From positions 182 through 64,181 of the forward strand of contig CAZVYJ010000011.1 of the NCBI GenBank assembly GCA_964631565.1: DNA of 64,000 bases, read 5' to 3'. Below, piece after piece: positions 1 to 64,000 of the stretch. The notes beneath the pieces were generated by a model. The model worked only from the letters and a program-made list of their open reading frames with translations. It searched no databases and was not told the DNA's origin. This stretch comes from an uncultured Planctomycetaceae bacterium. Its GTDB lineage: Bacteria > Planctomycetota > Phycisphaerae > SM23-33. The position numbers and the translations under genes were made by a program. The number at the start of each line of letters is the position of its first letter. Within the stretch, counting starts at the first letter, position 1.

Positions 1-2
1 CA

Positions 3-173
3 GACGGTAAATACCAAGTCGAAGGTACGTATCCTAACCTGTCTCTCGGCTATGGTAGCGTCATCGCACCGGTGGCAGCCGGCACATTTGTATATGATGC
101 AGTTCCCGATCCGGCGACACTGGCTCTCTTGAGTATGGGTGGTTTGGGCCTGCTGATTCGACGCAAGCGCTAA
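3..173 (+). CDS. 3' end of a PEP-CTERM-type protein (gene starts left of window); sorting motif reads VPDP instead of VPEP
   Basis: Frame open from base 3: ...FVYDAVPDPATLALLSMGGLGLLIRRKR*; hydrophobic stretch plus basic tail like the five PEP-CTERM tails downstream. Confidence 0.85.
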   Translation, partial: DGKYQVEGTYPNLSLGYGSVIAPVAAGTFVYDAVPDPATLALLSMGGLGLLIRRKR

Positions 174-221
174 AGATACCCGATTTGGGAGTTGAACAAG
201 CTCAGGGTTTCTCCGTGATAT

Positions 222-256
222 GCGGGCTGTCCTCAAGGGCAGCCCGTATTTTTATT
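222..256 (+). terminator. intrinsic terminator
   Basis: GCGGGCTGTCC-TCAA-GGGCAGCCCGT followed by ATTTTTATTT. Confidence 0.7.
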
Positions 257-407
257 TGCCCATCAAAACAATCTTAACTCTTGTTTGAAAGAACAGATAT
301 GTGAAATGGGAGGTGGGCAGGGGGATAGACGCCCAGTCTGATTTCTGGAGACCGGACCATCCGGCGATAAGTGTGAAACCAGGCTATTTTCATTGTTAAC
401 TTCTCTC

Positions 408-436
408 TTGACATTAGCGTCAATACAGGTTATTCT
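408..436 (+). promoter_or_regulatory. sigma70-type promoter of regulator 1
   Basis: TTGACA(408-413)-N17-TATTCT(431-436). Confidence 0.7.
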
Positions 437-485
437 ATCTATTAAGCTAACACATCAGAGTGCTTTTCTGAAAGGCTGTAACGCT

Positions 486-1538
486 TTGGACACTGTGGTT
501 AAGCATAAGAGTATAGTCAAGTCGCTTCGCGGCGATATATTGCGGGGTGTGTACGTTCCCGGCGGTCGCCTGCCGAGTCGCGCCCAGATAAGCCGCACCT
601 ATGGCGCCGGCATGGCGACGGTGCAGAAGGCTTTAGATACTCTTATCGAAGACGGTTTCGTTCATGCGAAAGCCGGGTCGGGCACGTTTGTTGTGGAGCG
701 TCCGCCGCACCTCTGCAATTATGCGATTTCAATACCTGAGGCCGAATTGTGGTCGTGTTATTACGACGCATTCAGGGAAGCCATGGGAGATGTCAGCTCC
801 AGCAAAGACATCGAATTTCGAGAGTATCTTACTTCGCGCGACGTCGCTTCCCGCCAGGGCATCAGGAATCTTTGCAGGGATTCGTCGCACAACAAACTCG
901 CTGGCATCATAGTGAGCGGCGATCCGACAGCCCTGGCGGATACCGGCATATTCAATAATCCCGCTGTTCCCTGCGTGGCGAACCAATTTGCCTACAATGT
1001 TCCATTTCCGAAAACCTGCCTTGATGACGAATCGTTCCTGAATCGCGCGATAGAGTTTCTTTCATCGCGAGGCCGGCGGCGAATAGCGCACCTGTTCATG
1101 GATTTCGAAGCGCGTCACATGGTTGACTTCGAAAACCAGATGAAACGCCTGAACGTGGAAGTCAGGCCTTACTGGGTCCAGTCAGTTCCGATGACCGCAT
1201 TGTTCCGTTCAGTAACGAATGTCGTTCACCTGCTGGTGCAGGCCGAGATGTACGGCGAGCGCCCCGACGCGCTGATTATCCATGACGACAACCTCATCGA
1301 CCATGCCATTGCGGGAATACTGGCAGCCGGCGTTCGCGTGCCGGAGAACATGGATGTCATTGTCAAATTCAACTTCCCGTCGCGTAGACGGAGCCTGCTG
1401 CCGATAACGCGGCTGGGCGTGGATCTGCGCGATCTGCTTAACAGCTGCATCGAAATCCTGGACAAGCAGCGCAATGGCGAGCCTGTCCCGGACAAAACCG
1501 GACTTCCGGCATTATTTGAACACGAGATAAGAAAATAA
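486..1538 (+). CDS. GntR-family regulator with LacI-type (periplasmic-binding-like) effector domain, paralog 1
   Basis: wHTH ...YVPGGRLPSRAQISRTYGAGMATVQKALDTLIEDGFVHAKAGSGTFV; C-terminal RRIAHL, PDALIIHDDNL, GVRVPE motifs. Start moved from 393 to TTG 486 (GTG 495 also possible) because the promoter lies inside the longer ORF and the paralogs start here. Confidence 0.85.
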   Translation: MDTVVKHKSIVKSLRGDILRGVYVPGGRLPSRAQISRTYGAGMATVQKALDTLIEDGFVHAKAGSGTFVVERPPHLCNYAISIPEAELWSCYYDAFREAMGDVSSSKDIEFREYLTSRDVASRQGIRNLCRDSSHNKLAGIIVSGDPTALADTGIFNNPAVPCVANQFAYNVPFPKTCLDDESFLNRAIEFLSSRGRRRIAHLFMDFEARHMVDFENQMKRLNVEVRPYWVQSVPMTALFRSVTNVVHLLVQAEMYGERPDALIIHDDNLIDHAIAGILAAGVRVPENMDVIVKFNFPSRRRSLLPITRLGVDLRDLLNSCIEILDKQRNGEPVPDKTGLPALFEHEIRK

Positions 1539-1616
1539 GGGCACTGTGGCCACTGGAGGCTTAACACGTTTTAGTTAATTTAACTTTTATTCCGGAGATC
1601 GAGAAAGGAGACTTCT

Positions 1617-2354
1617 ATGAGCTTGTTTTTAAGAAGGTTTCTACTGGCAGGTGTTCTGCTAGCCGTGGCGATGCCGGCAGCCGCGGACACTCTAACACTG
1701 AACAGCACATCAACGCTGGATGATGCGTGGTTGTGGGCCGGCGGCGGTGGTGGTGGTGCAGCTAACAAGGAAGGTCTGCAGCTTGAAGCCGCAGCGAGCG
1801 GCTACCTGAAGCATGTCTTTCTGAGGTTCGACCTGTCGGCGATTCCAACCGGTTCGACCATCAACAGCGCAACCTATAACGGCTACTGCAATGGTGCCGG
1901 CACCGGCGGGAGCGACCCGGGCGTGATCAATGTGTACCTGGTTACCAAGCCGTGGGTGGAAGATGAAATCAGCTGGAACAGTTATTCCAGCGGCAATGCA
2001 TGGGTGAATTCCGGCGGCGATGCGGCCGGTCTGAATGATCCGGCCGGCAGCCCGATTTCCACGATTGATCTTCCGCAGATCAGTGCATGGTCAGCCATCA
2101 GTTTTGATCTAACCGCCGCAGTCCAGGCATGGGTGAACGGCACCACAAACAACGGTCTTCTGATGAAGTTTGCGGACGACCTCACTGTGCAGTCAGTCCA
2201 GTGGTGCGGTTCGGAAGCATGGGTTGAAGGTTCGGGTTACCAGCATGTTGCCCCGTCGCTGACTATCGACTACACGATAGTTCCCGAGCCGGCGACCATG
2301 AGTTTGCTGGGTCTTGGCGGGTTTGGGCTGTTAATCCGACGTAAACGCAAATAA
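1617..2354 (+). CDS. secreted PEP-CTERM protein, DNRLRE-like domain
   Basis: AGGAG SD; signal peptide ending PAAA-D; FLRFDLSAIPTGSTINSAT and PWVEDEISWN resemble DNRLRE domains; ends VPEPATMSLLGLGGFGLLIRRKRK. Confidence 0.85.
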   Translation: MSLFLRRFLLAGVLLAVAMPAAADTLTLNSTSTLDDAWLWAGGGGGGAANKEGLQLEAAASGYLKHVFLRFDLSAIPTGSTINSATYNGYCNGAGTGGSDPGVINVYLVTKPWVEDEISWNSYSSGNAWVNSGGDAAGLNDPAGSPISTIDLPQISAWSAISFDLTAAVQAWVNGTTNNGLLMKFADDLTVQSVQWCGSEAWVEGSGYQHVAPSLTIDYTIVPEPATMSLLGLGGFGLLIRRKRK

Positions 2355-2386
2355 GTAAATAAGTTGTGTAAAAGAATGCCGGAAAA

Positions 2387-2410
2387 GCTCAGGATCGGGT
2401 TCCTCTGAGC
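2387..2410 (+). ncRNA. conserved 3'-UTR bulged hairpin motif, copy A
   Basis: GCTCAGGATCGGGTTCCTCTGAGC between PEP-CTERM stop and terminator. Confidence 0.55.
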
Positions 2411-2413
2411 GAG

Positions 2414-2447
2414 GCGGGTCGTCCCCTAAGGGGCGGCCCGCTTTTTT
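2414..2447 (+). terminator. intrinsic terminator
   Basis: GCGGGTCGTCCCC-TAA-GGGGCGGCCCGC-TTTTTT. Confidence 0.85.
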
Positions 2448-2578
2448 GTACTGTCGTTCATGGGGAAAATTACAGCAGGGCATCATCATAATGCAATATT
2501 TTAGAGTAAGTAACAGGCGGAAGAAGGTATTTGCCATAATAACGGGAATAACTATAGGTTTTCGGAGCAGTTTATAAC

Positions 2579-2634
2579 TTGACAGGAGAAAATTTTAAGT
2601 TATTCTATATCTATATTGAACATATCTAGAATAA
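2579..2634 (+). promoter_or_regulatory. sigma70-type promoter of regulator 2 with inverted repeat over the -10
   Basis: TTGACA(2579-2584)-N16-TATTCT(2601-2606); TTATTCTA(2600-2607)...TAGAATAA(2627-2634). Confidence 0.65.
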
Positions 2635-2660
2635 GTATCTGCTGATATCGAGAAAGTCGT

Positions 2661-3716
2661 ATGGCATTATCCGGAAAAGCCAAATATCAGAATGTGGTGT
2701 CCTCACTGAGGGACGGGATAGTTAAAGGCCTGTATCGTCCCGGGCATCAGCTGCCGACCCGTCCTGAGATGGTGGAGAAATTCGGCGTCAGCATTGCGAC
2801 GGTGCAGCGTGCGCTGGATACCTTATCTGACGATGGTTTCATCCGTGCTCGTGCCGGGTCTGGCACGTTTGTTGTTGATCGTCCGCCGCATCTCTGCAAT
2901 TACGCCATATCGATGCCCAAGTCGGGCCAGTGGTCCTGCTTCTTTGATTCGCTCAGAGGGGCCATGAAATGCGTGGGGCAGGACAAAGATATCAATTTCC
3001 GTGAATATATTACTTCGCGTGATGTGGGCGACAGGCAGGGTATAAGCGATCTTTACTCGGATGTGTTCGACAAGAAGCTTGCCGGAATCATTATAACCGG
3101 TGACCCGGCCGACCTGTACGGCACGGGTATTATGGAGAATAAGGCCGTTCCCTGCGTGGCGAACGTATCTACATTTGATGTGCCGTGCCCGAAGGTGTAC
3201 ACGCGTCTGGAAGCTTTTCTGGAGCGGGCGGTGGAATTTCTCGTGTCCCGCGGCCGACGGCGCATCGCGCACCTGTTCATGGACTTCGAAGCGCACCACG
3301 TCGCCGATTTTGAAGACCGCATGAGGCGCATGAATGTTGAAGTCCGGCCTTACTGGATACAGTCGGTCGCCATGTACGCGTTGTTCCGTTCCGCGACGAA
3401 TGTTGTCAATCTGCTGGCGCAGCTTGACGGCGACAAAAAGCCCGACGCCCTGATCATCCATGACGACAACCTTATCGAGCATGCCGTTGCGGGTCTGCTG
3501 GCGGCCGGTGTACGGGTGCCGGAAGAAATGGAAATCGTTGCGATGTTCAACTATCCGTCGCGCACCCACTCTTTGCTGCCCATGACGCGTCTGGGCCTCG
3601 ACATGCGCGAATCGCTGAAAAAAAGCGTCGAAATCCTGGACAAAATGCGCAATGGCGAGCCTGTCCCGGATGGAATCGAACTGAAAGTGAAGTTCGAACA
3701 CGAAATGGAGAAATAA
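2661..3716 (+). CDS. GntR/LacI-type regulator, paralog 2
   Basis: LPTRPEMVEKFGVSIATVQRALDTL wHTH; effector domain very similar to paralog 1. Confidence 0.9.
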   Translation: MALSGKAKYQNVVSSLRDGIVKGLYRPGHQLPTRPEMVEKFGVSIATVQRALDTLSDDGFIRARAGSGTFVVDRPPHLCNYAISMPKSGQWSCFFDSLRGAMKCVGQDKDINFREYITSRDVGDRQGISDLYSDVFDKKLAGIIITGDPADLYGTGIMENKAVPCVANVSTFDVPCPKVYTRLEAFLERAVEFLVSRGRRRIAHLFMDFEAHHVADFEDRMRRMNVEVRPYWIQSVAMYALFRSATNVVNLLAQLDGDKKPDALIIHDDNLIEHAVAGLLAAGVRVPEEMEIVAMFNYPSRTHSLLPMTRLGLDMRESLKKSVEILDKMRNGEPVPDGIELKVKFEHEMEK

Positions 3717-3793
3717 GAGTCGCCGTGACTCTTGGAGGCATTAAACAGGTTTATTTGACTTATTTTTTCCGGAGATTGAGAAAGGAGACTTTT

Positions 3794-4549
3794 ATGAGCT
3801 TGTATTTAAGAAGATTTCTACTGGCAGGCGTTCTGCTAGCCGTGGCGATGCCGGCAGCCGCGGACACACTGGTGCTGGGCGATCCGGCGTGGGCAGGCAC
3901 TCCTGCCGGCGCCATCGACGGCAAAATCGCTGATGCGTGCATGTGGGTCGGATGGGGTGAAGGCATGGGCCTTGGCACCGGCGTTCAGTTTGAAAGCGGC
4001 CCGTCTTATGTCAAGCACGTGCTTTGGTACTTCGACTTGGCCGGTGCGGGTATGCCGATCGGGCCGAACACAGTGATTGACAGCGTGCAGTTCAACGTTT
4101 CCGATGCCGGCGGCGGGCATGTGGCCCAGCCGGAAATCAATCTGTACGCACTGACGAAGGCCTGGACGGAAGCAGGCGAAACCTGGTACACCACGGGAAC
4201 CGGAACGGACTGGTCGACTCCCGGCGTAGGCGCAGGCGACATCATCGAGTCCTCCAAGGTGTCGATTACCACCATTGGAGCTGCCGATGCATGGGCCCGT
4301 TTCGACATTCCGGGCTTCGATTCGCTGATCCAGGCGTGGGCCAACGGCTCGATTACCAATTACGGTGCATTGATGGTGTATGCTGCTGAAGAAGGAGACG
4401 TGACAATGAACATGTGCTCCTCGCAGTATGCCTCGCACGTCAAGCCGTACCTGGTGGTTGAATATCATGTAGTGCCCGAGCCGGCGACTATGAGCCTTCT
4501 GGGCCTTGGCGGCCTGGGTATGCTGATCCGTCGCAAAAGGAGTATATAA
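3794..4549 (+). CDS. secreted PEP-CTERM protein, DNRLRE-like domain
   Basis: ATG 3794 after AGGAG; signal peptide almost identical to the 1617 gene; LWYFDL..VIDSVQF, LYALTKAWTE; VPEPATMSLLGLGGLGMLIRRKR. Confidence 0.85.
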   Translation: MSLYLRRFLLAGVLLAVAMPAAADTLVLGDPAWAGTPAGAIDGKIADACMWVGWGEGMGLGTGVQFESGPSYVKHVLWYFDLAGAGMPIGPNTVIDSVQFNVSDAGGGHVAQPEINLYALTKAWTEAGETWYTTGTGTDWSTPGVGAGDIIESSKVSITTIGAADAWARFDIPGFDSLIQAWANGSITNYGALMVYAAEEGDVTMNMCSSQYASHVKPYLVVEYHVVPEPATMSLLGLGGLGMLIRRKRSI

Positions 4550-4587
4550 GACGACCCCAACGCAGATTCGCAGTAAAAAAGCTTTGC

Positions 4588-4612
4588 GCTCAGAAGAAAG
4601 GTTCCTCTGAGC
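4588..4612 (+). ncRNA. conserved 3'-UTR bulged hairpin motif, copy B
   Basis: GCTCAGAAGAAAGGTTCCTCTGAGC. Confidence 0.55.
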
Positions 4613-4619
4613 AACCGAG

Positions 4620-4650
4620 GTGGCCGTCCCTCAGGGACGGCCGCTTTTTT
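4620..4650 (+). terminator. intrinsic terminator
   Basis: GTGGCCGTCCC-TCA-GGGACGGCCGC-TTTTTT. Confidence 0.85.
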
Positions 4651-4868
4651 ATACCACTATTACAGCATCGGGGTCGATATTCCAATCACCATGGATTTAC
4701 TATTATACAGCTTAAATCAAAAGAGAAATCCGTTTTTTGCAATTCAGTCGAACCCGGTTAACGATAAGAAGGTTTAATCAGCTAATATCAGTCTGCTGAA
4801 GTATTCGTGTGAATCCGGCGGTTCACGTGACGGGAACCCATATTTGAAAAACAAAAGGGAGCGACACG

Positions 4869-6863
4869 ATGAATCGAATCGCGGGAATTCAAGCCGGGAA
4901 GTTCAGACGGGTATCGTGGTATGCTGCCGCAGTCATAATTTTGATAATGGAAAGCGTGGTTATGGCAGGCGACTTGACGCTCAAGTACGATTCCAGCAAA
5001 TATCCTGAATTGAAAATGGGATATAACGACCTTAACGGTGACGGCAAGGCCGATACGCTGATTACCAGATGGAACGACAAAATTATCGCCTTTATCAGCG
5101 ACGGCGGGCAACTGCCGTGGAAGGCGGAGGACGAAAAGCAGGACTGGAACGCCTACTTCAACAAGGCGTACAACGTCGGCCAGGACCCGCCGGTGACATG
5201 GAACCCTGTAAGGGCCAGGTGGGGCGACTATACGATTCTGGTGGACCGCGACGGCGACGGCAGATTTGATTCCATCGGCGACTGGTGCTACAAGACATTC
5301 GACCTCAACAAAGACGGCTCGCCCGAGGCCGAGTACTATCATCTTTTCCCGGGGCACTACAGTAACAAGTTTCACATCAATTTCAGCGGCGAACGGGACA
5401 TGTCGTGGCTGGACTTCGGCGGCTTCTGCTACTGCCCTGACGAGCAGCGATACGTCAACGGCAGCCAGTACATCATGAACGTTCACGGCAACGGAATGTT
5501 CCTCAACAGCTACGCCCGGAATACACAGTGCGCGTGGGAAAATCCCATCGCATGGTATGACTTCGATTTCGACGGCCGAACCAACATGGTCATGCGGGCC
5601 GCGGATACCTTCTACGAGGACGGCAAGGATCACGTTTCCTACAGCGGCTGCCTGAGCGAGCTCGAGCTGGCGTTCGAGCTGAATTCGAACACCAGCGAGA
5701 AACGGTGGCACTCCCTGGACATGCAGTTGACGTTCTTCAACTACGACAGGGGCAAGGGGCTGGATTACAAATCCTTCACCGATGCGCTGGCCTTCATGAC
5801 GGGTCTTAAGGGTTCGGAGTTTCTCTCCGAGAATATGGCCGAGGCGAGGCTGCAGACCGTCCGCAGATATCTTCCTTACATGGACGGCTACAAAATCGGG
5901 ATGGATTTCGACGGCTGGGCCGGCGTATGGCTGCTGTTCGATGAAGACGATGACGACAACCGCTGGGAAGAAATGTTCTCCAGGCACGAGCCGGCCGATT
6001 GGCACGGCTACGCAGACCAAATCGGCGACCGCACCGAGATCGACAGGGACTACGGCGGCAAGGGCAAGCTTTACATCGCCAAATTTGACGGCCGCATTCA
6101 CCTGTTCCATGCGGAATTCGCCGTATGGGATGTCGATTGTCTCGCCATGTATAAGGGTGCGTGCGACAGGGGCGCTACCCCGGAGGGGCCGAACCCGCCG
6201 GCCGGTATTCGATATCCGCGCGTGAGATATTCCGACACCAACGGCAACGGTTTTATCGACAGGATTGAATATATGACCGTCGAATACGGCAAGGAAGGCG
6301 AAACCGAAAAAATCGACCGGGTCGTTTCGCTCCTGGATTACGCGGACGAGAAGAACCCCAAACCGGATGTGTGCGAACTGTTCGATCCTCGCGTGGACAC
6401 GAAAGTAACCGGCTGGACCGTCGCCAAATGGGACGGGAAGCCCTTCACGGCGAAGGATTTCAAGGGTACGCCCGTCAAGGCCGGCTTCGACAGGGTATAC
6501 CAGTTTTACGGCCGGGTCTGCGACGGCATGTGGAGCGACGCCGAAAAACTCTATAAAACCGCCAGGGACCTGGGCCTGAACCGTTCAGAGGACCTGGACA
6601 AGGAACTGAAAGACACGTACACCAAAGATGAACTCGCCGCGCTGAAAGTGCTGGACATACCCAAAGGGTACTCGCGGCACCTTTCCGGCAAGACCAGGCG
6701 GGAAAAATACAACAACGGCTACTGGCTTAAGGAAAAAGTTTTCGCGGACATCCTTGAGTATTCCTCGCTCGACAATCGCACGCTGGAGAAGTATTTTTAC
6801 ACCGGCAGGATCGATGAACTCTGCGAATACGTCAGGGCCAACTACAAGCCGCAGCAGAAATAA
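4869..6863 (+). CDS. hypothetical, probably exported protein with several DxDxDG calcium-binding-like motifs
   Basis: 664 aa ORF with GGGAG SD, signal-like N-terminus, motifs DLNGDGKAD, DRDGDGRFD, DLNKDGSPE, DFDFDGRTN, DTNGNGFID. Confidence 0.75.
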   Translation: MNRIAGIQAGKFRRVSWYAAAVIILIMESVVMAGDLTLKYDSSKYPELKMGYNDLNGDGKADTLITRWNDKIIAFISDGGQLPWKAEDEKQDWNAYFNKAYNVGQDPPVTWNPVRARWGDYTILVDRDGDGRFDSIGDWCYKTFDLNKDGSPEAEYYHLFPGHYSNKFHINFSGERDMSWLDFGGFCYCPDEQRYVNGSQYIMNVHGNGMFLNSYARNTQCAWENPIAWYDFDFDGRTNMVMRAADTFYEDGKDHVSYSGCLSELELAFELNSNTSEKRWHSLDMQLTFFNYDRGKGLDYKSFTDALAFMTGLKGSEFLSENMAEARLQTVRRYLPYMDGYKIGMDFDGWAGVWLLFDEDDDDNRWEEMFSRHEPADWHGYADQIGDRTEIDRDYGGKGKLYIAKFDGRIHLFHAEFAVWDVDCLAMYKGACDRGATPEGPNPPAGIRYPRVRYSDTNGNGFIDRIEYMTVEYGKEGETEKIDRVVSLLDYADEKNPKPDVCELFDPRVDTKVTGWTVAKWDGKPFTAKDFKGTPVKAGFDRVYQFYGRVCDGMWSDAEKLYKTARDLGLNRSEDLDKELKDTYTKDELAALKVLDIPKGYSRHLSGKTRREKYNNGYWLKEKVFADILEYSSLDNRTLEKYFYTGRIDELCEYVRANYKPQQK

Positions 6864-6910
6864 ATACGGGCAGTCCACAGGGCGGCGCGGCACATATCGA
6901 GGAGAATAAA

Positions 6911-7930
6911 ATGGATAAGGTTCGTCTCGGAATCATCGGATACGGAACCATGGGGGAGATTTACTCTGAAGGCATAGCCGAGTTTCACAATGCCGAGGTA
7001 GCAGCCGTTGCGGACCATAACCCGGAACACCTTGCGAGCGCCCTGCAGAAGCACGGCTGCGATGTGTTCGAGGATTACCGCGATATGTACTCGTGGGGAA
7101 AGCTGGACGCGGTGGTAATCATACTGCCGGACTTCCTGCACAAAGAGGCTGTCATCGAGGCGGCCGCCGCGGGACTGCACATTCTCGTGGAGAAACCTTT
7201 CGCCATGTCGGTTCAGGATGCGCTCGAGATGGTCGAGGCCGTCCGCAGGGCGAAAGTCAAATGCATGATCGAGTTCATGAATCGCTGGAGCGCGCCGTTT
7301 GTGAAGGCGAAGGAGCTGGCCGACGCCGGCAAGTTCGGATTCGTGACATCCGTTTCCGGCGATTTGAACGATTCCATATTTGTGCCCACCAGAATGCTGC
7401 GATGGTCCGCCCGCAGCACGCCCGGCTGGTTCCTCATGTGCCACACATTCGACCTGGCTACGTGGATTACCGGAAAGAAGCCGGCCAGCGTCTTCGCCAC
7501 GGCAGCGAAGAAGATTCTTGCGGCAAAGGGCATCGACACATACGACGCGATTGAAGCCTTGGTCAATTTCACCGACGGCTCCATCGGCCGATTCACCAAC
7601 AACTGGGTTCTGCCCGAGGCGATACCGCTGCTTTATGAACTCAAGCTGCGCATCGTCGGCTCAGACGCCGCGATTGATATCAACACCTCCGACCAGCAGC
7701 TGCACTATTTCGACCAGAATCGCTATGAGCACACATTCAACGCATGGGGCAAGGTGCTCGGCCGGCCTTACGGGCACTGCTATGACATGCTGCGAACTTT
7801 CGTCGATTGCATCCAGCGCGACCTGCCCGTGCCGATACCGGCCGAGACCGGGCTGAAAAATACCATTTTCATGGAAGCCGTGCATAAATCGGTTGAAACG
7901 GGCAAACCCGTCAGCATTGAAAATTACTGA
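6911..7930 (+). CDS. Gfo/Idh/MocA family NAD(P)-dependent oxidoreductase
   Basis: VRLGIIGYGTMG Rossmann motif, HILVEKPFA motif, GAGGAG SD. Confidence 0.9.
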   Translation: MDKVRLGIIGYGTMGEIYSEGIAEFHNAEVAAVADHNPEHLASALQKHGCDVFEDYRDMYSWGKLDAVVIILPDFLHKEAVIEAAAAGLHILVEKPFAMSVQDALEMVEAVRRAKVKCMIEFMNRWSAPFVKAKELADAGKFGFVTSVSGDLNDSIFVPTRMLRWSARSTPGWFLMCHTFDLATWITGKKPASVFATAAKKILAAKGIDTYDAIEALVNFTDGSIGRFTNNWVLPEAIPLLYELKLRIVGSDAAIDINTSDQQLHYFDQNRYEHTFNAWGKVLGRPYGHCYDMLRTFVDCIQRDLPVPIPAETGLKNTIFMEAVHKSVETGKPVSIENY

Positions 7931-8183
7931 GCAGTCTTACGTAAGTTTGTTTCCCGTCTGGTGGCCTTCCTAGGCCGCCGGAATTGCAGAAAGCTACCAA
8001 CCACCCCGAAAAGCGGTTTTCGAGGGTTTCCATGCAAGTTCTGCTCTGAGGCTGAGTATCCCTTGATAGCCTCCAGCTCGCGACATCTCTTTCATCTCCT
8101 TGATTCAAATGATGTTATGTTCATAACTATCGCGAGTTTTGAACTGGTATCATTTTATTTACAAGTTCGGAGTATTTTCGCTC

Positions 8184-8239
8184 TTGACTCATTGCTGGCT
8201 TATGGTAATCTAGATTACATAGTTGGAAATCTAGATTAC
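8184..8239 (+). promoter_or_regulatory. promoter of regulator 3 with tandem palindromic operator
   Basis: TTGACT(8184-8189)-N16-TAATCT(8206-8211); perfect palindrome GTAATCTAGATTAC (8205-8218) and near copy GAAATCTAGATTAC (8226-8239), 21 bp apart. Confidence 0.7.
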
Positions 8240-8274
8240 ACTTGCCGGCAACAGGATTAGTGGGAAATACATAA

Positions 8275-9342
8275 ATGGTAGTAGGTGAAAAAGGTAAATA
8301 TCTGGAAGTCGTTTCCGCTCTGCGCAGCAGCATCCTCGACGGTGTGTACAAGCCAAGCAGCAAACTTCCTACCCGCTCGGAGATGGTGGCGGAGTTTGGT
8401 GTCAGCAACGCCACTATTCAAAGAGCTCTTACCAGGCTGGCGAATGACGGTTTTGTTTTCGCCCGCCCGTCCGGCACGTTTGTTGCGGAGTGCCCGCCGC
8501 ATTTGTGCAACTACGGGATGGTGACTCCCGTCACCTCGCAGTGGTCGCTGCTGCACACAGCCGTTCGCAGGGCGGCCGGCATAGTGCAGAAAGGCGGCGA
8601 TATCCGGTTCAATGAGTACATCACTTCTTCTGAAGTTGCGGCCAGGGAAGATGTGATACGCCTGAACAGGGACGTCACCAGCCATTGTCTCGGCGGGCTG
8701 ATTATCCTGGGCGATTACGCCATGCATGATATTGAAGGCACGCCGGCCCTCGAGCGTAAAAATTTCCCGCGCGTGCGTATACATCCTTTGCCGGAATCTT
8801 CCATTCCTGTTGTTTGCCTGGACGTGACCGGTTCGTTTATTCCGAAAGCGACGGAATACCTGACGTCAAGGGGCCACCGGCGGATTGCACATCTGCGATT
8901 GATTTCAGAAGTCAATTGGCGGAAGGAATTCGATGCGGCCCTGAAAAGGACCGGCATCGAGATCAGGCCGTACTGGGTGCAGTCGGTTTACGCCAGGGCC
9001 ATAGATGAAACGACCACAAGCGTCATATCCCTGCTGATGCAGTTGGAAGGGGACAAGCGCCCCGACGCATTGATAATTCACGACGACAACCTTGTCGAGC
9101 TTGCCGTAGGCGGGCTGCTGGCGGCCGGCGTCAAGGTGCCCGACGACCTGGAAATAGTCGCGCACTCAAACTATCCATCGCAGGCGCCCAGCGTTCTGCC
9201 GATGGCGCGGCTGGGCCTCGACTGCCGCATGTTCCTGAAAAAGTGCGTGGAAGTGATAGAACTGCAGCGCAGCGGACAAACCCCTCCGGCGAAGACGAAT
9301 ATCCCGGCGGTGTTTGAGGACGAACTTGCGGATGAAGTCTGA
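8275..9342 (+). CDS. GntR/LacI-type regulator, paralog 3
   Basis: LPTRSEMVAEFGVSNATIQRALTRL wHTH; RPDALIIHDDNL. Confidence 0.9.
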   Translation: MVVGEKGKYLEVVSALRSSILDGVYKPSSKLPTRSEMVAEFGVSNATIQRALTRLANDGFVFARPSGTFVAECPPHLCNYGMVTPVTSQWSLLHTAVRRAAGIVQKGGDIRFNEYITSSEVAAREDVIRLNRDVTSHCLGGLIILGDYAMHDIEGTPALERKNFPRVRIHPLPESSIPVVCLDVTGSFIPKATEYLTSRGHRRIAHLRLISEVNWRKEFDAALKRTGIEIRPYWVQSVYARAIDETTTSVISLLMQLEGDKRPDALIIHDDNLVELAVGGLLAAGVKVPDDLEIVAHSNYPSQAPSVLPMARLGLDCRMFLKKCVEVIELQRSGQTPPAKTNIPAVFEDELADEV

Positions 9343-9461
9343 ATAAATCGCGTTTCGAGCGTGATTGGTCGCTTTCGTGAAGGAAAAGAAGGGATCGGAT
9401 AACAGTTCGAAGGAATATTGAAAAGTCATTTCCTGGCTGCTTCCAGAAAGGAGAAGAAAAG

Positions 9462-10616
9462 ATGAGAAGGGTTAATGTTCTATTGGCATTTTTTACAATG
9501 CTGGCTCTGGCTGTTCCGGCGGCTGCCGCGTGGGTCGATAACACTGCGTCCTGGACGGCACAGGGCCTTTCCGGCGGTTTGTTGATCACGGATACCGACA
9601 ACAATACGATGTATAACATCAGCGGCAGCACGATCCGGAGCTACGATGCCGGCACCGACACATGGACGACGCTGACCTCCGCGAGCGGCGGCGGTTACAC
9701 AGGCGAATGGTGTGTGGGTGCTTACGCACAGGGCAAAATCCTGCTGAAAAGCCACAATCACAACTACATCCAGATTTATGACATCGCCACGGACAGCTGG
9801 TCCAACAGCACGCTGCCCAGCACCACTTACAGTTACGGCCACGGCCAGGGTGCGGTTTACAACCCCGCCGACGGCAAGTTCTATACCTTCTGGACTTCCT
9901 ATTCGCCAGGCTACGAGCCTGTAGGAGCCGCATATGATGTGGCGACAGGCACGTGGAGTGCAGACACAGCCTATGCCAATCAGGGGCCGAGGTATCTGTG
10001 GGGCCGCATGCAGTCGGTCACCGTGGGCACCACGAATTACTTCCTGAGAGATGAAAATTATTTTCTTGGCGACAGGAACAGTGGAGATGGAACTATCAGA
10101 CTGGGTTCATATGATTTGACTCAGGGCATTCCGACAGACCAAAGCACCTTGAATTACACCATCCTGTCGTTCGACATGGGCGGTGGTGCGGAACTGCATT
10201 ACAATGGTTTCACTCACCTGGGAGAAACCTACTACTCCGGTGGCGGCGGCTGGCCGGCTGCTTTTTATGACGATGCCGGGGTTGCTTTCGGCACCCAGAT
10301 GATGGCCGTCGATGGTACAGACATCTATATTGTGGGTGAATGTTTCACATGGTGGGGCTGCACCGATCCGCCGGAAGGTAGCGAACATCTTGAGGTTGTC
10401 GTTTATCATACCGCCACAGGCACGTGGGAAAACTTCGAAGACGTGCCGTGGTCCGGAAATGCCTACCGCAACCATACTGTAACGGTTTGCAACGGTGTTC
10501 TGTACGTTCAGGACGGCAGCGAGTTCTATGCCTACAACCTAGTTCCCGAGCCGGCGACTGTGTCGCTGCTGGGCCTCGGCGGTTTGGGACTCCTTATCCG
10601 TCGCAGACACAGATAA
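9462..10616 (+). CDS. secreted PEP-CTERM protein, Kelch-like beta-propeller
   Basis: signal peptide; repeated YDxxTDTW / YDIATDSW / YDVATGTW / YHTATGTW blades; VPEPATVSLLGLGGLGLLIRRRHR. Confidence 0.85.
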   Translation: MRRVNVLLAFFTMLALAVPAAAAWVDNTASWTAQGLSGGLLITDTDNNTMYNISGSTIRSYDAGTDTWTTLTSASGGGYTGEWCVGAYAQGKILLKSHNHNYIQIYDIATDSWSNSTLPSTTYSYGHGQGAVYNPADGKFYTFWTSYSPGYEPVGAAYDVATGTWSADTAYANQGPRYLWGRMQSVTVGTTNYFLRDENYFLGDRNSGDGTIRLGSYDLTQGIPTDQSTLNYTILSFDMGGGAELHYNGFTHLGETYYSGGGGWPAAFYDDAGVAFGTQMMAVDGTDIYIVGECFTWWGCTDPPEGSEHLEVVVYHTATGTWENFEDVPWSGNAYRNHTVTVCNGVLYVQDGSEFYAYNLVPEPATVSLLGLGGLGLLIRRRHR

Positions 10617-10642
10617 ACTGAATATTCTGCAACAGACTTAGT

Positions 10643-10666
10643 GCTCAGAATCGGGTTCCTCTGAGT
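10643..10666 (+). ncRNA. conserved 3'-UTR bulged hairpin motif, copy C
   Basis: GCTCAGAATCGGGTTCCTCTGAGT. Confidence 0.55.
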
Positions 10667-10670
10667 ATGG

Positions 10671-10702
10671 TGTGGCCGTTCTTTACGGGGCGGCCACATT
10701 TT
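10671..10702 (+). terminator. intrinsic terminator
   Basis: TGTGGCCGTTC...GGGCGGCCACA-TTTT. Confidence 0.75.
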
Positions 10703-10750
10703 ATTGCGCGAAATCCCAATTTGTAGGACAATTATCTGAAAACATTCCCC

Positions 10751-10805
10751 TTGACAGCCTTGTAGTTACACATTATTCTATATATCAGAAAGATAAACAG
10801 AATAA
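10751..10805 (+). promoter_or_regulatory. sigma70-type promoter of regulator 4 with inverted repeat
   Basis: TTGACA(10751-10756)-N17-TATTCT(10774-10779); TTATTCT(10773-10779)...AGAATAA(10799-10805). Confidence 0.7.
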
Positions 10806-10820
10806 GTATTGGAAAATTCG

Positions 10821-11942
10821 ATGGAACTAACCGGCAAGGCCAAATACGAAGACGTCGTCCACAGATTGCGAAGCGATATTGTGAAAGGCGTTTATTCACC
10901 GGGGAACCGGCTGCCGAATCGATCTGATATCGGCCAGCAGTTCGGCGTGGGGATGGCCACAGTTCAGAAAGCGCTCGACATGCTGACTGAGGATGGTTTT
11001 ATACGTGCGCGGGCCGGAGCTGGAACTTTCGTGGTGGACAACCCGCCGCACCTTTCTGATTACGCGCTGATTATCCCCGCCGCTAGCCTGTGGTCGCGTT
11101 GCTATTCTACATTGCGAGCGGCGGCGACGATTGTCGCCGATGGGGAAAAGGTGAAATTCAAGGAATATAATCCTTCCCGCGATATTGGCAACCGGTCTGA
11201 AATTATCAGATTGTCCAGCGACGTCGTGAATCACAGGCTGGCCGGTATTATCGTTGCGGGTTTCGCCGACGAACTCGTAGGGACGCCGGCCATTGAGATG
11301 CCCGGCATTCCACGCGTGCTTCATCAGCCCATGCCGGGATTTGATTACCCTGTTGTGTGCCTTGACGGTTTTCTGGACAAGGCGACCGAATATCTCAAAT
11401 CTCGCGGCCGGAAACGGGTAGCGCACCTTTGCCTGGATTTTGCATGGACCGAAATAGATGCGTTCATCCAGCAATTGAAACAGAGGCTGGACGACGTCAG
11501 AAATTATTGGGTTCAGCCGCTACGCATAGGTGAGAGATTCCACGGCACCAAGCACGTGGTTGATCTGCTCATGCAACTGGAAGGGGACAAGCGCCCTGAC
11601 TCGCTGATAATCCACGATGACAACTTGGTAGACCAGGCGGTAGCGGGTCTGCTGGCGGGGGGCATAAAAGTACCGGACGAAATAGAGGTCGTAGCCATGG
11701 CGAACTTCCCGTCTTTTCAGCAGTCCGCCTTGCCCATCAAGCGGATCGGCTATGACTTCCGGCAGGTGCTCGAGAAATCGCTCGAAATCATGCAGATGGA
11801 GCGTTCGGGACAGACGCCGCCGAGACTGACGAAACTTACGGCGACGTATGAAGAAGACGTTGACTACGGGCCAGCATATGCAGGGCCTGATGAGTTGGAG
11901 ATGAGAGGCATCATTTTATCTGGACCCAAAACGGGAGAATGA
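10821..11942 (+). CDS. GntR/LacI-type regulator, paralog 4
   Basis: MELTGKAKYEDVV.. start aligns with paralog 2; LPNRSDIGQQFGVGMATVQKAL wHTH. Confidence 0.9.
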   Translation: MELTGKAKYEDVVHRLRSDIVKGVYSPGNRLPNRSDIGQQFGVGMATVQKALDMLTEDGFIRARAGAGTFVVDNPPHLSDYALIIPAASLWSRCYSTLRAAATIVADGEKVKFKEYNPSRDIGNRSEIIRLSSDVVNHRLAGIIVAGFADELVGTPAIEMPGIPRVLHQPMPGFDYPVVCLDGFLDKATEYLKSRGRKRVAHLCLDFAWTEIDAFIQQLKQRLDDVRNYWVQPLRIGERFHGTKHVVDLLMQLEGDKRPDSLIIHDDNLVDQAVAGLLAGGIKVPDEIEVVAMANFPSFQQSALPIKRIGYDFRQVLEKSLEIMQMERSGQTPPRLTKLTATYEEDVDYGPAYAGPDELEMRGIILSGPKTGE

Positions 11943-11954
11943 AAGGAGAAAAAC

Positions 11955-12536
11955 ATGTTCTTGAGATTCAAGAAACCACTGATGCTGTGGTTTGGGCTGG
12001 TTGCCCTGATTGCATTTGTGTCGCCGGCTGGAGCATCGACGCTTATTCCGCAGAGCCAGCTAACCGCGTGGGCGAGCACTCTGTTTGACGGGATATATCC
12101 CGGCTCAAACACGGTTGACGGCAACGTCGGAACAATATGGGCGGCCGGCAACACAGACAATTCGTATCTGCGGATTGACCTCGGCGCTACCTACACTGTT
12201 GATATGTTCACGATCGAAGGCAGGGCTGACAACACAGACCGTCCGAACGCCTTCAAACTGTGGGTAACCGACACGCTGACCGACGGAGATATCACGGGGT
12301 GGACGGACCCGGTGCTGGAATCCAATTTCCTCAGTCAGCAGGCGGTGCAGGAGATTAATTTCACCCCGACTTCCGGCCAGTATATGTATGTGTTGCTGGT
12401 CGGTACCCCTTACAACTACAGCGGCATGTCCAGGGGCTGCATTGCCGAGTTCAACGCTTACCAGGTGCCCGAGCCGGCGACTATGTCACTCCTCGGCCTC
12501 GGCGGCCTGGGACTGTTTATCCGTCGCAGGAAGTAA
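11955..12536 (+). CDS. secreted PEP-CTERM protein, discoidin/F5-8 type C (CBM32-like) domain
   Basis: signal peptide; NTVDGNVGTIW...YLRIDLGATYTVDMFTIEGR is typical of discoidin domains; VPEPATMSLLGLGGLGLFIRRRK. Confidence 0.85.
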   Translation: MFLRFKKPLMLWFGLVALIAFVSPAGASTLIPQSQLTAWASTLFDGIYPGSNTVDGNVGTIWAAGNTDNSYLRIDLGATYTVDMFTIEGRADNTDRPNAFKLWVTDTLTDGDITGWTDPVLESNFLSQQAVQEINFTPTSGQYMYVLLVGTPYNYSGMSRGCIAEFNAYQVPEPATMSLLGLGGLGLFIRRRK

Positions 12537-12554
12537 ATGAGTCTTCTGCTGTTT

Positions 12555-12578
12555 GCTCAGAACCGGGTTCCTCTGAGC
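12555..12578 (+). ncRNA. conserved 3'-UTR bulged hairpin motif, copy D
   Basis: GCTCAGAACCGGGTTCCTCTGAGC. Confidence 0.55.
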
Positions 12579-12587
12579 ATTTTCAAA

Positions 12588-12621
12588 GTGGCCGTTCCGT
12601 TACGGGACGGCCACGTTTTTT
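12588..12621 (+). terminator. intrinsic terminator
   Basis: GTGGCCGTTCCG-TTA-CGGGACGGCCAC-GTTTTTT. Confidence 0.85.
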
Positions 12622-12635
12622 ATCGAATTCCTTAC

Positions 12636-12800
12636 TGAAGACCACGGGTTTACCCGTGGATGAATGCCGCCGACAACGGCAGTTGCCGTTGTCGGCTCCT
12701 GAATCCCGGTGTGTGTGAGTAAAATGCACATACGCCCGGATTCAGGTCAGCTGCGACTGCAGCTGTGAAGGTAAGTACCCCGGCTTTAGCCGGGGGAATC
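12636..12800. mobile_element. putative non-autonomous IS200/IS605-type (palindrome-associated) element
   Basis: Five consecutive hairpins; the terminal ones CCACGGGT-TT-ACCCGTGG and CCCCGGCT-TT-AGCCGGGG resemble IS200/IS605 subterminal palindromes; no ORF; ends approximate. Confidence 0.5.
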
Positions 12801-12990
12801 TATGCAATTTTACCATCAGCTCGAATATCTGACAGGTTCCATGCTTTTCTGACTGCTGCACTTTGATCCCCCCTCAAAAAAACATGCGGCGCGCAACTCA
12901 TTCTTGATTCAGAGGTTTTGTTCAATGACCTCCCGGGTTTTTAATGCCTGTCATTTTGCACAAAAACGATAGGCACACAAATTTTTCCAA

Positions 12991-13018
12991 TTGACTTTTT
13001 CTAAGAATCAATTATTAT
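12991..13018 (+). promoter_or_regulatory. sigma70-type promoter of regulator 5
   Basis: TTGACT(12991-12996)-N16-TATTAT(13013-13018) in an AT-rich tract. Confidence 0.55.
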
Positions 13019-13047
13019 AAATTAAAGTGTTATTGACTTAGAACATA

Positions 13048-14121
13048 ATGTCAGGAATGTATTCAGTGACACATTCTCCTAGAGCCAAATATCACGATCT
13101 GGCGGCGACACTCAAAAGTGAGATTATTGAGGGTGTGTATTCTCCTGGCCATCGATTGCCTACGAGGCTGCAGATGGTTCAGCAGTATGGTGTGAGCGTT
13201 GCTACGGTGCAGCGGGCTCTCAATACGCTCCTTGACGATGGTTTCATCCGTGCGAAATCGCGAGCGGGGACATTCGTCGTGGACAATCCTCCTCACCTGT
13301 CGAATTTCGGTCTGGTCTTGTCGGCCGAGGGACAGTGGTCGCAATATTACCTGTCGATTCTTGAAGCGGCGAAAATGGTAGGTCTTGAGGAAAATGCTTA
13401 TCTGAAGGCTTATTTTACGTCAAGGCAGGTGGGGTTGCGGCAGGGGCTTGTAAGCTTGTGCGGTGACATATCCAACCACAGGCTTGGCGGGTTGATTATA
13501 GCCACGCCGACTGACAATCTGCATGACACGCCAGTGGTGCAGAAAAAGGATATGCCGCGAGTTCTTTTGTGCCCCTCAAATGAGAATGATATCCCGATTA
13601 TCAAGATAGACATGAATTCCTTCATGGACAAGGCTGTGGAGTATTTTTATTCCCGCGGCCGGCGACGCATCGCACACCTGTGCCTCGATTCGCTGTACAG
13701 GGTTGATAACGAGATAGATGACACGGTTCAGAAGCGGGGTATTGAGTACAGGCCTTACTGGGTGCAACTGGTCGGTTCCGGCCCCACCTTCAGAGGCGTG
13801 GCAAGCGTGGTCAATCTTCTCATGCACCTGGAAGGGGAGAATCGTCCGGATGCCATGCTCATTTACGACGACAACCTTGTCGAACACGTGGTCGGCAGCC
13901 TGATGAAGTTCGGCTTCAAGGTCCCGGACGACCTTGAGATTATCACGATGTGCAACTATCCGTCGCCCGTTTCGAGTCCGCTGCCGGTCAAAGATCTTGG
14001 GCTGGATTGCCGCATGGTTCTCAAAAAAGCCGTCGAGCTTATTGAAATGCAGCGGCTTGGACAGGAAGTGCCGTTAGTGGTTAAAGTGCCGGCCCTCTTT
14101 GATGAAGAAGTTGATCTGTAG
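13048..14121 (+). CDS. GntR/LacI-type regulator, paralog 5
   Basis: LPTRLQMVQQYGVSVATVQRALNTL wHTH; RPDAMLIYDDNL. Confidence 0.9.
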   Translation: MSGMYSVTHSPRAKYHDLAATLKSEIIEGVYSPGHRLPTRLQMVQQYGVSVATVQRALNTLLDDGFIRAKSRAGTFVVDNPPHLSNFGLVLSAEGQWSQYYLSILEAAKMVGLEENAYLKAYFTSRQVGLRQGLVSLCGDISNHRLGGLIIATPTDNLHDTPVVQKKDMPRVLLCPSNENDIPIIKIDMNSFMDKAVEYFYSRGRRRIAHLCLDSLYRVDNEIDDTVQKRGIEYRPYWVQLVGSGPTFRGVASVVNLLMHLEGENRPDAMLIYDDNLVEHVVGSLMKFGFKVPDDLEIITMCNYPSPVSSPLPVKDLGLDCRMVLKKAVELIEMQRLGQEVPLVVKVPALFDEEVDL

Positions 14122-14321
14122 TAATAATCGAGCATCGAACGAGGATGTAGTAATGCAGAAAGGAGGATGGTGATTTTAATTCGAAAGCCGTTCCCATTCA
14201 GAAGGGAAGTTTTGTGAATGTGCTTGTGGAGAATGAGCAGGGGAATCGCATGTAACGAAATTTAGAAATTTAGTGCTTAGCACAATTCATTTCTCTCTGG
14301 AGAAGAAAGGAGCTGTTCATT

Positions 14322-15365
14322 ATGAAAAGATTTAGAATTTTGCTAGGAGTCCTGTCTCTATCGGTGCTAGTTGTGCCGGCAAACGCTGGCTGGACGGAAG
14401 TGACCTCCAGCTGGAACGCCCAGGGTGTTGGAGATGGCTGGGGTCTGGTGTCTGACGGAACCACGCTGTATGCCTTCAACAACACCTCAGCCAAGGTGTA
14501 CGACGCCGCCACCGATACGTGGTCGGCTTTGGCATCGGCAACGAAAACGGTTCATGCTGCCGGCGACTCTAACGGCACGCAGGTTTATTACGACGACGGA
14601 AAGTTTTACTTCAGGACGCACGGCGGCAATGGAAGCTATATCAGCATCTACGATATAGCCAACAATTCGTGGAACCAGCCGGACATCGAACTCGGCAGCT
14701 ACAGCCCGTGTAACTATTCGCAAGGCACGGTTTATGATCCTACAACCGGTACACTGTGGTCGATATGGACGAGTTGGCAGGGCGGTACCGAATACCTCGG
14801 CTACAACTCGTATGACACCACGACCGGAACCTTTGGCACCGCCGCCGGCGGCACATGGGGATCGCCTGACAATTTCTCGGGCAAGATGCGGTTCGGCAAC
14901 AATCGGCCCGGCGTGATTGTCGATCTTGACGGCACCTATTACTACTACAAGCTGTCAGACCAGGGCACAAGTCCGTACATGCAGCGTGTAGCATTCGGCT
15001 GGGATGACCCGACGGAAGCAACGACGGAGACCCTGGCGCAGTTGACCGGCAATAGCACCAGTCTCGGCGACAGCGGCGCATGGGGCACCAGGCAGTTGGC
15101 CGTTTTGGGCACGGACATTTATGTCACCGGTGCTGACACGTCAGGCTTTTTCGCCGTGTATCATTGCGATACCAACGAGTGGGAAATACTCGAGTCCTAT
15201 AACAACGGCAGCGGCGGATATCGTACCCACACCATGGCCATTGCAGACGGCGTAGTTTACGTAGAAGACGGCAGCCAGTTCTTTGCCTACTCGATTCCCG
15301 AGCCGGCAACTATGTCACTCCTCGGTCTCGGTGGTCTCGGCTTGCTTATTCGCCGGAAAAGATAA
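14322..15365 (+). CDS. secreted PEP-CTERM protein, Kelch-like beta-propeller, paralog of 9462-10616
   Basis: AGGAG SD; YDAATDTW, YISIYDIANNSW, YRTHTMAIADGVVYVEDGSQFFAYSIPEP align with the 9462 protein. Confidence 0.85.
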   Translation: MKRFRILLGVLSLSVLVVPANAGWTEVTSSWNAQGVGDGWGLVSDGTTLYAFNNTSAKVYDAATDTWSALASATKTVHAAGDSNGTQVYYDDGKFYFRTHGGNGSYISIYDIANNSWNQPDIELGSYSPCNYSQGTVYDPTTGTLWSIWTSWQGGTEYLGYNSYDTTTGTFGTAAGGTWGSPDNFSGKMRFGNNRPGVIVDLDGTYYYYKLSDQGTSPYMQRVAFGWDDPTEATTETLAQLTGNSTSLGDSGAWGTRQLAVLGTDIYVTGADTSGFFAVYHCDTNEWEILESYNNGSGGYRTHTMAIADGVVYVEDGSQFFAYSIPEPATMSLLGLGGLGLLIRRKR

Positions 15366-15386
15366 GCCATTGTAGACCACATTTTT

Positions 15387-15410
15387 GCTCAGAACCGGGT
15401 TCCTCTGAGC
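15387..15410 (+). ncRNA. conserved 3'-UTR bulged hairpin motif, copy E
   Basis: GCTCAGAACCGGGTTCCTCTGAGC. Confidence 0.55.
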
Positions 15411-15419
15411 ATTTTCAAA

Positions 15420-15453
15420 GTGGCCGTTCCGTTACGGGGCGGCCACGTTTTTT
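15420..15453 (+). terminator. intrinsic terminator
   Basis: GTGGCCGTTCCG-TTA-CGGGGCGGCCAC-GTTTTTT. Confidence 0.85.
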
Positions 15454-15676
15454 ATTGCCCACAAGGCCGCCTGCCGGCCTCTAAAACGACAGCGCTATAT
15501 CTGTCATAAGTCCTTGTTTTGCGATGCCTGTCGCCGAGGCGACCTTGCGAGTTCCATAGGAAACTCGCGTGTCGAATCCGAAAGCATCGCTGTCGTACTA
15601 AAACTCGGAATTTCATTCGATATGCCTCCCGAATGAGCCGATAATACGCCAATAAGGCCATTTTTCGGGAGATGCC

Positions 15677-17518
15677 ATGTGTGGAATTGTCGGATACCTG
15701 GGGCCCAAACAGGCTTGCGGAATACTGATAGAAGGTCTTAAGCGACTTGAATATCGCGGCTATGACTCCGCCGGCGTATGCGTTTACTGCGACGGCAAGC
15801 TGGAGATCGAGAAAAGCCCCGGCAGAATCACCGTTCTCGAAGAGAAGATAGCTGCCGATTCATGCATGCGCACCGGCTCGGCCGGCATCGCGCACACACG
15901 CTGGGCCACTCACGGCGAACCGAACGAAGTGAACGCCCATCCGCACACCGACACGACCGGCAGAATCGCCGTCGTCCACAACGGCATCATCGAGAACTAC
16001 GCCACGCTTAAAAAGTTTCTCCAGAGCAAGGGGTGCGTCTTCGTGTCCGAGACGGACACGGAAGTGCTTGCGCACCTGGTGTCGCAGTTTTACAACGACG
16101 GGGCCGACTCGCTCGAGGAGGCCGTCCAGCTCGCGCTTCGCGAGGTCAGCGGCACCTACGGTATCGCCGTCATGTGCGCCGACGAGCCGGACAAAATAAT
16201 CGCCGCCCGCAAGGGCAGCCCGCTGATTATCGGCGTCGGCAAGAATGAATACGTTATCGCGTCCGACGCGTCGGCGATTATCGAGCATACCGCCAACGTG
16301 ATTTACCTGAACGACAACGAGATGGCCGTCATCACCCGCGACGGCATGCAGACGATGACCATCGACAACGTCCCGGTCAACAAGGAAGTCCAGCAGCTCG
16401 AGTGGTCGCTCGAGCAGATAGCCAAGGGCGGTTACGACCACTTCATGCTCAAGGAAATCTTCGAGCAGCCCGATGCGATAAGGACGACCCTCAGCGGGCG
16501 AATCGACCGGCGTGAAAAGCGCATCATACTCGGCGGGCTTCAGGGCGTCATACGCGAACTGATCCGCGCGAGGCGGATAATTCTCACCGCGTGCGGCACG
16601 GCATGGCACGCCGGGCTGATAGGCGAGTACCTCTTCGAAGACCTCGCCCGCATCCCGGCCGAGGTCGAATACGCCAGCGAGTTCCGCTATCGCAACCCGA
16701 TAGTCGAGGAAGGAACCGTCGTCCTGGCGATAAGCCAGTCGGGCGAGACTGCCGACACGCTGGCAGCCCTGCGCGAAGCCAGGGACAAGGGCGCGATGGC
16801 GCTCGGCATCGTCAACGCCGTAGGCTCGACGATAGCGCGCGACACCGACGCCGGCGTATACCTGCACGCCGGGCCGGAAATCGGCGTGGCGTCCACCAAG
16901 GCGTTCACCTGCCAGATCGTCGTCGAGACGCTGATGGCCCTGATGCTGGGCCGGCGGAGGTTCATGTCGCAGCAGAAGCTCAGCACGTATATCGACGCGC
17001 TGCTGGAGATTCCCGGCCAGATAGAGCAGATACTCACGCAGTCAGACGCGATTAAGGAAATCGTGGGCGATTATGTGAAGTACAACAACTGGCTGTTCCT
17101 CGGCCGCGGCTACAACTACCCCATAGCGCTGGAAGGCGCGCTGAAGCTCAAGGAAATCAGCTACATTCACGCCGAGGGCCTGCAGGCCGCCGAGATGAAG
17201 CATGGCCCGATAGCACTCATACACGAAGGCATGCCGGTTATCTTCATCGCTCCACGCTGCGCGACGTACGAGAAGATTGTCGGCAACATCGAGGAAGTCC
17301 GCGCCCGGAAGGGCCGCGTGGTGGCCGTGGCGACCGAAGGCGACGAGAACATCCGCAAGTACTGCGACCATGTCATATACGTTCCGGACTGCCCCGCACC
17401 GCTCCAGCCTCTGCTTACGGTCATTCCGCTGCAGCTTATCGCTTATCACGCAGCCGTCGCCAGAGGCTGCAACGTGGACAAACCGCGCAACCTCGCCAAA
17501 AGCGTGACCGTGGAGTAG
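15677..17518 (+). CDS. glmS: glutamine-fructose-6-phosphate aminotransferase
   Basis: MCGIVGY start, HTRWATHG, SQSGETADT, PRNLAKSVTVE end. Confidence 0.98.
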   Translation: MCGIVGYLGPKQACGILIEGLKRLEYRGYDSAGVCVYCDGKLEIEKSPGRITVLEEKIAADSCMRTGSAGIAHTRWATHGEPNEVNAHPHTDTTGRIAVVHNGIIENYATLKKFLQSKGCVFVSETDTEVLAHLVSQFYNDGADSLEEAVQLALREVSGTYGIAVMCADEPDKIIAARKGSPLIIGVGKNEYVIASDASAIIEHTANVIYLNDNEMAVITRDGMQTMTIDNVPVNKEVQQLEWSLEQIAKGGYDHFMLKEIFEQPDAIRTTLSGRIDRREKRIILGGLQGVIRELIRARRIILTACGTAWHAGLIGEYLFEDLARIPAEVEYASEFRYRNPIVEEGTVVLAISQSGETADTLAALREARDKGAMALGIVNAVGSTIARDTDAGVYLHAGPEIGVASTKAFTCQIVVETLMALMLGRRRFMSQQKLSTYIDALLEIPGQIEQILTQSDAIKEIVGDYVKYNNWLFLGRGYNYPIALEGALKLKEISYIHAEGLQAAEMKHGPIALIHEGMPVIFIAPRCATYEKIVGNIEEVRARKGRVVAVATEGDENIRKYCDHVIYVPDCPAPLQPLLTVIPLQLIAYHAAVARGCNVDKPRNLAKSVTVE

Positions 17519-17638
17519 TCGCCGCGAAGCCGCGTTTTTCGTCAGACGGTCAAAAAACTGTTGGCGACGGTCTCCTGAAGGTGTTAAACAGCTTGTTTGT
17601 GCGCATGGTGTTTAATGTCATGTGTAAGGCCGGCGAAT

Positions 17639-19063
17639 ATGGGCTTTTCTCGGCCGCAGACGGACAGGCAGGTTCAGGTTGGTATGTCGGTTCTGGTTCA
17701 TAGAAGTGTAACACGCACTCTGTTTTCGATGGCTCTCCCGATGTTGGCCGGCACGTTCGCGATGAACGCGTACAACCTCACGGACACGTGGTTCGTGTCG
17801 CGGCTGGGCACGCTGCCGCTGGCTGCGATGGGGTTCACGCTTCCCGTCGTCATGCTGCTGACGTTTGTGGCCGGCGGCATCGGCACGGGCGTTACGACGC
17901 TGGTATCCCACGCGATAGGCCGACACGATCGCGACGACGCAGCCACGCTGGTTACGCACGGCCTGCTCATGATATTGAGCGTGACGGCGGTCATATCCAT
18001 TGTCGGATATCTTACCATCGGCCCGGTCTTCAGAAAGCTCGGCGCCGACACTGAAACGCTGCCTCTGGTCAGGCAGTACATGAGCATCTGGTACATGGGC
18101 GCGATATCGATGTCGCTGCCGCACGTCGGCAACGGAATACTCATTTCCATGGGCGACTCGCGATCGGCGAGTGCGCTTATGATCCTCGGAACGGTCCTGA
18201 ACACGATTCTCGACCCTATAATGATATTCGGCCTGCTCGGCTTCCCGGCGATGGGGATGTCGGGGGCGGCCCTTGCGACGGTGATTTCGCAGGCCGTTTC
18301 CATGTTCTGGCTTCTGTACCTGCTTTACAGGAAGCATCGCCTGCTGACGTTCAGAAGATACGCACTCGGTGAGTACCTGGTTTCGTTCGGCAGGATAGTC
18401 AAATTCGCCGTGCCGAGCATACTGAGCATGATGCTCATGCCGATATCGGCCGCCGTAATAACCAGACTCCTGAGCGGCTTCGGCAACGAGGCCGTCGCCG
18501 CCGCCGGCGCGTCCGGCCGAATCGAAATGTTCGCGTTCGTCGTGCCGATGGCGCTCGGGATATCGCTTACGCCGTTCATCAGCCAGAATTTCGGCGCTGG
18601 ACGAGTCGACCGCATACGCGAGGCGTACAAGGTGGCCTGCCGCTTCGCCGTCTGTTACGGCGGATTCATAGCCGTGGTGTTTTTTCTGTGCGCCCGCTGG
18701 CTGGCGGGGTTCTTCAGCGATGATCCGAAAGTCGTCGATGTAATCGTCTCATACATAAGGATCATTTCGTTCGGCTACGGCATGATGGAAGTGCACAGGT
18801 ATTGCGGGTTCATTTTCACCGGCCTGCACAAACCCGCCTCGGCGACTGTCCTGAACGCCATCAGGGTCATGGTGCTGCTGATTCCGCTTTCATGCCTCGG
18901 GGCGCACTTCTGGGGCGCCATTGGCGTGTTCTGGGGCCGCCTGGCGACGGATATTACTGTCGGCGGCATCGGACTGGCGTGGGTGTATTGCTATCTCCGC
19001 AAGGTTCAGCCGGCGACGGGCGATACCACGCCGATTTACCAGGACGTGAATGCCTTGGAGTGA
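17639..19063 (+). CDS. MATE family efflux transporter
   Basis: multiple hydrophobic helices; YNLTDTWFVSRLGTLPLAAMG, NTILDPIMIFG...GAALATVISQ motifs; start uncertain (17639 or 17684). Confidence 0.9.
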   Translation: MGFSRPQTDRQVQVGMSVLVHRSVTRTLFSMALPMLAGTFAMNAYNLTDTWFVSRLGTLPLAAMGFTLPVVMLLTFVAGGIGTGVTTLVSHAIGRHDRDDAATLVTHGLLMILSVTAVISIVGYLTIGPVFRKLGADTETLPLVRQYMSIWYMGAISMSLPHVGNGILISMGDSRSASALMILGTVLNTILDPIMIFGLLGFPAMGMSGAALATVISQAVSMFWLLYLLYRKHRLLTFRRYALGEYLVSFGRIVKFAVPSILSMMLMPISAAVITRLLSGFGNEAVAAAGASGRIEMFAFVVPMALGISLTPFISQNFGAGRVDRIREAYKVACRFAVCYGGFIAVVFFLCARWLAGFFSDDPKVVDVIVSYIRIISFGYGMMEVHRYCGFIFTGLHKPASATVLNAIRVMVLLIPLSCLGAHFWGAIGVFWGRLATDITVGGIGLAWVYCYLRKVQPATGDTTPIYQDVNALE

Positions 19064-19199
19064 TTGCTGCTCAGCTCCTGCGGCTATACCATCATCTTCC
19101 CGCCGGAAAATGCCCTAGCCTATGGACGCAAGGCCCGCCTTGGGATATTTTTAAGTGTCTAACCGGTGGGAAAAAGGTCTGTTTTAGAAGGCAAGGGCA

Positions 19200-20036
19200 A
19201 TGGTTATTATTGAGCCGCATATTCATATGTACTCCCGCACGACGGACGATTACCAGGCGATGTACGCCGCCGGCATCCGGGCGTGCGTCGAGCCGTCGTT
19301 CTGGCTGGGCACGAATCGCAGATACGCGGGCACGTTCTGGGATTACTTCCAGCTCATCCTCGAGTTCGAGACCGTCCGCGCGAAGCGGTTCGGCATCGAC
19401 CATTTCGTCGCGGTTTCGGTGAATCCCAAGGAGGCCGAGGACACCGGCCTGGTTGACGAGGTAATCGCAGGCATGGACCAGTACATTGACCACCCGCGAT
19501 GCGTCGCCATCGGCGAAATCGGCTTCAACAACATAACGCCCAACGAGGAGCGCGCGTTCGTCAAGCAGCTTGAAATCGCCCGCAAGCGCAGGCTACCGGT
19601 CATCGTCCACACGCCGCACGTCGATAAGCTGCGCGGCACGCTGCGGATTATCGACATCCTCCGCGAACAGAAGATGGACAGCCCGCAGGTCATCATCGAC
19701 CACAACACCGAGGACACGATAGCCGCCTCGATGAAAACGCAGTGCTTCGTCGGCATGACGGTTTACCCGATATCCAAGCTTACGCCGCAGCGCGTCTCGG
19801 CGATGGTGAAGCAGTACGGTCCCGAGCGTGTCATCGTCAACGGCTCGGCCGACTGGGGAATTTCCGATCCGCTCAGTCTGCCGAAGGTCGTCGAGTTTAT
19901 GGGCCGCGACGGCCACGACGCCGAAACTGTTCAGCGGCTGGTCTTCGGCAACGCGATGGCGTTCTACAGCCAGACGCCCAAGTGGAAGCCGAACTTCGAC
20001 CTGAAACCCGTCGATCCCCGGGAGTTTCAACGGTAG
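19200..20036 (+). CDS. eboB: TatD-like metal-dependent hydrolase (EboB-like)
   Basis: EPHIHMYSRTTDDYQAM..EPSFWLG, AIGEIG, VHTPH, SADWG motifs; ebo context. Confidence 0.85.
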   Translation: MVIIEPHIHMYSRTTDDYQAMYAAGIRACVEPSFWLGTNRRYAGTFWDYFQLILEFETVRAKRFGIDHFVAVSVNPKEAEDTGLVDEVIAGMDQYIDHPRCVAIGEIGFNNITPNEERAFVKQLEIARKRRLPVIVHTPHVDKLRGTLRIIDILREQKMDSPQVIIDHNTEDTIAASMKTQCFVGMTVYPISKLTPQRVSAMVKQYGPERVIVNGSADWGISDPLSLPKVVEFMGRDGHDAETVQRLVFGNAMAFYSQTPKWKPNFDLKPVDPREFQR

Positions 20037-20041
20037 CGGCC

Positions 20042-20956
20042 GTGGATACCCCTCGCACAAACCGGCTGTTGAGCAATAGCTGGCTGCAGCTTCTTCGCGT
20101 GCCGAACCTGCTGACGGTTCCGGGCGACCCGCTGGCCGGTGGGCTGCTTGCGATGGCGGCCGGCGCTAGCGGGGCGGGATCGCTTCAGTTTGCGGCGGCG
20201 GCCGGCGCATCGCTGCTGCTGTATTCCGGCGGGCTTATTCAGAACGATTACTTCGATTTGGCCGAGGACCGCATCGAGCGGCCAAATCGGCCTTTGCCAT
20301 CCGGCAGGGTAAATCCCAAAGTTGCAATCTTCGTTGCGTTCGCGCTGGCGGTCGCAGGCGTGTGCCTTGCAGGGGCCGCTTCGGTCGCCGGCGGCGCAGC
20401 GGCTGCGGCTGTGCTTGTCGTAATGACGCTTTACAACGCCGGCCTCAAACGTGTCCGAATCGTCGGGCCGATTTTCATGGGCGTATGTCGCGGCCTGAGC
20501 CTGATGATAGGCGCGGGCCTGTTCGGCTGGGCTGCGATGTGCGAATTGCCGGTAATAATCTCTGCGGCCGGCCTGGCTGTGTTCATCGCCGCGGTTACCG
20601 CAATCGCATCGCGCGAGACGCAGACGATCCGCGTCGGCCTGCTTCGCTGGCTGCCGGCTGCCGTGATTGCGGCGTGGCTGGCCGGGCTGACCGTACTGCT
20701 GCCAAATGCGGCGTGGATTTCCGCGACGATGGCCTCTATTGCCGTCCTGTGGGTTGTATACTGTGTGCTGCCGCTTAAGGCCTCCCCCGCGCCGGCTGTC
20801 GTACAGAAGACAATCGGCCGGCTCATCGGCGGGCTGCTGCCGATTCAGGCAGCCGTCGCCGTGCACGCGATTCCGGCGGGCCTGTTCGTCGCGGCGGCGC
20901 TTGTGCTGGCCTGGCCGGTTGCCAGACTATTGGCGAAACGATTCTACGCGAGCTGA
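20042..20956 (+). CDS. eboC: UbiA family prenyltransferase (EboC-like)
   Basis: LQLLRVPNLLTVPGD, NDYFDLAEDRIERPNRPLPSG; GTG start inferred. Confidence 0.85.
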   Translation: MDTPRTNRLLSNSWLQLLRVPNLLTVPGDPLAGGLLAMAAGASGAGSLQFAAAAGASLLLYSGGLIQNDYFDLAEDRIERPNRPLPSGRVNPKVAIFVAFALAVAGVCLAGAASVAGGAAAAAVLVVMTLYNAGLKRVRIVGPIFMGVCRGLSLMIGAGLFGWAAMCELPVIISAAGLAVFIAAVTAIASRETQTIRVGLLRWLPAAVIAAWLAGLTVLLPNAAWISATMASIAVLWVVYCVLPLKASPAPAVVQKTIGRLIGGLLPIQAAVAVHAIPAGLFVAAALVLAWPVARLLAKRFYAS

Positions 20957-20975
20957 TTACGAGGACACTTGTACA

Positions 20976-22262
20976 TTGAAAAAACTTCTGGTCATCCAGG
21001 TTGCCGCTCTGGGCTACAGGCTGCTTGAAGAAAACGGCAAGCTTGTCTGGGAGGATATGGAATTCCGCCCGGCCGCCAGCGTGCTGCCGGCCGTCACGTG
21101 CAGCGTGCAGGCGAGCTTCCGCACGGCGACTCAGCCGGGGCGGCACGGCATGGTGGCCAACGGGCTTTTCTTCCGCCAGCTCGGCAGGACCGCGTTCTGG
21201 GAGCAGTCGTCGCGGCTGGTGGAAGGGCCGCGGATATGGGAGCAGTTCCGCGCCGCCGGCGGAAAAGTCGGGATGATGTTCTGGCAGCAGTCCATGGGCG
21301 AGGATGTCGACCTGCTCCTGACGCCGGCGCCGATTCACAAGCATCACGGCGGAATGATACAGGACTGCTGCTGCCGCCCGGCCGGCCTTTACAAAAAGCT
21401 CTGCGACGCGGTCGGAAGCAGCTTCAGGCTGCGGCACTACTGGGGGCCGCTCGCATCGGCGAAGGCCGGCGACTGGATAGCAGCCGCCACTGAAGCGGTC
21501 CTGCGCGACCGCGAGACGGCGCCGCATCTTCTGCTGACATACCTGCCGAGCCTCGATTACGACCTCCAGCGTTTCGGCCCGCATCACGAAAAGAGCCGCG
21601 CCTCGCTCAGTCAAACTCTTCAGCAGCTCGCGCGGATGAAGGCAGCCGCACGCGACGAAGGCTATGACGTGCTGATATTCGGCGACTACGCGATAGACGA
21701 TGTCAGCGAGGCGGTCTTCCCGAACGTCGCGCTGCTGGAAGCCGGCCTGATGACCGCACGCGACGTTCGTGGTATGCTGTATGCCGACCTGCACGCGAGC
21801 AGGGCGTTTGCGGTGGTCGACCATCAGGTCGCCAACGTGTACGTTCGCGACGTGTCCGATGTGCGGAAGGTGCGCCAGACGCTGGAGCAGCTTGACGGCG
21901 TCGCCGAGGTGCTGGACCGCAGCGAGCAGACTGCCCGCGGCCTGGGCCACGCCAACAGCGGCGAGCTTCTGCTGCTTGCCGGGCCTGACTGCTGGCTGGC
22001 GTATCCGTGGTGGCGAGAAAACAGGCGCAGGCCGGACTACGCGACGCACGTGGACATCCACGCCAAGCCCGGCTACGACCCGTGCGAGCTGTTTTTCGGC
22101 TGGCCGCCGCCGTCGGTCAGTATGAACGTGGAAAAAATCCGTGGTTCACACGGTTTGAATGGCCCCGGCCGGGAGGCGGCCTGGGCGACGACGCTGCCCG
22201 CCGATGCCTGCACGATTGTGGAGCTGGCTGAAGCGGTCAAGCGATATCTGGAACAGACGTGA
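20976..22262 (+). CDS. eboF: alkaline phosphatase / nucleotide pyrophosphatase family protein (EboF-like)
   Basis: LPAVTCSVQASFRT, HGMVANG, YLPSLDYDLQRFGP, AFAVVDHQVANVY, IRGSHG; TTG start after GAGGA. Confidence 0.85.
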   Translation: MKKLLVIQVAALGYRLLEENGKLVWEDMEFRPAASVLPAVTCSVQASFRTATQPGRHGMVANGLFFRQLGRTAFWEQSSRLVEGPRIWEQFRAAGGKVGMMFWQQSMGEDVDLLLTPAPIHKHHGGMIQDCCCRPAGLYKKLCDAVGSSFRLRHYWGPLASAKAGDWIAAATEAVLRDRETAPHLLLTYLPSLDYDLQRFGPHHEKSRASLSQTLQQLARMKAAARDEGYDVLIFGDYAIDDVSEAVFPNVALLEAGLMTARDVRGMLYADLHASRAFAVVDHQVANVYVRDVSDVRKVRQTLEQLDGVAEVLDRSEQTARGLGHANSGELLLLAGPDCWLAYPWWRENRRRPDYATHVDIHAKPGYDPCELFFGWPPPSVSMNVEKIRGSHGLNGPGREAAWATTLPADACTIVELAEAVKRYLEQT

Positions 22263-22266
22263 CGTT

Positions 22267-23526
22267 ATGACAGACGATTCTTCGAAGCGAGACGGCGGGC
22301 GATTCCCGGCCGACATGTTCATGCAGCATATATCCGTGCCGTTCGAGTACCCGGTCTGCTTTACGCGGCGGATATTCGACGCGTCTAATCCTCTGCTGGC
22401 CGACGTAATCGACCGCCTGAAGGAAGACCGCCGCCATCGCGCGGTGGTGTATATCGACGCCGGACTGGCCGCCGCAAATCCGCAGCTTTCCGAAGACATC
22501 AAGGAATATTTCCACGCCCGCGGCCACGAGAAAAAGCTCGAGATTGCCGCTCCGCCGGTCGTGGTTCCCGGCGGCGAGCAGGCCAAGAACGACTGGGCGC
22601 CGGTCCGAGAAATTCTCTGGACCATCGGCAATCTGCACCTGGACCGCAAGAGTTTCGTCATCGCCGTCGGCGGCGGCAGCATGCTGGACATGGTGGGCTT
22701 CGCGGCGTCGATTGTGCATCGCGGGCTGCGGATTATCCGCGTGCCCTCGACGACGCTCGCGCAGGACGACGCCGGCCTGGGCGTGAAAACCGGCATGAAC
22801 GAGCACGGCGCGAAAAACTTCGTCGGCACGATGGCGCCGCCGTTCGCCGTGCTGAACGACTTCTCGCTGCTTTCGACGCTCTCGCTGAAAGACTGGGTGG
22901 GCGGGGTGGCCGAGGCGTTCAAGGTCGCCATTATAAAGGATTCGGAATTTTTCGATTTCCTCTGCGAAAAAGCCGCAGCCTTCCGCGACCGCCGGGCGGA
23001 ACCGATGGAGCAGCTTATACGCCGCTGCGCCATGCTGCACCTGCGCCACATAAGGGACGGCGGCGATCCGTTCGAGTTCGGCTCGGCAAGGCCGCTTGAC
23101 TTCGGCCACTGGGCGGCCCACAAGCTGGAAGTGATGTCCGACTATTCGATGGGTCACGGGCAGGCGGTAGCCGTCGGCATCGCGGTCGATTCGTATTACG
23201 CGATGAAGCAGGGGCTCATCAGCCCGGCCGATTTCGACCGCATCATCACCGGGCTGCTCGAAAGCGGCCTGCCGGTCTGGTGCGAGCAGCTTTCCATGCG
23301 CGGAGGCGACGGCGAGCTTGTCGTGCTGGACGGGCTGGCGCAGTTCCGCGAGCATCTCGGCGGCAGCCTGTGCGTAACGCTGCCGGACGGCATCGGAAAC
23401 AAAATCGAGGTGCACCACGTCGACACCGATATCGTCGAGCAGGCCGTCGAGTATCTGAAGTCCAAAACGAAGGCGGCCGCGAAAACCGGCGCGGGTTCCA
23501 ACGCGAAAAACCGCGGAAAGGACTGA
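22267..23526 (+). CDS. eboD: 3-dehydroquinate-synthase-like sugar phosphate cyclase (EboD-like)
   Basis: VPGGEQAKN, GGGSMLDMVGFAA, PSTTLAQDDAGLGVK, RPLDFGHWAAHKLE. Confidence 0.85.
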   Translation: MTDDSSKRDGGRFPADMFMQHISVPFEYPVCFTRRIFDASNPLLADVIDRLKEDRRHRAVVYIDAGLAAANPQLSEDIKEYFHARGHEKKLEIAAPPVVVPGGEQAKNDWAPVREILWTIGNLHLDRKSFVIAVGGGSMLDMVGFAASIVHRGLRIIRVPSTTLAQDDAGLGVKTGMNEHGAKNFVGTMAPPFAVLNDFSLLSTLSLKDWVGGVAEAFKVAIIKDSEFFDFLCEKAAAFRDRRAEPMEQLIRRCAMLHLRHIRDGGDPFEFGSARPLDFGHWAAHKLEVMSDYSMGHGQAVAVGIAVDSYYAMKQGLISPADFDRIITGLLESGLPVWCEQLSMRGGDGELVVLDGLAQFREHLGGSLCVTLPDGIGNKIEVHHVDTDIVEQAVEYLKSKTKAAAKTGAGSNAKNRGKD

Positions 23527-23528
23527 CC

Positions 23529-24779
23529 GTGCTCATCCAGGCCAGCCCGCCGCTGCACTTGACCTACTGCCTGAATATCCATCCGGGCGAAAGCTGGCCG
23601 GAGGCATTCGACGCCATCAAGAACCACGCACTGCGCATTCGCGACATGCTCGCACGTGGCGGGGCGTTCGGCCTGGGGCTTCGTCTCAGCGCGCAGGCGG
23701 CTGCACATCTGGCCGACTCGCGTACGCTGGCGGAATTCCGCGATTTTCTGAAACGAGAGAACCTTTACGTATTCACGATTAACGGTTTTCCATATGGGCA
23801 GTTTCACGCCGCAGCCGTCAAGGAAAACGTCTACCGCCCCGACTGGGAAGACCGCCGCCGCCGCGATTACACCATTCAGCTTGCCGACATACTCGCCGCC
23901 ATTCTGCCGGAAGGCGTGCCGGGCAGCATCTCGACCGTGCCGTGCTCGTACAAGGCGTGGATAGATTCGACGCGTCAGGTGGCGGCGATGGCGGCAGCGC
24001 TGGCTGGCGCCGCGGCGCACCTCGCCGAGATAAAAAACAGGACCGGTAGCGATATCTGCCTCGCACTTGAGCCCGAACCGGACTGCTTCCTCGCCAAGAC
24101 CGCCGACGTGCTGGCGTTTTTCGCCGGGCCTCTGCGCGAGCGAGGCGGGCAGGAATGCATCCGCCAGCATATCGGCGTCTGCGTCGACACGGCCCACTGC
24201 GCGGTCGAGTTTGAAAGCCCGGCCGACAGCATTAGAAAACTTCAGCAGGCTGGCATACGCATCGCCAAGGTGCAGCTAAGCGCAGCACTGCGGGCGGCCG
24301 CGACGGAAGAATCGCTGCGGCGGCTGGGCGAGTTCTGCGACGAGGTTTATCTGCATCAGGTCAAAATCCGCGGCCGCGGCGGGGCGGTGCGGTCGTTCCG
24401 CGACCTGCCCGACGCGCTGGCGTTATATCAGTGCTCAAATGGCGGGTGGCCCGTACGGGTTGCCCCAGAAGAGCGAACACGGCTTGCGAGCAAGCCGTGG
24501 CACCCTCAAATCAGGTCTGACAGAGCACCGGCGGACGGCGGCGAGATTCGCGTGCATTTCCACGTGCCGCTGTTCTGGGAACCGACCGGCCCGGCCGGTG
24601 CGGTAGGCTCGACTGCGGACCTGCTGGACGACGATTTCTTCAGCCTGCTGCGGGCAGGCGCGAGCGGCAATCTGGAGATTGAAACCTACACGTTCGACGT
24701 GCTGCCGGCCGACATCCGCTCAGCCGACGTCGCCGAGTCTATCGCGGCCGAGTACCGCTGGGTTCTCAACCAGTTGTAA
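23529..24779 (+). CDS. eboE: EboE family TIM-barrel metabolite traffic protein with a 34 aa insertion
   Basis: LTYCLNIHPGESW, YVFTINGFPYGQFH, VKENVYRPDW, ALEPEPDC, RVHFHVPLF, LEIETYT. Confidence 0.9.
   Translation: MLIQASPPLHLTYCLNIHPGESWPEAFDAIKNHALRIRDMLARGGAFGLGLRLSAQAAAHLADSRTLAEFRDFLKRENLYVFTINGFPYGQFHAAAVKENVYRPDWEDRRRRDYTIQLADILAAILPEGVPGSISTVPCSYKAWIDSTRQVAAMAAALAGAAAHLAEIKNRTGSDICLALEPEPDCFLAKTADVLAFFAGPLRERGGQECIRQHIGVCVDTAHCAVEFESPADSIRKLQQAGIRIAKVQLSAALRAAATEESLRRLGEFCDEVYLHQVKIRGRGGAVRSFRDLPDALALYQCSNGGWPVRVAPEERTRLASKPWHPQIRSDRAPADGGEIRVHFHVPLFWEPTGPAGAVGSTADLLDDDFFSLLRAGASGNLEIETYTFDVLPADIRSADVAESIAAEYRWVLNQL
24429..24530. repeat. 102 bp palindromic REP/MITE-like element inserted in frame in eboE
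   Basis: Terminal IR CAGTGCTC / GAGCACCG, internal CCCGTACGGG and CACGGCTTGC-GA-GCAAGCCGTG; length is a multiple of 3 and falls on codon boundaries. Confidence 0.6.
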
Positions 24780-25403
24780 CGCTTTAAATGGCTGCTTCGT
24801 GAGAAGCCTGGCCGGAAGGAAGCTTTTGATCACCGCCATCACCAGTATTATGAGAGCGATTGCCATCAATATTAATATGCCGACATTATTCAGACTTGTC
24901 GCCAGGTCCTCACTTTGATTCGACATCATGATGGCGAGTCTGGGCAGTTGAAAAACAATATGTATTGACATCGTAATGAATGCGGCCGGCGCCGGGCTTT
25001 TTCTCGCCCATAGGGCGAGGCCCGTGAAGGCCATAGCCAACATGCCTGTGCCTCCGGCGTTTATCAGGATAACCAGGACATATTTGGCGCCATCCTGCCC
25101 GTGTATATGGGAAAGCTCATTGAAAGCGAAAAAAAAGCTGACCAGTGAGCCTGTGGCCATCAGTATCGCGGCAGCCAGGATTATTTTAGAAACGGCGGAG
25201 GCTTTCTTCTGTTCACGTAGCTTCCTGGCCAGTTTTACGTTGATTTGCGAGGAGGTGGTTTCTGACGCCGTCGCAGCGGCGTCAAGCTCCTGGTCGGAAA
25301 TATCCGCCATGATCCCGCCGCACTTTTCGCAAAAGGCGGCGCTAAGCCTGTTTTCACTCCCGCAGTGCGGACAATTGACTGTTGGCATGCTTTTGCTCCC
25401 CAT
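24720..25403 (-). CDS. zinc-ribbon domain membrane protein, paralog A
   Basis: CPHC..CEKC followed by about four hydrophobic helices; 3' end overlaps eboE by 60 bp. Confidence 0.75.
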   Translation of the reverse strand: MGSKSMPTVNCPHCGSENRLSAAFCEKCGGIMADISDQELDAAATASETTSSQINVKLARKLREQKKASAVSKIILAAAILMATGSLVSFFFAFNELSHIHGQDGAKYVLVILINAGGTGMLAMAFTGLALWARKSPAPAAFITMSIHIVFQLPRLAIMMSNQSEDLATSLNNVGILILMAIALIILVMAVIKSFLPARLLTKQPFKALQLVENPAVLGRDRLGDVG

Positions 25404-25424
25404 AAAAAGTTTGCGGTTGCAGCT

Positions 25425-26024
25425 TCATCCGGCCGATTTTGGATCAGCGTCACCTTTGGATTGCCTTTGTCCTATGCTGCTGATTGCGACTGCCCATACC
25501 AAGACCATTAAAAGGACAATCGCCCAAAAATTTTCTCCACTACCTGTCTGTATTTCGGATTCTCTGGTCCATTTCCTGGCAATGACAATGAACCTGGCCA
25601 GTTGAAATACGGCTCCAATTATCAGTCCGCAGCATGAGGCGGCAAGCGGTTTTCTCCGAGCCCAGAAGGCCAGGCCTGTGAATGCGACGGCCAGGACGCC
25701 CATACCGCCGGCATCTGCAAGCAGAAACAATGCGTTCGCAACGTAATCGTTTTGAGTGGTTGTTTCTATATAGAAGCATTTGCTGGTAACAAGCAGGAAG
25801 TTTATAAGTGAAATTGCAATACATATTGCCGCAGCAGCCGCTAAGGCGCATGGCGCCGCGCCGCGTCTTTTTGCTATCCTTCGTTGTATCGTGCCGGGCA
25901 ACTCATCTGGCGCATATCGGAAGTCGGCACCGCAATTACTGCATACATCAACTTCAGCCGGGATTGGTTTGCCGCAATATGGACAGTCGAACTCTTCCGA
26001 TCCTGGCATTTTTGTGCTCCCCAT
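25425..26024 (-). CDS. zinc-ribbon domain membrane protein, paralog B
   Basis: CPYC..CSNC; shares GGxGxLAxAFTGLAxWARK with paralog A. Confidence 0.75.
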   Translation of the reverse strand: MGSTKMPGSEEFDCPYCGKPIPAEVDVCSNCGADFRYAPDELPGTIQRRIAKRRGAAPCALAAAAAICIAISLINFLLVTSKCFYIETTTQNDYVANALFLLADAGGMGVLAVAFTGLAFWARRKPLAASCCGLIIGAVFQLARFIVIARKWTRESEIQTGSGENFWAIVLLMVLVWAVAISSIGQRQSKGDADPKSAG

Positions 26025-26347
26025 AAGTTAAAAGTTACAATTTCTGCGGCCGACTTCCCGTTAAACCTGAGACTTGAATTGTGCTGACGGGGAGAGTTTA
26101 CCGCCATTACGCCCCGTTGCAAACAAGAAGTTTTGGATACTTCAGGGTATACCGGCAGTTATGACGGGGCAGGCGGTTTCGGCGGGAGAAAGCTTTTCTG
26201 GAACAGTGTTCGGCAGTGGCAAGCGGACTGGGTGGGACTGCGGCCTTTCGGCCTTTTATAAGTGACGGTTTGCCGCGGCCCTTACGGGAAGCGGCGGGGC
26301 GGTTAATTCCCTGAATTAAAAAAGTTGCGCAATATGCCAAAAACCTT

Positions 26348-26375
26348 TTGACACCCTTTTGGGGAAATGTATAGT
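26348..26375 (+). promoter_or_regulatory. promoter of the tRNA-Thr/tuf operon
   Basis: TTGACA(26348-26353)-N16-TATAGT(26370-26375). Confidence 0.7.
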
Positions 26376-26465
26376 AAACGGTCCGTTTCACGCGGCGATG
26401 GTGGCGGTGTACCCATACACGTTAGTGTAGTTAAGTCGCTTGCGCGCCTCAGTTGCACGTGAGGT

Positions 26466-26537
<72 letters not shown>

Positions 26538-26726
26538 TTGTTGACGGAACGGGTCGTTCGGCCGGCGACGTGAGCCTGCCGGGCGGCATGTTTTGTTTTG
26601 GTTTGTTGGGTGAACGACGCTGACGTCCGGCGCGGCCGGCGGAATTCGGCAGCGGCGGGCGATTTCCCAACTCGGAAATACACAGGAACAGTTGACACAG
26701 AATACGGCAAAAAGAGGAGCACGATA

Positions 26727-27932
<1,206 letters not shown>

Positions 27933-27938
27933 TACCCG

Positions 27939-28106
27939 ATGGCCAAGTCGAAGGCCCGTGAATACGTATGGCTTCAGTGCGGCGACTGCGGTTCGCTGAA
28001 CTACAGGACCGACGTCCGCGTGACGGGCGGCGCGCCCAAGCTCTCGATGAACAAATATTGTCCTCGCGAGCGCAAGCACACGACGCACAAGCTTAAGAGA
28101 AAATAA
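27939..28106 (+). CDS. rpmG: 50S ribosomal protein L33
   Basis: 55 aa, below ORF-track cutoff: MAKSKAREYVWLQCGDCGSLNYRT...KYCPRERKHTTHKLKRK. Confidence 0.95.
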   Translation: MAKSKAREYVWLQCGDCGSLNYRTDVRVTGGAPKLSMNKYCPRERKHTTHKLKRK

Positions 28107-28159
28107 CGCATAACCAGCCCCGGTCCGCGGGCCTACCCCGTCCGCTGTCTGAGGGTGAT

Positions 28160-28232
<73 letters not shown>

Positions 28233-28318
28233 ATGAGTGCGGCGAGGAAGGCTGTCGAACCCATGGGACATGCGGTGCCGACCGGCTCGGCGCCATAGAG
28301 AATAAAGGACCACGGATC

Positions 28319-28714
28319 GTGTCAAAGCTGCATTGGTACAAAAAGGGACAGGGCAAGTATACGCGAAGCGTCACGTTCATAAGCGTGATGGCTCTGACGA
28401 TGCTTGGCGCTGCGGCCCTCAGCAACCAGCTGCGAACCGTATTCAACAGCGCTTATCTGCAGTTCGGCATCCCCACCGCGGTGGTGCTGCTGATGGCGAT
28501 GTTCATGTTCTGGATGGTGAACAGGCCGAAAACCGCGGACTTCCTTATCGCCACCGAAGGCGAGATGAAGAAGGTTTCCTGGTCCAACAGGAAAGAAGTA
28601 GTCGGCTCGACCAAGGTCGTCATCGTTACGACGTTCATGCTGGCGGCGATTCTGTTCGCCGTGGACATGGCGTTTACGGTCTTGTTCAGGGCGATTGGAA
28701 TTTCCGGCACCTAA
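28319..28714 (+). CDS. secE: preprotein translocase subunit SecE
   Basis: WYKKGQGKYTR, DFLIATEGEMKKVSW; GTG start inferred because the longer ORF overlaps the tRNA. Confidence 0.9.
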   Translation: MSKLHWYKKGQGKYTRSVTFISVMALTMLGAAALSNQLRTVFNSAYLQFGIPTAVVLLMAMFMFWMVNRPKTADFLIATEGEMKKVSWSNRKEVVGSTKVVIVTTFMLAAILFAVDMAFTVLFRAIGISGT

Positions 28715-28751
28715 GACACGAAGACCGTTTTTGAGAAGAGAGAAAATCACC

Positions 28752-29303
28752 ATGGCCCAACGCTGGTATGTCTTGCGAGTCGCTTCCAACAGGGAGCAGC
28801 AAGTGCGCGATGCGCTTGAGCGCAAGGTGAAAATAGAAGGGCTTGATAACAAAATCGGGCGTATTCTTGTGCCGACAGAGCGATGCCCGGCCCCGCGAGG
28901 GCGCAGCACCAAGAAGGTTGTCGACCGCAAGATGTATCCCGGATATGTCTTCATCGAGATGGATCTGGAGGAAGACGGCAGCATCGACGAGAAGGCGTGG
29001 TTCCTCATAAAGGAAACCGCCGGCGTCGGCGACTTCATCGGTTCGGGCGGAAAGCCCACCGCGATGAAGCAGAGCGACGTAGACAAAATGTTGATGCAGA
29101 TCGAAAAGGCCGAGGTCGGCGCGCCGGTCTCCGTGGCGTTCAAGCAGGGAGACCAGGTGAAAATCAAGGAAGGCGCGTTCGAGAACTTCGACGGTATTGT
29201 CGAAGAGGTTCTGCCTGACCGCGGCCTGATTAGAGTAACCGTTACGATATTCGGCCGGGCGACACCGGTCGAGTTGGAGTACTGGCAGGTTGAGCAGGCC
29301 TGA
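28752..29303 (+). CDS. nusG: transcription termination/antitermination factor NusG
   Basis: WYVLRVASNRE, KMYPGYVFIEM, KOW motif, TIFGRATPVELEYWQVE. Confidence 0.97.
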   Translation: MAQRWYVLRVASNREQQVRDALERKVKIEGLDNKIGRILVPTERCPAPRGRSTKKVVDRKMYPGYVFIEMDLEEDGSIDEKAWFLIKETAGVGDFIGSGGKPTAMKQSDVDKMLMQIEKAEVGAPVSVAFKQGDQVKIKEGAFENFDGIVEEVLPDRGLIRVTVTIFGRATPVELEYWQVEQA

Positions 29304-29368
29304 CGGCCATCTGTAAATGTAAAAGCTCTCTTGCCGTCCGTTAGTCACAGCTTTTTACGAGACCCAAA

Positions 29369-29794
29369 ATGGCGAAGAAACTTGTAGCAAAAATCAAACT
29401 TCAGGCTCCCGGCGGGCAGGCGACCCCGGCCCCCCCGATAGGTCCCGCGCTGGGCCAGCATAACGTCAATATCGGGCAGTTCGTCTCGCAGTTCAATGAG
29501 GCCACCAAGGAATACAAGGGCACGCCCATTCCGGTGGAAATCTCCGTTTATGCGGACAAGACGTTTTCCTTCATCTGCAAGAGTCCGCCGGCTGCGGCGT
29601 TGCTGAAAGAGGCCGCCCAGGTGGCCAAAGGCTCCGGCATGCCTAACAAGGAAAAGGTCGGCACGGTGACGAAGGAGCAGATCCGCCAGATTGCTGAGAA
29701 GAAGAAGGCGGACTTGAATGCGTTCGATATCGACAAGGCGTGCAGGCTTATTGAAGGCACCGCACGCAGCATGGGTATCACGGTAGAGCAGTAA
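29369..29794 (+). CDS. rplK: 50S ribosomal protein L11
   Basis: [20 protein letters not shown]. Confidence 0.98.
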
Positions 29795-29922
29795 GCGACT
29801 TTGCGGACCGGTTCCGCCGTCGCAAAACGACGGTGTGGGCGCCGACCGAAATGTGTGAAATAAATGCCTGACCACGGGCGAGAACAGTGGGAGTTCCGGC
29901 AGAGAACGAAAAGGATGCAATA

Positions 29923-30606
29923 ATGGGAAAAAGAATCAGCAAGCGCTTCAGGCAAGCCCTCGAAAAAGTCCCCAAGGGCAAAGTGCAGATACCCGAAGCA
30001 GTGGAAATCATCAAGACCTTCAACACCACCAAGTTTGACCAGACGATTGAGCTGGTTCTTCATCTTGGTATCGACCCGAAGCAGGTTGACCAGCAGCTTC
30101 GCGGGTCGATTTCGCTGCCGCACGGCCTGGGCGTCAGCAGGAAGGTCATCGCATTCTGCAGCGGTCCGGATATTGACAAGGCCAAGGCCGCCGGCGCTGT
30201 CGAGGCGGGCGCGGACGAGCTTATCAGGAAGGTCAACGACGGGTGGCTTGACTTCGACGTCGCCGTCGCCACGCCCGCGATGATGAAGAGCGTCTCCAAG
30301 CTTGGCCGCGTGCTCGGCCCGCAGGGCAAGATGCCGTCGCCGAAGGCCGGCACGGTCCAGCCCGATGTCGAGAAGGCCGTGAAGGAATTCGTAGCCGGCA
30401 AGGTGGAATTCCGCAACGACGACGGCGGCAATATCCACATCCCGGTCGGCAAGATGAGCTTTGAAGCCAAGGCTCTCGTCGAGAACGTTGAAGCATTTTA
30501 TAACTTCGTCAAAAAACACAAACCGACGACCGCGAAGGGCACATACATCAAGAAGATGTGCCTCTCGGCCACAATGTCGCCGTCGGTCCGTATAGAGACA
30601 GCATAA
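29923..30606 (+). CDS. rplA: 50S ribosomal protein L1
   Basis: TKFDQTIEL..LGIDPK, LGPQGKMPSPKAGTV. Confidence 0.98.
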   Translation: MGKRISKRFRQALEKVPKGKVQIPEAVEIIKTFNTTKFDQTIELVLHLGIDPKQVDQQLRGSISLPHGLGVSRKVIAFCSGPDIDKAKAAGAVEAGADELIRKVNDGWLDFDVAVATPAMMKSVSKLGRVLGPQGKMPSPKAGTVQPDVEKAVKEFVAGKVEFRNDDGGNIHIPVGKMSFEAKALVENVEAFYNFVKKHKPTTAKGTYIKKMCLSATMSPSVRIETA

Positions 30607-30621
30607 TCGCGAAGGTGCGCT

Positions 30622-31191
30622 ATGAGTAAACCGATAAAAGAATTAGTCCGCAAGGAACTCATCAAGAGGCTGGAAGGCGTCACCTCGATGGCGGTTGTCA
30701 GCTTCATGGGTGTGGATGCAATAACCAATCACCGCATTCGCGGCCGCCTTCGCGGCAAGGGTATCGCGGTTTCGGTGGTCAAGAACTCGCTGGCGAAGCA
30801 GGCGTTCAAGGAACTTGGTATCGAGAACGCCTCCGAAATGCTTGACGGTCCCTGCGCGGTAGCCTACGGCTCCGACAGCGTCGTCACCGTCGTCCGAGAA
30901 CTTCTGAATATACAGAAGGACGATGCTCCGATGCTTACCGTCAAGGCCGCTCTGCTTGACGGGCAGATATTTGGCGCCGACCGCATCGAAGAGCTGAGCA
31001 AGTATCCGACCCGCGAGGAAGCGATAGCCAAGGTGCTCCAGAGCATCCTCTCGCCGGGCAGGAAGCTGGCAGCGTGCCTTATCGGCCCGGGCAGCAGGAT
31101 TGCCGGCATCCTTAAGACAATCGAGGAAAAGGGCGGAAAGGGCGGCGATTCGGTCCCGGCAGCAGAAGCGCCGGCGACTGAAGGCCAGTAA
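30622..31191 (+). CDS. rplJ: 50S ribosomal protein L10
   Basis: VVKNSLAK, LSKYPTREE; position in rplKAJL. Confidence 0.95.
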   Translation: MSKPIKELVRKELIKRLEGVTSMAVVSFMGVDAITNHRIRGRLRGKGIAVSVVKNSLAKQAFKELGIENASEMLDGPCAVAYGSDSVVTVVRELLNIQKDDAPMLTVKAALLDGQIFGADRIEELSKYPTREEAIAKVLQSILSPGRKLAACLIGPGSRIAGILKTIEEKGGKGGDSVPAAEAPATEGQ

Positions 31192-31304
31192 AACGAAATT
31201 ATAACCGGCCGCAGATTGGGTCCGAATTGCTCGGGCTTAAATGACGCCAGCGGGGCGTCGCCTATCAGGCCGATTGTTTGACGCAGAGTTTGGAGTTTAC
31301 AGAA

Positions 31305-31715
31305 ATGTCAGAAGAAGCAACCAAGGGATTCGCAGAAGAAATCAAGACGCTTGGCGACAAGATCGTCGGCCTGACCCTTAAAGAGGCCGTTGACCTTGCT
31401 GCATACCTGAAGGAAACCTATAACATCGAGCCCGCAGCGGGCGGCGCAGTCATGGTTGCCGGTCCGGCAGCCGGAAGCGCAGGCGAAGCCGCAGCGGAAG
31501 AGAAGACCGAGTTCGACGTTATCCTCAAGACGGCAGGCGACAAGAAGATCCAGGTCATCAAGGCCGTCCGTGCCATCACGAATCTGGGCCTCAAGGAAGC
31601 AAAAGATCTTGTCGAAGGCGCCCCCAAAACAATCAAAGAAGGTGTCTCCAAGGCAGAAGCCGAAGAAGCCAAGAAGCAGCTGGAAGAAGCCGGCGGCACC
31701 GTCGAGATCAAGTAA
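31305..31715 (+). CDS. rplL: 50S ribosomal protein L7/L12
   Basis: [34 protein letters not shown]. Confidence 0.98.
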
Positions 31716-31904
31716 GATACTGGTTAACAGAGACAATCAATGCAGCCCCATCCGCCCCTTATGGGGCGGATGGGCGAAAAACCCGCCCGAATTTGCGGAA
31801 GGCAAGTTCGTCGGGATTTTCCTGCTTATAAACGGCGGCCGAAGCAGACAGTTACTTTTAACGCGGACATTGCTCAACGCTGAACGCACGATATTAATGA
31901 GGTC

Positions 31905-34900
31905 ATGGCCATGCTGAAAATGGACCGGGTGAGGAATTTTTCCAAAGTTGGCGACGCTATCCAGGTTCCCAACCTTATCGACATCCAGCTGCTGAGTTAC
32001 GAAAGATTCCTGCAGGTCGATGTCGCTCCCGAAAAACGCAAGGGCGAGGGACTTGAAGGCCTGCTGAGGGAGATATTCCCGATCGTCAGCTATGACGAGC
32101 AGAATACGCTGGAATATCTCGGTTACGAACTCGGCGAGCCGCGGTATACCGTTCAGGAATGCCGCGACCTGAAGCTTACCTACGGCCGGCCGTTCCGCAT
32201 CCGATGCAGGCTCGTCCGCAAGGAATGCAAGGAAGTCCTGGAAGAGAGCATCTACATCGGCGAAGTGCCGATTATGATCGGCGGCGGCGAATTCATCATC
32301 AACGGCGCCGAACGCGTCATAGTTTCGCAGCTGCACCGCTCGCCGGGCGTCGACTTTACAGTCGAAATGCAGGAATCCGACCGCCCGCTGCACGGCGGCA
32401 GAATCATCCCCGAACGCGGCAGCTGGATCGAACTGGCCGTCACGAAGAAAGATTCGCTCTCGATGCGAATCGACCAGTCCGGGAAGATTCCCGCGACCAT
32501 GTTCCTCCGCGCGATGGACCCGAAATACTCCACCGATGCCGATATCATCCGCGAGTTCTACGAAACCAAGCAGGTGTCTGCCGCTCAGCTTCGTCCCCAG
32601 ATGCACCTCGTCGAGGCGTTTGTGGACCCCGACACTGGCGAGGAAGCCGTCCCCGCCGGCGGCCAGATAGGCGAAGCTCTGACGAGAATCGTTTCCTCGA
32701 AGATCAAAAAATTCGAAGTCGTCGAGAAGCCCGGTGATCCGCTGATTCTCAATACACTGTCCGAGGATCCGTCGGACAGTCACGAAAACGCGCTGCTCCG
32801 CATTTATATGAGGCTTCGCCCCGGCAACCCGCCGCAGCTTGAAAAGGCGAAGACCCTGTTCAACGAGAAATTCTACGACGAAAACCGCTACCGCCTTGGC
32901 AAGGTGGGGCGTTTCCGCATAAACCGCAAGTTCAAACAGGACGTGCCGGAGTCCGTCATGACCCTGAGGGTCGAGGACTTCATGAACACGCTGAAATATA
33001 TCGTCCGCCTCCGCGACGGGCAGGGCATGGTCGATGACATCGACCACCTCGGCAACCGCCGCCTGCGCACCATAGACGAGCTGGCGACTGAAGAACTTCG
33101 CAAGGGCTTCCTCAAGCTCCGCCGCACCGTCCAGGAACGCATGAGCATAAAGGACCCCAACGAAGTCACGAAAATCGCCGAACTGGTCAACTCCAAGAGC
33201 ATTTCGTCGAGCATCGATTACTTCTTCGGGCGAGGCGAACTCAGCCAGGTCGTCGACCAGCAGAACCCGCTGAGCCAGCTGACGCACGAGCGTCGTCTGT
33301 CGGCGCTGGGTCCGGGCGGTCTGAACCGCAAGCGTGCGGGCTTCGAAGTCCGCGACGTTCACATCAGCCACTACGGCCGCGTCTGCCCGATCGAAACGCC
33401 GGAAGGCAACAACATCGGCCTCATCACGTCGCTGAGCATTTACGGCGGCGTTGACGAGTATGGCTTCCTGACCACGCCTTACCGCAAGATTTCCCGCGGC
33501 AAGGCCACCGGCGAAATCGTATACCTCCGCGCCGACGAGGAAATGGAAAGCATTCTCGCTCCGTCCGACTGCCTGCAGAGCAGCCAGCGCAGCGAAACGC
33601 AGAAGCTGCCCGAAGGCCGCGTGCTCGCCAGAAACAAAGGCGAAGTAACGCTGGTCGACAGCAACGATGTCGAATACGTGGATATTTCCCCCAAGCAGAC
33701 CGTCGGTATTTCGGCGGCGCTTATTCCGTTCCTTGAGCACGACGACGCAAACCGCGCCCTGATGGGTTCGAACATGCAGCGGCAGGCGGTTCCGCTCGTC
33801 AGGACCGAGCCGCCCATCGTGGCGACCGGCATGGAGACGTCGATTGTCGAGAACTCCGGCCTGGTCGTTTACGCGCGCAAGGCCGGGACGGTCACCTACG
33901 TTGACTCGGAGCGGATTATCATCGACAACGCCGACGAGTACGAGCTGCGCAAGTTCGACAAGCTCAACGAACGCGCCTGCCTGAACCAGAAGCCCATCGT
34001 CAAGGAAGGCCAGCGCGTCAAGAAGGGCCAGATTATTGCCGACGGCTCGGCCTGCCATCATGGCGAGCTGGCGCTGGGCCGAAACGTGCTTGTGGCGTTC
34101 ATGCCGTTCGACGGATACAACTTCGAGGACGCCATCCTGATTTCGGAGCGGGTGGTGAAGGCCGACGCGTTCACGTCGATTCACCTCGAAGAATATGAAG
34201 TCGAAATCCGCGAAACCAAACTTGGGCGCGAAGAATTCACGCGCGACATTCCGAACGTCTCGGAACGTGCGCTTCGCAACCTCGATGAAAACGGCGTGGT
34301 CCGCCTTGGAACGTTCGTCCAGCCCGGCGATATTCTCGTCGGCAAGGTCGCGCCGAAGTCCAAGAGCGAACTGACTCCGGAAGAAAAACTTCTGCATGCG
34401 ATATTCGGCCGGGCCGGCGAAGACGTGAAAAACGACAGCCTCGAACTGCCCGCTGGCGAAGAAGGCGTCGTAGTCAACGCCAAGCGGTTCAGCCGCCGCA
34501 TGCACATGACCGACGACCAGAAAAAGCAGCTCAAGCAGGACATGGCGAAGTATCGCGAAGGCATGCTGGCCAAGATGATAAAAATCTTCCGCCTGATGAC
34601 CGACGAAATCAACAACGTCGTCGGCGCGCCGATGATCGACCCGACGACCCGCCAGAAAGTCGGCCAGAGCGACATCAACGCGGTTATCGCCGAGCAGATT
34701 GAAAACTTCAATCTCAAGTGGATCAAGGCCAAGAGCGACGCCGCCAGGCAGCAGGCCATAGGCATTTACGACCGCTACTGGCCGAGAATCAAGGCCATCG
34801 AGCACGAAATGAACCGTAAGCTCGACCACATGAAGCGCGGCGACGAGTTGCCTTCCGGCGTGCTTGAAATGGTGAAGGTCACCGTAGCCACCAAGCGCAA

Positions 34901-35675
34901 GCTGGGCGTCGGCGACAAGATGGCCGGCCGTCACGGAAACAAGGGCGTCATTGCACGCATCATGCCGGAAGAGGACATGCCGTTCCTCGAAGACGGTACG
35001 CCCATCGATATCTGCCTGAACCCGCTCGGTGTGCCCAGCCGTATGAACGTCGGACAGATTCTCGAAACCCACCTCGGCTGGGCTGCCGCGGTGCTCGGCT
35101 TCAAGGCGATCACACCGGTGTTCGACGGCGCAACCGAAGACGAGATATTCGGCTGCATCCGCGAGGCGAACGAGCACGTCCGACAGCGTCGGGCCGACAC
35201 CGAAGTCGTCCGCAAGGCCGGCGAAACCGGCGAACTGCTGGTCGAGATGCCCGAAGACGGCAAGATTACCCTCTACGACGGCCGCACGGGCGAGCCGTTC
35301 GAGCAGAAGGTAACCGTCGGCTACATCTACATGAACAAACTGCACCACCTCGTCGACGAGAAGATTCACGCTCGTGCAACCGGCCCGTACTCGCTGATCA
35401 CCCAGCAGCCGTTGGGCGGCAAGGCCCGCACCGGCGGCCAGAGGTTCGGCGAAATGGAAGTCTGGGGCCTGGAAGCATACGGCGCCAGCTACACGCTGCA
35501 GGAACTTCTCACCGTCAAGAGCGACGACGTGGAAGGCAGAACGAAAATTTACGAATCAATGGTCAAGGGCCAGAACACGCTCGAAGCCGGCACGCCGGTC
35601 AGTTTCGACGTGCTTTGCAACGAACTTCGCGGCCTTGGTCTGAACATACAGCTTGAAAAGAAGAAACTTATCTAG
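31905..35675 (+). CDS. rpoB: RNA polymerase beta subunit
   Basis: [33 protein letters not shown]. Confidence 0.99.
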
Positions 35676-35704
35676 CCTGGGCTACCCCTCGGGAGCAATG
35701 AAAC

Positions 35705-40009
<4,305 letters not shown>

Positions 40010-40012
<3 letters not shown>

Positions 40013-40032
40013 GCTGCCCTTCGGGCAGCTTA
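40010..40032. other. perfect hairpin at rpoC stop, no U-tract
   Basis: TAAGCTGCCC-TTC-GGGCAGCTTA. Confidence 0.4.
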
Positions 40033-40217
40033 GAGCAGTGGAGCAGCAGAGCAGGTGAAAAACTGAGCGAATTCCATCGCGGATCATTCGTTGAGAGCGG
40101 AATCCTTGCTCACCTGCGGTCTCCTGTTCTACTGTTGGTTCTTTTTAGTATTTGATTTAATTAGAGTTAGTTCTGGAAATTTGAAACGACCTGGCAAAGA
40201 TAAAAGAGGTTCTTTAT

Positions 40218-40589
<372 letters not shown>

Positions 40590-40718
40590 CTGCTTGGACT
40601 GAAGTTATACTCACACTCGGCATGTGGCCGAGAGTACTGGCGAGTATTTAAAAGCGGGCCGGCCGAACCCGGCCCCCAGGAAAAGTTGAGACCCCCCTAA
40701 GGGGGGAACGAGAGAGAA

Positions 40719-41195
40719 ATGGGATTCAAAAAGTTTACATCGTCGACGGATCAGCTGAAGCCTGATGAGATATATGGCAGCAAGCTCATCAGCAAGTTCA
40801 TCAACTGCATCATGGTGGACGGCAAGAAAATCGCCGCCCAGAAGATCGTTTACGGCGCGATGGACATCATCGCCAAGAAAATGCCCGAAACCACTCCGAT
40901 AGAGGTGTTCGAGAAGGCGATCAACAACATCAAGCCGCGCATCGAGGTCCGCTCCAAGCGAGTCGGCGGCGCGAATTATCAGGTTCCGATGCAGGTTAAT
41001 TCGAAGCGTCAGCTTTCGCTGGCGATTCGCTGGGTCCGTGAAGCCATCCGCGCCGGCAAAGGTCAGCCGATGAAGCAGAGGCTCGCGACTGAAATCATGA
41101 GCGCTTATAAGGGCGAAGGCGCCGCCATGACGACACGCGAAAACGTGCACCGCATGGCCGAGGCCAACAAGGCCTTTGCGCACTTCGCATGGTGA
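40719..41195 (+). CDS. rpsG: 30S ribosomal protein S7
   Basis: [29 protein letters not shown]. Confidence 0.99.
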
Positions 41196-41221
41196 TAGAG
41201 AATAAGTAACCATCACAGAAA

Positions 41222-41610
41222 GCTTCGGCTGATTTCTTTCGGCCGAAAAGCGGTGTTGGTTGAATCGTCCGCTGCCTCCGTCCCTAAGGGACGGAGAGCA
41301 GAATTGGGCGGACGATCCCGGTGGCGCATCTGCGTAGCGACCGTCGGGACTCAGAGAAGGTTTTCCAAGTGCTTCTGACGAAATGAGGCGTCGCCTGAAG
41401 GCGCCTCGCAGGCAAGCCGACGGCGGCTGCGTTTTGTTGGAGGCTCTCAGGGACCGCTTGAGATAAGACAACCGGGCCGGTCTGTTACGTGGGCTTGAAG
41501 CAGCAAAGCCTCTCAAGGCCGGTGTTCGTCCCTAAGGGATGACGGAAGAAGTTCCCTGATATGTTGGCGCGGCAGGTGCGCAGTGCATGTGTTTGCGCGG
41601 CGCAACCGCC
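41222..41610 (+). ncRNA. candidate large structured RNA in rpsG-fusA spacer (unassigned)
   Basis: Near-continuous stem-loops with long-range pairings and no credible ORF; see findings. Confidence 0.4.
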
Positions 41611-41633
41611 TTTGAGGTATAGGCTTAGGATAG

Positions 41634-43715
41634 ATGGCAAAGGACCTGAGAAAACTTCGTAATATCGGCATCATGGCACACATCGATGCCGGCAAGACTA
41701 CTGTGAGCGAACGTGTGCTGTTCTTCGCCGGACGCACCTACAAGATAGGCGAAGTGCACGAGGGCACGGCCGTGATGGACTATCTCCAGGAAGAGCAGGA
41801 GCGGGGCATAACCATCACCTCGGCCGCCACCACGCTCGAGTGGAAAGGCTGCACCATCAATCTTATCGATACCCCCGGCCACGTCGACTTCACCATAGAG
41901 GTCGAACGCTCGCTGCGTGTGCTCGACGGCGCGGTGGCCGTGTTCTGTGCGGTTGGCGGCGTCGAAGCCCAGAGCGAGACGGTGTGGCATCAGGCGGATA
42001 AGTATAAGGTTCCGCGGCTTTGCTTCATAAACAAGATGGACCGGGCCGGTGCCGATTTCGACATGGTGGTCGGCGAACTTACCTCTCGCCTGCACGCCAA
42101 CCCGATAGTTCTGCAGCTTCCGATGGGCAGCGGCGACGAAATGAAGGGACAGATAGACCTTGTCAGCCGGCAGGCGATATTCTATGACCCGGACAAGATC
42201 GCCACGAAAATGCGCATCGAACCTGTTCCGGATGAATATCACGAAATGGTAGAAATCGCTCGTCATGACCTGATTGAAAAGGCCGCCGAGTACGACGAAG
42301 AGGTAATGGACAAGTATGTCCACGAGCGTGAAATCAGCGAGGAAGAGATACATCGCGCGATCCGACACGGCACGGTCACCGGCAAGATTCACCCGGTGCT
42401 TTGCGGCTCGGCCCTGAAGCACATGGGCGTCCGCCTGCTTCTCGACGCCGTCGTAAGATACCTGCCCAGTCCGCTGGACGTTCCGCCGGTCGAAGGCCAC
42501 GACCTGTCGAGGGGCAAGGAGAACCAGATAATCAGACGAAACCCGGACCCCAGCGAGCCTTTTTCGGCCCTGGTGTTCAAAATTACTTCCGACCAGCATG
42601 GCGACCTGAACTTCACCCGCATATACAGCGGCACGCTGAAGTCCGGCTCGAGAGTGCTCAACAGCACGCAGGACCGCAAGGAAATCGTCTCCCGCATATG
42701 GGAAATGCACGCGAAGCAGCGTACCCAGCGGGAAGAGGCCGTCGCGGGCGATATCGTGGCGCTGGTGGGCCTGAAGCAGTCCATCACCGGCGACACACTG
42801 TGCGACCCGAAGCATCCGATTCTGCTGGAGCGACTCGACTTCCCCGAGCCGGTCATCACCATGTCGATAGAGCCTAAAACCAACGCCGACAAGCAGAAGC
42901 TCGTCGAGTCGCTTTATACGCTGCGGCGGGAAGACCCCAGCTTCATGTACCGCTGGGACGAGGAAACCGGCCAGACGACCATTTCCGGCATGGGCGAGCT
43001 GCATCTGGAAATCATCAAAAACAAGCTGGTTCGCGATATGGGCGTGGACGTTACCGTCGGCAGGCCCAAGGTGGCCTACAAAGAGACGATTCGCGGTTCG
43101 GCCGAGGCGGAAGGACGGTTTATTCGCCAGACTGGCGGCCGGGGCCAGTACGGCGTGGCCGTCCTGCGGGTCGAATCGCATACCCCCGAGGCCGGCGAAG
43201 AGAGCATTATTTTCGAGGATGCCACCAAGGGCGGCGTGATCCCGAGGGAGTACATTCCGTCGGTCGAAAGAGGCGTCAGGGACGCCGCCACAAGCGGGCC
43301 GCTTGCGGGCTATCCCATGCAGAATCTTAAGGTTACGTTACTTGACGGCAAGTATCACCCCGTTGACAGCAGCGACATCGCCTTCCAGCAGGCAGGCGCC
43401 CTGGCCTTCAACGAGGCGGTCCGAAAGGCCTCGCCCATATTCCTGGAGCCGATTATGCGGCTTCAGACCACCGTACCGGAAGAGTACCTGGGTGCGGTTA
43501 CCGGCGATTTGAACAGCCGGCGGGCGGTAATCAAGGAAATGGAGCACAGAGGGCACTTCCGGGTGCTTACGGCGGAAGTTCCGCTGTCTGAATTATTTGG
43601 CTATTCGACGCAGCTTAGGTCGCTTACCCAGGGACGCGGGACCAGCACAATGGAGCCGCACGTGTATGCTCCGGCGCCCTCTCAGGTAAGCGAACAGATA
43701 TTGCGTCTGGTTTAG
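41634..43715 (+). CDS. fusA: elongation factor G
   Basis: [35 protein letters not shown]. Confidence 0.99.
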
Positions 43716-43753
43716 ATAAGATGAAAAAAACTGAAAAAATCGTGGGTCCATAA

Positions 43754-43781
43754 TTGACAGTTACTTGCGCATCCGTATGCT
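43754..43781 (+). promoter_or_regulatory. internal promoter upstream of rpsJ
   Basis: TTGACA(43754-43759)-N16-TATGCT(43776-43781). Confidence 0.6.
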
Positions 43782-43844
43782 GGGTGGACTCTGTATTTTC
43801 CCGTCGCCTTTAATGGTTGGGAACCACGGTTGGAGTATGGCTGA

Positions 43845-44153
<309 letters not shown>

Positions 44154-44173
44154 GGTGTGAAAAGGTGCTAGCG

Positions 44174-44836
44174 ATGTTCGCGGTTATACTAGGCAAAAAA
44201 ATCGGCATGACGCAGGTTTACGACGACAACGGCGACGTTCAGCCGGTCACTGTCGTTCAGGCAGGGCCGTGCAGTGTTCTGCAGGTCAAGAGCGGCGAGA
44301 CTGACGGCTACAACGCCGTTCAGCTCGGATTCGGCGACGTGAAGGTCCACAGGGCGACCAAGCCTCAGATCGGCCACGCCGCGAAGGCGAATTCCAGGCC
44401 CAAACGCTTTATCCGCGAAGTGCGGCTTGACGCCGCCGCTGAAGGCGTTCAGCCCGGCCAGGCCGTCACTGTCGATGCGTTTAACGAAATTAAATTCGTC
44501 GATGTGATAGGCACTACGAAGGGCAAAGGCTTCGCCGGCGCGATGAAGCGTCACGGCTTCAAGGGTCAGCCCGCGTCGCACGGCTGCGAACGCAAGCACA
44601 GAAGCCCCGGCTCGATCGCTTCGCACAGCGCCAACCGCGGCAGAGGCGGTACGCCGAAGAGGGGCAAGCGCATGGCCGGCCACATGGGCAACGTAAAGTG
44701 CACCAGCCGGAATCACAAACTCGTTGCCGTAGACAAGGAAAATAACCTGCTGTTGATCAAGGGATCAGTTCCCGGAGCCAACGGCGGGTTTGTTTATATC
44801 AGGGCAAGCAAGACGGCCAAGGCCGCTAAAAAGTAA
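44174..44836 (+). CDS. rplC: 50S ribosomal protein L3
   Basis: GKKIGMTQ, KGKGFAGAMKRHGF. Confidence 0.98.
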   Translation: MFAVILGKKIGMTQVYDDNGDVQPVTVVQAGPCSVLQVKSGETDGYNAVQLGFGDVKVHRATKPQIGHAAKANSRPKRFIREVRLDAAAEGVQPGQAVTVDAFNEIKFVDVIGTTKGKGFAGAMKRHGFKGQPASHGCERKHRSPGSIASHSANRGRGGTPKRGKRMAGHMGNVKCTSRNHKLVAVDKENNLLLIKGSVPGANGGFVYIRASKTAKAAKK

Positions 44837-44855
44837 GGCCCGGTGAGACAAGATC

Positions 44856-45485
44856 ATGTTGGAAGTTCCAGTTTACAATACCGACGGAAAGAAAATCGAC
44901 ACCATCAAGGTGGATGAGCGGACGTTCGGCTCGCAGGTCAACGTGGCGCTGCTGAAGCAGGCGGTCGTCGCCTACCACGCCAACAGGCGTCAGCCGACGG
45001 CGGCCACCAGGAGCCGCGGCATGGTTGAAGGCTCGACCAGAAAACTGTACCGCCAGAAGGGCACCGGCAACGCACGCCGAGGCCCGATCCGCACAAACAT
45101 CATGCGTGGCGGCGGCGTCGCCTTCGCAAAGGGCAATCAGAACTTCAAGCAGAGGCTGCCGAAAAAGATGCGCAGGGCCGCCCTCAACTCGGCGATCCTG
45201 GCCAAGATTCTCGGCGAAGACCTGGTGGTCCTTGATGGGCTGGCGGTCGAATCGCCGAAGACCGCACATGTCGCCGGCGTGATGAAGAATCTCAAGATCA
45301 ACCGTTCGTGCCTGCTGACGCTGGCTGATCATGACAGGAACATCTACCTCAGTGCCAGAAACATCCCGGACATCACCGTCCGGACGGCCGAGGAGCTTAA
45401 TGCCTTCGACGTGGCGACCAGGCAGAAAATGGTCGTCACCACCGAGGCGATGCAGGCCTTGATGGGGCAGGAGGTTGAAGCGTGA
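44856..45485 (+). CDS. rplD: 50S ribosomal protein L4
   Basis: RQKGTGNARRG, RGGGVAF. Confidence 0.98.
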   Translation: MLEVPVYNTDGKKIDTIKVDERTFGSQVNVALLKQAVVAYHANRRQPTAATRSRGMVEGSTRKLYRQKGTGNARRGPIRTNIMRGGGVAFAKGNQNFKQRLPKKMRRAALNSAILAKILGEDLVVLDGLAVESPKTAHVAGVMKNLKINRSCLLTLADHDRNIYLSARNIPDITVRTAEELNAFDVATRQKMVVTTEAMQALMGQEVEA

Positions 45486-45766
45486 AAGACGAAGTATACG
45501 GCGTAATAAAGAAGCCCCTTGTTACTGAAAAGGGCACGCACCAGTCGCAGGCACTCAACGCCTACGCGTTTGAAGTGGCCCCTGAGGCGAGCAAGGCGCA
45601 GATTAAGCAGGCGGTCGAGCGGATATACAACGTGAAGGTCGTTGAAGTCCGCACCGCAAATCGCAAGGGTAAGCCGAGACGTACGGGCATGCGGTGGGGC
45701 AAGACCCGCCACTGGAAAAAGGCGGTCGTCGTGCTGCATCCCGACCACCATATAGATCTGTTTTAG
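45482..45766 (+). CDS. rplW: 50S ribosomal protein L23
   Basis: PLVTEK, WKKAVV. Confidence 0.97.
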   Translation: MKDEVYGVIKKPLVTEKGTHQSQALNAYAFEVAPEASKAQIKQAVERIYNVKVVEVRTANRKGKPRRTGMRWGKTRHWKKAVVVLHPDHHIDLF

Positions 45767-45785
45767 GACCTGAAGGCAAGTAGTC

Positions 45786-46637
45786 ATGGCAATTAAGGTT
45801 TACAAGAGAACTTCGGCCGGCCGACGCAACAGCTCGGTGAACATTCGTCAGGAAGTCACCACGAGCACGCCGGAAAAGTCGCTGCTCAAGCCGATGAAGA
45901 AAACCGGCGGGCGCAACCACCGCGGCATCATCACGACAAGGCATCGCGGCGGCGGTAACAAGAGAATGTACCGGATTATCGACTTCAAGCGGAACAAGGA
46001 CGATGTCGCCGCCGAGGTCAAGACCATCGAGTATGATCCCAACCGCAGCTGCAATATCGCCCTGGTCGAGTATCCGGACGGCGAAGTGCGTTATGTGCTC
46101 GCCCCGATAGGCCTGAAGGTCGGAAGCAAAATTTATTCCGGCAAGAAGGTCGAGCCGAAGCCCGGCAACTGCATGCCGCTGAGCAGCATTCCGCTCGGCC
46201 TGGACGTGCATAACATTGAAATGCGTCCCGGACAGGGCGGCAAGCTGGTCCGCACCGCCGGCGGCGTGGCCCGTCTGGCCGCGAGGGAAGGCGAATTCGC
46301 CCACATCATTCTGCCGTCGGGCGAAATGAGAATGATCAACGCAGGCTGTCGTGCGACCATAGGCCAGCTCGGCAACATCGAGCACGGCAGCGTTCGCTGG
46401 GGCAAGGCCGGCCGCATGCGTCACAGGGGCATACGCCCGCACGTTCGCGGCTCGGCGATGAACCCGGTCGCCCATCCGATGGGCGGCGGCGAAGGAAGGC
46501 GCAGCGGCGGCCGTCACCCCGTTTCGCCGACAGGCAAACTGGCCAAGGGCGGAAAGACCAGAAAGAGAAAGAAGGCATCCAATAAGCTCATCATGCGTCG
46601 CAGACGCAATGTGCGTTACGGGCAGTTGGTGCTTTAA
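45786..46637 (+). CDS. rplB: 50S ribosomal protein L2
   Basis: [25 protein letters not shown]. Confidence 0.99.
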
Positions 46638-46670
46638 GACGTTTTCATAAGCATAAGCAGGATTTGAATA

Positions 46671-47006
46671 ATGACCAGAAGCGCGAAAAAAGGTCCGTAC
46701 GTTGACGAGAGGCTCTTCGGCAAGGTGAAGAAGGCCGTCGAGGCAGGCAACAACGAGCCTATCAAGACGTGGTCCAGGACATGCACGATAGTGCCTGAAT
46801 TCATCGGGCGGACGTTCATGGTTCATAACGGCAAGACCTTCCACAAGGTTTTTGTTACTGAAGACATGGTCGGCCACAAGCTTGGCGAGTTCAGCCCGAC
46901 CAGAATATTCCGCGGGCACAGCGGAATAAAGAAGGCAGAAGCGGCAGGGACCGGGGCGCCAGCGCCTGCGGCGGCGGCAGCGGCACCCAAACCTGGACCC
47001 AAGTAA
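46671..47006 (+). CDS. rpsS: 30S ribosomal protein S19
   Basis: [20 protein letters not shown]; Ala/Pro-rich tail. Confidence 0.98.
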
Positions 47007-47042
47007 GGAACTGACGAATAACCGTCAACGGAGATTGTGAAA

Positions 47043-47378
47043 ATGCCGTGGCAAGCAGCACATAGATACGCACGAATTAGTCCCCGCAAGGTAAAGCTCA
47101 TTGCGCAGATGATTTGCGGACGCAACGTGCAGGACGCCTTGAACATCCTGAAGTTTACGCCCAACAGGGGCGCGTGGATGCTCTCGAAGGTTCTCAGCAG
47201 CGCGGTCGCCAACGCCAATGAGGCGGAAGCCGACGTCGAAAACCTCATCGTCAAGGAAGCCCGCGTGGACGAGGGTCCGACGATGAAGCGTATTCGGCCG
47301 AAAGACCGCGGGAGGGCGCACCTTATACTCAAACGCACCAGCCACATCACCGTGGTGGTCAATCAGGGTAAGGAATAA
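47043..47378 (+). CDS. rplV: 50S ribosomal protein L22
   Basis: ARISPRKVKL, DEGPTMKR, RTSHITV. Confidence 0.98.
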   Translation: MPWQAAHRYARISPRKVKLIAQMICGRNVQDALNILKFTPNRGAWMLSKVLSSAVANANEAEADVENLIVKEARVDEGPTMKRIRPKDRGRAHLILKRTSHITVVVNQGKE

Positions 47379-47390
47379 CGAGGCTAGATT

Positions 47391-48353
47391 ATGGGTCAGA
47401 AGGTATCACCCATTGGATTTCGTACCGGCGTGACGATCGGCTGGAAAAGCCGCTGGTTCGCCCCCAAGAGCAACTACGGCGAGTTTCTCGTTGAAGACGC
47501 CAGGATTCGCGATTTCGTTGACAAGCGGCTGAATCAGCAGCCTCCGTATGCTGCGGTCAGTTGTGTTGAAATCGAACGGACGCGCGAAGAGGTCAAGGTC
47601 ATTCTGCGGACGGCCCGCCCCGGCCTGGTCATCGGACCCAAGGGCGCCGAAGTCGAGAAACTGAAAGATGCCCTGGAGCACCTTACCGACCGCCGCGTGA
47701 ACATCAACATCGTCGAGGTCAAGAACCCCGACCTGGATGCCACGCTGGTGGCCGAGTCGATTTGCGAGCAGATTAAGCGTCGCCGCAGTTTCCGCCGTGC
47801 ACTGAAGCAGCGGGCGGAAGCCGCAATGCAGGCCGGCGCCAAAGGCGTGAAGATTTCCGTATCCGGCCGGCTCGGCGGCGCCGAAATGAGCCGCAACGAA
47901 ACAATGATACTTGGCTCCATCCCGCTGCATACGCTGGAGGCGGACGTGGACTACGGCTTCATGCCGTGCTTCACAACCTACGGCGCAATCGGCGTGAAGG
48001 TTTGGATATATCGCGGCATGTTCGGCGAAGCGCCGGCCGAGGAAGACAAGGTCGCCCAGGTGGCTATGACTCGCGCAAGGCGCCGCCGTGAGAATCGCGG
48101 CGAGCCCGGCGGCAAGGGCGGCGGCAGGGGCGGCAGGCGAGGCGAACGCGGTGAACGAGACGAACAGGCGCCGGTCGTTACAAGGCCGGGCGGCTCGCGG
48201 CTTGGCGGCATAAAGAAGGCAGAGGAAGCCCGCAAGGCTGCTGAAGCCAGGGCGGCGGCAGAAGCCGCAGCGGCCGAAGCCCCAGCGGAAGAGGCACAGG
48301 TTAATGAATCCACCCCGGCCGAGAACGCCGGCGAGGAAAAAGCAAAAGGTTAA
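47391..48353 (+). CDS. rpsC: 30S ribosomal protein S3
   Basis: MGQKVSPIGFR, SGRLGGAEMSR; long charged C-terminal tail. Confidence 0.98.
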   Translation: MGQKVSPIGFRTGVTIGWKSRWFAPKSNYGEFLVEDARIRDFVDKRLNQQPPYAAVSCVEIERTREEVKVILRTARPGLVIGPKGAEVEKLKDALEHLTDRRVNINIVEVKNPDLDATLVAESICEQIKRRRSFRRALKQRAEAAMQAGAKGVKISVSGRLGGAEMSRNETMILGSIPLHTLEADVDYGFMPCFTTYGAIGVKVWIYRGMFGEAPAEEDKVAQVAMTRARRRRENRGEPGGKGGGRGGRRGERGERDEQAPVVTRPGGSRLGGIKKAEEARKAAEARAAAEAAAAEAPAEEAQVNESTPAENAGEEKAKG

Positions 48354-48380
48354 ATCAGTAAGATTTGAAAAGGTGTCGCT

Positions 48381-48797
48381 ATGGCGATGATGCCGAAAAG
48401 AGTTTTGCACCGCAAGCAGCAGCGTGGCCGGGTCCGTGGAAACGCGACTCGCGGCAACACTGTGTCTTTCGGTGAATATGGATTGCAGTCGACGGATGGC
48501 GGCTGGCTTACAGCCAGGCAGCTTGAGGCCGGTCGTGTGGCGGCTACGCACTTCCTGCATCGCGAAGGAAAGGTTTACATCCGCGTATTCCCGGACAAGC
48601 CCGTCAGCGCCAAGCCGCTCGAAACCCGAATGGGCAAGGGCAAAGGCGAAACTAAGGACTGGGTGGCTATCGTAAAGCCGGGCACGATTCTTTTTGAAGT
48701 ATCCGGTGTCGATGAGGCGACAGCCCGGGCAGCGCTCCGCCTGATAGCCCACAAGATGCCGGTAAACTGCAAGATGGCCTACAGGCGTCATCGTTAG
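48381..48797 (+). CDS. rplP: 50S ribosomal protein L16
   Basis: RMGKGKG, VKPGTILFE. Confidence 0.98.
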   Translation: MAMMPKRVLHRKQQRGRVRGNATRGNTVSFGEYGLQSTDGGWLTARQLEAGRVAATHFLHREGKVYIRVFPDKPVSAKPLETRMGKGKGETKDWVAIVKPGTILFEVSGVDEATARAALRLIAHKMPVNCKMAYRRHR

Positions 48798-48820
48798 AAG
48801 AAGTAAAAGGGCCAGCCGAA

Positions 48821-49036
48821 ATGAAGATTAAAGAAATAGTACAAATGAGTGACGAAGAGCTGCAGACCGAGCTTGCCAGGCTGCGCCGGCATCAGTTCGA
48901 CATCCGCGCACAGGCGGTTACTGAAAAGCTGGAAGACCCGAGCATGCTCAGGAAGACCAAGCGGGACATCGCCAGGATTCTGACGGTCATCCGGCAGCGC
49001 GAGATGGAAGCCGGCAGGCAGACTGCGACGGAATAA
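48821..49036 (+). CDS. rpmC: 50S ribosomal protein L29
   Basis: KRDIARILT; position. Confidence 0.95.
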   Translation: MKIKEIVQMSDEELQTELARLRRHQFDIRAQAVTEKLEDPSMLRKTKRDIARILTVIRQREMEAGRQTATE

Positions 49037-49075
49037 ATCAGGCATCAAAAACCACTGTAGCGGATAACTATAGAT

Positions 49076-49384
49076 ATGGCAGAAGCAAAAGAGAAAACCA
49101 GGGTCAAGAAATTACACAAAATGGTCGGTCTGGTCAGTTCGACAGGCGGCGACAAGACAATCCGCGTAATCGTGGACAACATCGTGAAGCATCCGCGTTA
49201 CGGCAAGTTTGTCCGTTATCGCACGAAGGTTGCCGCACACGATCCGCACAACGAAGCGGCTGTCGGCGACACGGTTGAAATCGTTGCCTGCAGGCGCATA
49301 AGCAAGACAAAGGCATTCAAGCTGTCCAGAGTTGTCCGCGAGGCGACCCTGGCCACTAAACAAACAGTTTCGGACAAAGGGTAG
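49076..49384 (+). CDS. rpsQ: 30S ribosomal protein S17
   Basis: HPRYGK, VGDTVEI..RRISKTK. Confidence 0.97.
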
Positions 49385-49388
49385 TACA

Positions 49389-49775
49389 TTGATCCAGAGC
49401 GAAACCAGATTACAGGTAGCCGACAACACCGGCGCCCGCGAAGTCGGGTGCATCCGGGTGCTGGGCGGCTCGACGAGACGCGGGTCGTTCACCCGCCGGA
49501 AAGCGTCGCTTGGCGATATCATCATCTGTTCGGTCAAGAAGGCGCTGCCCGGCAGTGACGTGAAGGCCGGCGATGTCGTCAAGTGCGTTATCGTCAGGAC
49601 GGGCTATCCGGTGCGGCGGTCGGACGGCAGCTACGTTCGGTTCGACTCCAGCGCGGTAGTCATTATTGATGAGAACAACAACCCCAGGGGCACGCGCATA
49701 TTCGGCGCGGTGGCCAGGGAACTGCGGGAAAAGAACTTCATGAAGATTGTTTCGCTGGCATCGGAGGTAGTTTAG
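49389..49775 (+). CDS. rplN: 50S ribosomal protein L14
   Basis: TTG start (M)[27 protein letters not shown]. Confidence 0.98.
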
Positions 49776-49778
49776 CTA

Positions 49779-50120
49779 ATGAGCGCTAGCGTGAAAAAAG
49801 GCGACAGAGTGGTGGTTCTTGCCGGCGACGACAAGGGCAAGACGGGCGAAGTCCTTCGGGTTGACCCGAAGGCCGGAAAGGTGCTTGTACAGGGCATTAA
49901 CCGGGTTTACCGGCACCTCAGACCGTCACGGCAGAATCCGCAGGGCGGACGCATTCAGAAGGAGATGCCGATAGACATCTCCAACGTTCTGCCTGTTGAT
50001 CCCAAAACCAGTAAGCCGACCCGCGTTGGCGTTCGCGTCAACAAGGACGGCTCGAGAGAACGTTACGCAAAGAAGTCAGGCGAGTCGCTTGGCTTGGTCA
50101 AAAAATCCAAGAGTAAGTAG
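49779..50120 (+). CDS. rplX: 50S ribosomal protein L24
   Basis: KKGDRVVVLAGDDKGK. Confidence 0.98.
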   Translation: MSASVKKGDRVVVLAGDDKGKTGEVLRVDPKAGKVLVQGINRVYRHLRPSRQNPQGGRIQKEMPIDISNVLPVDPKTSKPTRVGVRVNKDGSRERYAKKSGESLGLVKKSKSK

Positions 50121-50131
50121 GTTAAGATCAA

Positions 50132-50677
50132 ATGGTTGCACGCCTGCTGGAAAAATACAGGAAAGAAGTTGTACCGGCCTTGAACGAGCGGTTCGGCTAT
50201 AAGAATCCCATGGCGGTTCCCAAGCTGGAGAAGATAGTCATCTCCATGGGCATCGGCGACGGGCAGACCGATTCAGCCAAGCTCGAAACCGCACAAAAGC
50301 AGCTTGCCCTCATATCGGGGCAGCAGCCGATTATCACCAAGGCGAAGAAGTCGATCAGCAACTTCAAACTTCGCAAAGGCAACAAAATCGGCCTGAAGGT
50401 GACGCTCCGCGGCGCGAGAATGTACGAGTTCTTCGACCGCCTCGTCTCCATCGCCGTTCCGAGAGTCAGAGACTTCCGCGGATTAAATCCGTCCGGGTTC
50501 GACGGTCGCGGCAACTACAATATGGGTCTCGCCGAACAGTCCGTGTTCCCGGAAGTGGACCCGACCAAAGTGACATTCACGCAGGGCATGAATATAGCCA
50601 TGCAGACGACGGCCAAAACCGACGAGGAAGCCCGTGAACTGCTGACGCTGATGGGCATGCCCTTCAGGAAAGATTGA
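50132..50677 (+). CDS. rplE: 50S ribosomal protein L5
   Basis: [15 protein letters not shown]. Confidence 0.98.
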
Positions 50678-50693
50678 AAGGACGTTTCAGGAT

Positions 50694-50879
50694 ATGGCAA
50701 CCAAGGCGCAAGTGGTTAAAGCCAAGAGGCCGCCTAAGTTTTCGACGCGGATAATCCGTCGCTGCCAGTTGTGCGGGCGGCCGAGGAGCGTTTACCGCAA
50801 GTTTAAAATATGCCGCATTTGCCTCCGCAAGATGGCCAATGAAGGCAAGATCCCCGGGATGAAGAAAGCCAGTTGGTAA
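50694..50879 (+). CDS. rpsN: 30S ribosomal protein S14, zinc-binding type
   Basis: 61 aa, CQLC..CRIC, GMKKASW. Confidence 0.97.
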
Positions 50880-50897
50880 TAAAGAGGAAACCGTCGC

Positions 50898-51296
50898 ATG
50901 AGTCTTTCTGACCCTATAGCTGACATGCTTACGAGAATCCGCAACGCCTTGAGGGCGAAGCAGAAGACGACTAACGTCCGCGCTTCGAAGATATGCGAAG
51001 GCATATGCAAGGTGCTGCAGGAAGAAGGTTACATTGCGGACTACAAGCGCGTAGAGGACAACAAGCAGGGCCTGCTGCGCGTTTATCTGAAGTACTCGCG
51101 TCAGGGCGATGACGTCATCAACGAAATCACCCGCGTCTCCAAGCCGGGCTGCCGCGTGTACAAGAGCGTAGAGGATATGCCGAAGCCCATGGGCGGGCTG
51201 GGCATAGTGATTGTGTCAACGTCGCGGGGCGTCATCTCCGACCGCAAGTGCCGCGAGATGAACATCGGCGGCGAGGTGCTTTGTACCGTTTGCTAA
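50898..51296 (+). CDS. rpsH: 30S ribosomal protein S8
   Basis: DPIADMLTRIRNA, SKPGCRVY, GGEVLC. Confidence 0.98.
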   Translation: MSLSDPIADMLTRIRNALRAKQKTTNVRASKICEGICKVLQEEGYIADYKRVEDNKQGLLRVYLKYSRQGDDVINEITRVSKPGCRVYKSVEDMPKPMGGLGIVIVSTSRGVISDRKCREMNIGGEVLCTVC

Positions 51297-51308
51297 AGAG
51301 CCATACAG

Positions 51309-51887
51309 ATGTCGAGAGTAGGACAAAAACCAATACCGATTATCAGTGGCGTAAAGGTCGCAGTTTCAGGCCGAACCGTCAATGTCGAAGGCCCCAAGGG
51401 CAAGCTGAGCTTTACCCACAGGCCGGAACTCACCGTCACGGTTGACGAGAGCGCCAAGCAGGTTGTCGTCACCCGCATCAACGACGAGCGGATTCCGAAA
51501 AGCCTTCATGGCCTGACCCGCAGCCTGATATCCAACATGATTCAGGGCTGTGCGAAGGGCTATGAGAAAAGCCTGGAGCTTTACGGCGTGGGCTACGGCG
51601 TGCAGGTTTCCGGTCAGAAGCTGACCATGACCTGCGGCAAGAGCCACCCCGAAGAGTTCAGTATACCTCAGGGCATAACAATTGAAGTAGTAGTGCCGCA
51701 GGCCCGCGGCGACAGCGAACCGGCGAAGTTCGTCGTCCGGGGCGCCGACAAGCAGGCCGTCGGTGAAATCGCGGCGAGGATTCGCAAAACACGACCTCCG
51801 GAGCCTTACAAGGGCAAAGGTGTTCGATACACAGGTGAACACGTTCGGCGCAAGGTCGGCAAGGCCTTCGCCGGCGGGGCCCAGTAG
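51309..51887 (+). CDS. rplF: 50S ribosomal protein L6
   Basis: [18 protein letters not shown]. Confidence 0.98.
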
Positions 51888-51922
51888 ACCAGCGCCCCGA
51901 GAGGAGCAGACGAGGCAATATT

Positions 51923-52294
51923 ATGAAGCCTATCGTGAAAAAGCAGCACAGAAGAATACGACGCAAGTACCACGTGCGGCATAAGGTCACTGGCACCAGC
52001 GATCGGCCGAGACTGACGGTTTCCCGCAGTCACAAGAATATCTATGCACAGATTATCGACGATACGGCCGGCAGGACAATCGTCGCCGCATCGACGGTTG
52101 AAGGCGCCGTCCGCGCGAATCTGGGCGGAGGCGGCGGAAACAAGGCTGCTGCGACAGTGGTTGGAACTGCCCTGGCGGAAAAGGCGGTTAAGGCAGGAAT
52201 AAAGAAAGTGGTCTTCGACCGGAACGGGTATCCGTATCACGGGCGAATCAAGGAACTGGCCGAGGCTGCACGCAAGGGCGGCCTGGAATTCTAG
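51923..52294 (+). CDS. rplR: 50S ribosomal protein L18
   Basis: [22 protein letters not shown]. Confidence 0.98.
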
Positions 52295-52321
52295 AACCTA
52301 ATCAGGTCAGGAGCACCTATA

Positions 52322-52834
52322 GTGGCGTTTGACAGAGTAAAAAATGCGGCCGACGCTTTCGAGAGAGAAGACGGACTCGAAGATAATGTTGTCCAGATAT
52401 ACCGCTGTTCTAAGGTAGTCAAGGGCGGCAGGCGGTTCAGCTTCGCGGCTCTCGTGGTTGTCGGCGACAGGAACGGTCATGTTGGTATCGGCTACGGCAA
52501 GGCGAACGAAGTTCCCCAGGCCGTCGAGAAGGGCATCTCCGATGCCAAGAAGAACATGATTACCGTCCCGCTCAAGGGACAGACAATTCCGCATAACATC
52601 AAGGGCAAGTGCGGCGCGTCGCGGGTTGTGCTCGTGCCGGCGTCCGAAGGCACCGGTGTTATCGCGGGCAAGAAACTTCGTCCGCTGCTTGAGTTGGCGG
52701 GCATTCATAACCTGCTGACCAAGGCATATGGTTCTACTTCGCCGAAGAACCTTCTCAAGGCGGGGCTGGACGCACTTTCCAGGCTGCGTCAGCCGGAAAC
52801 CGTGGCCGATTTACGTGGAGTGAAACTGGCATGA
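52322..52834 (+). CDS. rpsE: 30S ribosomal protein S5
   Basis: [19 protein letters not shown]. Confidence 0.98.
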
Positions 52835-53277
52835 AGCTGGATGAAGTATTAGCGGCGGCTGGCAAGTCGAAACGAAGAACTCGCATCGGTCGGGGCACAG
52901 GCTCCGGACACGGCAAGACATCCGGACGCGGGCACAAGGGCTATGGCGCCCGTTCGGGTTCGACCAGAAGGCTCGGCTACGAAGGCGGGCAGACCCCGAT
53001 GATGTCGCGTTTCCCGAAGCGAGGCTTCTCGAATTTCGAGTTCAAGAAGAACTTCCAGATCGTCAATGTCGCCGACTTGAATGAGCGTTTTGAAGACGGC
53101 AGCAAGGTTGACGCCGCTGCCATGTTTGAAGCAGGGCTTATCAGCAATAAGAACAAACCGGTCAAGGTTCTCGGCAACGGCGAGATAAAGAAGAAACTTA
53201 CCGTCGTCGCCGCGAAATACTCAGCCGCCGCAGCGGAGAAGATCACCGCAGCCGGCGGACAGGCGGAACAGGCATAG
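52831..53277 (+). CDS. rplO: 50S ribosomal protein L15
   Basis: [18 protein letters not shown]; ATGA overlap with rpsE, no rpmD between. Confidence 0.98.
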
Positions 53278-53287
53278 GAGTGCGAAC

Positions 53288-54856
53288 GTGGCGTTTCGAC
53301 TCTTCAGAATGATTGTTGGCTTGATTCTTGCAGCAGTGGCTGCATGGCTCATCGGCAATGGTGTAACCACCATCGTTAGCGCCGGCGACGCCATGCTTAC
53401 TGCTGAAGTTCTCGTTATGCCCATAATGCAAATTGCGGGCGGCCTGATTATTCTGGGAATCTACTACTGGGCGCTCTGGTCCGATTCGCGAATCAAGCAG
53501 GTGCTGATGAACATCTTCTCGATTCCGGAGCTGCTCACCAAGCTGGCGTTTACGATCGGCCTGCTGTGCATCTACCGCATCGGCTTCCATGTGCCGCTGC
53601 CCGGTGTCGATACCGCCAGGATCGCCGAGTTCATGGGCGCCCAGGAAAAGGGCACCTTCGGCGACGCCATCGCTTACTTCGGCATGTTCACAGGCGGCAA
53701 CCTGCAGCAGTCCACGCTGTTCGGCCTTGGCATCATGCCGTACATCTCGGCGTCGATTATCTTCACGCTGCTGACAAGCGTGGTTCCGGCCCTGGAGAAG
53801 CTGCAGAAGGAAGGCCCGGCAGGTCACAAGAAAATACAGGAATATACCCGCTACGCCACCGTCGCGCTGTGCATTATCCAGGCTGTCGTATGGATGAGGA
53901 TAATGCGGGGCAGCAATCTGCTTTACCATGAATACAGCGATTCAACGATGGTATTCCTGGCCGGAGTGATAGGACTTACCGCAGGAACAATCTTCCTGAT
54001 GTGGCTCGGCGAGCAGATAGATGAATACGGCATCGGCAACGGCATCAGCCTTCTGATTATGGCCGGCATCGTGTCAAGACTGCCGTTTGCGATATACGAC
54101 CTGTCCAAGATAGTCAACATGAGCCTCACCGGCGGCGAGAGCGGCAAGCTGGGAATACTGCATGTGCTGTTCCTGGTCGTGTCGTTCCTGGTTGTGGTGG
54201 CAGGCGCCATCCTGATTACGCAGGGCCAGAGGCGCATCCCGATCCAGCAGGCCAAGCAGGTGCGAGGCCGGCGCATTTACGGCGGCCAGAGGCACTACAT
54301 GCCGCTGCGTGTAAACCACGGCGGCGTCATGCCGATTATCTTCGCCTCGTCGCTGCTGATTTTCCCTGGCGCGATACTCGGCTGGGCAGTGAGAAGCTGG
54401 CCGAACACCGGTTGGCTCGACATGCTTCACAGCGCGTTCACGACGGGCAGCTATACCTATTCGATGGTGTATATAGCGTTGATTTTCTTCTTCGCGTATT
54501 TCTGGACGACCGTGAACTTCCGTCCGAAGGACATGGCCGATCAGCTTCGCGATTACGGTCACTTTATTCCGGGCCTGAGGCCGGGCAAACGCACCGCCGA
54601 TTACCTCGAACGGGTCATGGAGCGGATTACATACTGCGGCGCCGCGTTCCTCGCACTTATCGCGGTTATTCCGACAGCCGTCGCGAGCTACCTGAAGATT
54701 CCGTTCAATATTTCGGCGTTCCTCGGCGGCACGGGCCTGCTGATTATGGTTTCCGTCGCGCTGGACCTCGTCCAGCGGGTCGAGTCGAACCTGGTCATGC
54801 GGAATTACGGCGGCTTCCTTGGCGGCAGCACGAGGATAAAGGGAGCTTACAGTTGA
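53288..54856 (+). CDS. secY: preprotein translocase SecY with ~65 aa hydrophobic N-terminal extension
   Basis: LGIMPYISASII, GEQIDEYGIGNGISL, GGTGLLI; GTG start 7 nt after AGGAG. Confidence 0.97.
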   Translation: MAFRLFRMIVGLILAAVAAWLIGNGVTTIVSAGDAMLTAEVLVMPIMQIAGGLIILGIYYWALWSDSRIKQVLMNIFSIPELLTKLAFTIGLLCIYRIGFHVPLPGVDTARIAEFMGAQEKGTFGDAIAYFGMFTGGNLQQSTLFGLGIMPYISASIIFTLLTSVVPALEKLQKEGPAGHKKIQEYTRYATVALCIIQAVVWMRIMRGSNLLYHEYSDSTMVFLAGVIGLTAGTIFLMWLGEQIDEYGIGNGISLLIMAGIVSRLPFAIYDLSKIVNMSLTGGESGKLGILHVLFLVVSFLVVVAGAILITQGQRRIPIQQAKQVRGRRIYGGQRHYMPLRVNHGGVMPIIFASSLLIFPGAILGWAVRSWPNTGWLDMLHSAFTTGSYTYSMVYIALIFFFAYFWTTVNFRPKDMADQLRDYGHFIPGLRPGKRTADYLERVMERITYCGAAFLALIAVIPTAVASYLKIPFNISAFLGGTGLLIMVSVALDLVQRVESNLVMRNYGGFLGGSTRIKGAYS

Positions 54857-55518
54857 GAATAGTACTGATGGGACCGCCGGGCGCCGGTAAGGGCACCCAG
54901 GCAAAAAGGCTTGTTGAAAAGTTTGATATGGCCCATTTGTCCAGCGGCGACATATTCCGGGCGGAGAAAGCTTCCGGATCGCAGCTTGGCAGGGAGATGG
55001 CCGGCTACATGGACGCAGGAAAGCTCGTCCCGGACGACATAGTCGTTCGCATCATGGCCAAGGCTGTCACCGAGGCGACTGCTCCCGGCGGGCTGCTGCT
55101 TGACGGCTTCCCCCGCACGGTCGCTCAGGCCGAGGCTCTGGACAGGCAGCTCGACAAGGCCGGCGCGGCACTCGACGCGGTTATCGTCATCGAGGCCGGC
55201 GACGAGCTGATTGTCGAGCGCATCTGCGGACGGCGAAGCTGCCCGAAGTGCGGCAGGATTTACCATGTGAAGTTCATGCCGCCGAAGACCAAGGGCATCT
55301 GCGACGACTGCGGCGTAAAGCTCGTTCAGCGTCAGGACGACACGGAAGCCGTCATTCGCCAGAGGCTGGAGACGTACAGGAAGCAGACCGAGCCTGTGAT
55401 TGCGTATTATCGCAAGGCCGGCCGGACTGATGTTATGGTTATAAACGGCGACAAGCCGCTTGAGGACGTGACTGCATCGATGATTGCGGGTGTGGAATCG
55501 GCCGCAGGCAGGAACTAG
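54853..55518 (+). CDS. adk: adenylate kinase (zinc lid type)
   Basis: GPPGAGKGTQA, LLDGFPRT, CPKC..CDDC; TTG start overlaps secY stop. Confidence 0.97.
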   Translation: MRIVLMGPPGAGKGTQAKRLVEKFDMAHLSSGDIFRAEKASGSQLGREMAGYMDAGKLVPDDIVVRIMAKAVTEATAPGGLLLDGFPRTVAQAEALDRQLDKAGAALDAVIVIEAGDELIVERICGRRSCPKCGRIYHVKFMPPKTKGICDDCGVKLVQRQDDTEAVIRQRLETYRKQTEPVIAYYRKAGRTDVMVINGDKPLEDVTASMIAGVESAAGRN

Positions 55519-55527
55519 AGGCCAACT

Positions 55528-56307
55528 GTGGCAATCCGCCTTAAGACAGCAGGGCAGATTCAACAAATGAGAAAAGCCGGACGCGTTGTCCGGAAAGTGT
55601 TAAATCGCCTGGGAGAGATGATTGCTCCCGGCGTTACAACTGAAGAACTGAACGCCGAAGCAGAAAGGCTCTGCGTGGAAGCCGGCGCCGAATGCCTTTT
55701 CAAGGGCGTTCCGGGCAGAGGCTCCGCCGGGCCTTTCCCCGGCGCAATCTGTGCTTCGATTAACGAAGAGGTGGTGCACGGCATCCCGTCGAAGCGGCAG
55801 ATCAGGTCGGGCGACATTGTCAGCGTCGATTTCGGCGTGAGGCTCGACGGATGGTGCGGCGACGCGGCGGAGACTTACATCGTGGGCGAGGTTGACGAGA
55901 AAACCGCCCGCCTGGTGAACGTTACCCGCAACGCGCTTTCGCTGGCCGTCAAAATGAGCGCGCCCGGCGGCAAGTGGTCGGCCGTCGCAAGGGCCATGCA
56001 GGAATATGTCGAGTCGGAAGGCTTTTCCGTCGTCCGGGAGTTTGTAGGCCACGGCATCGGCAAAGAGATGCACGAGGAGCCGAAGGTGCCCAACTTCGTT
56101 TCGCACGAGTTGGAAATCCGCGACATCCTCCTGTGCGAAGGCCTGGTGCTTGCAGTCGAGCCGATGGTCAACATGGGCTCGCACGCCGTCAAGCTGGCGC
56201 GAGACGGATGGACGGTGTTGACGAGAGACGGCGCTCCGTCGGCGCACTTTGAGCACATGCTGGCGATAACCGCCGGCGGCGTCGAAGTGCTTACCGACGG
56301 CAATTGA
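55528..56307 (+). CDS. map: methionine aminopeptidase type I
   Basis: CASINEEVVHGIP, VGHGIG, AVEPM, SAHFEH. Confidence 0.97.
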   Translation: MAIRLKTAGQIQQMRKAGRVVRKVLNRLGEMIAPGVTTEELNAEAERLCVEAGAECLFKGVPGRGSAGPFPGAICASINEEVVHGIPSKRQIRSGDIVSVDFGVRLDGWCGDAAETYIVGEVDEKTARLVNVTRNALSLAVKMSAPGGKWSAVARAMQEYVESEGFSVVREFVGHGIGKEMHEEPKVPNFVSHELEIRDILLCEGLVLAVEPMVNMGSHAVKLARDGWTVLTRDGAPSAHFEHMLAITAGGVEVLTDGN

Positions 56308-56381
56308 CAGGATTTTTAGAGTTTGTTTGAGAAGAGTTCAAGACGTGAACCGGTGAAAGCCGCGGATTCACGAGGTGCGAA

Positions 56382-56495
56382 ATGAAAGTAAGATCGTCAG
56401 TAAAGAGAATTTGCGAGAATTGCAAGATCGTCCGCCGCAAAGGCGTGGTGCGGGTGATTTGCGCAAACCCGAAGCATAAGCAGCGTCAGGGTTAA
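56382..56495 (+). CDS. rpmJ: 50S ribosomal protein L36
   Basis: 37 aa, below ORF-track cutoff: [37 protein letters not shown]. Confidence 0.98.
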
Positions 56496-56518
56496 CCGGA
56501 CGCAAGGAGAGATGGTCG

Positions 56519-56902
56519 ATGCCGCGTATTGCTGGTGTAGACATACCGAACGACAAGCCGATATTCGTATCGCTGCAGTACATCTACGGAATCGGTCTGA
56601 AGTCGGCCAAGGATATATGCAGGAAGCTTGGAATTGCAGAGATGACTCGCGCCAAGGACCTGACGGAAGATGAGCTTTCCAGGATAGCCGGTCTTCTCGA
56701 CTCGGAATACGTAACCGAAGGCCAGCTTCGCAGGCAGATTCAGCAGAACATAGCGCGTCTGCGTGACATCGCCTGCTATCGCGGCCTTCGTCATCGCCGA
56801 GGCCTGCCCGTACGCGGGCAGCGCACCAAGACAAATGCCCGGACCCGCAAAGGCCCCCGCAAGACAGTCGCCGGCAAGAAGTCGGTGAAGGAGATGCGCT
56901 AA
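56519..56902 (+). CDS. rpsM: 30S ribosomal protein S13
   Basis: [25 protein letters not shown]. Confidence 0.99.
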
Positions 56903-56905
56903 GCC

Positions 56906-57289
56906 ATGGCTCAGCAACGAAATACCAAAAAGGTCAGACGAACCGTCGCCAAGGGTGTGGTTCACATCAAGGCGACTTTCAACAACACGCAGGTGACCAT
57001 AACCGATGCGAACGGCGACGTAATCGCTACTCGTTCCGCCGGCGCGATGGGCTTCAAGGGCGCACGCAAGAGCACGCCGTTCGCCGCCCAGCGGGCCGCC
57101 GAGGCCGCCGCGGGCGAAGCCCGCAAACTGGGCATGGTCGAAGTGGAAGTGCAGGTCAAGGGTCCCGGCAGCGGCCGGGAAAGCGCTGTGACCGCCCTGC
57201 AGGCAGCCGGACTGCGGGTAATATCGATAGAAGACGTCACGCCCATTCCTCACAACGGGTGCCGGCCGCCGAAAAGACGCAGAGTATAA
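56906..57289 (+). CDS. rpsK: 30S ribosomal protein S11
   Basis: [27 protein letters not shown]. Confidence 0.99.
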
Positions 57290-57325
57290 GGACTCAAGAA
57301 GCTACACTAAGGAGCTGGATATACA

Positions 57326-57958
57326 ATGGGACGTTATACCGGACCATCTTGCAGGTTGTGCCGAAGAGAAGGCATCAAATTGATGCTCAAGGGCGCCCGC
57401 TGTGAAACGGCGAAGTGCCCCATGGAGCGACAGTGGCGTAATTCCCCGCCGGGCATGCACAGCTGGCGTCACGGCAGGGCGAGCGAGTACGGCGTTAGAC
57501 TTCGCGAAAAGCAGAAGGTGAAACGCTACTACGGCATTTACGAGAAACAGTTCATGAAGTATTTCCGGATGGCCGAGAGGCTGAAAGGCAACACGGGCGC
57601 CACGCTGCTTAGCCTGCTGGAAAGACGCCTGGACAATATCATCTACAAGCTCGGTTTTGCTCCGTCGCGTGCGTCGGCCAGGGCGACTATCGTCCACGGC
57701 CATATCAAGGTCAACGGACGCCGTGTCGATGTGCCCAGCATGCTGGTATCTCAGGGCGACAAGATAACCATCAAGGACTGCGAAAAGACAAGAAAACTCA
57801 TGCAGGCTCGCATGGAAGACCTTGGCGAACCGCATGTTCAGAACTGGCTGCGTCTGGACGTACCCAGCCTCACCGCCGAAGTGCTCGCTCTGCCGACAAG
57901 GGACGACGTGATGATCCCGGTCGAGGAGCAGCTCATCGTCGAATTGTGCAGTCAGTAA
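57326..57958 (+). CDS. rpsD: 30S ribosomal protein S4
   Basis: RYTGPSCRLCRREG, LLERRLDN. Confidence 0.98.
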   Translation: MGRYTGPSCRLCRREGIKLMLKGARCETAKCPMERQWRNSPPGMHSWRHGRASEYGVRLREKQKVKRYYGIYEKQFMKYFRMAERLKGNTGATLLSLLERRLDNIIYKLGFAPSRASARATIVHGHIKVNGRRVDVPSMLVSQGDKITIKDCEKTRKLMQARMEDLGEPHVQNWLRLDVPSLTAEVLALPTRDDVMIPVEEQLIVELCSQ

Positions 57959-58020
57959 GCGTGAATTAACTGAAACAGTAACTGGATTAACGGCCGATTA
58001 GAAATATTAACGGGAGGCCA

Positions 58021-59064
58021 ATGTCAATGCGAATACGATGGCGAGGCCTGGAACTGCCCAGCAGGGTAGTAAATGATCAGGAAGTATCTACACCGACATA
58101 CGGACGCTTCATGGTGGAGCCCTTCGAACGGGGCTTCGGCACGACCGTAGGCAACTCGCTGAGGCGGATTCTGCTCAGCTCGCTCGAAGGCGCCGCCGTC
58201 ACCAGCGTCAAGATATCCGGTGTGAACCATGAATTCACCACAATACCCGGTGTCATGGAAGATGTCACCGACATCATCCTGAACATCAAGTCGCTCGTGG
58301 TGAAATCCCACGTGGACGAGCCCAGAACCATCCGTGTTCACAGCGAGGTAAAGGGCGCGGTCACCGCAAGCATGATCGAAACCGATCCGGCTATCGAAAT
58401 CATCAACGGCGACCTGGTTCTGGCAACGCTGACCGACAACGTGCCTTTCGATATCGAAATGACCGTCGGCACCGGCCGCGGGTACGTCCCGTCCGAAGAG
58501 ATGATCAATCCCGACGACGACCAGGAAATAGGTCGGATATACGTCGACGCCGCATTCTCCCCGGTGCGCCGCGTCCGCTACCGCACCGAGGAAACACGCG
58601 TCGGGCAGAAAACAAACTACGACCGCCTCGTGCTGGAAATCTGGACCAACGGCACCATCACGCCGGAAATGGCGATGGTCGAAGCTGCAAAGATTCTCCG
58701 CAAGCACCTCAATCCGTTCGTGCAGTATTTCGAACTCGGCGAGCAGATTGTCGAGTCGCACACGGAAGATCTCCAGCAGGAAGTCGACACCGAACTGCAG
58801 CGCAAGCTGACCATGAGCGTCCACGAACTGGAGCTTTCGGTCCGTGCGAACAACTGCCTGGAAGCCGCAAAAATCGAAACCGTCGGCGAACTCGTGAATA
58901 AGACCGAGGCCGATCTGCTGAAAATACGCAGCTTCGGCAAGACGTCGCTGCGTGAAGTGAAGCGAAAACTGGAAGATTTGGGCCTTACGCTCGGGATGAA
59001 CGTGCCCCTGCCGGGCGGCAGCGAAGGCGAAAAAGTCGAAGCCCAGATGCCGCCGCTGGGATAG
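58021..59064 (+). CDS. rpoA: RNA polymerase alpha subunit
   Basis: [34 protein letters not shown]. Confidence 0.99.
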
Positions 59065-59108
59065 CTCTTACATAACGGAAAAGTACACAGAATCGAGAAG
59101 GTTGTATT

Positions 59109-59681
59109 ATGCGTCATCGCGTAGCAGGAAAACAATTAAGCCGCACGACAAGCCATCGCAGGGCGATGCGGCGGAACATGGCCGCCTCACTCTTCGAGCA
59201 TGAGGCCATTCGCACCACACCGCAGAAGGCGACGGAACTGCGGAAGTTCGTCGAGCGGATGATAACACTCGCCAAGAAGGGCACGCTGCACGCCCGCAGA
59301 CAGGTGATCGCGGAACTAACCGACCGCGCCCTGGTCGACGAGGAAGGCTTCAAGACCGACCGGACCGTCGTGCAGAAGCTCTTCAGCGAAATCGCACCGC
59401 GATACGCCGACCGTCCGGGCGGGTACACACGCATCATCCGTCTCTCCGAGCGGAGAATCGGCGACGCCGGCAAACAGGTGCTGCTGCAGCTTATCGGCGC
59501 TGACGAGGCGAAGGCCGGCGCGACAGCTACAGGCTCATCGAAACGTCAGAAACGCGCGACGAAGCGTCACGACGCAGCCGCCGCGGTAAAGGAAACCGCC
59601 CCGGCCGCCAAAACACCCGCCGAGGAAGCCCCGGCCGAAACAACCGAAACCGGCGAGACAACCGAGGAAAAGGCCGAGTAA
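59109..59681 (+). CDS. rplQ: 50S ribosomal protein L17
   Basis: MRHRVAG, RPGGYTRI; Ala/Glu/Thr tail. Confidence 0.98.
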   Translation: MRHRVAGKQLSRTTSHRRAMRRNMAASLFEHEAIRTTPQKATELRKFVERMITLAKKGTLHARRQVIAELTDRALVDEEGFKTDRTVVQKLFSEIAPRYADRPGGYTRIIRLSERRIGDAGKQVLLQLIGADEAKAGATATGSSKRQKRATKRHDAAAAVKETAPAAKTPAEEAPAETTETGETTEEKAE

Positions 59682-59714
59682 GCAAAGCGATTTGTAAATA
59701 AATCAATCCCAACC

Positions 59715-59744
59715 AAAACCCGTCCCTAAGGGACGGGTTTTTTT
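59715..59744 (+). terminator. intrinsic terminator ending the alpha operon
   Basis: AAAACCCGTCCC-TAA-GGGACGGGTTTTTTT. Confidence 0.92.
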
Positions 59745-59759
59745 GTGCTTCCGGGTTGC

Positions 59760-59832
59760 GCCGCTGAGGTCGCAGAGGCCGCTGAATAAAATAAGTCAGA
59801 AAAATATCTGAGACCTCAGCTACCTCAGCGGC
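59760..59832. repeat. palindromic element built from tandem NCGCWGAGG 9-mers
   Basis: GCCGCTGAGGTCGCAGAGG ... CCTCAGCTACCTCAGCGGC (17/19 complementary) around an AT-rich core. Confidence 0.6.
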
Positions 59833-59918
59833 TCAAACGGCAACGCTTATCTTCTTGCCCGTCCGTCGCGCAGTGCGTAATCTTAAAGTGAAGTCGGACC
59901 AGCGACAGGGAGCGTGAA

Positions 59919-60344
59919 ATGACGACGAAAAAAGACAGCGACTGCATATTCTGCAAAATCGCCGCCGGCGAGATACCGTGCACGAAAATCTGCGAGGACG
60001 CCGCAGCCGTCGCGTTTCTCGACATCGGTCCGCTCGCCGACGGCCACGTGCTGCTGATACCGAAGGGCCACTACGTCACCATCGACCAGATGCCGGCCGA
60101 CGATGCCGCCGCCACGCTCAAGCACCTTCCCGCACTGGCGAAGGCGATAATGGCCGCCACCGGATGTCAGGGTCTTAACATACTTCAAAATAACGGCTTA
60201 TGCGCCCATCAGGTGGTGCAGCATGTACACTTCCACCTCATACCGCGCAATCCGGGCGATGAGTTCCACTTCAACTGGCCGGCCGGTGCGTACCCCAAGG
60301 GCAGGGCGGACGAGCTCGCCGAGGCGATTAAGAAAAATCTGTAA
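59919..60344 (+). CDS. HIT family hydrolase
   Basis: DCIFCKI, HVHFHLIPR histidine triad. Confidence 0.95.
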   Translation: MTTKKDSDCIFCKIAAGEIPCTKICEDAAAVAFLDIGPLADGHVLLIPKGHYVTIDQMPADDAAATLKHLPALAKAIMAATGCQGLNILQNNGLCAHQVVQHVHFHLIPRNPGDEFHFNWPAGAYPKGRADELAEAIKKNL

Positions 60345-60398
60345 GGGATTGTATTGGATGTCTTCCCGGTAAGCCGCTGGCGGCTTGGCAAGTAAAAA

Positions 60399-60869
60399 TC
60401 ATCCGCGGATTTTTTTCGCAAAATCGGCAATCGCGGCGTCGAGTTTCGCGTCGCCTTCTTTCGGCTTTTTCCACTGGAACGTATCGATAACGCCGCCGGC
60501 GACGATGTTGTTCATGTCCCTGAACAGTCCCTTCCCGCCGCCGCCGTCGTGCGTGCAGAAGCCGAAAACTTTTTTCCCCGCCAGGTCTGCCGCCGCGATA
60601 TAGCTCCTCACTGCCGGCGGCACGTGGCCGGCCCAGACCGGCATGCCGATGACGACCGTGGTCTTGCCCTCCAGGCTGTGCACGCTGGTCAACTCGGCCG
60701 ATTTCTTGAAAAGCGCATCCTTTGCGCCGCCCATGAACCCCATAGCGCCGCTGCGGTCCTTTGCCTCGCGGATTTCCTCGATGTCGGCTGCGAGGACGGC
60801 GGCGAGTTTTTCCGCCACCAGACGCGTCCTGCCTGTGCGTGAATAATAAACGACGATAATATCGCTCAT
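60399..60869 (-). CDS. flavodoxin-like protein
   Basis: VVYYSRTGRT, IGMPVWAG, FCTHDGGG; ATG after AGGAG. Confidence 0.85.
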   Translation of the reverse strand: MSDIIVVYYSRTGRTRLVAEKLAAVLAADIEEIREAKDRSGAMGFMGGAKDALFKKSAELTSVHSLEGKTTVVIGMPVWAGHVPPAVRSYIAAADLAGKKVFGFCTHDGGGGKGLFRDMNNIVAGGVIDTFQWKKPKEGDAKLDAAIADFAKKIRG

Positions 60870-60888
60870 GTCTGGCTCCTTGTTCATC

Positions 60889-61058
60889 AGCCGCTGAGGA
60901 CGCTGAGGCCGCAGAGATAAACAAAGTATAATAAAAAATATGCCCACTATGGCCCTTAAAAACTCACCGCGGTCATGTTCCCGAGCATGCTTAATTTAAT
61001 TATATGTCTCTGCGTTCTCGTCCATACGGACGCCCGTCCGGGCGCGACCTCTGCGGCT
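60889..61058. repeat. second NCGCWGAGG-type palindromic element, right arm interrupted by two small hairpins
   Basis: AGCCGCTGAGGACGCTGAGGCCGCAGAGA ... TCTCTGCGTTCTC-[CGTCC-ATAC-GGACG / CGCCC-GTCC-GGGCG]-ACCTCTGCGGCT. Confidence 0.5.
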
Positions 61059-62115
61059 ATACGTCCTGGCCGCCTTTTTCATTCTCTGCGACGGCCATGC
61101 CGATGCCGGTCGCGCCGAAGCCGTTGCCGCAGTAGAACAGCCGCACCGTGTCGCCATCGGCGAGCACCATGGGATATTCCACCATTTTCGTCTCCCACGC
61201 GTTTGCCGGGTCTGGCAGCAGCGAGATATTCGAGCCGTCCGGCCCGCGGCTCCAGTTGTAGCCGTCCGCGCTGACGGCCTCGGCAATCGAATAATCGGGC
61301 CGGCCGATGCCGCAGTACAGCATGCGATACACTCTTGCCGCGTGGTCGTACCACACGTGCGGTGCGGCGACGGCCCATCGCTCGGTTTCCACTTCCGGCC
61401 GCGGGCTGAGAATCACCCGATGGTCGCGCCACGCGATTCCGTCGTCGCTGCAGCAGACGGCGCAGTGTTTTTCCTGATCGTGCGAGCCGCCGCCGGTGAT
61501 GCCGACGGCCAGCGTGTAGTACATGCGGTATGTCGTCCGCCCGGCCGCGTCGGTGCACGTCAGAATGCTGCCGCCGCCGGCGATTCCCCGGTTGGCCGGG
61601 AATTCCGCCGTCCGGTCGCCGGTTATTATCGGCTCATCGCTGTATCGCTCGAAACGCAGGCCGTCGTCGCTGACAGCCAGCCCGATGCCGCAGAAGCTCT
61701 GCAGCCCCTCGCCGAGTGCGGTGTTCCTGCCGGTGTAGTAAAGGTGCCACCTGCCGCTGATTTTCATCACAAGCGGCAGCACCAGCCACTGGCGGTCGAA
61801 CCTGCCTTCGCCGCCGAGGTCGAGCACCATGCCGCGTTTTGTCCACGTCGCCGGATCGTCGAGGCGGGCCGTCGCCAGGCATATCCGGTGCCCGTCGTCG
61901 CAGACGCCGGAGTAGTACATCCAATATTCGTCGCCCACGCGCACCACGAATGGGTTCATGCAGCCGTCCGCGTCATACCGCCCGCCTGGCCGCAGGACCG
62001 GGTTGCCCGCGCATCGCCGCCATTGGAATTTAGCAAGGCGGGCCTGGCCGGGCCTTTCTTCCGGCAGGCGGAGGGCGAAATGGCCCATGTTCGAATTTTC
62101 TTTCCGGTCGTGCAT
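61057..62115 (-). CDS. five-bladed beta-propeller glycoside hydrolase/phosphorylase-like protein (GH32/43/130-like fold)
   Basis: GNPVL, NPFVV..YWMYYSG, WHLYYTG..IGLAVSDDGLRF, VEYPMV..RLFYCG blade repeats; start may be 62088. Confidence 0.7.
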   Translation of the reverse strand: MHDRKENSNMGHFALRLPEERPGQARLAKFQWRRCAGNPVLRPGGRYDADGCMNPFVVRVGDEYWMYYSGVCDDGHRICLATARLDDPATWTKRGMVLDLGGEGRFDRQWLVLPLVMKISGRWHLYYTGRNTALGEGLQSFCGIGLAVSDDGLRFERYSDEPIITGDRTAEFPANRGIAGGGSILTCTDAAGRTTYRMYYTLAVGITGGGSHDQEKHCAVCCSDDGIAWRDHRVILSPRPEVETERWAVAAPHVWYDHAARVYRMLYCGIGRPDYSIAEAVSADGYNWSRGPDGSNISLLPDPANAWETKMVEYPMVLADGDTVRLFYCGNGFGATGIGMAVAENEKGGQDV

Positions 62116-62225
62116 TTGGGACAGATTTTAACCCCGGCCGATGCGTCTGCTCAAGTAATGCCGCCTTATTGTCGCCGGCCGGGCGTTCTGGTAGAGTATG
62201 GCCTGTAGTAGCAAAGGGGAGCAAA

Positions 62226-64000
62226 ATGTTATTTAGGATAGTCGTGGCTGCGCTGACAATTACGATCCTCACCGCCTTGCATATGTGCCTTGCGCAGACG
62301 GCGAAGACAAAAGAAGCTCTCAGGGAAGGCATACAAAATATACAGGCGGCGATTGACGCGTACTCCCAGACGGAACCGCCGCCTGAAAGCCAGCCGGAGA
62401 CACAGCCGACTACCCAACCCGCCACGCAGCCCGCCGCCGACGAGACCAGGCCGGCTGAACTTACCGCCGAGCAGCGGGAGAAACTCGCTGCTCTGTGGAA
62501 AACTGTTCTGAATGAAAACGACGAAGCTTCCGCCGAAGATGCAGCCCGGGCGAGGCGGACGATGATAGAAAATGGAGAGCCGACGGTTCTGTTTCTCGCC
62601 GAGCAGTTTGCCGGCTCGCAGATGGACAAGAAGACCGCGGCCGGCCTTATCGCCGATCTTGATTCCGAGGTCTGGCGGAAGCGCAACGCAGCCACCGTCA
62701 GGCTCAAGGCCCAAGGCTTCTGCCGGGCCGACATGGTGCTGGCCGAGCTCGAGTCCGCCAACTCGCCTGAGGCGAAGCTGAGGCTCGAGGAAATACTCGA
62801 CGCCTACAAAAATCGCATCCGGACGGCTGTGGAGATTCTCGTTTCAATCAACAGCGAAGCATCCTGGGCCGCCGCCTGCGCAATCTTCAGCAAGAATGAA
62901 AACGCCGGCAACACCAGGTTCATGGACCTTGCGGCCAAGGCGTTCATGTCTGATGTCAAAGACGCCGTCGACATGTTTTTCAATAATCGGTTCTATTATG
63001 CAACCATGGCCGAGGAGGAGGGCTACGGCTACGTCGTGTCCGGCCGAGACCTGCAGATGCTGACGTTTGTCCGCAACCTGTCGGTAAAAACCAGTTCAAA
63101 CGAAGGCGCGATGACCCTGTTGGATATCGCAATCAGGCTGATGCCCGGCGACACGGAATGCTACGCGAGCCGCGGCTGGGTGAGATTCCGCTTCGGCCGG
63201 CATGACGATGCGTATGCCGATCTGACAAAGGCCATAGAGCTTGAGCCTGATAAATATAACCATTATATCGACCTTGCCGCACTGTGCATGGAGATAAACA
63301 GGCTGGACGACGCACTGGCCGGTTTGAACAAGGCTTTGACGCTGGCGCCTGACGAGTCCGTATTGTACATGTGGCGCGGGCGGGTGTATCTGAGGCTCGA
63401 CAGGAAAGATGAAACGCTGGCCGACTTTAACAAGGCCATCGAGATGAATCCGGAATACGGCCCGAATTACATCGAGCGGGCGGATGTTTATGAAATGCTC
63501 GGCAGGATTGATGAGGCGATGGCCGACATCGACACCGGCATGAAATATGTGGAGAACAATTCCTACAAGGGTTGGCTGCATTTCAAGCGTGCGTCGCTGC
63601 ACAGCAAGCAGGGCCGCACCGACAAATTCATCGAAGACATGAAGACGGCCATCGACTTCGTCGTCAACGACGACCGCGGCAGTTACGCCAATTGGTGCAA
63701 CAACCTGGCGTGGTTTTATGTGACGTGCGAAGACCCCAAATATCGCGACGTCAAGGCTGCCGTCGATTACGCGCAGCGGGCCTGCCAGGTTACTCCTCGC
63801 AACCCGGCGCCGCTGGACACGCTTGGCTGCGCCTACGCCGACGACGGCCAGTGGAAAGAGGCGGTCGAAACGGAGCAGAAAGCCATCGAATGCACGGCGG
63901 ACGCCGGCGCGAAGCAGGAATTTACGGCGAGAATGGAAGGCTTCAAGCAGCATAAGACATACCTGCAGCAGGAAGCGGAGAAAAAGAAAAAGGCCGAGAC
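62226..64000 (+). CDS. exported TPR-repeat protein, truncated at right edge (missing from ORF track because no stop)
   Basis: ATG after GGGGAG; signal peptide MLFRIVVAALTITILTALHMCLA; TQP linker ETQPTTQPATQP; TPR-like units (ADLTKAIELEP, ADFNKAIEMNP, LDTLGCAYA); frame read open to 64000. Confidence 0.85.
   Translation, partial: MLFRIVVAALTITILTALHMCLAQTAKTKEALREGIQNIQAAIDAYSQTEPPPESQPETQPTTQPATQPAADETRPAELTAEQREKLAALWKTVLNENDEASAEDAARARRTMIENGEPTVLFLAEQFAGSQMDKKTAAGLIADLDSEVWRKRNAATVRLKAQGFCRADMVLAELESANSPEAKLRLEEILDAYKNRIRTAVEILVSINSEASWAAACAIFSKNENAGNTRFMDLAAKAFMSDVKDAVDMFFNNRFYYATMAEEEGYGYVVSGRDLQMLTFVRNLSVKTSSNEGAMTLLDIAIRLMPGDTECYASRGWVRFRFGRHDDAYADLTKAIELEPDKYNHYIDLAALCMEINRLDDALAGLNKALTLAPDESVLYMWRGRVYLRLDRKDETLADFNKAIEMNPEYGPNYIERADVYEMLGRIDEAMADIDTGMKYVENNSYKGWLHFKRASLHSKQGRTDKFIEDMKTAIDFVVNDDRGSYANWCNNLAWFYVTCEDPKYRDVKAAVDYAQRACQVTPRNPAPLDTLGCAYADDGQWKEAVETEQKAIECTADAGAKQEFTARMEGFKQHKTYLQQEAEKKKKAE

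Follow-up and report, generated by a model that had tools for sequence, protein, structure and literature searches.

What is the use of a run of genes in which regulator after regulator is followed by one small secreted protein, and does each regulator govern the gene behind it? Such an array occupies the beginning of the DNA analysed here, a stretch of 64,000 nucleotides (the window), whose attribution to Phycisphaerae is upheld by a SecY 70–75% identical to those of Phycisphaerae metagenome-assembled genomes (MAGs). The best reading, which we hold with some confidence, is that the array represents tandemly duplicated regulator–passenger operons that would be ligand-inducible and self-repressed. 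The component parts all belong to known kinds. Their arrangement had not been recognised as a described system in the preliminary description, and a search of the literature likewise found no paper describing regulator/PEP-CTERM modules of this sort.

Layout of the array and its gene products

ORF layout and HMM scans of positions 1–15457 bear out five complete modules and the tail of one more, all built to a common plan (Table 1). A sigma-70-like promoter is followed by a regulator consisting of a GntR winged helix–turn–helix (wHTH) and a LacI-type domain, a protein with a signal peptide and a PEP-CTERM tail, a conserved hairpin, and an intrinsic terminator. The five regulator–passenger pairs all lie on the + strand. 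However, the array is not the unbroken tandem first described, as two unrelated genes (4869–7930), missed at that time, split M2 from M3. The product of the first has no match in Pfam, NCBIfam or PDB sequences; for the second, an iolG-like NCBIfam match falls under the cut-off. The hairpin and terminator of M5 are the last element of the array, after which glmS (15677–17518) follows.

Table 1. Features of the regulator/PEP-CTERM array (M, module; R, regulator; P, passenger)
Feature	Position	Strand	Evidence and remarks
M0 passenger, 3' end	3..173	+	Sixth PEP-CTERM gene, clipped by window edge; translation ends ...VPDPATLALLSMGGLGLLIRRKR*
M0 degenerate hairpin and intrinsic terminator	187..257	+	Covariance model R1 47.6 bits, E 1.3e-11; terminator 220–249
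M1 promoter	408..436	+	TTGACA-17-TATTCT, TTGAC-N6-GTCAA dyad over -35; scan, 10/12 match; dyad by inspection
R1, AraR-type regulator (GntR wHTH + Peripla_BP_3)	486/501-1538	+	Pfam; database gene call P0004, 350 aa
P1, secreted DNRLRE/CBM96 protein, PEP-CTERM anchor	1617..2354	+	NCBIfam, Pfam
M1 hairpin (2387–2410) and terminator (2411–2444)	2380..2451	+	Covariance model 69.6 bits
M2 promoter	2579..2634	+	TTGACA-16-TATTCT; promoter scan
R2, AraR-type regulator	2661..3716	+	Pfam, AF2, Foldseek
P2, secreted DNRLRE protein, PEP-CTERM anchor	3794..4549	+	NCBIfam
M2 hairpin and terminator	4581..4654	+	Covariance model 65.6 bits
664-aa orphan ORF, non-module	4869..6863	+	N-terminal hydrophobic segment; repeated D-x-D/N-G-D motifs
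GFO/IDH/MocA-family oxidoreductase, non-module	6911..7930	+	Pfam 86.9 bits
M3 promoter and two operator copies	8184..8239	+	TTGACT-16-TAATCT (8184–8211)
R3, AraR-type regulator	8275..9342	+	Pfam
P3, secreted Kelch-like protein, PEP-CTERM anchor	9462..10616	+	TIGR02595
M3 hairpin and terminator	10636..10707	+	Covariance model 63 bits
M4 promoter	10751..10805	+	TTGACA-17-TATTCT; promoter scan
R4, AraR-type regulator	10821..11942	+	Pfam; database gene call P0011, 373 aa
P4, secreted F5/8 type C (discoidin) protein, PEP-CTERM anchor	11955..12536	+	Pfam, TIGR02595
M4 hairpin and terminator	12548..12625	+	Covariance model 70.1 bits
M5 promoter	12989..13018	+	TTGACT-16-TATTAT, inverted repeat over -35; promoter scan, repeat search
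R5, AraR-type regulator	13048..14121	+	Pfam
P5, secreted Kelch-like six-blade propeller, PEP-CTERM anchor	14322..15365	+	TIGR02595, AF2, Foldseek
M5 hairpin and terminator	15380..15457	+	Covariance model 71.6 bits

The regulators are AraR-type chimeras, and the type itself is not new. All five exceed the Pfam cut-offs for GntR (53–67 bits; cut-off 27 bits) and Peripla_BP_3 (32–54 bits; cut-off 26.5 bits), as the earlier call of a GntR and a LacI-type domain had it; R1 scores 53.5 and 50.7 bits and R2 67 and 54.5 bits, respectively. Pairwise identity among them is 43–62%, the upper value being that of R1 and R2. The AF2 model of R2 (pLDDT 92.1) finds its best Foldseek matches in the cores of CcpA, LacI and RbsR, and among the PDB sequence matches of the regulators are LacI cores as well as 4egy, the DNA-binding domain of AraR.

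The PEP-CTERM assignment holds for all five passengers, which clear the TIGR02595 cut-off of 16 bits with 23–27 bits. P1 and P2 are DNRLRE proteins, as had been noted (73.6 and 51.1 bits; cut-off 34 bits), with TIGR02595 scores of 27 and 26.7 bits; P1 also matches Pfam CBM96 (35.1 bits). A start of P2 at GTG 3725 was rejected in favour of ATG 3794, with a leader and signal peptide homologous to those of P1. The discoidin-like character of P4 is likewise confirmed (F5_F8_type_C 53.6 bits, cut-off 28.2 bits; TIGR02595 27 bits). P3 and P5 (TIGR02595 25.4 and 23.2 bits), ~34% identical to each other, had both been called Kelch-like. The fold of P5 agrees, its AF2 model (pLDDT 76) matching Kelch six-blade propellers in Foldseek (prob 1.0, TM ~0.5), but HMM scans match Kelch models to either protein below threshold only. 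No further PEP-CTERM gene and no exosortase was seen in the examined parts of the window.

Promoters, operators and the terminal hairpin

The promoter scan detects TTGAC(A/T)-16/17-TATTCT/TATTAT promoters at 408, 2579, 10751 and 12991. None of the window modules is preceded by a sigma-54 -24/-12 motif, so that control of the PrsK/PrsR type is not indicated. Dyad repeats overlap the core promoters of M2 to M5 and differ between the paralogous modules, although chance alone yields short repeats in AT-rich promoters. In M2, the inverted repeat TTATTCTATAT/ATCTAGAATAA (2600–2634) spans the -10 and start region; M4 has TTATTCTATATATC/GATAAACAGAATAA (10773–10805) and M5 AATTGACTTTT/AAGAATCAATT. The dyad of M1 was noted by inspection alone, the repeat tool having detected none there. 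M3 carries two copies of the palindromic putative operator GTAATCTAGATTAC (8205–8218 and 8226–8239), which agrees with the GntR signature GT-N-AC. Their spacing of 21 nt places them two helical turns apart. Upstream of a 76%-identical orthologue of R3 (L041_R2), this operator is the best-conserved block, the remaining spacer having diverged. A module-specific dyad over each promoter and an operator kept in an orthologue are consistent with each promoter being controlled by the regulator of the same module, which agrees, as far as sequence can tell, with the dedicated regulators proposed previously.

The gaps between regulator and passenger measure 12–200 nt, M4 having the shortest, and the typical ~80–200 nt is long for an operon junction, which counts against coupling. 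Each module has one terminator, 3' of the passenger. A strong Shine–Dalgarno (SD) sequence precedes every passenger gene (GAAAGGAG in P1) and no regulator gene. The 200-nt gap between R5 and P5 contains weak terminator-like and promoter-like matches (two of the latter, each 9/12, at 14058–14128), and coupling is therefore least certain at M5. The claim that no terminator separates regulator from passenger thus stands for strong terminators, which the gaps lack, and is weakened by the match in M5.

The 64 kb contain exactly five copies of the hairpin GCTCAG-N-TTCCTCTGAG, the expected number being 0.00. Every one lies 18–38 nt past a passenger stop codon and immediately before a GC-hairpin/T-run terminator; with the degenerate sixth at M0, this corroborates the hairpin and terminator described for every module. 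Across 514 kb, high-scoring covariance-model matches are confined to module ends. The hairpin is under selection: identity among modules is 94%, compared with 50% at adjacent synonymous sites (third codon positions). One-sided stem changes yield G·U on the sense strand in 7/7 cases and are compatible on that strand only, which, together with a length of ~24 nt, points to RNA.

The whole scheme, which we rate as fairly probable from these sequence features, may be outlined as follows. Each of the tandem-duplicated small operons would be transcribed from its sigma-70-type promoter and be under its own repressor. The first gene, with a weak ribosome-binding site, would encode this one-component repressor of AraR type, in which a GntR winged-helix domain is joined to a small-molecule-binding domain of LacI/GalR type. 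As a dimer, the repressor would bind the module-specific dyad operators, which overlap the -35 or -10 element or the start of the transcript, and shut off regulator and passenger genes alike, until a small molecule in the cytoplasm, most probably a sugar or a derivative of one, released it. Transcription would then continue through the regulator into the passenger gene with its strong ribosome-binding site. The passenger, a lectin-like or CBM-like protein that may bind glycans, would be exported by Sec and sorted via its PEP-CTERM tail to the cell envelope by an exosortase encoded elsewhere. The transcript would terminate at the RNA hairpin and intrinsic terminator, thereby insulating the next module.

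Conservation in relatives and alternative explanations

Six contigs with 11 regulators (L038, L039, L041, L044, L045 and L167) were compared. The regulator–PEP-CTERM pairing, on whose conservation the proposal had been staked beforehand, is kept: a small secreted protein comes next in 11/11 cases, with PEP-CTERM in ten and a contig end cutting the other. At ≥42% identity, window and relatives together thus give 16/16 regulators directly followed by such a protein (5 and 11, respectively), 15 with a verified PEP-CTERM tail, in invariant gene order and orientation. At least two consecutive modules are found in L038, L041 and L045. The 1:1 ratio is not strict, because one L041 module carries two PEP-CTERM passengers and contig L168 has Kelch-type PEP-CTERM genes without a regulator. 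Modules turn over fast among relatives, and syntenic array ends hold different ones. L167 and L038 share flanks of ~80% identity, but the adjoining module differs, with 42%-identical regulators and unrelated passengers. R3 and L041_R2 also precede unrelated passengers, a Kelch protein and a 283-aa protein, respectively. Sensing and passenger function may therefore not be matched; of the formula "sense one ligand, display one protein", the pairing survives, whereas a matched ligand and passenger has become doubtful.

Different passengers behind orthologous regulators would also suit regulators that chiefly control carbohydrate-utilisation genes elsewhere, the PEP-CTERM gene being a small regulon member or hitch-hiker and the array having arisen incidentally as regulator genes were duplicated in tandem. 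Distant relatives (27–40% identity) indeed precede giant CBM9 proteins, GDSL and BD-FAE esterases, GFO/IDH/MocA oxidoreductases or prepilin-type DUF1559 proteins, and some stand divergent to catabolic genes. This explanation is nevertheless unlikely in view of the 16/16 pairing at closer range and of the M3 operator, which has no other occurrence within the 64-kb window.

Even less probable is that passenger transcription is independent, either constitutive or governed by a global regulator, and that adjacency merely reflects the duplication unit. PEP-CTERM genes mostly form single-gene operons with long upstream regions (Haft et al. 2006, PMC1569441), promoters could hide in gaps of ~100 nt, and the regulator-less L168 genes have TTGACA promoters of their own. 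However, the scan finds no sigma-70-like match in the window gaps, M5 excepted, and the relatives' gaps show no promoter by eye. The missing sigma-54 motifs, the M4 genes just 12 nt apart and the fixed order and orientation also speak against it, and the two regulator-less L168 genes lack the module hairpin (one weak 19.7-bit match, the other none).

That the array serves mainly for cassette exchange or diversification, with signal peptide, PEP-CTERM tail and hairpin as recombination sites for swapping passenger domains and the hairpin acting as DNA like integron attC, is very unlikely: the rapid turnover, the duplicated pieces of PEP-CTERM coding tail 3' of the L045 passenger gene and the near-identical signal peptides of P1 and P2 (41% identical overall) favour it, but the scanned window ORFs match no integrase or recombinase family, the short hairpin suggests RNA, and saturated synonymous sites in the PEP tail exclude recent gene conversion.

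Comparison with known systems

The duplicated, self-repressed operons favoured here resemble several known systems in part. The effector domains share the fold of LacI, CcpA and RbsR (Foldseek TM to target 0.6–0.75). In a weak alignment (hhalign probability 62.5%), a DDN segment coincides with the inducer-contact segment around N246 of LacI, and the variable residue preceding a conserved N-Y/F-P-S segment with D274. Unlike the LacI family, with its LacI HTH and hinge helix, the window regulators bear a GntR wHTH.

This chimeric build, GntR wHTH plus LacI/GalR effector domain, is that of AraR of Bacillus subtilis, which binds paired, properly spaced operators cooperatively (PMC1950556). Both have palindromic GT-N-AC operators in properly spaced pairs (here predicted, at M3) and operators at the regulator's own promoter (here likewise predicted), which implies autoregulation. 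However, sequence similarity does not indicate orthology, and the window operators are unlike ATTTGTACGTACAAAT. AraR targets catabolic and transport genes, whereas the presumed target here is one exported, lectin-like PEP-CTERM protein, and the window holds at least five tandem paralogues.

In other PVC bacteria, the genes adjoining each regulator were read. In MAGs of Lentisphaerales, Tepidisphaerales, Phycisphaeraceae, Verrucomicrobiota and Kiritimatiellia, the gene immediately following a regulator of the same family (27–40% identity) codes for a protein that is secreted, envelope-associated or carbohydrate-active. There, the partners are prepilin-type (N_methyl/SBP_bac_10, DUF1559) or giant CBM9 proteins, the loci often run into long operons, and the GCTCAG hairpin is absent.

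The passengers, small, diverse, paralogous and secreted, with signal peptide and PEP-CTERM tail, are typical of PEP-CTERM/exosortase systems (PMC1569441). Regulators of such genes outside Proteobacteria were still to be found according to Haft et al. 2006 (PMC1569441). In Proteobacteria, one global two-component system, PrsK/PrsR/PrsT with sigma-54, serves many single-gene PEP-CTERM operons (same reference), whereas each passenger gene of the window follows its own one-component regulator and a sigma-70-like promoter.

Array layout and encoded proteins

Positions 1-15457 of the window, on the forward strand, hold the end of one PEP-CTERM gene followed by five pairs of a regulator gene and a passenger gene, each pair forming a module (M1-M5) of about 2.2 kb. 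The left-edge remnant, M0, retains the final 57 codons of its PEP-CTERM gene, with a translated tail that reads VPDPAT...RRKR. The preliminary description of this region as a tandem array is correct as to the five pairs and the tail of a sixth, but two genes split M2 from M3. The first is an orphan ORF with a hydrophobic N-terminal segment and repeated, calcium-binding-like D-x-D/N-G-D motifs, for which Pfam, NCBIfam and PDB sequences gave no match. The second encodes a GFO/IDH/MocA oxidoreductase; such an enzyme also stands directly after the regulator in a distant relative (L029).

Features of the regulator/PEP-CTERM array in window coordinates (R, regulator; P, passenger)
Feature	Positions	Strand	Basis
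M1, R1	486/501-1538	+	ORF calls
M1, P1	1617-2354	+	ORF calls
M2, R2	2661-3716	+	ORF calls
M2, P2	3794-4549	+	ORF calls
664-aa orphan ORF, between M2 and M3	4869-6863	+	ORF and domain scans
GFO/IDH/MocA oxidoreductase, after the 664-aa ORF	6911-7930	+	domain scan
M3, R3	8275-9342	+	ORF calls
M3, P3	9462-10616	+	ORF calls
M4, R4	10821-11942	+	ORF calls
M4, P4	11955-12536	+	ORF calls
M5, R5	13048-14121	+	ORF calls
M5, P5	14322-15365	+	ORF calls
M1 dyad, short TTGAC-N6-GTCAA			by eye only
M2 dyad	2600-2634		repeat search
M3 candidate operator, perfect palindrome GTAATCTAGATTAC twice, 21 nt apart, first copy on the -10			repeat search
M4 dyad	10773-10805		repeat search
M5 dyad, over the -35	12989-13013		repeat search

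Downstream of M5, glmS follows from 15677, and the 64-kb window holds no further PEP-CTERM ORFs beyond the array. Its remainder carries housekeeping genes (glmS, MATE, EF-Tu, EF-G, SecY), and large ORFs there presumably represent rpoB/rpoC and a cluster of ribosomal-protein genes. The window SecY is 70-75% identical to that of Phycisphaerae MAGs, which assigns the organism to Phycisphaerae. The G+C content is 52-56% over the array (1-16000) and mostly 56-65% over 16001-64000; the low value of the array fits fast turnover or a separate history. Unrelated to the array, the genes at 19742-24779 (+) encode a UbiA prenyltransferase, a type I phosphodiesterase, an enzyme resembling 3-dehydroquinate synthase (sugar-phosphate-cyclase-like) and a TIM-barrel protein with a weak match to xylose isomerase, and may form a small biosynthetic cluster.

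The five regulators are paralogues with 43-62% pairwise identity. Their assignment as GntR plus LacI-type proteins holds for all five in the HMM scan, with 53-67 bits for GntR (PF00392, cut-off 27) and 32-54 bits for Peripla_BP_3 (PF13377, cut-off 26.5). In the AF2 model of R2 (pLDDT 92.1), the effector part superposes on the LacI, CcpA and RbsR cores, and the best 50 Foldseek matches are all LacI-family cores. Sequence-profile hits in the PDB included LacI cores and, from the GntR family, the DNA-binding domains of YvoA and AraR (4egy). Judged by sequence and predicted structure, R1-R5 share the chimeric organisation of B. subtilis AraR, a GntR/LacI-type chimera (PMC1950556). A weak profile alignment with LacI (62.5% probability) places a near-invariant D268-D269-N270 opposite LacI A-N246-D and a paralogue-variable position (F/F/S/A/C) opposite LacI D274. 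This is only a hint that the effector pocket is kept and that specificity may have diverged between the paralogues. An Rfam match to the c-di-GMP-I-GGC riboswitch within the R2 coding sequence, at 2670-2759 (+), is sub-threshold (25.7 bits vs gathering 59, E 0.021) and intragenic, and is most likely due to chance.

All five passengers pass the PEP-CTERM models TIGR02595 (23-27 bits, cut-off 16) and PF07589 (24-34 bits, cut-off 20.7), in line with the initial reading. Inspection of the translations suggests that P1-P5 also carry an N-terminal signal peptide, with hydrophobic N-termini and A-x-A-like ends (e.g. ...AMPAAA/DTL and ...VVPANA/GWT). No exosortase (EpsH/Xrt) was found among the window ORFs examined, the source contig being 66.9 kb long. 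The domain assignments made at first sight were borne out for P1 and P2 as DNRLRE proteins (NF033679, 73.6 and 51.1 bits, cut-off 34; P1 also matches CBM96) and for P4 as discoidin-like (F5/8 type C, PF00754, 53.6 bits, cut-off 28.2). The Kelch-like nature proposed for P3 and P5 is supported in part: both remain below the Pfam Kelch cut-offs (29.8 bits vs 70), but the AF2 model of P5 (10-sequence alignment, pLDDT 76) matches Kelch propellers with a Foldseek probability of 1.0 and a TM-score of only 0.45-0.55.

Promoters, candidate operators and gene coupling

The promoter motif TTGAC(A/T)-16/17-TAnnnT precedes each of the five window regulator genes, as had been noted, and recurs in at least 7 of the 10 complete regulator genes examined in relatives. 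Sigma-54 promoters were rejected: the motif TGGCAC-N5-TTGCW, with up to two mismatches, has 20 matches vs 31.6 expected, and those inside the array all lie within coding sequence. Dyad repeats overlap the core promoters and differ between modules. Those of M2, M4 and M5 have no clean GT..AC, and the repeat search of the M1 promoter returned none. The M3 palindrome GTAATCTAGATTAC agrees with the GntR signature GT-N-AC and has no further copy anywhere in the 64-kb window. Upstream of the orthologue of R3 in relative L041 (L041_R2, 76% identical), it is the best-kept block, and the spacer around it has diverged.

The regulator-passenger gaps of M1-M5 measure 78, 77, 119, 12 and 200 nt and are purine-rich. 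The scan found no T-run terminator in them apart from one weak match in that of M5; the earlier claim that regulator and passenger are not separated by a terminator stands for M1-M4 and is less clear for M5. A strong GAAAGGAG Shine-Dalgarno sequence is present before every passenger gene and before none of the regulator genes, and each module has one terminator, located 3' of the passenger. Since the gaps are terminator-poor, the passengers have their own Shine-Dalgarno sequences and the single terminator follows the passenger, co-transcription of the two genes is likely. The M5 gap (14122-14321, 200 nt) contains a passenger-type RBS (cagaaaggagg) followed by a 16-codon mini-ORF, as well as a weak hairpin/T-run at 14191-14208. 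This stretch may be what is left of a passenger gene that was replaced, or may encode a leader peptide.

The hairpin at the module ends

Each passenger stop codon is followed, after 18-38 nt and directly before the terminator, by a hairpin of the form GCTCAGA-loop(...GGTTCC)-TCTGAGC. This pattern has five exact matches in the 64-kb window, where 0 are expected. A covariance model trained on 13 copies was run on 514 kb, comprising the window plus loci, and all of its high-scoring matches (47-79 bits) fall at module ends. Two of them, at 2162-2237 in L167 and 41-111 in L038 (both contigs of related genomes), lie outside the training set.

Among the window modules, the hairpin is 94% identical. 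Gene conversion was considered as the cause and rejected, given that the adjacent PEP-CTERM tail, although conserved as protein, is only 50% identical at third codon positions. Because these neighbouring positions have diverged and the stop-to-hairpin spacers are unalignable between modules, the conservation of the hairpin reflects selection and not recent duplication. All seven one-sided stem changes (7/7) yield G·U on the sense strand, and this compatibility points to an RNA element of the module transcript. As candidate roles, the element may protect the 3' end or mark it for processing, bind a protein, or help to insulate one module from the next.

Rfam 15 has no family for the hairpin, and the search at E<=1 gave two sub-threshold matches in total. 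The match to sbrA over the M1 hairpin (2384-2446) was dismissed at 23.4 bits vs gathering 45 and E 0.51. The metagenome-wide pattern GCTCAGN{4,8}GGTTCCTCTGRG occurs at 120 loci, which are regarded as chance matches because no PEP-CTERM ORF precedes any of them. Pairing of the loop (GGTTCC) with the purine-rich regulator-passenger spacers or with the passenger Shine-Dalgarno sequence, assessed by eye, is inconsistent across modules and was discarded for that reason; a 9-nt loop complement is present in one L038 spacer.

A separate structured region lies between the M4 terminator and the M5 promoter, where five consecutive strong GC-rich hairpins occupy about 170 nt (12640-12800, +). Its RNA MFE is -106.9 kcal/mol vs -62.5 +/- 4.9 for shuffles (z = -9.0), and it has no Rfam match. 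Either a structured small RNA or clustered palindromic repeats could account for it.

Modules in relatives and known systems

R2 homologues of at least 42% identity are few, forming about 40 clusters in 5.8 billion, and every readable context of these homologues has the same layout. The expected pairing of regulator and PEP-CTERM protein is kept in the related contigs L038 (four modules and the 3' end of a fifth), L041 (three, the last passenger being cut by the contig end), L039 (one, with a Kelch passenger), L044 (one), L045 (one, plus an upstream PEP-CTERM tail) and L167 (one). The proposed 1:1 ratio is the usual one, but one L041 module has two PEP-CTERM passengers, an F5/8 type C protein and a SASA-family esterase. 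Passenger domains in relatives include Laminin_G_3, HpiC1-like, DNRLRE, F5/8 type C, Kelch-like and unknown folds, a range that fits carbohydrate binding but is no proof of it.

The pairing is conserved, its content is not. R3 and its 76%-identical L041 orthologue are followed by unrelated passengers. Between L167 and L038, flanking genes are about 80% identical, but the adjacent modules differ, with 42% identity between the regulators and no relationship between the passengers. The P5 family has 10 members in the protein database, and a P5 orthologue at 75% identity exists. In L045 (2360-2450 and 1-80), two partial copies of the DNA coding for a PEP-CTERM tail (ctcggtctgggcggtctgggtctgctcttgagacggcgta...) stand after the passenger gene, and their sequence corresponds to the tail in the module upstream. 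These duplicated scraps look like scars of inter-module recombination. L168, from a related genome, carries two Kelch-type PEP-CTERM genes without a regulator (1-330 and 1419-1871). Each has a TTGACA-type promoter and a long leader of about 250 nt, and ends in an ordinary terminator that lacks the module hairpin.

At 27-40% identity, the regulator family extends across PVC MAGs of Lentisphaerales, Tepidisphaerales, Phycisphaeraceae, Verrucomicrobiota and Kiritimatiellia. The next downstream gene often encodes a prepilin-type N_methyl/SBP_bac_10 (DUF1559) protein, a PEP-CTERM protein, a CBM9 protein of 1300-1400 aa, an esterase or a GFO/IDH/MocA oxidoreductase. The window modules look like a pared-down, locally amplified form of this PVC-wide theme of an AraR-like regulator placed before a secreted, carbohydrate-related protein. 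Placing such a regulator before a prepilin-like, PEP-CTERM or CBM secreted protein may be a general principle of substrate capture in PVC phyla.

The best-supported reading is that the modules are ligand-inducible, negatively autoregulated two-gene operons. Each would have its own AraR-type repressor and candidate operator and would yield one exosortase-sorted, lectin-like protein. In this reading, every PEP-CTERM gene of the array has a repressor to itself, which probably responds to a sugar, and an operator that can be recognised. Every component is of a known class; the hairpin and the rapid turnover of passengers are the least ordinary. A bolder proposal, which is considered improbable, sees lineage-specific, fast-diversifying, ligand-gated surface-lectin switches, whose passengers are exchanged behind conserved regulators and whose 3' hairpin is a common post-transcriptional handle. 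Acting, e.g., as a site for an RNA-binding protein or for processing, or as the body of 3'UTR-derived small RNAs, this handle would coordinate the transcripts of all modules or stabilise them. If true, PEP-CTERM proteins outside Proteobacteria would have a second level of regulation.

Ligand screens on five to ten of these small regulators could tell which substrates lead to display of which lectin-like protein in this uncultured, polysaccharide-degrading group. The modules may also serve as inducible expression parts, since they are compact and self-contained and their operators are mutually distinct. Their conserved 3' hairpin may represent a new cis-acting RNA element.

No description of the regulator-PEP-CTERM pairing, the arrays or the hairpin was found in the open-access literature, which agrees with the preliminary description and is not proof of absence. 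According to Haft et al. 2006, PEP-CTERM function and its regulation outside Proteobacteria are largely open (PMC1569441). The proposed control would work like AraR/LacI repression, and the paired, in-phase palindromes of M3 recall the cooperative boxes of AraR (PMC1950556). The only described control system for PEP-CTERM proteins, PrsK/PrsR, is a global sigma-54 circuit of Proteobacteria (PMC1569441), whereas the window modules have no sigma-54 motif.

Follow-up and report, generated by a model that had tools for sequence, protein, structure and literature searches.

Tandem PEP-CTERM modules in the window

The window, which is the whole 64-kb stretch of DNA analyzed here, contains same-orientation tandem arrays of a two-gene module consisting of an AraR-like regulator and a PEP-CTERM gene, with a palindrome ending each module (Table 1). 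The AraR-like regulators combine a GntR DNA-binding domain (wHTH) with a LacI-type sugar-binding domain (Peripla_BP_3). These paralogues share 38-61% identity with one another, and their wHTH domains are the most conserved part. The module 1 regulator probably starts downstream of 393, since the listed open reading frame includes a promoter-like site (408-436). PEP-CTERM genes of this clade have sigma-70-like promoters and AraR-like regulators. The neighbors of the array are GlmS, MatE, TatD, and UbiA. All five genes upstream of the repeated motif described below carry the Pfam domain PF07589 (PEP-CTERM), and a regex scan of all six frames found no further PEP-CTERM-like C-termini in the window.

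Table 1. Coordinates of the module genes, motif copies, and terminators in the window.
Feature	Position	Strand	Remarks
Sixth PEP-CTERM gene, 3' end only	1..173	+	Truncated by window start; tail AVPDPATLALLSMGGLGLLIRRKR
Degenerate relative of motif, GCTCAGGGTTTCTCC	200..214	+	Behind truncated PEP-CTERM gene ending at 173
Intrinsic terminator, truncated module 0	220..257	+	
AraR-like regulator, module 1	393..1538	+	GntR wHTH + Peripla_BP_3
PEP-CTERM protein 1, 245 aa	1617..2354	+	CBM96/disaggregatase-repeat cargo domain + PEP-CTERM tail
Motif copy m1, GCTCAGGATCGGGTTCCTCTGAGC	2387..2410	+	32 nt past stop at 2354; 36.9 bits
Intrinsic terminator, module 1	2411..2447	+	15-bp G+C-rich stem, then T6; directly abuts m1
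AraR-like regulator, module 2	2661..3716	+	Promoter TTGACA-N16-TATTCT at 2579-2606
PEP-CTERM protein 2, 274 aa from GTG start	3725..4549	+	Cargo domain without Pfam match
Motif copy m2, GCTCAGAAGAAAGGTTCCTCTGAGC, 25 nt	4588..4612	+	Variant loop; 38 nt past stop at 4549; 29 bits
Intrinsic terminator, module 2	4617..4650	+	4 nt past m2
AraR-like regulator, module 3	8275..9342	+	
PEP-CTERM protein 3, 384 aa	9462..10616	+	Kelch-like cargo domain
Motif copy m3, GCTCAGAATCGGGTTCCTCTGAGT	10643..10666	+	Closing pair G·U; 26 nt past stop at 10616; 33.6 bits
Intrinsic terminator, module 3	10669..10705	+	2 nt past m3
AraR-like regulator, module 4	10809..11942	+	Promoter 10751-10779
PEP-CTERM protein 4, 193 aa	11955..12536	+	F5/8 type C (discoidin) cargo domain
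Motif copy m4, GCTCAGAACCGGGTTCCTCTGAGC	12555..12578	+	18 nt past stop at 12536; 35.5 bits
Intrinsic terminator, module 4	12588..12621	+	9 nt past m4
AraR-like regulator, module 5	13048..14121	+	Promoter 12991-13018
PEP-CTERM protein 5, 347 aa	14322..15365	+	Kelch-like cargo domain
Motif copy m5	15387..15410	+	Same sequence as m4; 21 nt past stop at 15365
Intrinsic terminator, module 5	15420..15453	+	9 nt past m5

Distribution of the repeated motif

The window has five copies of the motif GCTCAGRA-N(3-5)-GGTTCCTCTGAGY, against a chance expectation of 0. An exact-pattern search with GCTCAGR-N4-12-TCCTCTGAG returned five plus-strand matches, at 2387, 4588, 10643, 12555, and 15387, which are the same five sites listed in a previous sequence-only reading of this DNA, and no match was found in 100 shuffles of the sequence. 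GGTTCCTCTGAG by itself has exact matches at the identical five sites. A covariance model run on the 64 kb with filters off recovered only these copies, at 29-37 bits, in agreement with the earlier claim that there are none elsewhere; the next independent match scored 14.7 bits and is within a coding region. The placement given earlier, 18-38 nt past a PEP-CTERM stop codon and less than 10 nt before a terminator, was likewise reproduced (spacers of 32, 38, 26, 18, and 21 nt; gaps of 0-9 nt), and the intrinsic terminators are strong. Across all copies, including those in relatives, the motif keeps close to the terminator (0-10 nt) but is only loosely spaced from the stop codon (11-72 nt). The next promoter follows at anything from about 90 to 420 bp.

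The 3' UTRs of m4 and m5 are nearly identical from motif to terminator (70 nt), which points to a recent duplication or gene conversion, and the two were therefore counted as one independent copy. The degenerate remnant reported behind the sixth gene is present, and that gene is truncated. The remnant retains the GCTCAG and GGTTYCTC blocks, and its variable middle and 3' stem arm are gone; thus, no hairpin is possible.

Regulator homologues led to nine more copies in related contigs. Sample DRR321573 contributes five (Logan contigs), the NCBI MAG GCA_964403905.1 two, and SRR32473248 another two (one Logan contig). At least three organisms are covered; the clade is narrow, and every sequence is a MAG or metagenomic contig. 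All nine copies lie behind PEP-CTERM genes, 11-72 nt past the stop codon and with a terminator just downstream. Among the 16 PEP-CTERM 3' ends of the clade, 13 have the canonical motif, one an insertion variant, one the remnant, and one, which belongs to the most distant relative, no motif. This missing copy and the decayed one in the window imply that at least some genes can do without the element. Within roughly 166 kb of clade DNA, where PEP-CTERM membership and regulator-module membership are confounded, genes other than PEP-CTERM genes never have a copy behind them, and the roughly 650 kb of other PVC loci contain none. The motif matched no Rfam family and had no real match in IMG/VR, and no record of it was found in the literature.

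Sequence constraint and fold

The conservation of the motif was compared with that of its surroundings in 75 non-orthologous pairs. In these, identity is 45-48% at synonymous third positions of the adjoining tail codons but 89% over the 21 motif positions that can be aligned, a value equal to that of the non-synonymous tail positions (88%). The stop-to-motif spacers of paralogous modules cannot be aligned. Together, these data indicate purifying selection and not a relic of duplication. Because its conservation roughly matches protein-coding constraint, the motif very likely has a function at the mRNA 3' end, as an element not described before. In the orthologous pair formed by the m3 module and its counterpart in L336, the regulators are 76% identical, the spacer is unalignable, and the terminators differ, but GGTTCCTCTG is unaltered and the stem changes still pair.

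These comparisons bear on whether the hairpin could be functionless, having been copied within a 3' cassette of tail, UTR, and terminator or spread as a REP-like selfish repeat. The modules are clearly paralogous, the terminators of m2-m5 share the theme GGCCGTYCC/GGGRCGGCC, and m4 and m5 are recent duplicates, all of which would fit such an origin. Already disfavored by the contrast with neutral neighbors and unalignable spacers, this is the least probable explanation that we considered, and the motif has been kept across at least three organisms despite changing terminators and spacers. Like the REP/BIME elements of enterobacteria, the motif is a short imperfect palindrome in the 3' UTR between stop codon and terminator, and REPs are able to stabilize upstream mRNA. 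However, REPs have hundreds of copies behind unrelated genes, in both orientations and often as inverted pairs, with a 5' GTAG-type tetranucleotide and a link to RAYT transposases. The motif is single-copy per site, fixed in orientation, and found behind PEP-CTERM genes only; its absence behind other clade genes is unlike REP elements, and the lack of a real IMG/VR match also argues against a selfish repeat.

The favored fold is a 7-bp stem, GCUCAGA/UCUGAGC, that closes a loop of 9-10 nt; in most copies its pairs reach probabilities of 0.9 or more. The loop varies on its 5' side and has an invariant GGUUCC on its 3' side. The sequence-only reading had proposed a bulged fold (GCUCA/UGAGC, a CUC bulge, and GAAY/GUUC); this is disfavored, being 2.3-5.4 kcal/mol worse than the plain stem, with an ensemble probability of about 0 for its pairs. 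That reading's repeat, PEP-CTERM link, and G·U argument were borne out, but its fold was not, and its term "invariant" is too strong, given that one copy reads TTCTTCCTGAGC and another has a 5-nt insertion. By itself, the hairpin is not unusually stable (z of -1.1 to -2.8).

The argument that stem substitutions stay pairable on the sense strand only became stronger with more copies. Five stem positions show transitions, which arose in up to eight independent events and are all compatible with G·U wobble on the sense strand. Paired stem cells number 82/84 for the sense strand versus 74/84 for the antisense strand (binomial p about 0.03 to 0.004). No true covariation was detected: the copies contain no compensatory double substitutions, and pairing statistics are not above shuffles, so the evidence for the structure consists of conservation and wobble changes. 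The hairpin and the terminator do not compete for pairing, and both are present in the minimum-free-energy structures.

Possible functions of the hairpin

We favor, with moderate confidence, a cis-acting tag specific to this clade: an RNA hairpin under sequence constraint in the 3' UTR of transcripts that carry an AraR-like regulator and a PEP-CTERM gene. The motif would be transcribed and act as RNA, with the 7-bp hairpin and the intrinsic terminator 0-10 nt downstream giving each module mRNA a common two-hairpin 3' end. The hairpin sequence is fixed beyond pairing while the terminator drifts, which would make it most likely the recognition site of one shared trans-acting factor, probably a protein. 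This factor would act at the transcript 3' end by shielding it from 3' decay, by directing its processing, or by coordinating post-transcriptional control. Small sequence-conserved hairpins directly 5' of an intrinsic terminator in several operons are also seen among protein-bound antiterminators, namely RAT/BglG-SacY and the ANTAR two-hexaloop motif. Those occupy 5' leaders or intergenic positions and overlap the 5' arm of the terminator, making the structures mutually exclusive, whereas the motif hairpin and its terminator are non-overlapping, co-forming, and at the very end of the operon.

Another, unlikely, explanation is a family of 3'UTR-derived sRNAs, in which an RNase cut in the A/U-rich spacer of each PEP-CTERM mRNA would free an RNA of 65-75 nt containing the motif hairpin and terminator. 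The invariant loop and 3' arm, GGUUCCUCUG, would be a common seed for targets that the RNAs share, and the module outputs would sum to one signal. Known 3'UTR-derived sRNAs such as CpxQ and DapZ have a 3' UTR block conserved above synonymous sites, as here. The Hfq/ProQ-class examples (CpxQ, DapZ, SroC, MicL) also use the mRNA's own terminator and have a similar size and two-hairpin, U-tail architecture, and the conserved bases of the motif lie in a predicted open loop. However, the stem locks half of the putative seed, and upstream of the motif, where the spacers are unalignable, there is neither a conserved promoter nor a conserved processing site. The plus strand of the window has no complementary GAGGAAC site, the PEP-CTERM Shine-Dalgarno sites (AAAGGAG) do not match the seed, and the target search, which covered about 170 kb of clade DNA, found none. 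Known sRNAs of this class are single-locus with defined seeds, targets, and chaperones, in contrast to the at least 10 paralogous loci per genome that share this block. No such chaperone is known from this phylum.

The same low probability is assigned to a DNA recombination anchor, which is a serious competitor to the RNA tag. Here, the 3' block and tail-coding DNA would be a homology or recognition site for exchanging the cargo domain or whole modules. Orthologous modules with regulators 76% identical and the same operator have unrelated cargo domains, a swap that lends some indirect support to the DNA-level shuffling named as an alternative in the sequence-only reading. In the comparison with L336 (homologous segments 8201-9520 and 10542-10720 of the window), DNA homology ends about 20 codons into the gene, past the signal peptide, and returns at the PEP-CTERM tail and 3' UTR. 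The tandem same-orientation modules, each with a terminal palindrome, and the nearly identical 3' ends of m4 and m5 are also compatible with exchange. In Neisseria pilin loci, the conserved Sma/Cla 3' repeat offers the closest analogue; as with integron attC, every member of a variable array of surface-protein genes or cassettes carries a conserved non-coding element at its 3' end, and the PEP-CTERM modules likewise show cargo exchange. Against this, synonymous sites of the tail are near saturation and the spacers are unalignable; therefore, the motif is not surrounded by a tract of ongoing conversion. At 24 nt, the motif is at the lower limit for homologous recombination and far shorter than Sma/Cla or attC, no recombinase adjoins the array, and by inspection the attC core sites R''/R' are not matched. 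Strand-specific, wobble-only changes favor single-stranded sense RNA and are not predicted for a duplex DNA site, and the tight motif-terminator spacing would be unexplained.

As DNA, the motif is also a palindrome, GCTCAGA-N10-TCTGAGC, that might be an operator or roadblock bound by a transcription factor, e.g. the AraR-like regulators of the modules. The perfect 7+7 inverted repeat has half-sites about one helical turn apart, and the wHTH is the best-conserved part of the regulators. We consider this improbable, since the expected operator is the palindrome or direct repeat that each module already has at its promoter; those repeats differ between modules, but the 3' motif does not. In addition, GGTTCC stands on one side only, making the core asymmetric, changes in one half-site are not mirrored in the other, and the next promoter is at no fixed distance. 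GntR operators typically have a GT-N-AC core, which the motif lacks.

For a 3'-end RNA tag, the nearest precedent in terms of PEP-CTERM genes is the proteobacterial cis-regulatory site, motif 1 with a sigma-54 promoter and PrsR/PrsK/PrsT (Haft et al. 2006, PMC1569441). Like the motif, it is a conserved non-coding sequence that specifically accompanies most of a lineage's PEP-CTERM genes. It is, however, a DNA enhancer/promoter located upstream and confined to Proteobacteria (PMC1569441), whereas the motif of this small clade of uncultured Planctomycetota lies past the stop codon, forms a hairpin, and adjoins the terminator. If the proposed factor exists, it would serve the whole PEP-CTERM regulon, and a lineage-wide non-coding tag on PEP-CTERM genes implies regulon-wide control of these surface proteins.

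Copies of the motif and the modules that carry them

The sequence-only reading had described five copies of a hairpin-forming sequence between the stop codons of PEP-CTERM genes and their terminators. The pattern GCTCAGR-N4-12-TCCTCTGAG was found exactly at five sites (m1-m5 in the table), all on the + strand, compared to 0 matches in 100 dinucleotide-preserving shuffles. An exact search placed the 12-mer GGTTCCTCTGAG at all five sites and nowhere else. At 5/5 sites, the upstream gene product ends in the Pfam PF07589 PEP-CTERM domain, and a six-frame regex scan of the 64 kb detected no further PEP-CTERM-like C-termini. The described spacing of 18-38 nt after the stop was also correct, and a strong intrinsic terminator begins 0-9 nt past each copy, within the 10 nt proposed. 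The remnant reported behind a sixth PEP-CTERM gene was present as well; a terminator follows it, and the gene is cut by the window start. Since the stretch from motif to terminator is almost identical in m4 and m5, these two effectively count as one copy. Their 3' UTRs differ by one base over ~70 nt, while the genes themselves differ, and Logan contig L331 breaks exactly within this repeat, which points to a recent duplication or gene conversion restricted to the 3' end.

Each window copy belongs to a two-gene module in which the PEP-CTERM gene comes second. Ahead of it lies the gene for a regulator of the AraR architecture, with a GntR winged-helix domain fused to a LacI-type periplasmic-binding-protein-like sugar domain, and a sigma-70-like promoter (TTGACA-N16/17-TATTCT) is found upstream of this regulator gene. 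Identity among the regulator paralogues is only 38-61%. The central, or cargo, domains of the PEP-CTERM proteins differ and are lectin-like: a CBM96/disaggregatase repeat, F5/8 type C, Kelch-like and one without a Pfam match. Housekeeping genes make up the remainder of the window (glmS, MatE, TatD, UbiA, the rpoBC region and two tRNAs). The best listed match of RpoC among species representatives was a Planctomycetota protein with 67% identity, and the closest PEP-CTERM tails in public data carry a Phycisphaerae annotation. One listed regulator ORF begins at a TTG upstream of its own promoter-like site and has its GntR domain starting at residue 39; its true start is probably near 495. The module array also contains a 664-aa ORF without a Pfam match, followed by a GFO/IDH/MocA oxidoreductase, and no motif is found behind either.

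Palindromes or direct repeats specific to each module were observed at the promoters, for example AATCTAGATTAC twice, TTATTCTA..N19..TAGAATAA and GTATTCTGAATAC..GGAATAC. They are different for each module and probably serve the AraR-like regulators as operators. The 3' motif could itself be a transcription-factor operator, but this is unlikely because each module has a distinct palindrome at its own promoter, whereas all modules share one 3' motif, which lacks internal symmetry. The sole described PEP-CTERM cis element is the upstream sigma-54/PrsR DNA site of Proteobacteria (PMC1569441), a 17-nt motif 1 with a -24/-12 promoter. In contrast, our motif lies downstream of the gene and the module promoters are sigma-70-like. 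Full-text searches found no literature tying PEP-CTERM to RNA motifs, hairpins or terminators.

Coordinates of the motif copies and associated features, with the sequences of the added copies
Feature	Sequence	Position	Detail
m1	window	2387	stop-to-motif spacer 32 nt
m2	window	4588	spacer 38 nt
m3	window	10643	spacer 26 nt
m4	window	12555	spacer 18 nt; 3' UTR 12555-12621
m5	window	15387	spacer 21 nt; 3' UTR 15387-15453
Remnant	window	200-214	GCTCAGGGTTTCTCC
13-mer of remnant	window	201-213	CTCAGGGTTTCTC
13-mer recurrence	L336	9766-9778	CTCAGGGTTTCTC
Added copy	relatives		GCTCAGAATTAGGTTCCTCTGAGC
Added copy	relatives		GCTCAGAATCAGGTTCCTCTGGGC
Added copy	relatives		GCTCAGGATCGGTTCCTCTGAGC
Added copy	relatives		GCTCAGTAATGGTTCTTCCTGAGC
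Added copy	relatives		GCTCAGAAAAGGTTCCTCTGGGC
Added copy	relatives		GCTCAGAATCGGGTTCCTCTGAGC
Added copy	relatives		GCTCAGAAATGGTTCCTCTGGGC
Added copy	relatives		TTTCAGAGATTGGTTCCTCTGGGC
Added copy	relatives		GCTCGGAATGGGTTCATCTCCTCTGAGC (insertion variant)
Regulator ORF	window	393-1538	promoter-like site 408-436
664-aa ORF	window	4869-6863	
Promoter repeats	window	8180-8274, 2579-2660, 10751-10808	
Promoter repeats	L332	2350-2433, 4460-4527	
Promoter repeats	L336	9920-10000	
Module 3, homologous parts	window	8201-9520, 10542-10720	
Module 3 orthologue, homologous parts	L336	9927-11242, 11964-12122	
Kiritimatiellia 3' end	L135	1338-1392	
Kiritimatiellia 3' end	L136	2597-2651	
Kiritimatiellia 3' end	L141	796-848	
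Kiritimatiellia 3' end	L142	2576-2631	
Kiritimatiellia 3' end	L149	2576-2624	
Paralogous PEP-CTERM genes, common 3' UTR	L137	1548-1650, 2439-2540	GCGGAGRACGTTCMTCGCAGCC

Occurrence in relatives and sequence conservation

Searching the GTDB species representatives, in which the clade is not represented, with the exact pattern gave 93 matches, all of them unrelated (Collinsella and Cloacimonadota terminators, and coding regions). The metagenome collection gave at least 120 matches, all those listed being unrelated and due to chance, and the only IMG/VR match was inside a coding region without a terminator and, thus, due to chance. Further copies were reached by a protein search with one regulator, followed by the contigs encoding the closest matches. 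Run DRR321573 provided two further Logan contigs with motif modules, probably from the same organism as the window because the run holds an exact copy of window 3838-12581. NCBI MAG GCA_964403905.1 provided three contigs, with an m1 orthologue at 83% protein identity, and run SRR32473248 provided one contig from an organism further removed, with 76% identity in the orthologous regulator. Nine copies were added across these contigs, all 11-72 nt past a PEP-CTERM stop and with a terminator directly after.

A covariance model built from the copies recovered exactly the 14 sites, at 21-38 bits, and nothing beyond them in ~166 kb of clade DNA, which agrees with the earlier remark that no other copy was seen in the 64 kb. 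The enrichment behind PEP-CTERM genes was complete: 14/14 matches lie there, as single copies in the sense orientation. REP/REPIN elements, in contrast, are dispersed in many copies behind genes of unrelated kinds, where they lie in either orientation or form inverted pairs. The order of PEP-CTERM stop, motif and terminator was consistent in all 14 copies from at least three organisms. The 16 PEP-CTERM 3' ends of the clade comprise 13 canonical motifs, 1 insertion variant, 1 decayed remnant and 1 unrelated hairpin only. Outside the clade, GTDB-representative PVC loci with related regulators (at most 38% identity) or similar tails have PEP-CTERM genes without the motif, 650 kb of other PVC loci gave no model match with E<1, and the motif is absent from the more distant JGI homologues L340, L424 and L425. 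The specificity of the model and the absence from distant modules show that the element is real, that it is tightly bound to its context and that it does not extend beyond a narrow clade. The motif reached no Rfam 15 gathering threshold, the two tRNAs being the sole passes in the window. At E up to 10, the sole families to overlap the motif region were sbrA (23.4 bits, gathering 45, E=0.51) and STnc250 (19.8 bits, gathering 42); both matches are at chance level and driven by the terminator.

The 13-mer of the remnant recurs on L336, the SRR32473248 contig, behind another PEP-CTERM-like gene. At this second site, the last part of the coding sequence (GAAGAAACCTGAG) is its complement, and the insertion-variant motif follows the 13-mer. 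This recurrence is either a second conserved form or a coincidence.

Conservation was compared in 75 non-orthologous copy pairs, using the adjacent 20 tail codons as reference and scoring third positions where the amino acid was the same. The motif was 89% identical over its 21 alignable positions, compared to 88% for the first and second codon positions and 45-48% for the third; the stop-to-motif spacers were unalignable. Conservation no higher than that of adjacent sequence, raised earlier as a possible outcome, was therefore not observed. The close orthologues m1 and L335 have kept the entire transcribed 3' UTR, and their similarity collapses directly after the terminator. Between the more distant m3 and L336, the terminators differ and the spacer is 26 vs 11 nt, the block GGTTCCTCTG is unchanged, and the pairs touched by stem changes are in every case kept or replaced. 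The terminator stems show free variation accompanied by compensatory changes. Neither duplication nor a gene-conversion tract would leave a 24-nt island as constrained as protein amid flanks that are free of constraint, and the comparison indicates purifying selection on the motif sequence itself. A neutral relic or REP-like repeat is disfavoured by this difference in identity and by the lack of model matches away from PEP-CTERM 3' ends.

Predicted hairpin and strand asymmetry

The bulged fold proposed by the sequence-only reading was not favoured, being 2.3-5.4 kcal/mol less stable than a plain stem in every copy. The predicted plain fold has the stem GCUCAGA/UCUGAGC and a loop of 9-10 nt; pairs six and seven have a probability of at least 0.9 in most copies. 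Where position 7 is G, as in two copies, a register-shifted GGA/UCC extension is a competing fold. On its 5' side the loop has a variable stretch of 1-3 nt and one more base that differs between copies; the GGUUCC on its 3' side hardly changes, and neither do the two stem arms. Covariation was not detected: two-sided changes occurred at 0/7 pairs and pairing was no better than in shuffles. One-sided G·U changes occurred at 5/7 stem pairs. Stem transitions were seen at five positions (C2>U, A5>G, A7>G, A22>G and C24>U) and reflect up to eight independent events. Each leaves a G·U pair on the sense strand, where the antisense strand would have A·C, a pattern noted earlier for three substitutions; 82/84 cells are paired in sense and 74/84 in antisense. 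A strand-symmetric null gives such an outcome a probability of ~0.03 if five events are counted, down to 0.004 if eight are. The wobble pattern lends genuine, if modest, support to selection acting on the RNA of the sense strand.

Taken by itself, the hairpin does not stand out for stability (z -1.1 to -2.8). Together with the terminator it makes a stable two-hairpin 3' end, both co-folding without competition in minimum-free-energy structures. In RAT/ANTAR targets, the hairpin overlaps the 5' arm of the terminator, the two are mutually exclusive, and they lie upstream of the regulated genes. Our motif, in contrast, is separated from the terminator by 0-10 nt at the operon end, and this lack of overlap argues against such an antitermination switch. 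The variable stop-to-motif distance speaks against the motif working in translation termination or in recoding.

Another possible explanation is that the motif is a 3'UTR-derived sRNA. The conserved block is present, and its complement GAGGAAC is absent from the + strand of the 64-kb window. We consider an sRNA possible but improbable; no conserved internal promoter or processing signal was seen upstream of the motif, and no target was found in the window. Two other pairings were rejected. GTTCCCGAGCC of the conserved VPEP codons resembles the 3' half of the motif, but copies with CCG GAA CCG/CCT are still canonical; for an anti-Shine-Dalgarno role, the PEP-CTERM ribosome-binding sites AAAGGAG are not complementary to UUCCUCU. 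The motif also resembles the tRNA D-arm/T-loop and the 16S rRNA 5' end (GCUCAGAAU, GGUUC), which we take to be coincidental.

Other PEP-CTERM 3' ends were observed as well. In five Kiritimatiellia MAGs, the TAA stop of an orthologous PEP-CTERM gene is followed immediately by a small hairpin UC..N..GA with varying inner pairs (UCACCC/GGGAUGA, UCCUGG/CAGGA, UCGC/GCGA, UCCUU/AAGGA, UCC/GGA), then an A-rich linker and a terminator. The two-hairpin architecture is alike and the sequence is unrelated to the window motif. L425 from JGI also has a hairpin directly past the stop. In another Planctomycetota MAG (L137), two paralogous PEP-CTERM genes have a common conserved 3' UTR, which is loosely like the window motif (AGAAC...GTTCCTC) and scores below the covariance-model threshold.

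Cargo exchange and a possible role for the motif

Module 3 and its L336 orthologue have the same promoter repeat at their regulators, and their PEP-CTERM proteins have in common only the signal peptide (~22 aa) and the sorting tail. No homology was found over the ~1 kb coding for the mature cargo domain, so the cargo was swapped within fixed signal-peptide and tail frames. Homology breaks past the signal peptide and resumes at the PEP-CTERM tail and 3' UTR, so the conserved 3' end could be a recombination anchor, with the motif acting at the DNA level. This is unlikely in our view: synonymous sites next to the motif are saturated, the wobble pattern is strand-specific, no recombinase is found near the array, and the coupling of motif and terminator would be left unexplained. 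Integron attC sites have R'' (RYYYAAC) and R' (GTTRRRY) cores, span 57-141 bp and neighbour an IntI integrase. By inspection, the 24-nt motif instead has GTTCCTC and TCAGAAC, and the array neighbours are housekeeping genes.

We conclude that the motif is genuine and had not been described before: a hairpin of the 3' UTR, restricted to one clade and to PEP-CTERM gene modules, for which an RNA function is plausible. Its distance to the terminator is fixed and that to the stop variable, its orientation is fixed, and it occurs only in PEP-CTERM/AraR-like modules. From the constraint on the hairpin, the fixed terminator distance and orientation, and the exclusive context, we infer a mature-3'-end element read by a common factor, a reading that we regard as evenly balanced. 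The hairpin would be part of the mature 3' end of the module mRNAs, and one shared trans-acting factor would recognise it sequence-specifically, with an effect on the stability or processing of the 3' end or on coordinated control.

Few surface-protein families of environmental bacteria are as expanded as the PEP-CTERM/exosortase substrates and, to our knowledge, RNA-based regulation in this phylum is almost unexplored. It is conceivable, if quite doubtful, that all PEP-CTERM mRNAs of the clade are tagged alike at the 3' end, with a dedicated factor linking transcript fate to the exosortase and cell-envelope machinery. The tag might serve as a "zip code" for the membrane or the exosortase; another option is a multicopy sRNA or sponge derived from the 3' UTRs, whose summed level would report total PEP-CTERM demand. 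In either case, if true, this would be a post-transcriptional layer not described before for exosortase substrates, and the first such gene-family-wide 3' tag in Planctomycetota. The 24-nt element offers a compact pull-down handle for the presumed partner. The same loci present modular units of a sugar-sensor regulator and a lectin-like surface protein, with cargo exchanged between fixed frames. A selected downstream element that is regulon-wide and absent elsewhere would imply coordinated post-transcriptional control of, or a dedicated recombination system for, PEP-CTERM proteins.

Follow-up and report, generated by a model that had tools for sequence, protein, structure and literature searches.

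A probable REP doublet inserted in frame in the eboE gene of a Planctomycetota bacterium

The eboE gene and its palindromic segment

We examined a palindromic segment within the eboE gene of a Planctomycetota bacterium, together with the 64-kb stretch of DNA in which the gene lies (hereafter, the window). The segment had been singled out in an earlier reading of the sequence, here called the original prediction, as a repeat element inserted in frame. eboE follows a set of ebo genes that were assigned from Pfam and NCBIfam matches and whose starts are approximate:

19200-23526, + strand: upstream ebo genes, comprising the four that follow
19200-20036, + strand: TatD-like gene
ending at 20956, + strand: UbiA-like gene
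ending at 22262, + strand: phosphodiesterase-like gene
ending at 23526, + strand: 3-dehydroquinate-synthase-like (DHQ-synthase-like) gene
23529-24779, + strand: eboE coding sequence with the insert; GTG start, 416 aa, intact open reading frame (ORF)

The gene set upstream of eboE conforms to the arrangement of the ebo cluster (PMC5133447; PMC6282210), and the ebo gene order is identical in L197, the contig that carries the closest EboE orthologue (P0002), which is without the insert. A MATE gene and glmS precede the upstream ebo genes.

The 416-aa ORF scores 411 bits against the NCBIfam model TIM_EboE (NF035939), for which the equivalog cutoff is 250, and the profile matches it in two separate stretches, the pattern expected from an insertion. 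Identity between the window EboE and its homologues is 50-66%, with the best EboE found in GTDB reaching only 50-53%. The protein keeps every residue that is invariant in an alignment of 28 EboE proteins (alignment A1), and the motifs RVHFHVPLF and EIETYTF, encoded 3' of the insert, remain in frame. Since the invariant positions are kept and the reading frame is restored 3' of the insert, eboE is not a pseudogene; with the frame and all conserved motifs intact, that reading was ruled out. An intein or intron was also rejected, as none of the features of either is present.

The original prediction had placed a 102-nt palindromic segment at 24429-24530, in frame in eboE and adding 34 residues. 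This was confirmed: frame +0 of the element is stop-free and encodes QCSNGGWPVRVAPEERTRLASKPWHPQIRSDRAP, and it runs through the intact 416-aa ORF. The parts of the element are listed here with the corresponding sequences of two relatives, L204 and L053, and of a larger hairpin family, all of which are described in the next section:

24429-24530, + strand: inserted palindromic element, a putative REP doublet with short terminal inverted repeats; 102 nt, equal to 34 codons in frame
24429-24436, + strand: left terminal inverted repeat CAGTGCTC; identical in L204, AGTGCTCCGTC in L053
24444-24449, + strand: GGGTGG tag of the left REP unit; the same tag lies 5' of the hairpin in 52 of the 122 family copies listed
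24450-24459, + strand: short left hairpin CCCGTACGGG, a 10-nt palindrome; common to L204
24460-24477, + strand: spacer TTGCCCCAGAAGAGCGAA between the REP units; has the TTGCC start and GAA end of the family spacer TTGCCGAATTCGCCCAGAA
24478-24499, + strand: right REP hairpin CACGGCTTGC-GA-GCAAGCCGTG; perfect 10-bp stem, 2-nt loop, 22 nt
24500-24505, + strand: GCACCC tag of the right REP unit; complement of GGGTGC
24523-24530, + strand: right terminal inverted repeat GAGCACCG; GAGCACGG in L204, GACGGAGCACT in L053

The 8-bp terminal repeats, the left palindrome and the perfect 10-bp stem all lie where the original prediction had put them. The terminal repeats match each other at 7 of 8 positions and enclose the tags GGGTGG and GCACCC, which face outward. 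Two of the six frames of the element (+0 and +1) are open, and the remaining four hold one stop each. Folded as RNA, the 102 nt reach -43.3 kcal/mol (z = -2.64 against dinucleotide shuffles, with 2 of 200 equally stable), a fold that by itself is modestly unusual. The expected number of occurrences of the 22-nt hairpin in the window is 0. We saw no target-site duplication at the element, as its flanks in the window (GTTATAT on the left, GCGGACG on the right) have no direct repeat, and none is visible in the flanks of L204 and L053 either.

Relatives of the element in other genomes

A perfect hairpin, CACGGCTTGCnnGCAAGCCGTG, accompanied by a GGGTG[GC] tag recurs across GTDB genomes. We searched the GTDB species-representative genomes (596 Gb) with the pattern CACGGCTTGCNNGCAAGCCGTG, which is the hairpin with its loop bases left free, and found it in at least 116 stretches; by our own arithmetic, about one match would be expected by chance. 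Planctomycetota account for about 110 of the 116 stretches listed, many of them labelled Phycisphaerae or Phycisphaerales, and a hand count among the matches listed gave roughly at least 22, 12, 12, 11 and 11 loci in five Planctomycetota metagenome-assembled genomes (MAGs). The tag GGGTG[GC] or its complement directly abuts the hairpin in 81 of the 122 copies listed (52 on the GGGTGG/GGGTGC side, 29 on the complement side), so that the tag of this family is GTGG or GTGC, not GTAG.

Many copies are doublets, in the order GGGTGG, hairpin 1, TTGCCGAATTCGCCCAGAA, hairpin 2 and CCACCC. The two arms of the doublet are 28 nt each and match at 26 of 28 positions, and the family doublets are enclosed by 19-nt terminal inverted repeats, TTGCTCTGTTGAAAACATC. 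The window element has its tags inverted in the same way, but its left stem-loop is a shorter and different palindrome, and at that place the large family carries the longer CACGCTTTGC..GCAAAGCGTG. Two patterns for the short left hairpin gave 0 matches in the GTDB species representatives, and elsewhere we found it in L204 only. From these sequences, the short left hairpin appears to be a subfamily-specific substitute for the 22-nt left REP stem-loop.

Family copies in other genomes are normally extragenic. Among the 122 copies listed, 81 have no ORF, in any frame, that reaches at least 60 aa on both sides of the hairpin. We compared the eight longest spanning ORFs with Pfam: five have the hairpin beyond the limits of the recognised domain, upstream of it in four (three of these just ahead of a likely start or signal peptide) and after it in one; one ORF has no Pfam match; and in two (L070 and L031) the hairpin is inside a real gene. 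Spurious frames of high GC content account for many of the long ORFs across family copies.

Against the window, the nhmmer profile built on the large doublet family covers 24474-24517 only, which is the right hairpin and its tag, and it is therefore L204, L053 and a subfamily profile that carry the case for homology over the full length. When metagenomes were scanned for the left half that is specific to the window, L204 was the one true relative returned; six of seven matches to GGTGGCCCGTACGGGTTGCC proved to be unrelated coding sequence and were set aside. The L204 element has a 214-aa ORF on one side and a lipoprotein-like ORF on the other. Of 96 positions aligned between it and the window element, 85 are identical, and the alignment has a single gap of 11 nt; the two elements have both hairpins (the short left one and the right one), the two tags and the two terminal repeats in common. 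A two-member profile built from the window and L204 elements matches other copies of the family over nearly its whole length, for example L053 at profile positions 2-111 of 112 (E = 1e-10); it also matches the window at 24430-24529, which is true by construction. The L053 element starts at the TAG stop of a gene and has a perfect 13-bp terminal repeat, CTAGTGCTCCGTC...GACGGAGCACTAG.

The three elements begin and end alike, with the termini AGTGCTC...GAGCAC in common. The inverted repeats at their ends agree at 7 of 8 positions for the window element, and for L204 and L053 the agreement is 13 of 14 and 13 of 13, respectively. Given these common termini, the boundaries originally proposed, at codon edges and terminal repeats, are essentially right, with an uncertainty of about 12 nt at the right end, where the flanks of the window element and of L204 are weakly similar too.

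These relatives bear on another account of the long loop, namely that eboE underwent an ordinary lineage-specific expansion by local duplication or slippage and that the likeness to a REP arose by chance or convergence. Loop length does vary among EboE homologues, and low-complexity cases exist, such as the Ala/Pro-rich insert that P0026 carries in the same loop. An expansion of this kind is nevertheless hard to reconcile with an exact match, hairpin of 22 nt and tag together, to a family that numbers more than 100 copies, with the positions held in common with the extragenic L204 element over its full length and through both terminal repeats, or with the near-complete profile match to L053. 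We regard it as very improbable. The comparisons instead support the view that the segment of 102 nt belongs to the small, non-autonomous palindromic repeats, as a putative REP doublet (REPIN-like) from a Planctomycetota-wide family.

The hairpin family is associated with a RAYT gene in at least one genome, which is not that of the window. In L026, from the Planctomycetota MAG Dive96_bin3.198, a 169-aa ORF at 517-1023 scores 94.7 bits against NF047646 (REP_Tyr_transpos; cutoff 80) and also matches Pfam Y1_Tnp. Two inverted copies of the hairpin, at 488 and 1048, flank this ORF at a distance of about 25 nt, with their tags pointing outward. A RAYT gene flanked by inverted REPs is an arrangement described in the main text of PMC3733652. 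The original prediction had looked to further copies of the palindrome and to a linked RAYT. Copies are many in other genomes and mostly extragenic there, but the window itself holds no second one by a 3-mismatch pattern, blastn with word size 7 or a hairpin scan; similarly, the linked RAYT stands for L026, but tblastn of the L026 protein against the 64-kb window gave no credible RAYT (best E-value 0.23).

Insertion into eboE and the place of the insert in the protein

Nearly all of the 28 EboE proteins aligned show a gap of about 30 residues where the insert lies, and the orthologues carry no homologous segment. The closest orthologue, P0002 (66% identity), reads DLPEALADEQLQPGSELRVHFHVPLF without the insert, and in its DNA the flanks are well conserved and the site between them is empty. 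Of the 120 best homologues, 93 have 16-20 aa between the DLP motif and RVHFH, vs 49 aa here, which puts the net gain at about 30-32 aa. An insert of 34 aa fits this spacing if the native loop was short. Deleting the 34 residues, which in the original prediction gave the spacing of EboE, leaves a linker of 7 residues, short but inside the observed range. The insertion would be younger than the split between this lineage and that of the closest known orthologue. Taken together, the repeat family, the empty site and the RAYT link support the central proposal of the original prediction, that an extragenic repeat of REP/MITE type has become coding by in-frame insertion.

An insertion seen in one assembly could in principle have been made by the assembler, which might have spliced a repeat into the gene. 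The window is apparently a metagenomic contig, the only recorded contig for the protein is 66.9 kb, and short repeats are able to mislead assemblers. A misjoin at a repeat would normally connect unrelated flanks, however, and here the gene continues on both flanks without a change of frame. The extra segment is exactly 102 nt with its terminal repeats intact, and L197 has the remainder of the gene, and the operon, in collinear order. We hold an assembly artefact to be most unlikely, and take the element to be a genuine insertion.

We modelled the protein with AlphaFold2 from alignment A1 and obtained a mean pLDDT of 86.3. Confidence falls over the insert, with pLDDT values of 49-55 for the three 10-residue blocks covering 301-330 and 68 for 331-340. 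The insert is modelled as a low-confidence loop that leads from a helix (293-303) to the RVHFHVP strand (339-346). A fold search found only generic xylose-isomerase-like TIM barrels, and a PDB sequence search with an EboE profile did not find a solved relative. In (beta-alpha)8 barrels, the catalytic face is on the other side from the helix-to-strand loops, so the position of the insert would argue for tolerance. The model is thus in keeping with a surface loop, the outcome that the original prediction had raised for checking, and the insert probably lies at the surface, away from the active site. Most likely, the 34 residues add no function and are a disordered passenger tolerated at the surface.

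A functional insert would be the main alternative to a passenger. The hairpin might act in mRNA or DNA, for example in mRNA stability, in translational pausing or as a transposase substrate that is still active; alternatively, the 34-aa loop might have been co-opted, for example as a contact surface for the Ebo machinery. The 10-bp stem is still perfect inside the coding sequence, which would favour a function, but a recent insertion explains a perfect stem equally well. The same loop is also enlarged, by other and non-homologous expansions, in about 17 of the 120 best EboE homologues, and at least P0003 (61% identity) has a different palindromic repeat at the same site, GGGGACAGTCCCC-ATTTTCCGAAGCGGAAAAA-GGGGACAGTCCCC; its motif is spread over many phyla, in at least 120 stretches of GTDB genomes. 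The loop inserts of different lineages are nonetheless unrelated in sequence and length, so tolerance fits them better than a shared function does. The low confidence with which the insert is modelled also speaks against a function, as does an Rfam search of 24300-24660, which returned no family at E <= 1. We therefore consider a functional insert unlikely. REP-like hairpin clusters also occur in other EboE orthologues (L141), in a different loop.

The enlargements at this site raise a further idea, that the loop before the RVHFHVP strand is a true hotspot, hit independently by different palindromic families in several PVC lineages. We give this little credence. The cause of a hotspot would be either local DNA that attracts insertion of the REP/RAYT type or selection for a longer loop, and peptides encoded by REPs would then be raw material for the evolution of this loop in EboE, a widely conserved but mechanistically obscure enzyme.

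As a whole, we think it likely that a copy of a RAYT-family REP doublet was mobilised in trans into eboE and has been tolerated there as a passenger. The source would be a REP doublet bounded by short terminal inverted repeats, from the family spread through Planctomycetota, and a RAYT acting in trans would have mobilised the copy. It would have entered eboE once this lineage and that of the closest orthologue known had diverged. The gene may have survived because the length of the element is a multiple of three (3 x 34 nt), its frame is free of stops and the receiving loop is permissive, and the insert would since have persisted as a neutral passenger at the protein surface.

Comparison with known palindromic repeats

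Rickettsia palindromic elements (RPEs) are reportedly found in frame in genes, as Ogata and colleagues are said to have described in 2000. The eboE element resembles them in being a palindromic repeat of the size class of about 100-150 nt that lies in frame, leaves a conserved gene open and encodes a peptide presumed to be at the surface. The hosts differ, RPEs belonging to an obligate intracellular alphaproteobacterium, whereas the family studied here is linked to RAYT and occurs in a free-living phylum. Given the phylum and the RAYT-type hairpin, membership in the sequence families of the Rickettsia RPEs is not expected.

REPINs and RAYT transposases were reportedly the subject of work by Nunvar and co-workers in 2010 and by Bertels and Rainey in 2011. 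The family shares with REPINs an inverted pair of REPs with a short spacer, many copies that in other genomes are mostly extragenic, and a RAYT gene flanked by the repeats in L026, the one genome from which the RAYT link is drawn. Unlike in REPINs, the left unit of the window element is a shorter and different hairpin, and outer terminal inverted repeats are added, which differ between lineages.

Among bacterial MITEs, Nezha, Correia/NEMIS and ERIC are examples that insert into ORFs or become fused with them (main text of PMC3733652). The element is like a MITE in its size class (about 100-150 nt), its terminal inverted repeats, its lack of coding capacity of its own and its occasional read-through into proteins. 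It is unlike one in that no target-site duplication was seen and in that what is conserved at the core is a REP hairpin with its tag, not transposase-binding ends.

The closest precedent is the description, in the main text of Di Nocera et al. (2013; PMC3733652), of REPs of the GTAG and CGTC super-families that lie in frame inside genes in several phyla. As told there, such intragenic REPs are most numerous in Opitutus terrae and Rickettsia conorii, with most of the GTAG type in O. terrae, which belongs like Planctomycetota to the PVC superphylum; more than half of the inserts are dimers, encoding 20-30 aa; and many are in DNA repair genes, including recBCD. The eboE element agrees with these cases in being a tagged, normally extragenic palindrome in frame inside a known gene. 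The tag beside its stem is GTGG, the variant that the same main text reports for most O. terrae GTAG-20 elements. It differs from the published cases, as that text presents them, in its Planctomycetota host, in eboE as the host gene and in the extra pair of terminal inverted repeats that encloses the doublet, and its hairpin sequence is unlike the families in the main-text descriptions of PMC3733652.

Since in-frame REP inserts have already been described, the eboE insert is a further case of a known intragenic REP/RPE-like phenomenon and reveals no new mechanism. The original prediction had presented it as an RPE-like case without known precedent in Planctomycetota. That part stands, in that a full-text literature search found nothing specific on intragenic REPs in Planctomycetota, but novelty in a broader sense was overstated, the phenomenon being documented in several phyla. 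What the locus offers is a clean and datable case in Planctomycetota of a selfish palindromic repeat turning into protein sequence, with both an empty site and extragenic relatives at hand, and a phylum-wide hairpin family tied to a RAYT transposase. For EboE itself, it marks one loop as freely expandable, which should aid construct design and the reading of alignments. For annotation, peptides such as RLASKPWHP, HGLQASR and TACKQAV in planctomycete proteins become recognisable as translated REPs.

The eboE case is not unique for the hairpin family, since in-frame copies also occur in L070 and L031. L031 has a single hairpin within an ORF for a PQQ-type beta-propeller. L070 has a complete doublet in frame in a 1140-aa AddB-like ORF, between the ADDB_N and PD-(D/E)XK domains, a placement that recalls the REPs reported in recBCD in the main text of PMC3733652. 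An AddB-like orthologue, P0121, has a 23-residue gap exactly at the repeat-encoded peptide of L070, GGTGCLQPVFLQASKQHGLQASR.

Palindromic repeats in frame in EboE and AddB-like proteins

The EboE orthologue P0003 carries an in-frame palindromic repeat that differs from the one in the window but occupies the same EboE loop, between a helix and the RVHFHVP strand. At least 120 GTDB genome stretches from many phyla contain its motif, GGGGACAGTCCCCATTTTC, with hosts that include Proteobacteria, Acidobacteriota, Nitrospirales, Omnitrophota, CPR and Planctomycetota, a phylum range that is unusually wide for a single repeat. The first loop of EboE is also a site of insertion, and five orthologues (P0018, P0012, P0032, P0038 and P0051) have an in-frame insert of 70-90 aa there. 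In this P0018 group, the insert is made up of five REP-like hairpins, CACGGGCAtccTGCCCGTG, CGCGGGCGtctCGCCCGCG and CGCGGGCAagaTGCCCGCG among them, surrounding a Gln-rich centre, and its conceptual translation is ...GILPVS...GQDAHAT.

A complete doublet of the window's REP family lies in frame in an AddB-like helicase-nuclease ORF at locus L070, and the orthologue P0121 has a 23-aa gap at the position of this doublet. Earlier in the L070 protein there is a second REP-looking peptide, GGTGVSPVNDTGETPMPP.

In-frame repeats and the genes that hold them
L198 1835-1900, loop repeat of P0003, with the layout GGGGACAGTCCCC-ATTTTCCGAAGCGGAAAAA-GGGGACAGTCCCC
L141 about 440-680, first-loop insert of P0018
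L070 3491-6910, minus strand, AddB-like helicase-nuclease ORF, with the hairpin at 5152

The tagged hairpin core, its shells and a REPtron

The tagged hairpin core of the REP family is enclosed by outer terminal inverted repeats at JAJRXX loci (L020, L033, L035, L056, L065, L068, L081, L097 and others), JAJDCS loci (L003, L009, L036, L055, L078 and others) and JAPLML loci (L034, L058 and L072). At least four different shells of this kind surround the core in different MAGs (TAGAGCAACTGGCGTCATTAAT..., TAAGAGCCTATCCGAATAACC..., TTGCTCTGTTGAAAACATC... and AGTGCTCCGT...), and all four end in a GAGC-containing tip. In the 700-830 region of L204, which holds an extragenic full-length relative of the 102-nt element, a lipoprotein-like ORF probably starts within the right terminal repeat (...RFGCNGALVLLACALALGGCSS), and its first codons may be supplied by the element.

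The Planctomycetota MAG Dive96_bin3.198 contains a REPtron, in which inverted copies of the tagged hairpin stand on both sides of a RAYT gene.

REPtron in L026
L026 482-1075, REPtron
L026 517-1023, minus strand, RAYT gene

Other palindromes and neighbouring genes in the window

A second small palindrome, CGTCCCTNAGGGACG, occurs in four copies in the window against 0.01 expected. T runs follow the copies at 4622-4642 and 59715-59741, and these two look like terminators. Three perfect hairpins are clustered within 155 nt at 12642-12795. A pair of paralogous ORFs for zinc-ribbon membrane proteins is arranged tail to tail with eboE.

Features in the window
4625, 41279, 41527 and 59721, copies of CGTCCCTNAGGGACG
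12642-12659, 12669-12696 and 12778-12795, clustered perfect hairpins
24720-26024, minus strand, the two zinc-ribbon membrane-protein ORFs
24720-25403, minus strand, the first of these ORFs, which as listed overlaps the final 60 nt of eboE

Follow-up and report, generated by a model that had tools for sequence, protein, structure and literature searches.

Elongation factor G (EF-G) is among the most abundant proteins of bacteria, and to our knowledge the matching of its synthesis to ribosome production is understood in detail only in Escherichia coli, where it takes the form of translational coupling controlled by ribosomal protein S7. The repression exerted by S7 in that species reportedly includes EF-G synthesis, as described by Dean, Yates and Nomura in 1981. 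Among ribosomal-protein leaders, the S2-binding rpsB-tsf leader controls a translation-factor gene and the L10 leader acts from a distance.

In the E. coli str operon, S7 represses translation, and its operator is a three-stem junction with 5'-CCA and 5'-UUGGR elements and a lower helix UGUAA/UGAAU, a structure confined to Gammaproteobacteria (PMC3616713). An attenuator between rpsG and fusA has been reported in streptococci (PMC2965389), and in 'Candidatus Pelagibacter' an rpsL motif sometimes precedes rpsG or fusA (PMC2704228); both are presumed to respond to S7.

Here we describe what occupies the rpsG-fusA position in a stretch of Planctomycete DNA (the window, meaning the whole 64,000 nucleotides (nt) that were analysed). 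A sequence-only reading had pointed to a 438-nt non-coding gap between the two genes, heavily base-paired and with coordinates that proved exact (Table 1), and had proposed either a structured RNA of no assigned family, linked to fusA or to the str transcript, or the relic of an intron or MITE. The first proposal is borne out by the lack of any Rfam match and by conservation and covariation in more than 40 loci, always at the same position; the second fails, as set out below. The genes of the plus strand run rpoC (35705-40012), rpsL (40218-40589), rpsG, fusA, rpsJ (from 43845) and rplC/rplD. The S7 reading frame ends canonically in ...NKAFAHFAW and a stop codon, and the EF-G N terminus from 41634 is likewise canonical, so the gap is genuine and does not stem from a mis-called start. 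Furthermore, the full spacer is covered with 0 mismatches by contigs of two independent DNA metagenome studies (anaerobic digester and bioreactor sludge) and is thus no assembly artefact.

The spacer is unusually long, and the remark that it is normally short holds: in 66 other bacterial loci it measures 16-250 nt except in three, with a median of about 68 nt. Folding of the plus strand yields -195.1 kcal/mol, whereas dinucleotide shuffles come to -164.3 +/- 6.6 (z = -4.66, with none of 100 shuffles equally stable), which confirms the impression of a strong fold, and the minus strand gives z = -4.07. The 27-codon open reading frame (ORF) described as the only one in the spacer is an ATG ORF, and further ORFs of 41, 25 and 33 codons appear once GTG and TTG starts are allowed. 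None of them is conserved in the comparison with relatives, and the 27-codon one lies within a segment that is absent from the closest relative (L081).

Table 1. Features of the rpsG-fusA region, in coordinates of the window
Feature	Coordinates	Strand	Evidence and remarks
rpsG (ribosomal protein S7)	40719..41195	+	ORF and translation; homologues: Pfam PF00177; upstream neighbour of the element
Whole rpsG-fusA spacer, 438 nt, non-coding	41196..41633	+	Coordinates, ORF list, fold z = -4.66
Tentative P0, 5' strand AACCATCAC	41208..41216	+	Could pair with GTGTTGGTT 41253-41261; would compete with P1; in the minimum free energy (MFE) fold of the window
hp0, GC-rich hairpin GCTTCGGCTGA...TCGGCCGAAAAGC	41222..41251	+	5' of the core; hairpin here in nearly all loci
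Conserved core, P1 through P5	41247..41523	+	Covariance-model match, 132.1 bits
P1, 5' strand CGGT	41251..41254	+	Pairs with ACCG 41471-41474 and closes the four-way junction; 98% of cells pair, invariant
J1/2 joining strand GTTGGTTGAA	41255..41264	+	Consensus gnuGnnUgAA, 41 sequences
P2, TCGTCCGC 41265-41272 / GCGGACGA 41308-41315	41265..41315	+	5 of 8 pairs changed on both sides
P3, TCCCGGTG/CCGTCGGGA, variable tip	41316..41349	+	UCCCG/CGGGA versus CCCCG/CGGGG alternation
P4	41350..41462	+	P4a CTCAG 41350-41354 / TTGAG 41458-41462; P4b from GG 41359-41360 / CC 41454-41455
J4/1 joining strand ATAAGACA	41463..41470	+	Consensus AUARGACA, near-invariant; part of the 27-nt probe
P1, 3' strand ACCG	41471..41474	+	Pairs with CGGT
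P5, GCCGGTCT 41476-41483 / AGGCCGGT 41516-41523, variable tip	41476..41523	+	100% of cells pair
P6 hairpin TCGTCCC-TAA-GGGATGA	41524..41543	+	Strong; 1-3 nt past P5 in almost every locus; many stem sequences
P7 small hairpin GGAA-GAAG-TTCC	41544..41555	+	In many loci, not all; variants GGGG/CCCC, AGAGG/CCUCU
Poorly conserved 3' tail	41556..41633	+	Runs to the fusA start codon
fusA (EF-G)	41634..43715	+	ORF and translation, Pfam families of homologues; rpsJ next at 43845

Relatives were collected through a protein search with S7 and then with a degenerate 27-nt DNA pattern taken from the conserved block. The protein search returned S7 homologues at 97% and at about 70-79% identity, and all five S7-fetched relatives on long enough contigs have rpoC-rpsL-rpsG, a long spacer of 338-431 nt and fusA-rpsJ. 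When these relatives are aligned, the most striking invariant block reads CCGCTTGAGATA(A/G)GACAACCGGGCCGG(T/C)CTG. The 27-nt pattern recovered 37 stretches in the JGI metagenome collection, all in the same orientation, with the conserved block 170-500 nt past the S7 stop and 160-290 nt ahead of the EF-G start, spacers of 338-689 nt and S7 proteins 65-88% identical to that of the window; three of the loci sit on contigs that end before fusA. In 43 related loci from metagenomes and metagenome-assembled genomes (MAGs) a homologous element is present as a single copy, and wherever the upstream gene is visible the element is flanked by rpsG and fusA and keeps its orientation. On one JGI contig (L082, 535-1332), S7 is called as 265 rather than 158 amino acids, which may be a read-through or frameshifted call into the spacer.

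One locus, L091, has no rpsG in the roughly 390 nt available 5' of the element and fusA. Over its positions 1-330 a 70-nt unit (cgggcacactacgaacgaagaaccgtcgtttgtagtgacgccgtgaggcttttcttcaagaatgccctta) is repeated in tandem about four times; a TATAAT box comes next, and the contig begins inside the repeat. Since on this side the contig breaks off within tandem repeats, rpsG may lie further upstream, and we dropped the locus as proof that the element moves with fusA without rpsG, an idea with which it is compatible.

The distribution of the element is limited to a single lineage of Phycisphaerae, which comes from digesters, sludge, sediments and similar habitats. The motif-bearing MAG L088 carries the NCBI label Phycisphaerales, and other S7 homologues bear the labels Phycisphaerae, Sedimentisphaerales or Planctomycetota. 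A GTDB scan with S7 gave, among the matches listed, only distant genomes at 70% identity or less, and the nearest of those listed (L001, L002, L005-L007 and L009-L011; Tepidisphaerales, Phycisphaerales and other MAGs) have no EF-G match within 3 kb after rpsG. Neither a profile hidden Markov model (HMM) nor a covariance model found a match in 80 other GTDB bacterial str loci, which include Gimesia, Phycisphaera mikurensis, Tepidisphaerales and candidate phyla radiation (CPR) bacteria whose spacers are long; the Gimesia spacer is occupied by a plain terminator. As for the arrangement of these genomes, the str operon of the eight nearest listed is broken after rpsG (from 3478) and fusA lies elsewhere, rpsG being followed by unrelated genes, an FAD-type oxidoreductase on the opposite strand in L001 and serS in L002. 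The long CPR spacers, at L013 3441-3880 (Taylorbacteria, 439 nt) and L030 3441-3819 (Nomurabacteria, 378 nt), gave no element match.

Comparative analysis of the related loci yields a consensus architecture of a four-way junction, P1-P4, followed by the hairpins P5, P6 and often P7, on which RNAalifold runs on two independent alignments and a column-by-column check agree. P2, P3 and P4 abut without spacer nucleotides, which leaves J1/2 and J4/1 as the sole junction strands. Around 69 of 200 consensus positions are at least 90% conserved, mostly in the junction strands and P4a, and the helix tips vary freely in length. In the window, the variable tip of P2 is a CTCCGTCCC-TAA-GGGACGGAG hairpin, and P4 contains an internal loop with AGAA on its 5' side opposite GC on its 3' side. 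P4a is invariant or changes by G-U only, all five pairs of P4b covary, and P6 also covaries. P5, with the consensus GCCGGUCU/AGRCCGGY, begins one nucleotide past P1, and at hp0 RNAalifold places no more than a short helix. The long, window-specific P4b extension (~41361-41453) amounts to an insertion of about 80 nt, with its own hairpins, relative to the closest relative L081 (97% S7 identity), which has a longer P5 tip in its place; such differences indicate that the tips are free to vary.

A covariance model of P1-P5 (R1; 190 positions), with the window left out of its seed, matches the window over the full length of the model at 41247-41523 (cmsearch, 132.1 bits, E = 7.9e-28), and nhmmer matches it at 41246-41531 (E = 5e-36). 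R1 gave a single match in each motif locus, with scores of 60-158 bits, and besides the window it matched 13 other sequences from outside the seed. In a 42-row alignment fitted to the covariance model, 96.8% of cells pair and both partners have changed in 16 of the 38 pairs (111 cells), a result reached by 0 of 500 shuffles, and controls with slid partners are 24-54% paired. An independent MAFFT alignment of 27 sequences gives 95.6% of cells paired and 15 of 38 pairs changed on both sides (66 cells); here none of the 500 shuffles equals it on any of the five measures used, and partners slid by 1-3 columns are 27-54% paired. As many of the changed cells are inherited within a few sub-lineages, independent events are fewer than cells. 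The predicted helices P2, P3, P4b and P5 are well supported by covariation: a pair in P2 occurs as UA:21, CG:14 and UG:6, the closing pair of P3 as CG:27 and UA:13 and another of its pairs as GC:29 and AU:8, and P5 has three pairs changed on both sides (UA:16, CG:13, UG:11; GC:33, AU:6). P1 and P4a never vary, so that covariation neither supports nor contradicts them. Conserved G-U pairs (UG:35, GU:36, GU:23) would be A-C on the opposite strand and place the RNA on the gene (plus) strand. The element is, in short, a conserved single-copy feature with covarying helices, located on the gene strand and found at this position only.

The complementary segments that the sequence-only reading had listed are all present, and its fold survives in part. 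The hairpin at 41222-41251, ATCGTCCGC/GCGGACGAT (P2), TCCCG/CGGGA (P3) and the second CCC-TAA-GGG (P6) are conserved, whereas TCA-GAAG/CTTC-TGA, GAGGCG/CGCCTC, the TCAGGGA/TCCCTGA closure and ACCG-CTTGAGA/TCTCAAG-CGGT are specific to the window and clash with P4a and P5 of the covarying structure. For the window, the comparative structure comes to -156.9 kcal/mol and the unconstrained MFE to -166.9 kcal/mol, and the 3' half of the latter is built from window-specific pairings, like the fold first proposed. Additions to the consensus were not retained. An extended P1 suggested by RNAalifold (GUU with GAC across a bulged A) leaves variation in J1/2 uncompensated. P0, overall no better than shuffles (mean z = -0.2), stays tentative; a CAACA/UGUUG pairing that resembles it lies about 30 nt upstream in roughly a third of loci, and compensatory changes occur in a few (L109/L122 and L110). 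In an all-against-all covariation scan for extra tertiary pairs, the top pairs outside the model were phylogenetic correlations between helices.

None of the 4227 models of Rfam 15, its rpsL leader families included, matches the spacer, even at E <= 10. In the whole window, only two tRNAs reach the Rfam gathering score, and ARAGORN found 0 tRNA or tmRNA genes in 40500-42000, in agreement with the statement that hallmarks of RNase P, tmRNA and group I or II introns are lacking. The papers on the discovery of structured RNAs and ribosomal leaders that we searched make no mention of fusA or of a Planctomycete element. We regard the element as a new family of RNA within a general type already known, that of structured mRNA elements found in operons of translation genes; its size, position and target gene set it apart.

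The motif AAGCGGUG...GGUU(U/G)AAUCG together with CCGGGCC at first seemed similar to h28-h31 and the 1370-1390 region of 16S rRNA. As mimicry of rRNA, whether of the 16S S7 site, the 23S GTPase centre or the sarcin-ricin loop, this was rejected: an nhmmer profile of the motif gave no significant match to E. coli 16S and 23S rRNA (4.4-kb target; best 16S 925-944, E = 0.17; second 16S 1131-1162, E = 0.59; none in 23S), and the covariance model found nothing in the E. coli rrn operon. We keep the apparent resemblance as a lead only.

The hairpin tip CCC-TAA-GGG occurs five times in the window (at 2424, 40695, 41282, 41530 and 59724) against 0.19 expected. The copies at 2424 and 59724 are the tips of typical intrinsic terminators, and one lies in the rpsL-rpsG spacer, immediately before the rpsG start; the motif is a genome-wide habit for stable hairpin tips and no signature of the element. 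Elsewhere, positions 1-16000 carry five or more paralogous copies of a gene, spaced at about 2.2 kb (for example, 2263-2354, 4455-4546, 10525-10616, 12448-12526 and 15277-15355), whose 3' ends encode V-P-E-P-A-T-M-S-L-L-G-L-G-G-L-G-L-L-I-R-R, a sequence that resembles a PEP-CTERM sorting signal; each is then followed by a conserved hairpin pair, the second hairpin of which is a terminator.

The window spacer contains no sigma-70-like promoter, a weak test given how poorly Planctomycete promoters are known. Across 37 loci, a sigma-70-like -10 box lies upstream of the element in only 4, and a terminator-like site separates it from fusA in only 7 of the tails, which share neither a conserved terminator nor any other conserved block. 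The earlier claim that there is no terminator thus holds for conserved ones, with the exception in the window of one weak terminator-like site at 41415-41428, followed by GCGTTTTGTT (to ~41438), inside the P4b insertion. With so few promoters and terminators, the element appears to be an internal part of the rpsL-rpsG-fusA transcript in most genomes, and the evidence is against a separate gene with its own promoter and terminator. A metatranscriptome contig of a related strain covers 41225-41420 at low depth and could reflect DNA carry-over. Downstream, in the 129-nt fusA-rpsJ spacer (43716-43844), lies the region's one good match to a sigma-70-like promoter (TTGACA-16-TATGCT, 43754-43781), so that the S10 operon may have a promoter of its own.

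As to the distance from fusA, P1 lies at least about 160 nt from the ATG, the end of P5 100-148 nt from it in most loci, and the tail after P7 runs for about 70-150 nt. No conserved pairing between the element and the fusA start region, and no helix that would sequester the Shine-Dalgarno (SD) sequence, was found, and nucleotides of the start region are somewhat more often unpaired than those elsewhere (probability 0.46, against 0.34). Sequestration of the start codon was looked for and not observed.

The element is probably cis-regulatory in one way or another. Because of its position, its conservation in the manner of a binding site and the precedents, we favour, tentatively and without calling it probable, a cis-acting leader or intercistronic operator for fusA that is recognised by a component of the translation apparatus. 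It is from these features that we infer a regulatory role, the action on fusA and the identity of the binder. The spacer would be transcribed with the str genes on the plus strand and fold into the junction RNA; through recognition of the junction, such a component would adjust EF-G synthesis in a feedback loop. That the partner is a protein is plausible, if short of probable. Free S7, encoded immediately upstream, is the first guess, with EF-G itself or another ribosomal protein as alternatives, and S7 in particular is a possible but doubtful choice. A site located after rpsG would not obviously regulate S7 itself. The near-invariant positions in the junction strands and P4a, set against variable tips, have what looks from the alignment like the character of a specific binding site. 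Counting against the operator is the size of the core, which is much larger than known ribosomal-protein operators.

The nearest competitor, in our view unlikely, is a riboswitch, in which the four-way junction would serve as the aptamer, bind a small molecule or ion connected with the state of translation (GTP/GDP or (p)ppGpp, for instance) and tune fusA expression, perhaps by way of Rho-dependent termination or by acting on initiation over a long range. What is generally expected of a riboswitch, a conserved aptamer-like fold with covarying helices upstream of a gene, is found here. Near-invariant joining strands and internal loop, covarying helices and peripheral hairpins of variable length, always upstream of a single gene, make the element similar to four-way-junction riboswitches such as the cobalamin and yybP-ykoY Mn2+ classes, from which it differs in having no Rfam riboswitch match, no expression platform and no ligand hinted at by gene context. 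The lack of a match to any known class would suit a new one. However, no expression platform can be recognised, given how few tails have a terminator-like site and that none has a conserved anti-SD; a non-conserved tail of 70-150 nt separates the element from the ATG; the discovery papers searched show no candidate associated with fusA; and any ligand named is a pure guess. In a broader version, also unlikely, the element would represent a new RNA class, ligand-sensing or catalytic, that serves EF-G alone, whether a guanine nucleotide or (p)ppGpp riboswitch, an EF-G sensor or a self-processing RNA that cuts the fusA mRNA out of the str transcript.

We consider it less likely still that the element acts without a ligand in processing, stability or insulation, as an RNase cleavage site or protective 5' structure that would uncouple the amount and lifetime of EF-G mRNA from those of the S12/S7 mRNA. 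Such a role would fit a very stable, GC-rich RNA that has no conserved promoter or terminator and that, within a polycistronic transcript, separates genes for products not necessarily required in equal amounts, but nuclease barriers need stable hairpins and not ~69 near-invariant junction nucleotides maintained across genomes with S7 proteins of only 65-80% identity. A separate functional non-coding RNA, possibly catalytic, that is cut from the str transcript and acts elsewhere is improbable. Its roughly 200-370 nt and 7-8 helices are in the range of larger bacterial non-coding RNAs, and co-transcription with ribosomal genes would link its level to growth; against this, it never occurs away from the rpsG-fusA position, is present once per locus, has no conserved promoter or terminator of its own and matches no known ribozyme or non-coding RNA family. 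Finally, practically no credence is left for the relic of an inserted element (group I or II intron, MITE or REP-like repeat) or for chance self-complementarity in GC-rich DNA, which could appeal to the excess of CCC-TAA-GGG hairpins and to the insertion at ~41361-41453, but which is contradicted by the lack of a second copy, whether within the 64 kb of the window or the ~790 kb of loci that were fetched (repeat search, profile HMM and covariance model), by 0 matches to the 27-nt core pattern in IMG/VR viral contigs, by a place and orientation fixed across divergent genomes, by helices maintained through compensatory changes, and by the finding of no group I or II intron match in Rfam, no intron or repeat hallmarks in the element, no conserved ORF and complete flanking genes.

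Its roughly 40 distinct sequences, the strength of the covariation and the lack of any Rfam match make this a well-supported new RNA family, located where control of EF-G would act and in a poorly studied lineage of mostly uncultured Planctomycetota. Being large and complex for an mRNA leader, it is a good candidate for binding and structure studies, and the covariance model could serve to annotate it in Phycisphaerae genomes. Should an EF-G-dedicated ligand-sensing or catalytic RNA prove to be the answer, no cis-regulator dedicated to fusA would have been described before it, and a partner that is a small molecule or EF-G itself would mean that a core translation factor is regulated on a new principle.

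Among known systems, the S7 operator of E. coli is one of the closest to the operator that we favour: like it, the element is an intercistronic RNA of the same operon with a multi-helix junction, and a plausible target of S7. The two differ in position, the E. coli operator lying between rpsL and rpsG, where it overlaps the region of coupled S12-S7 translation, and the element here lying after the rpsG stop. They differ also in size and shape, a three-stem junction against a four-way junction with three hairpins that is two to three times larger, and have no detectable sequence homology. Determinants of the E. coli operator may be echoed in J1/2, which contains a conserved UGAAU and, in some loci including the window, a UUGGU that fits UUGGR; the consensus there is gnuGnnU and such 5-mers may arise by chance, so we treat the echo as a weak lead.

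The streptococcal and Pelagibacter elements are likewise conserved RNAs of the same operon, including the same position upstream of fusA. By their descriptions, the former is set apart as a terminator-based attenuator, whereas no conserved terminator is present here, and the latter as a small three-stem junction found only in SAR11 and marine metagenomes. The rpsB-tsf and L10 leaders are different RNAs bound by different proteins, with which the element would nevertheless share its logic: an excess of ribosomal protein binds a structured mRNA and lowers the synthesis of a co-transcribed elongation factor, from a binding site that, as in leaders of the L10 and rpsB-tsf type, may be separated from the start codon by over 100 nt.
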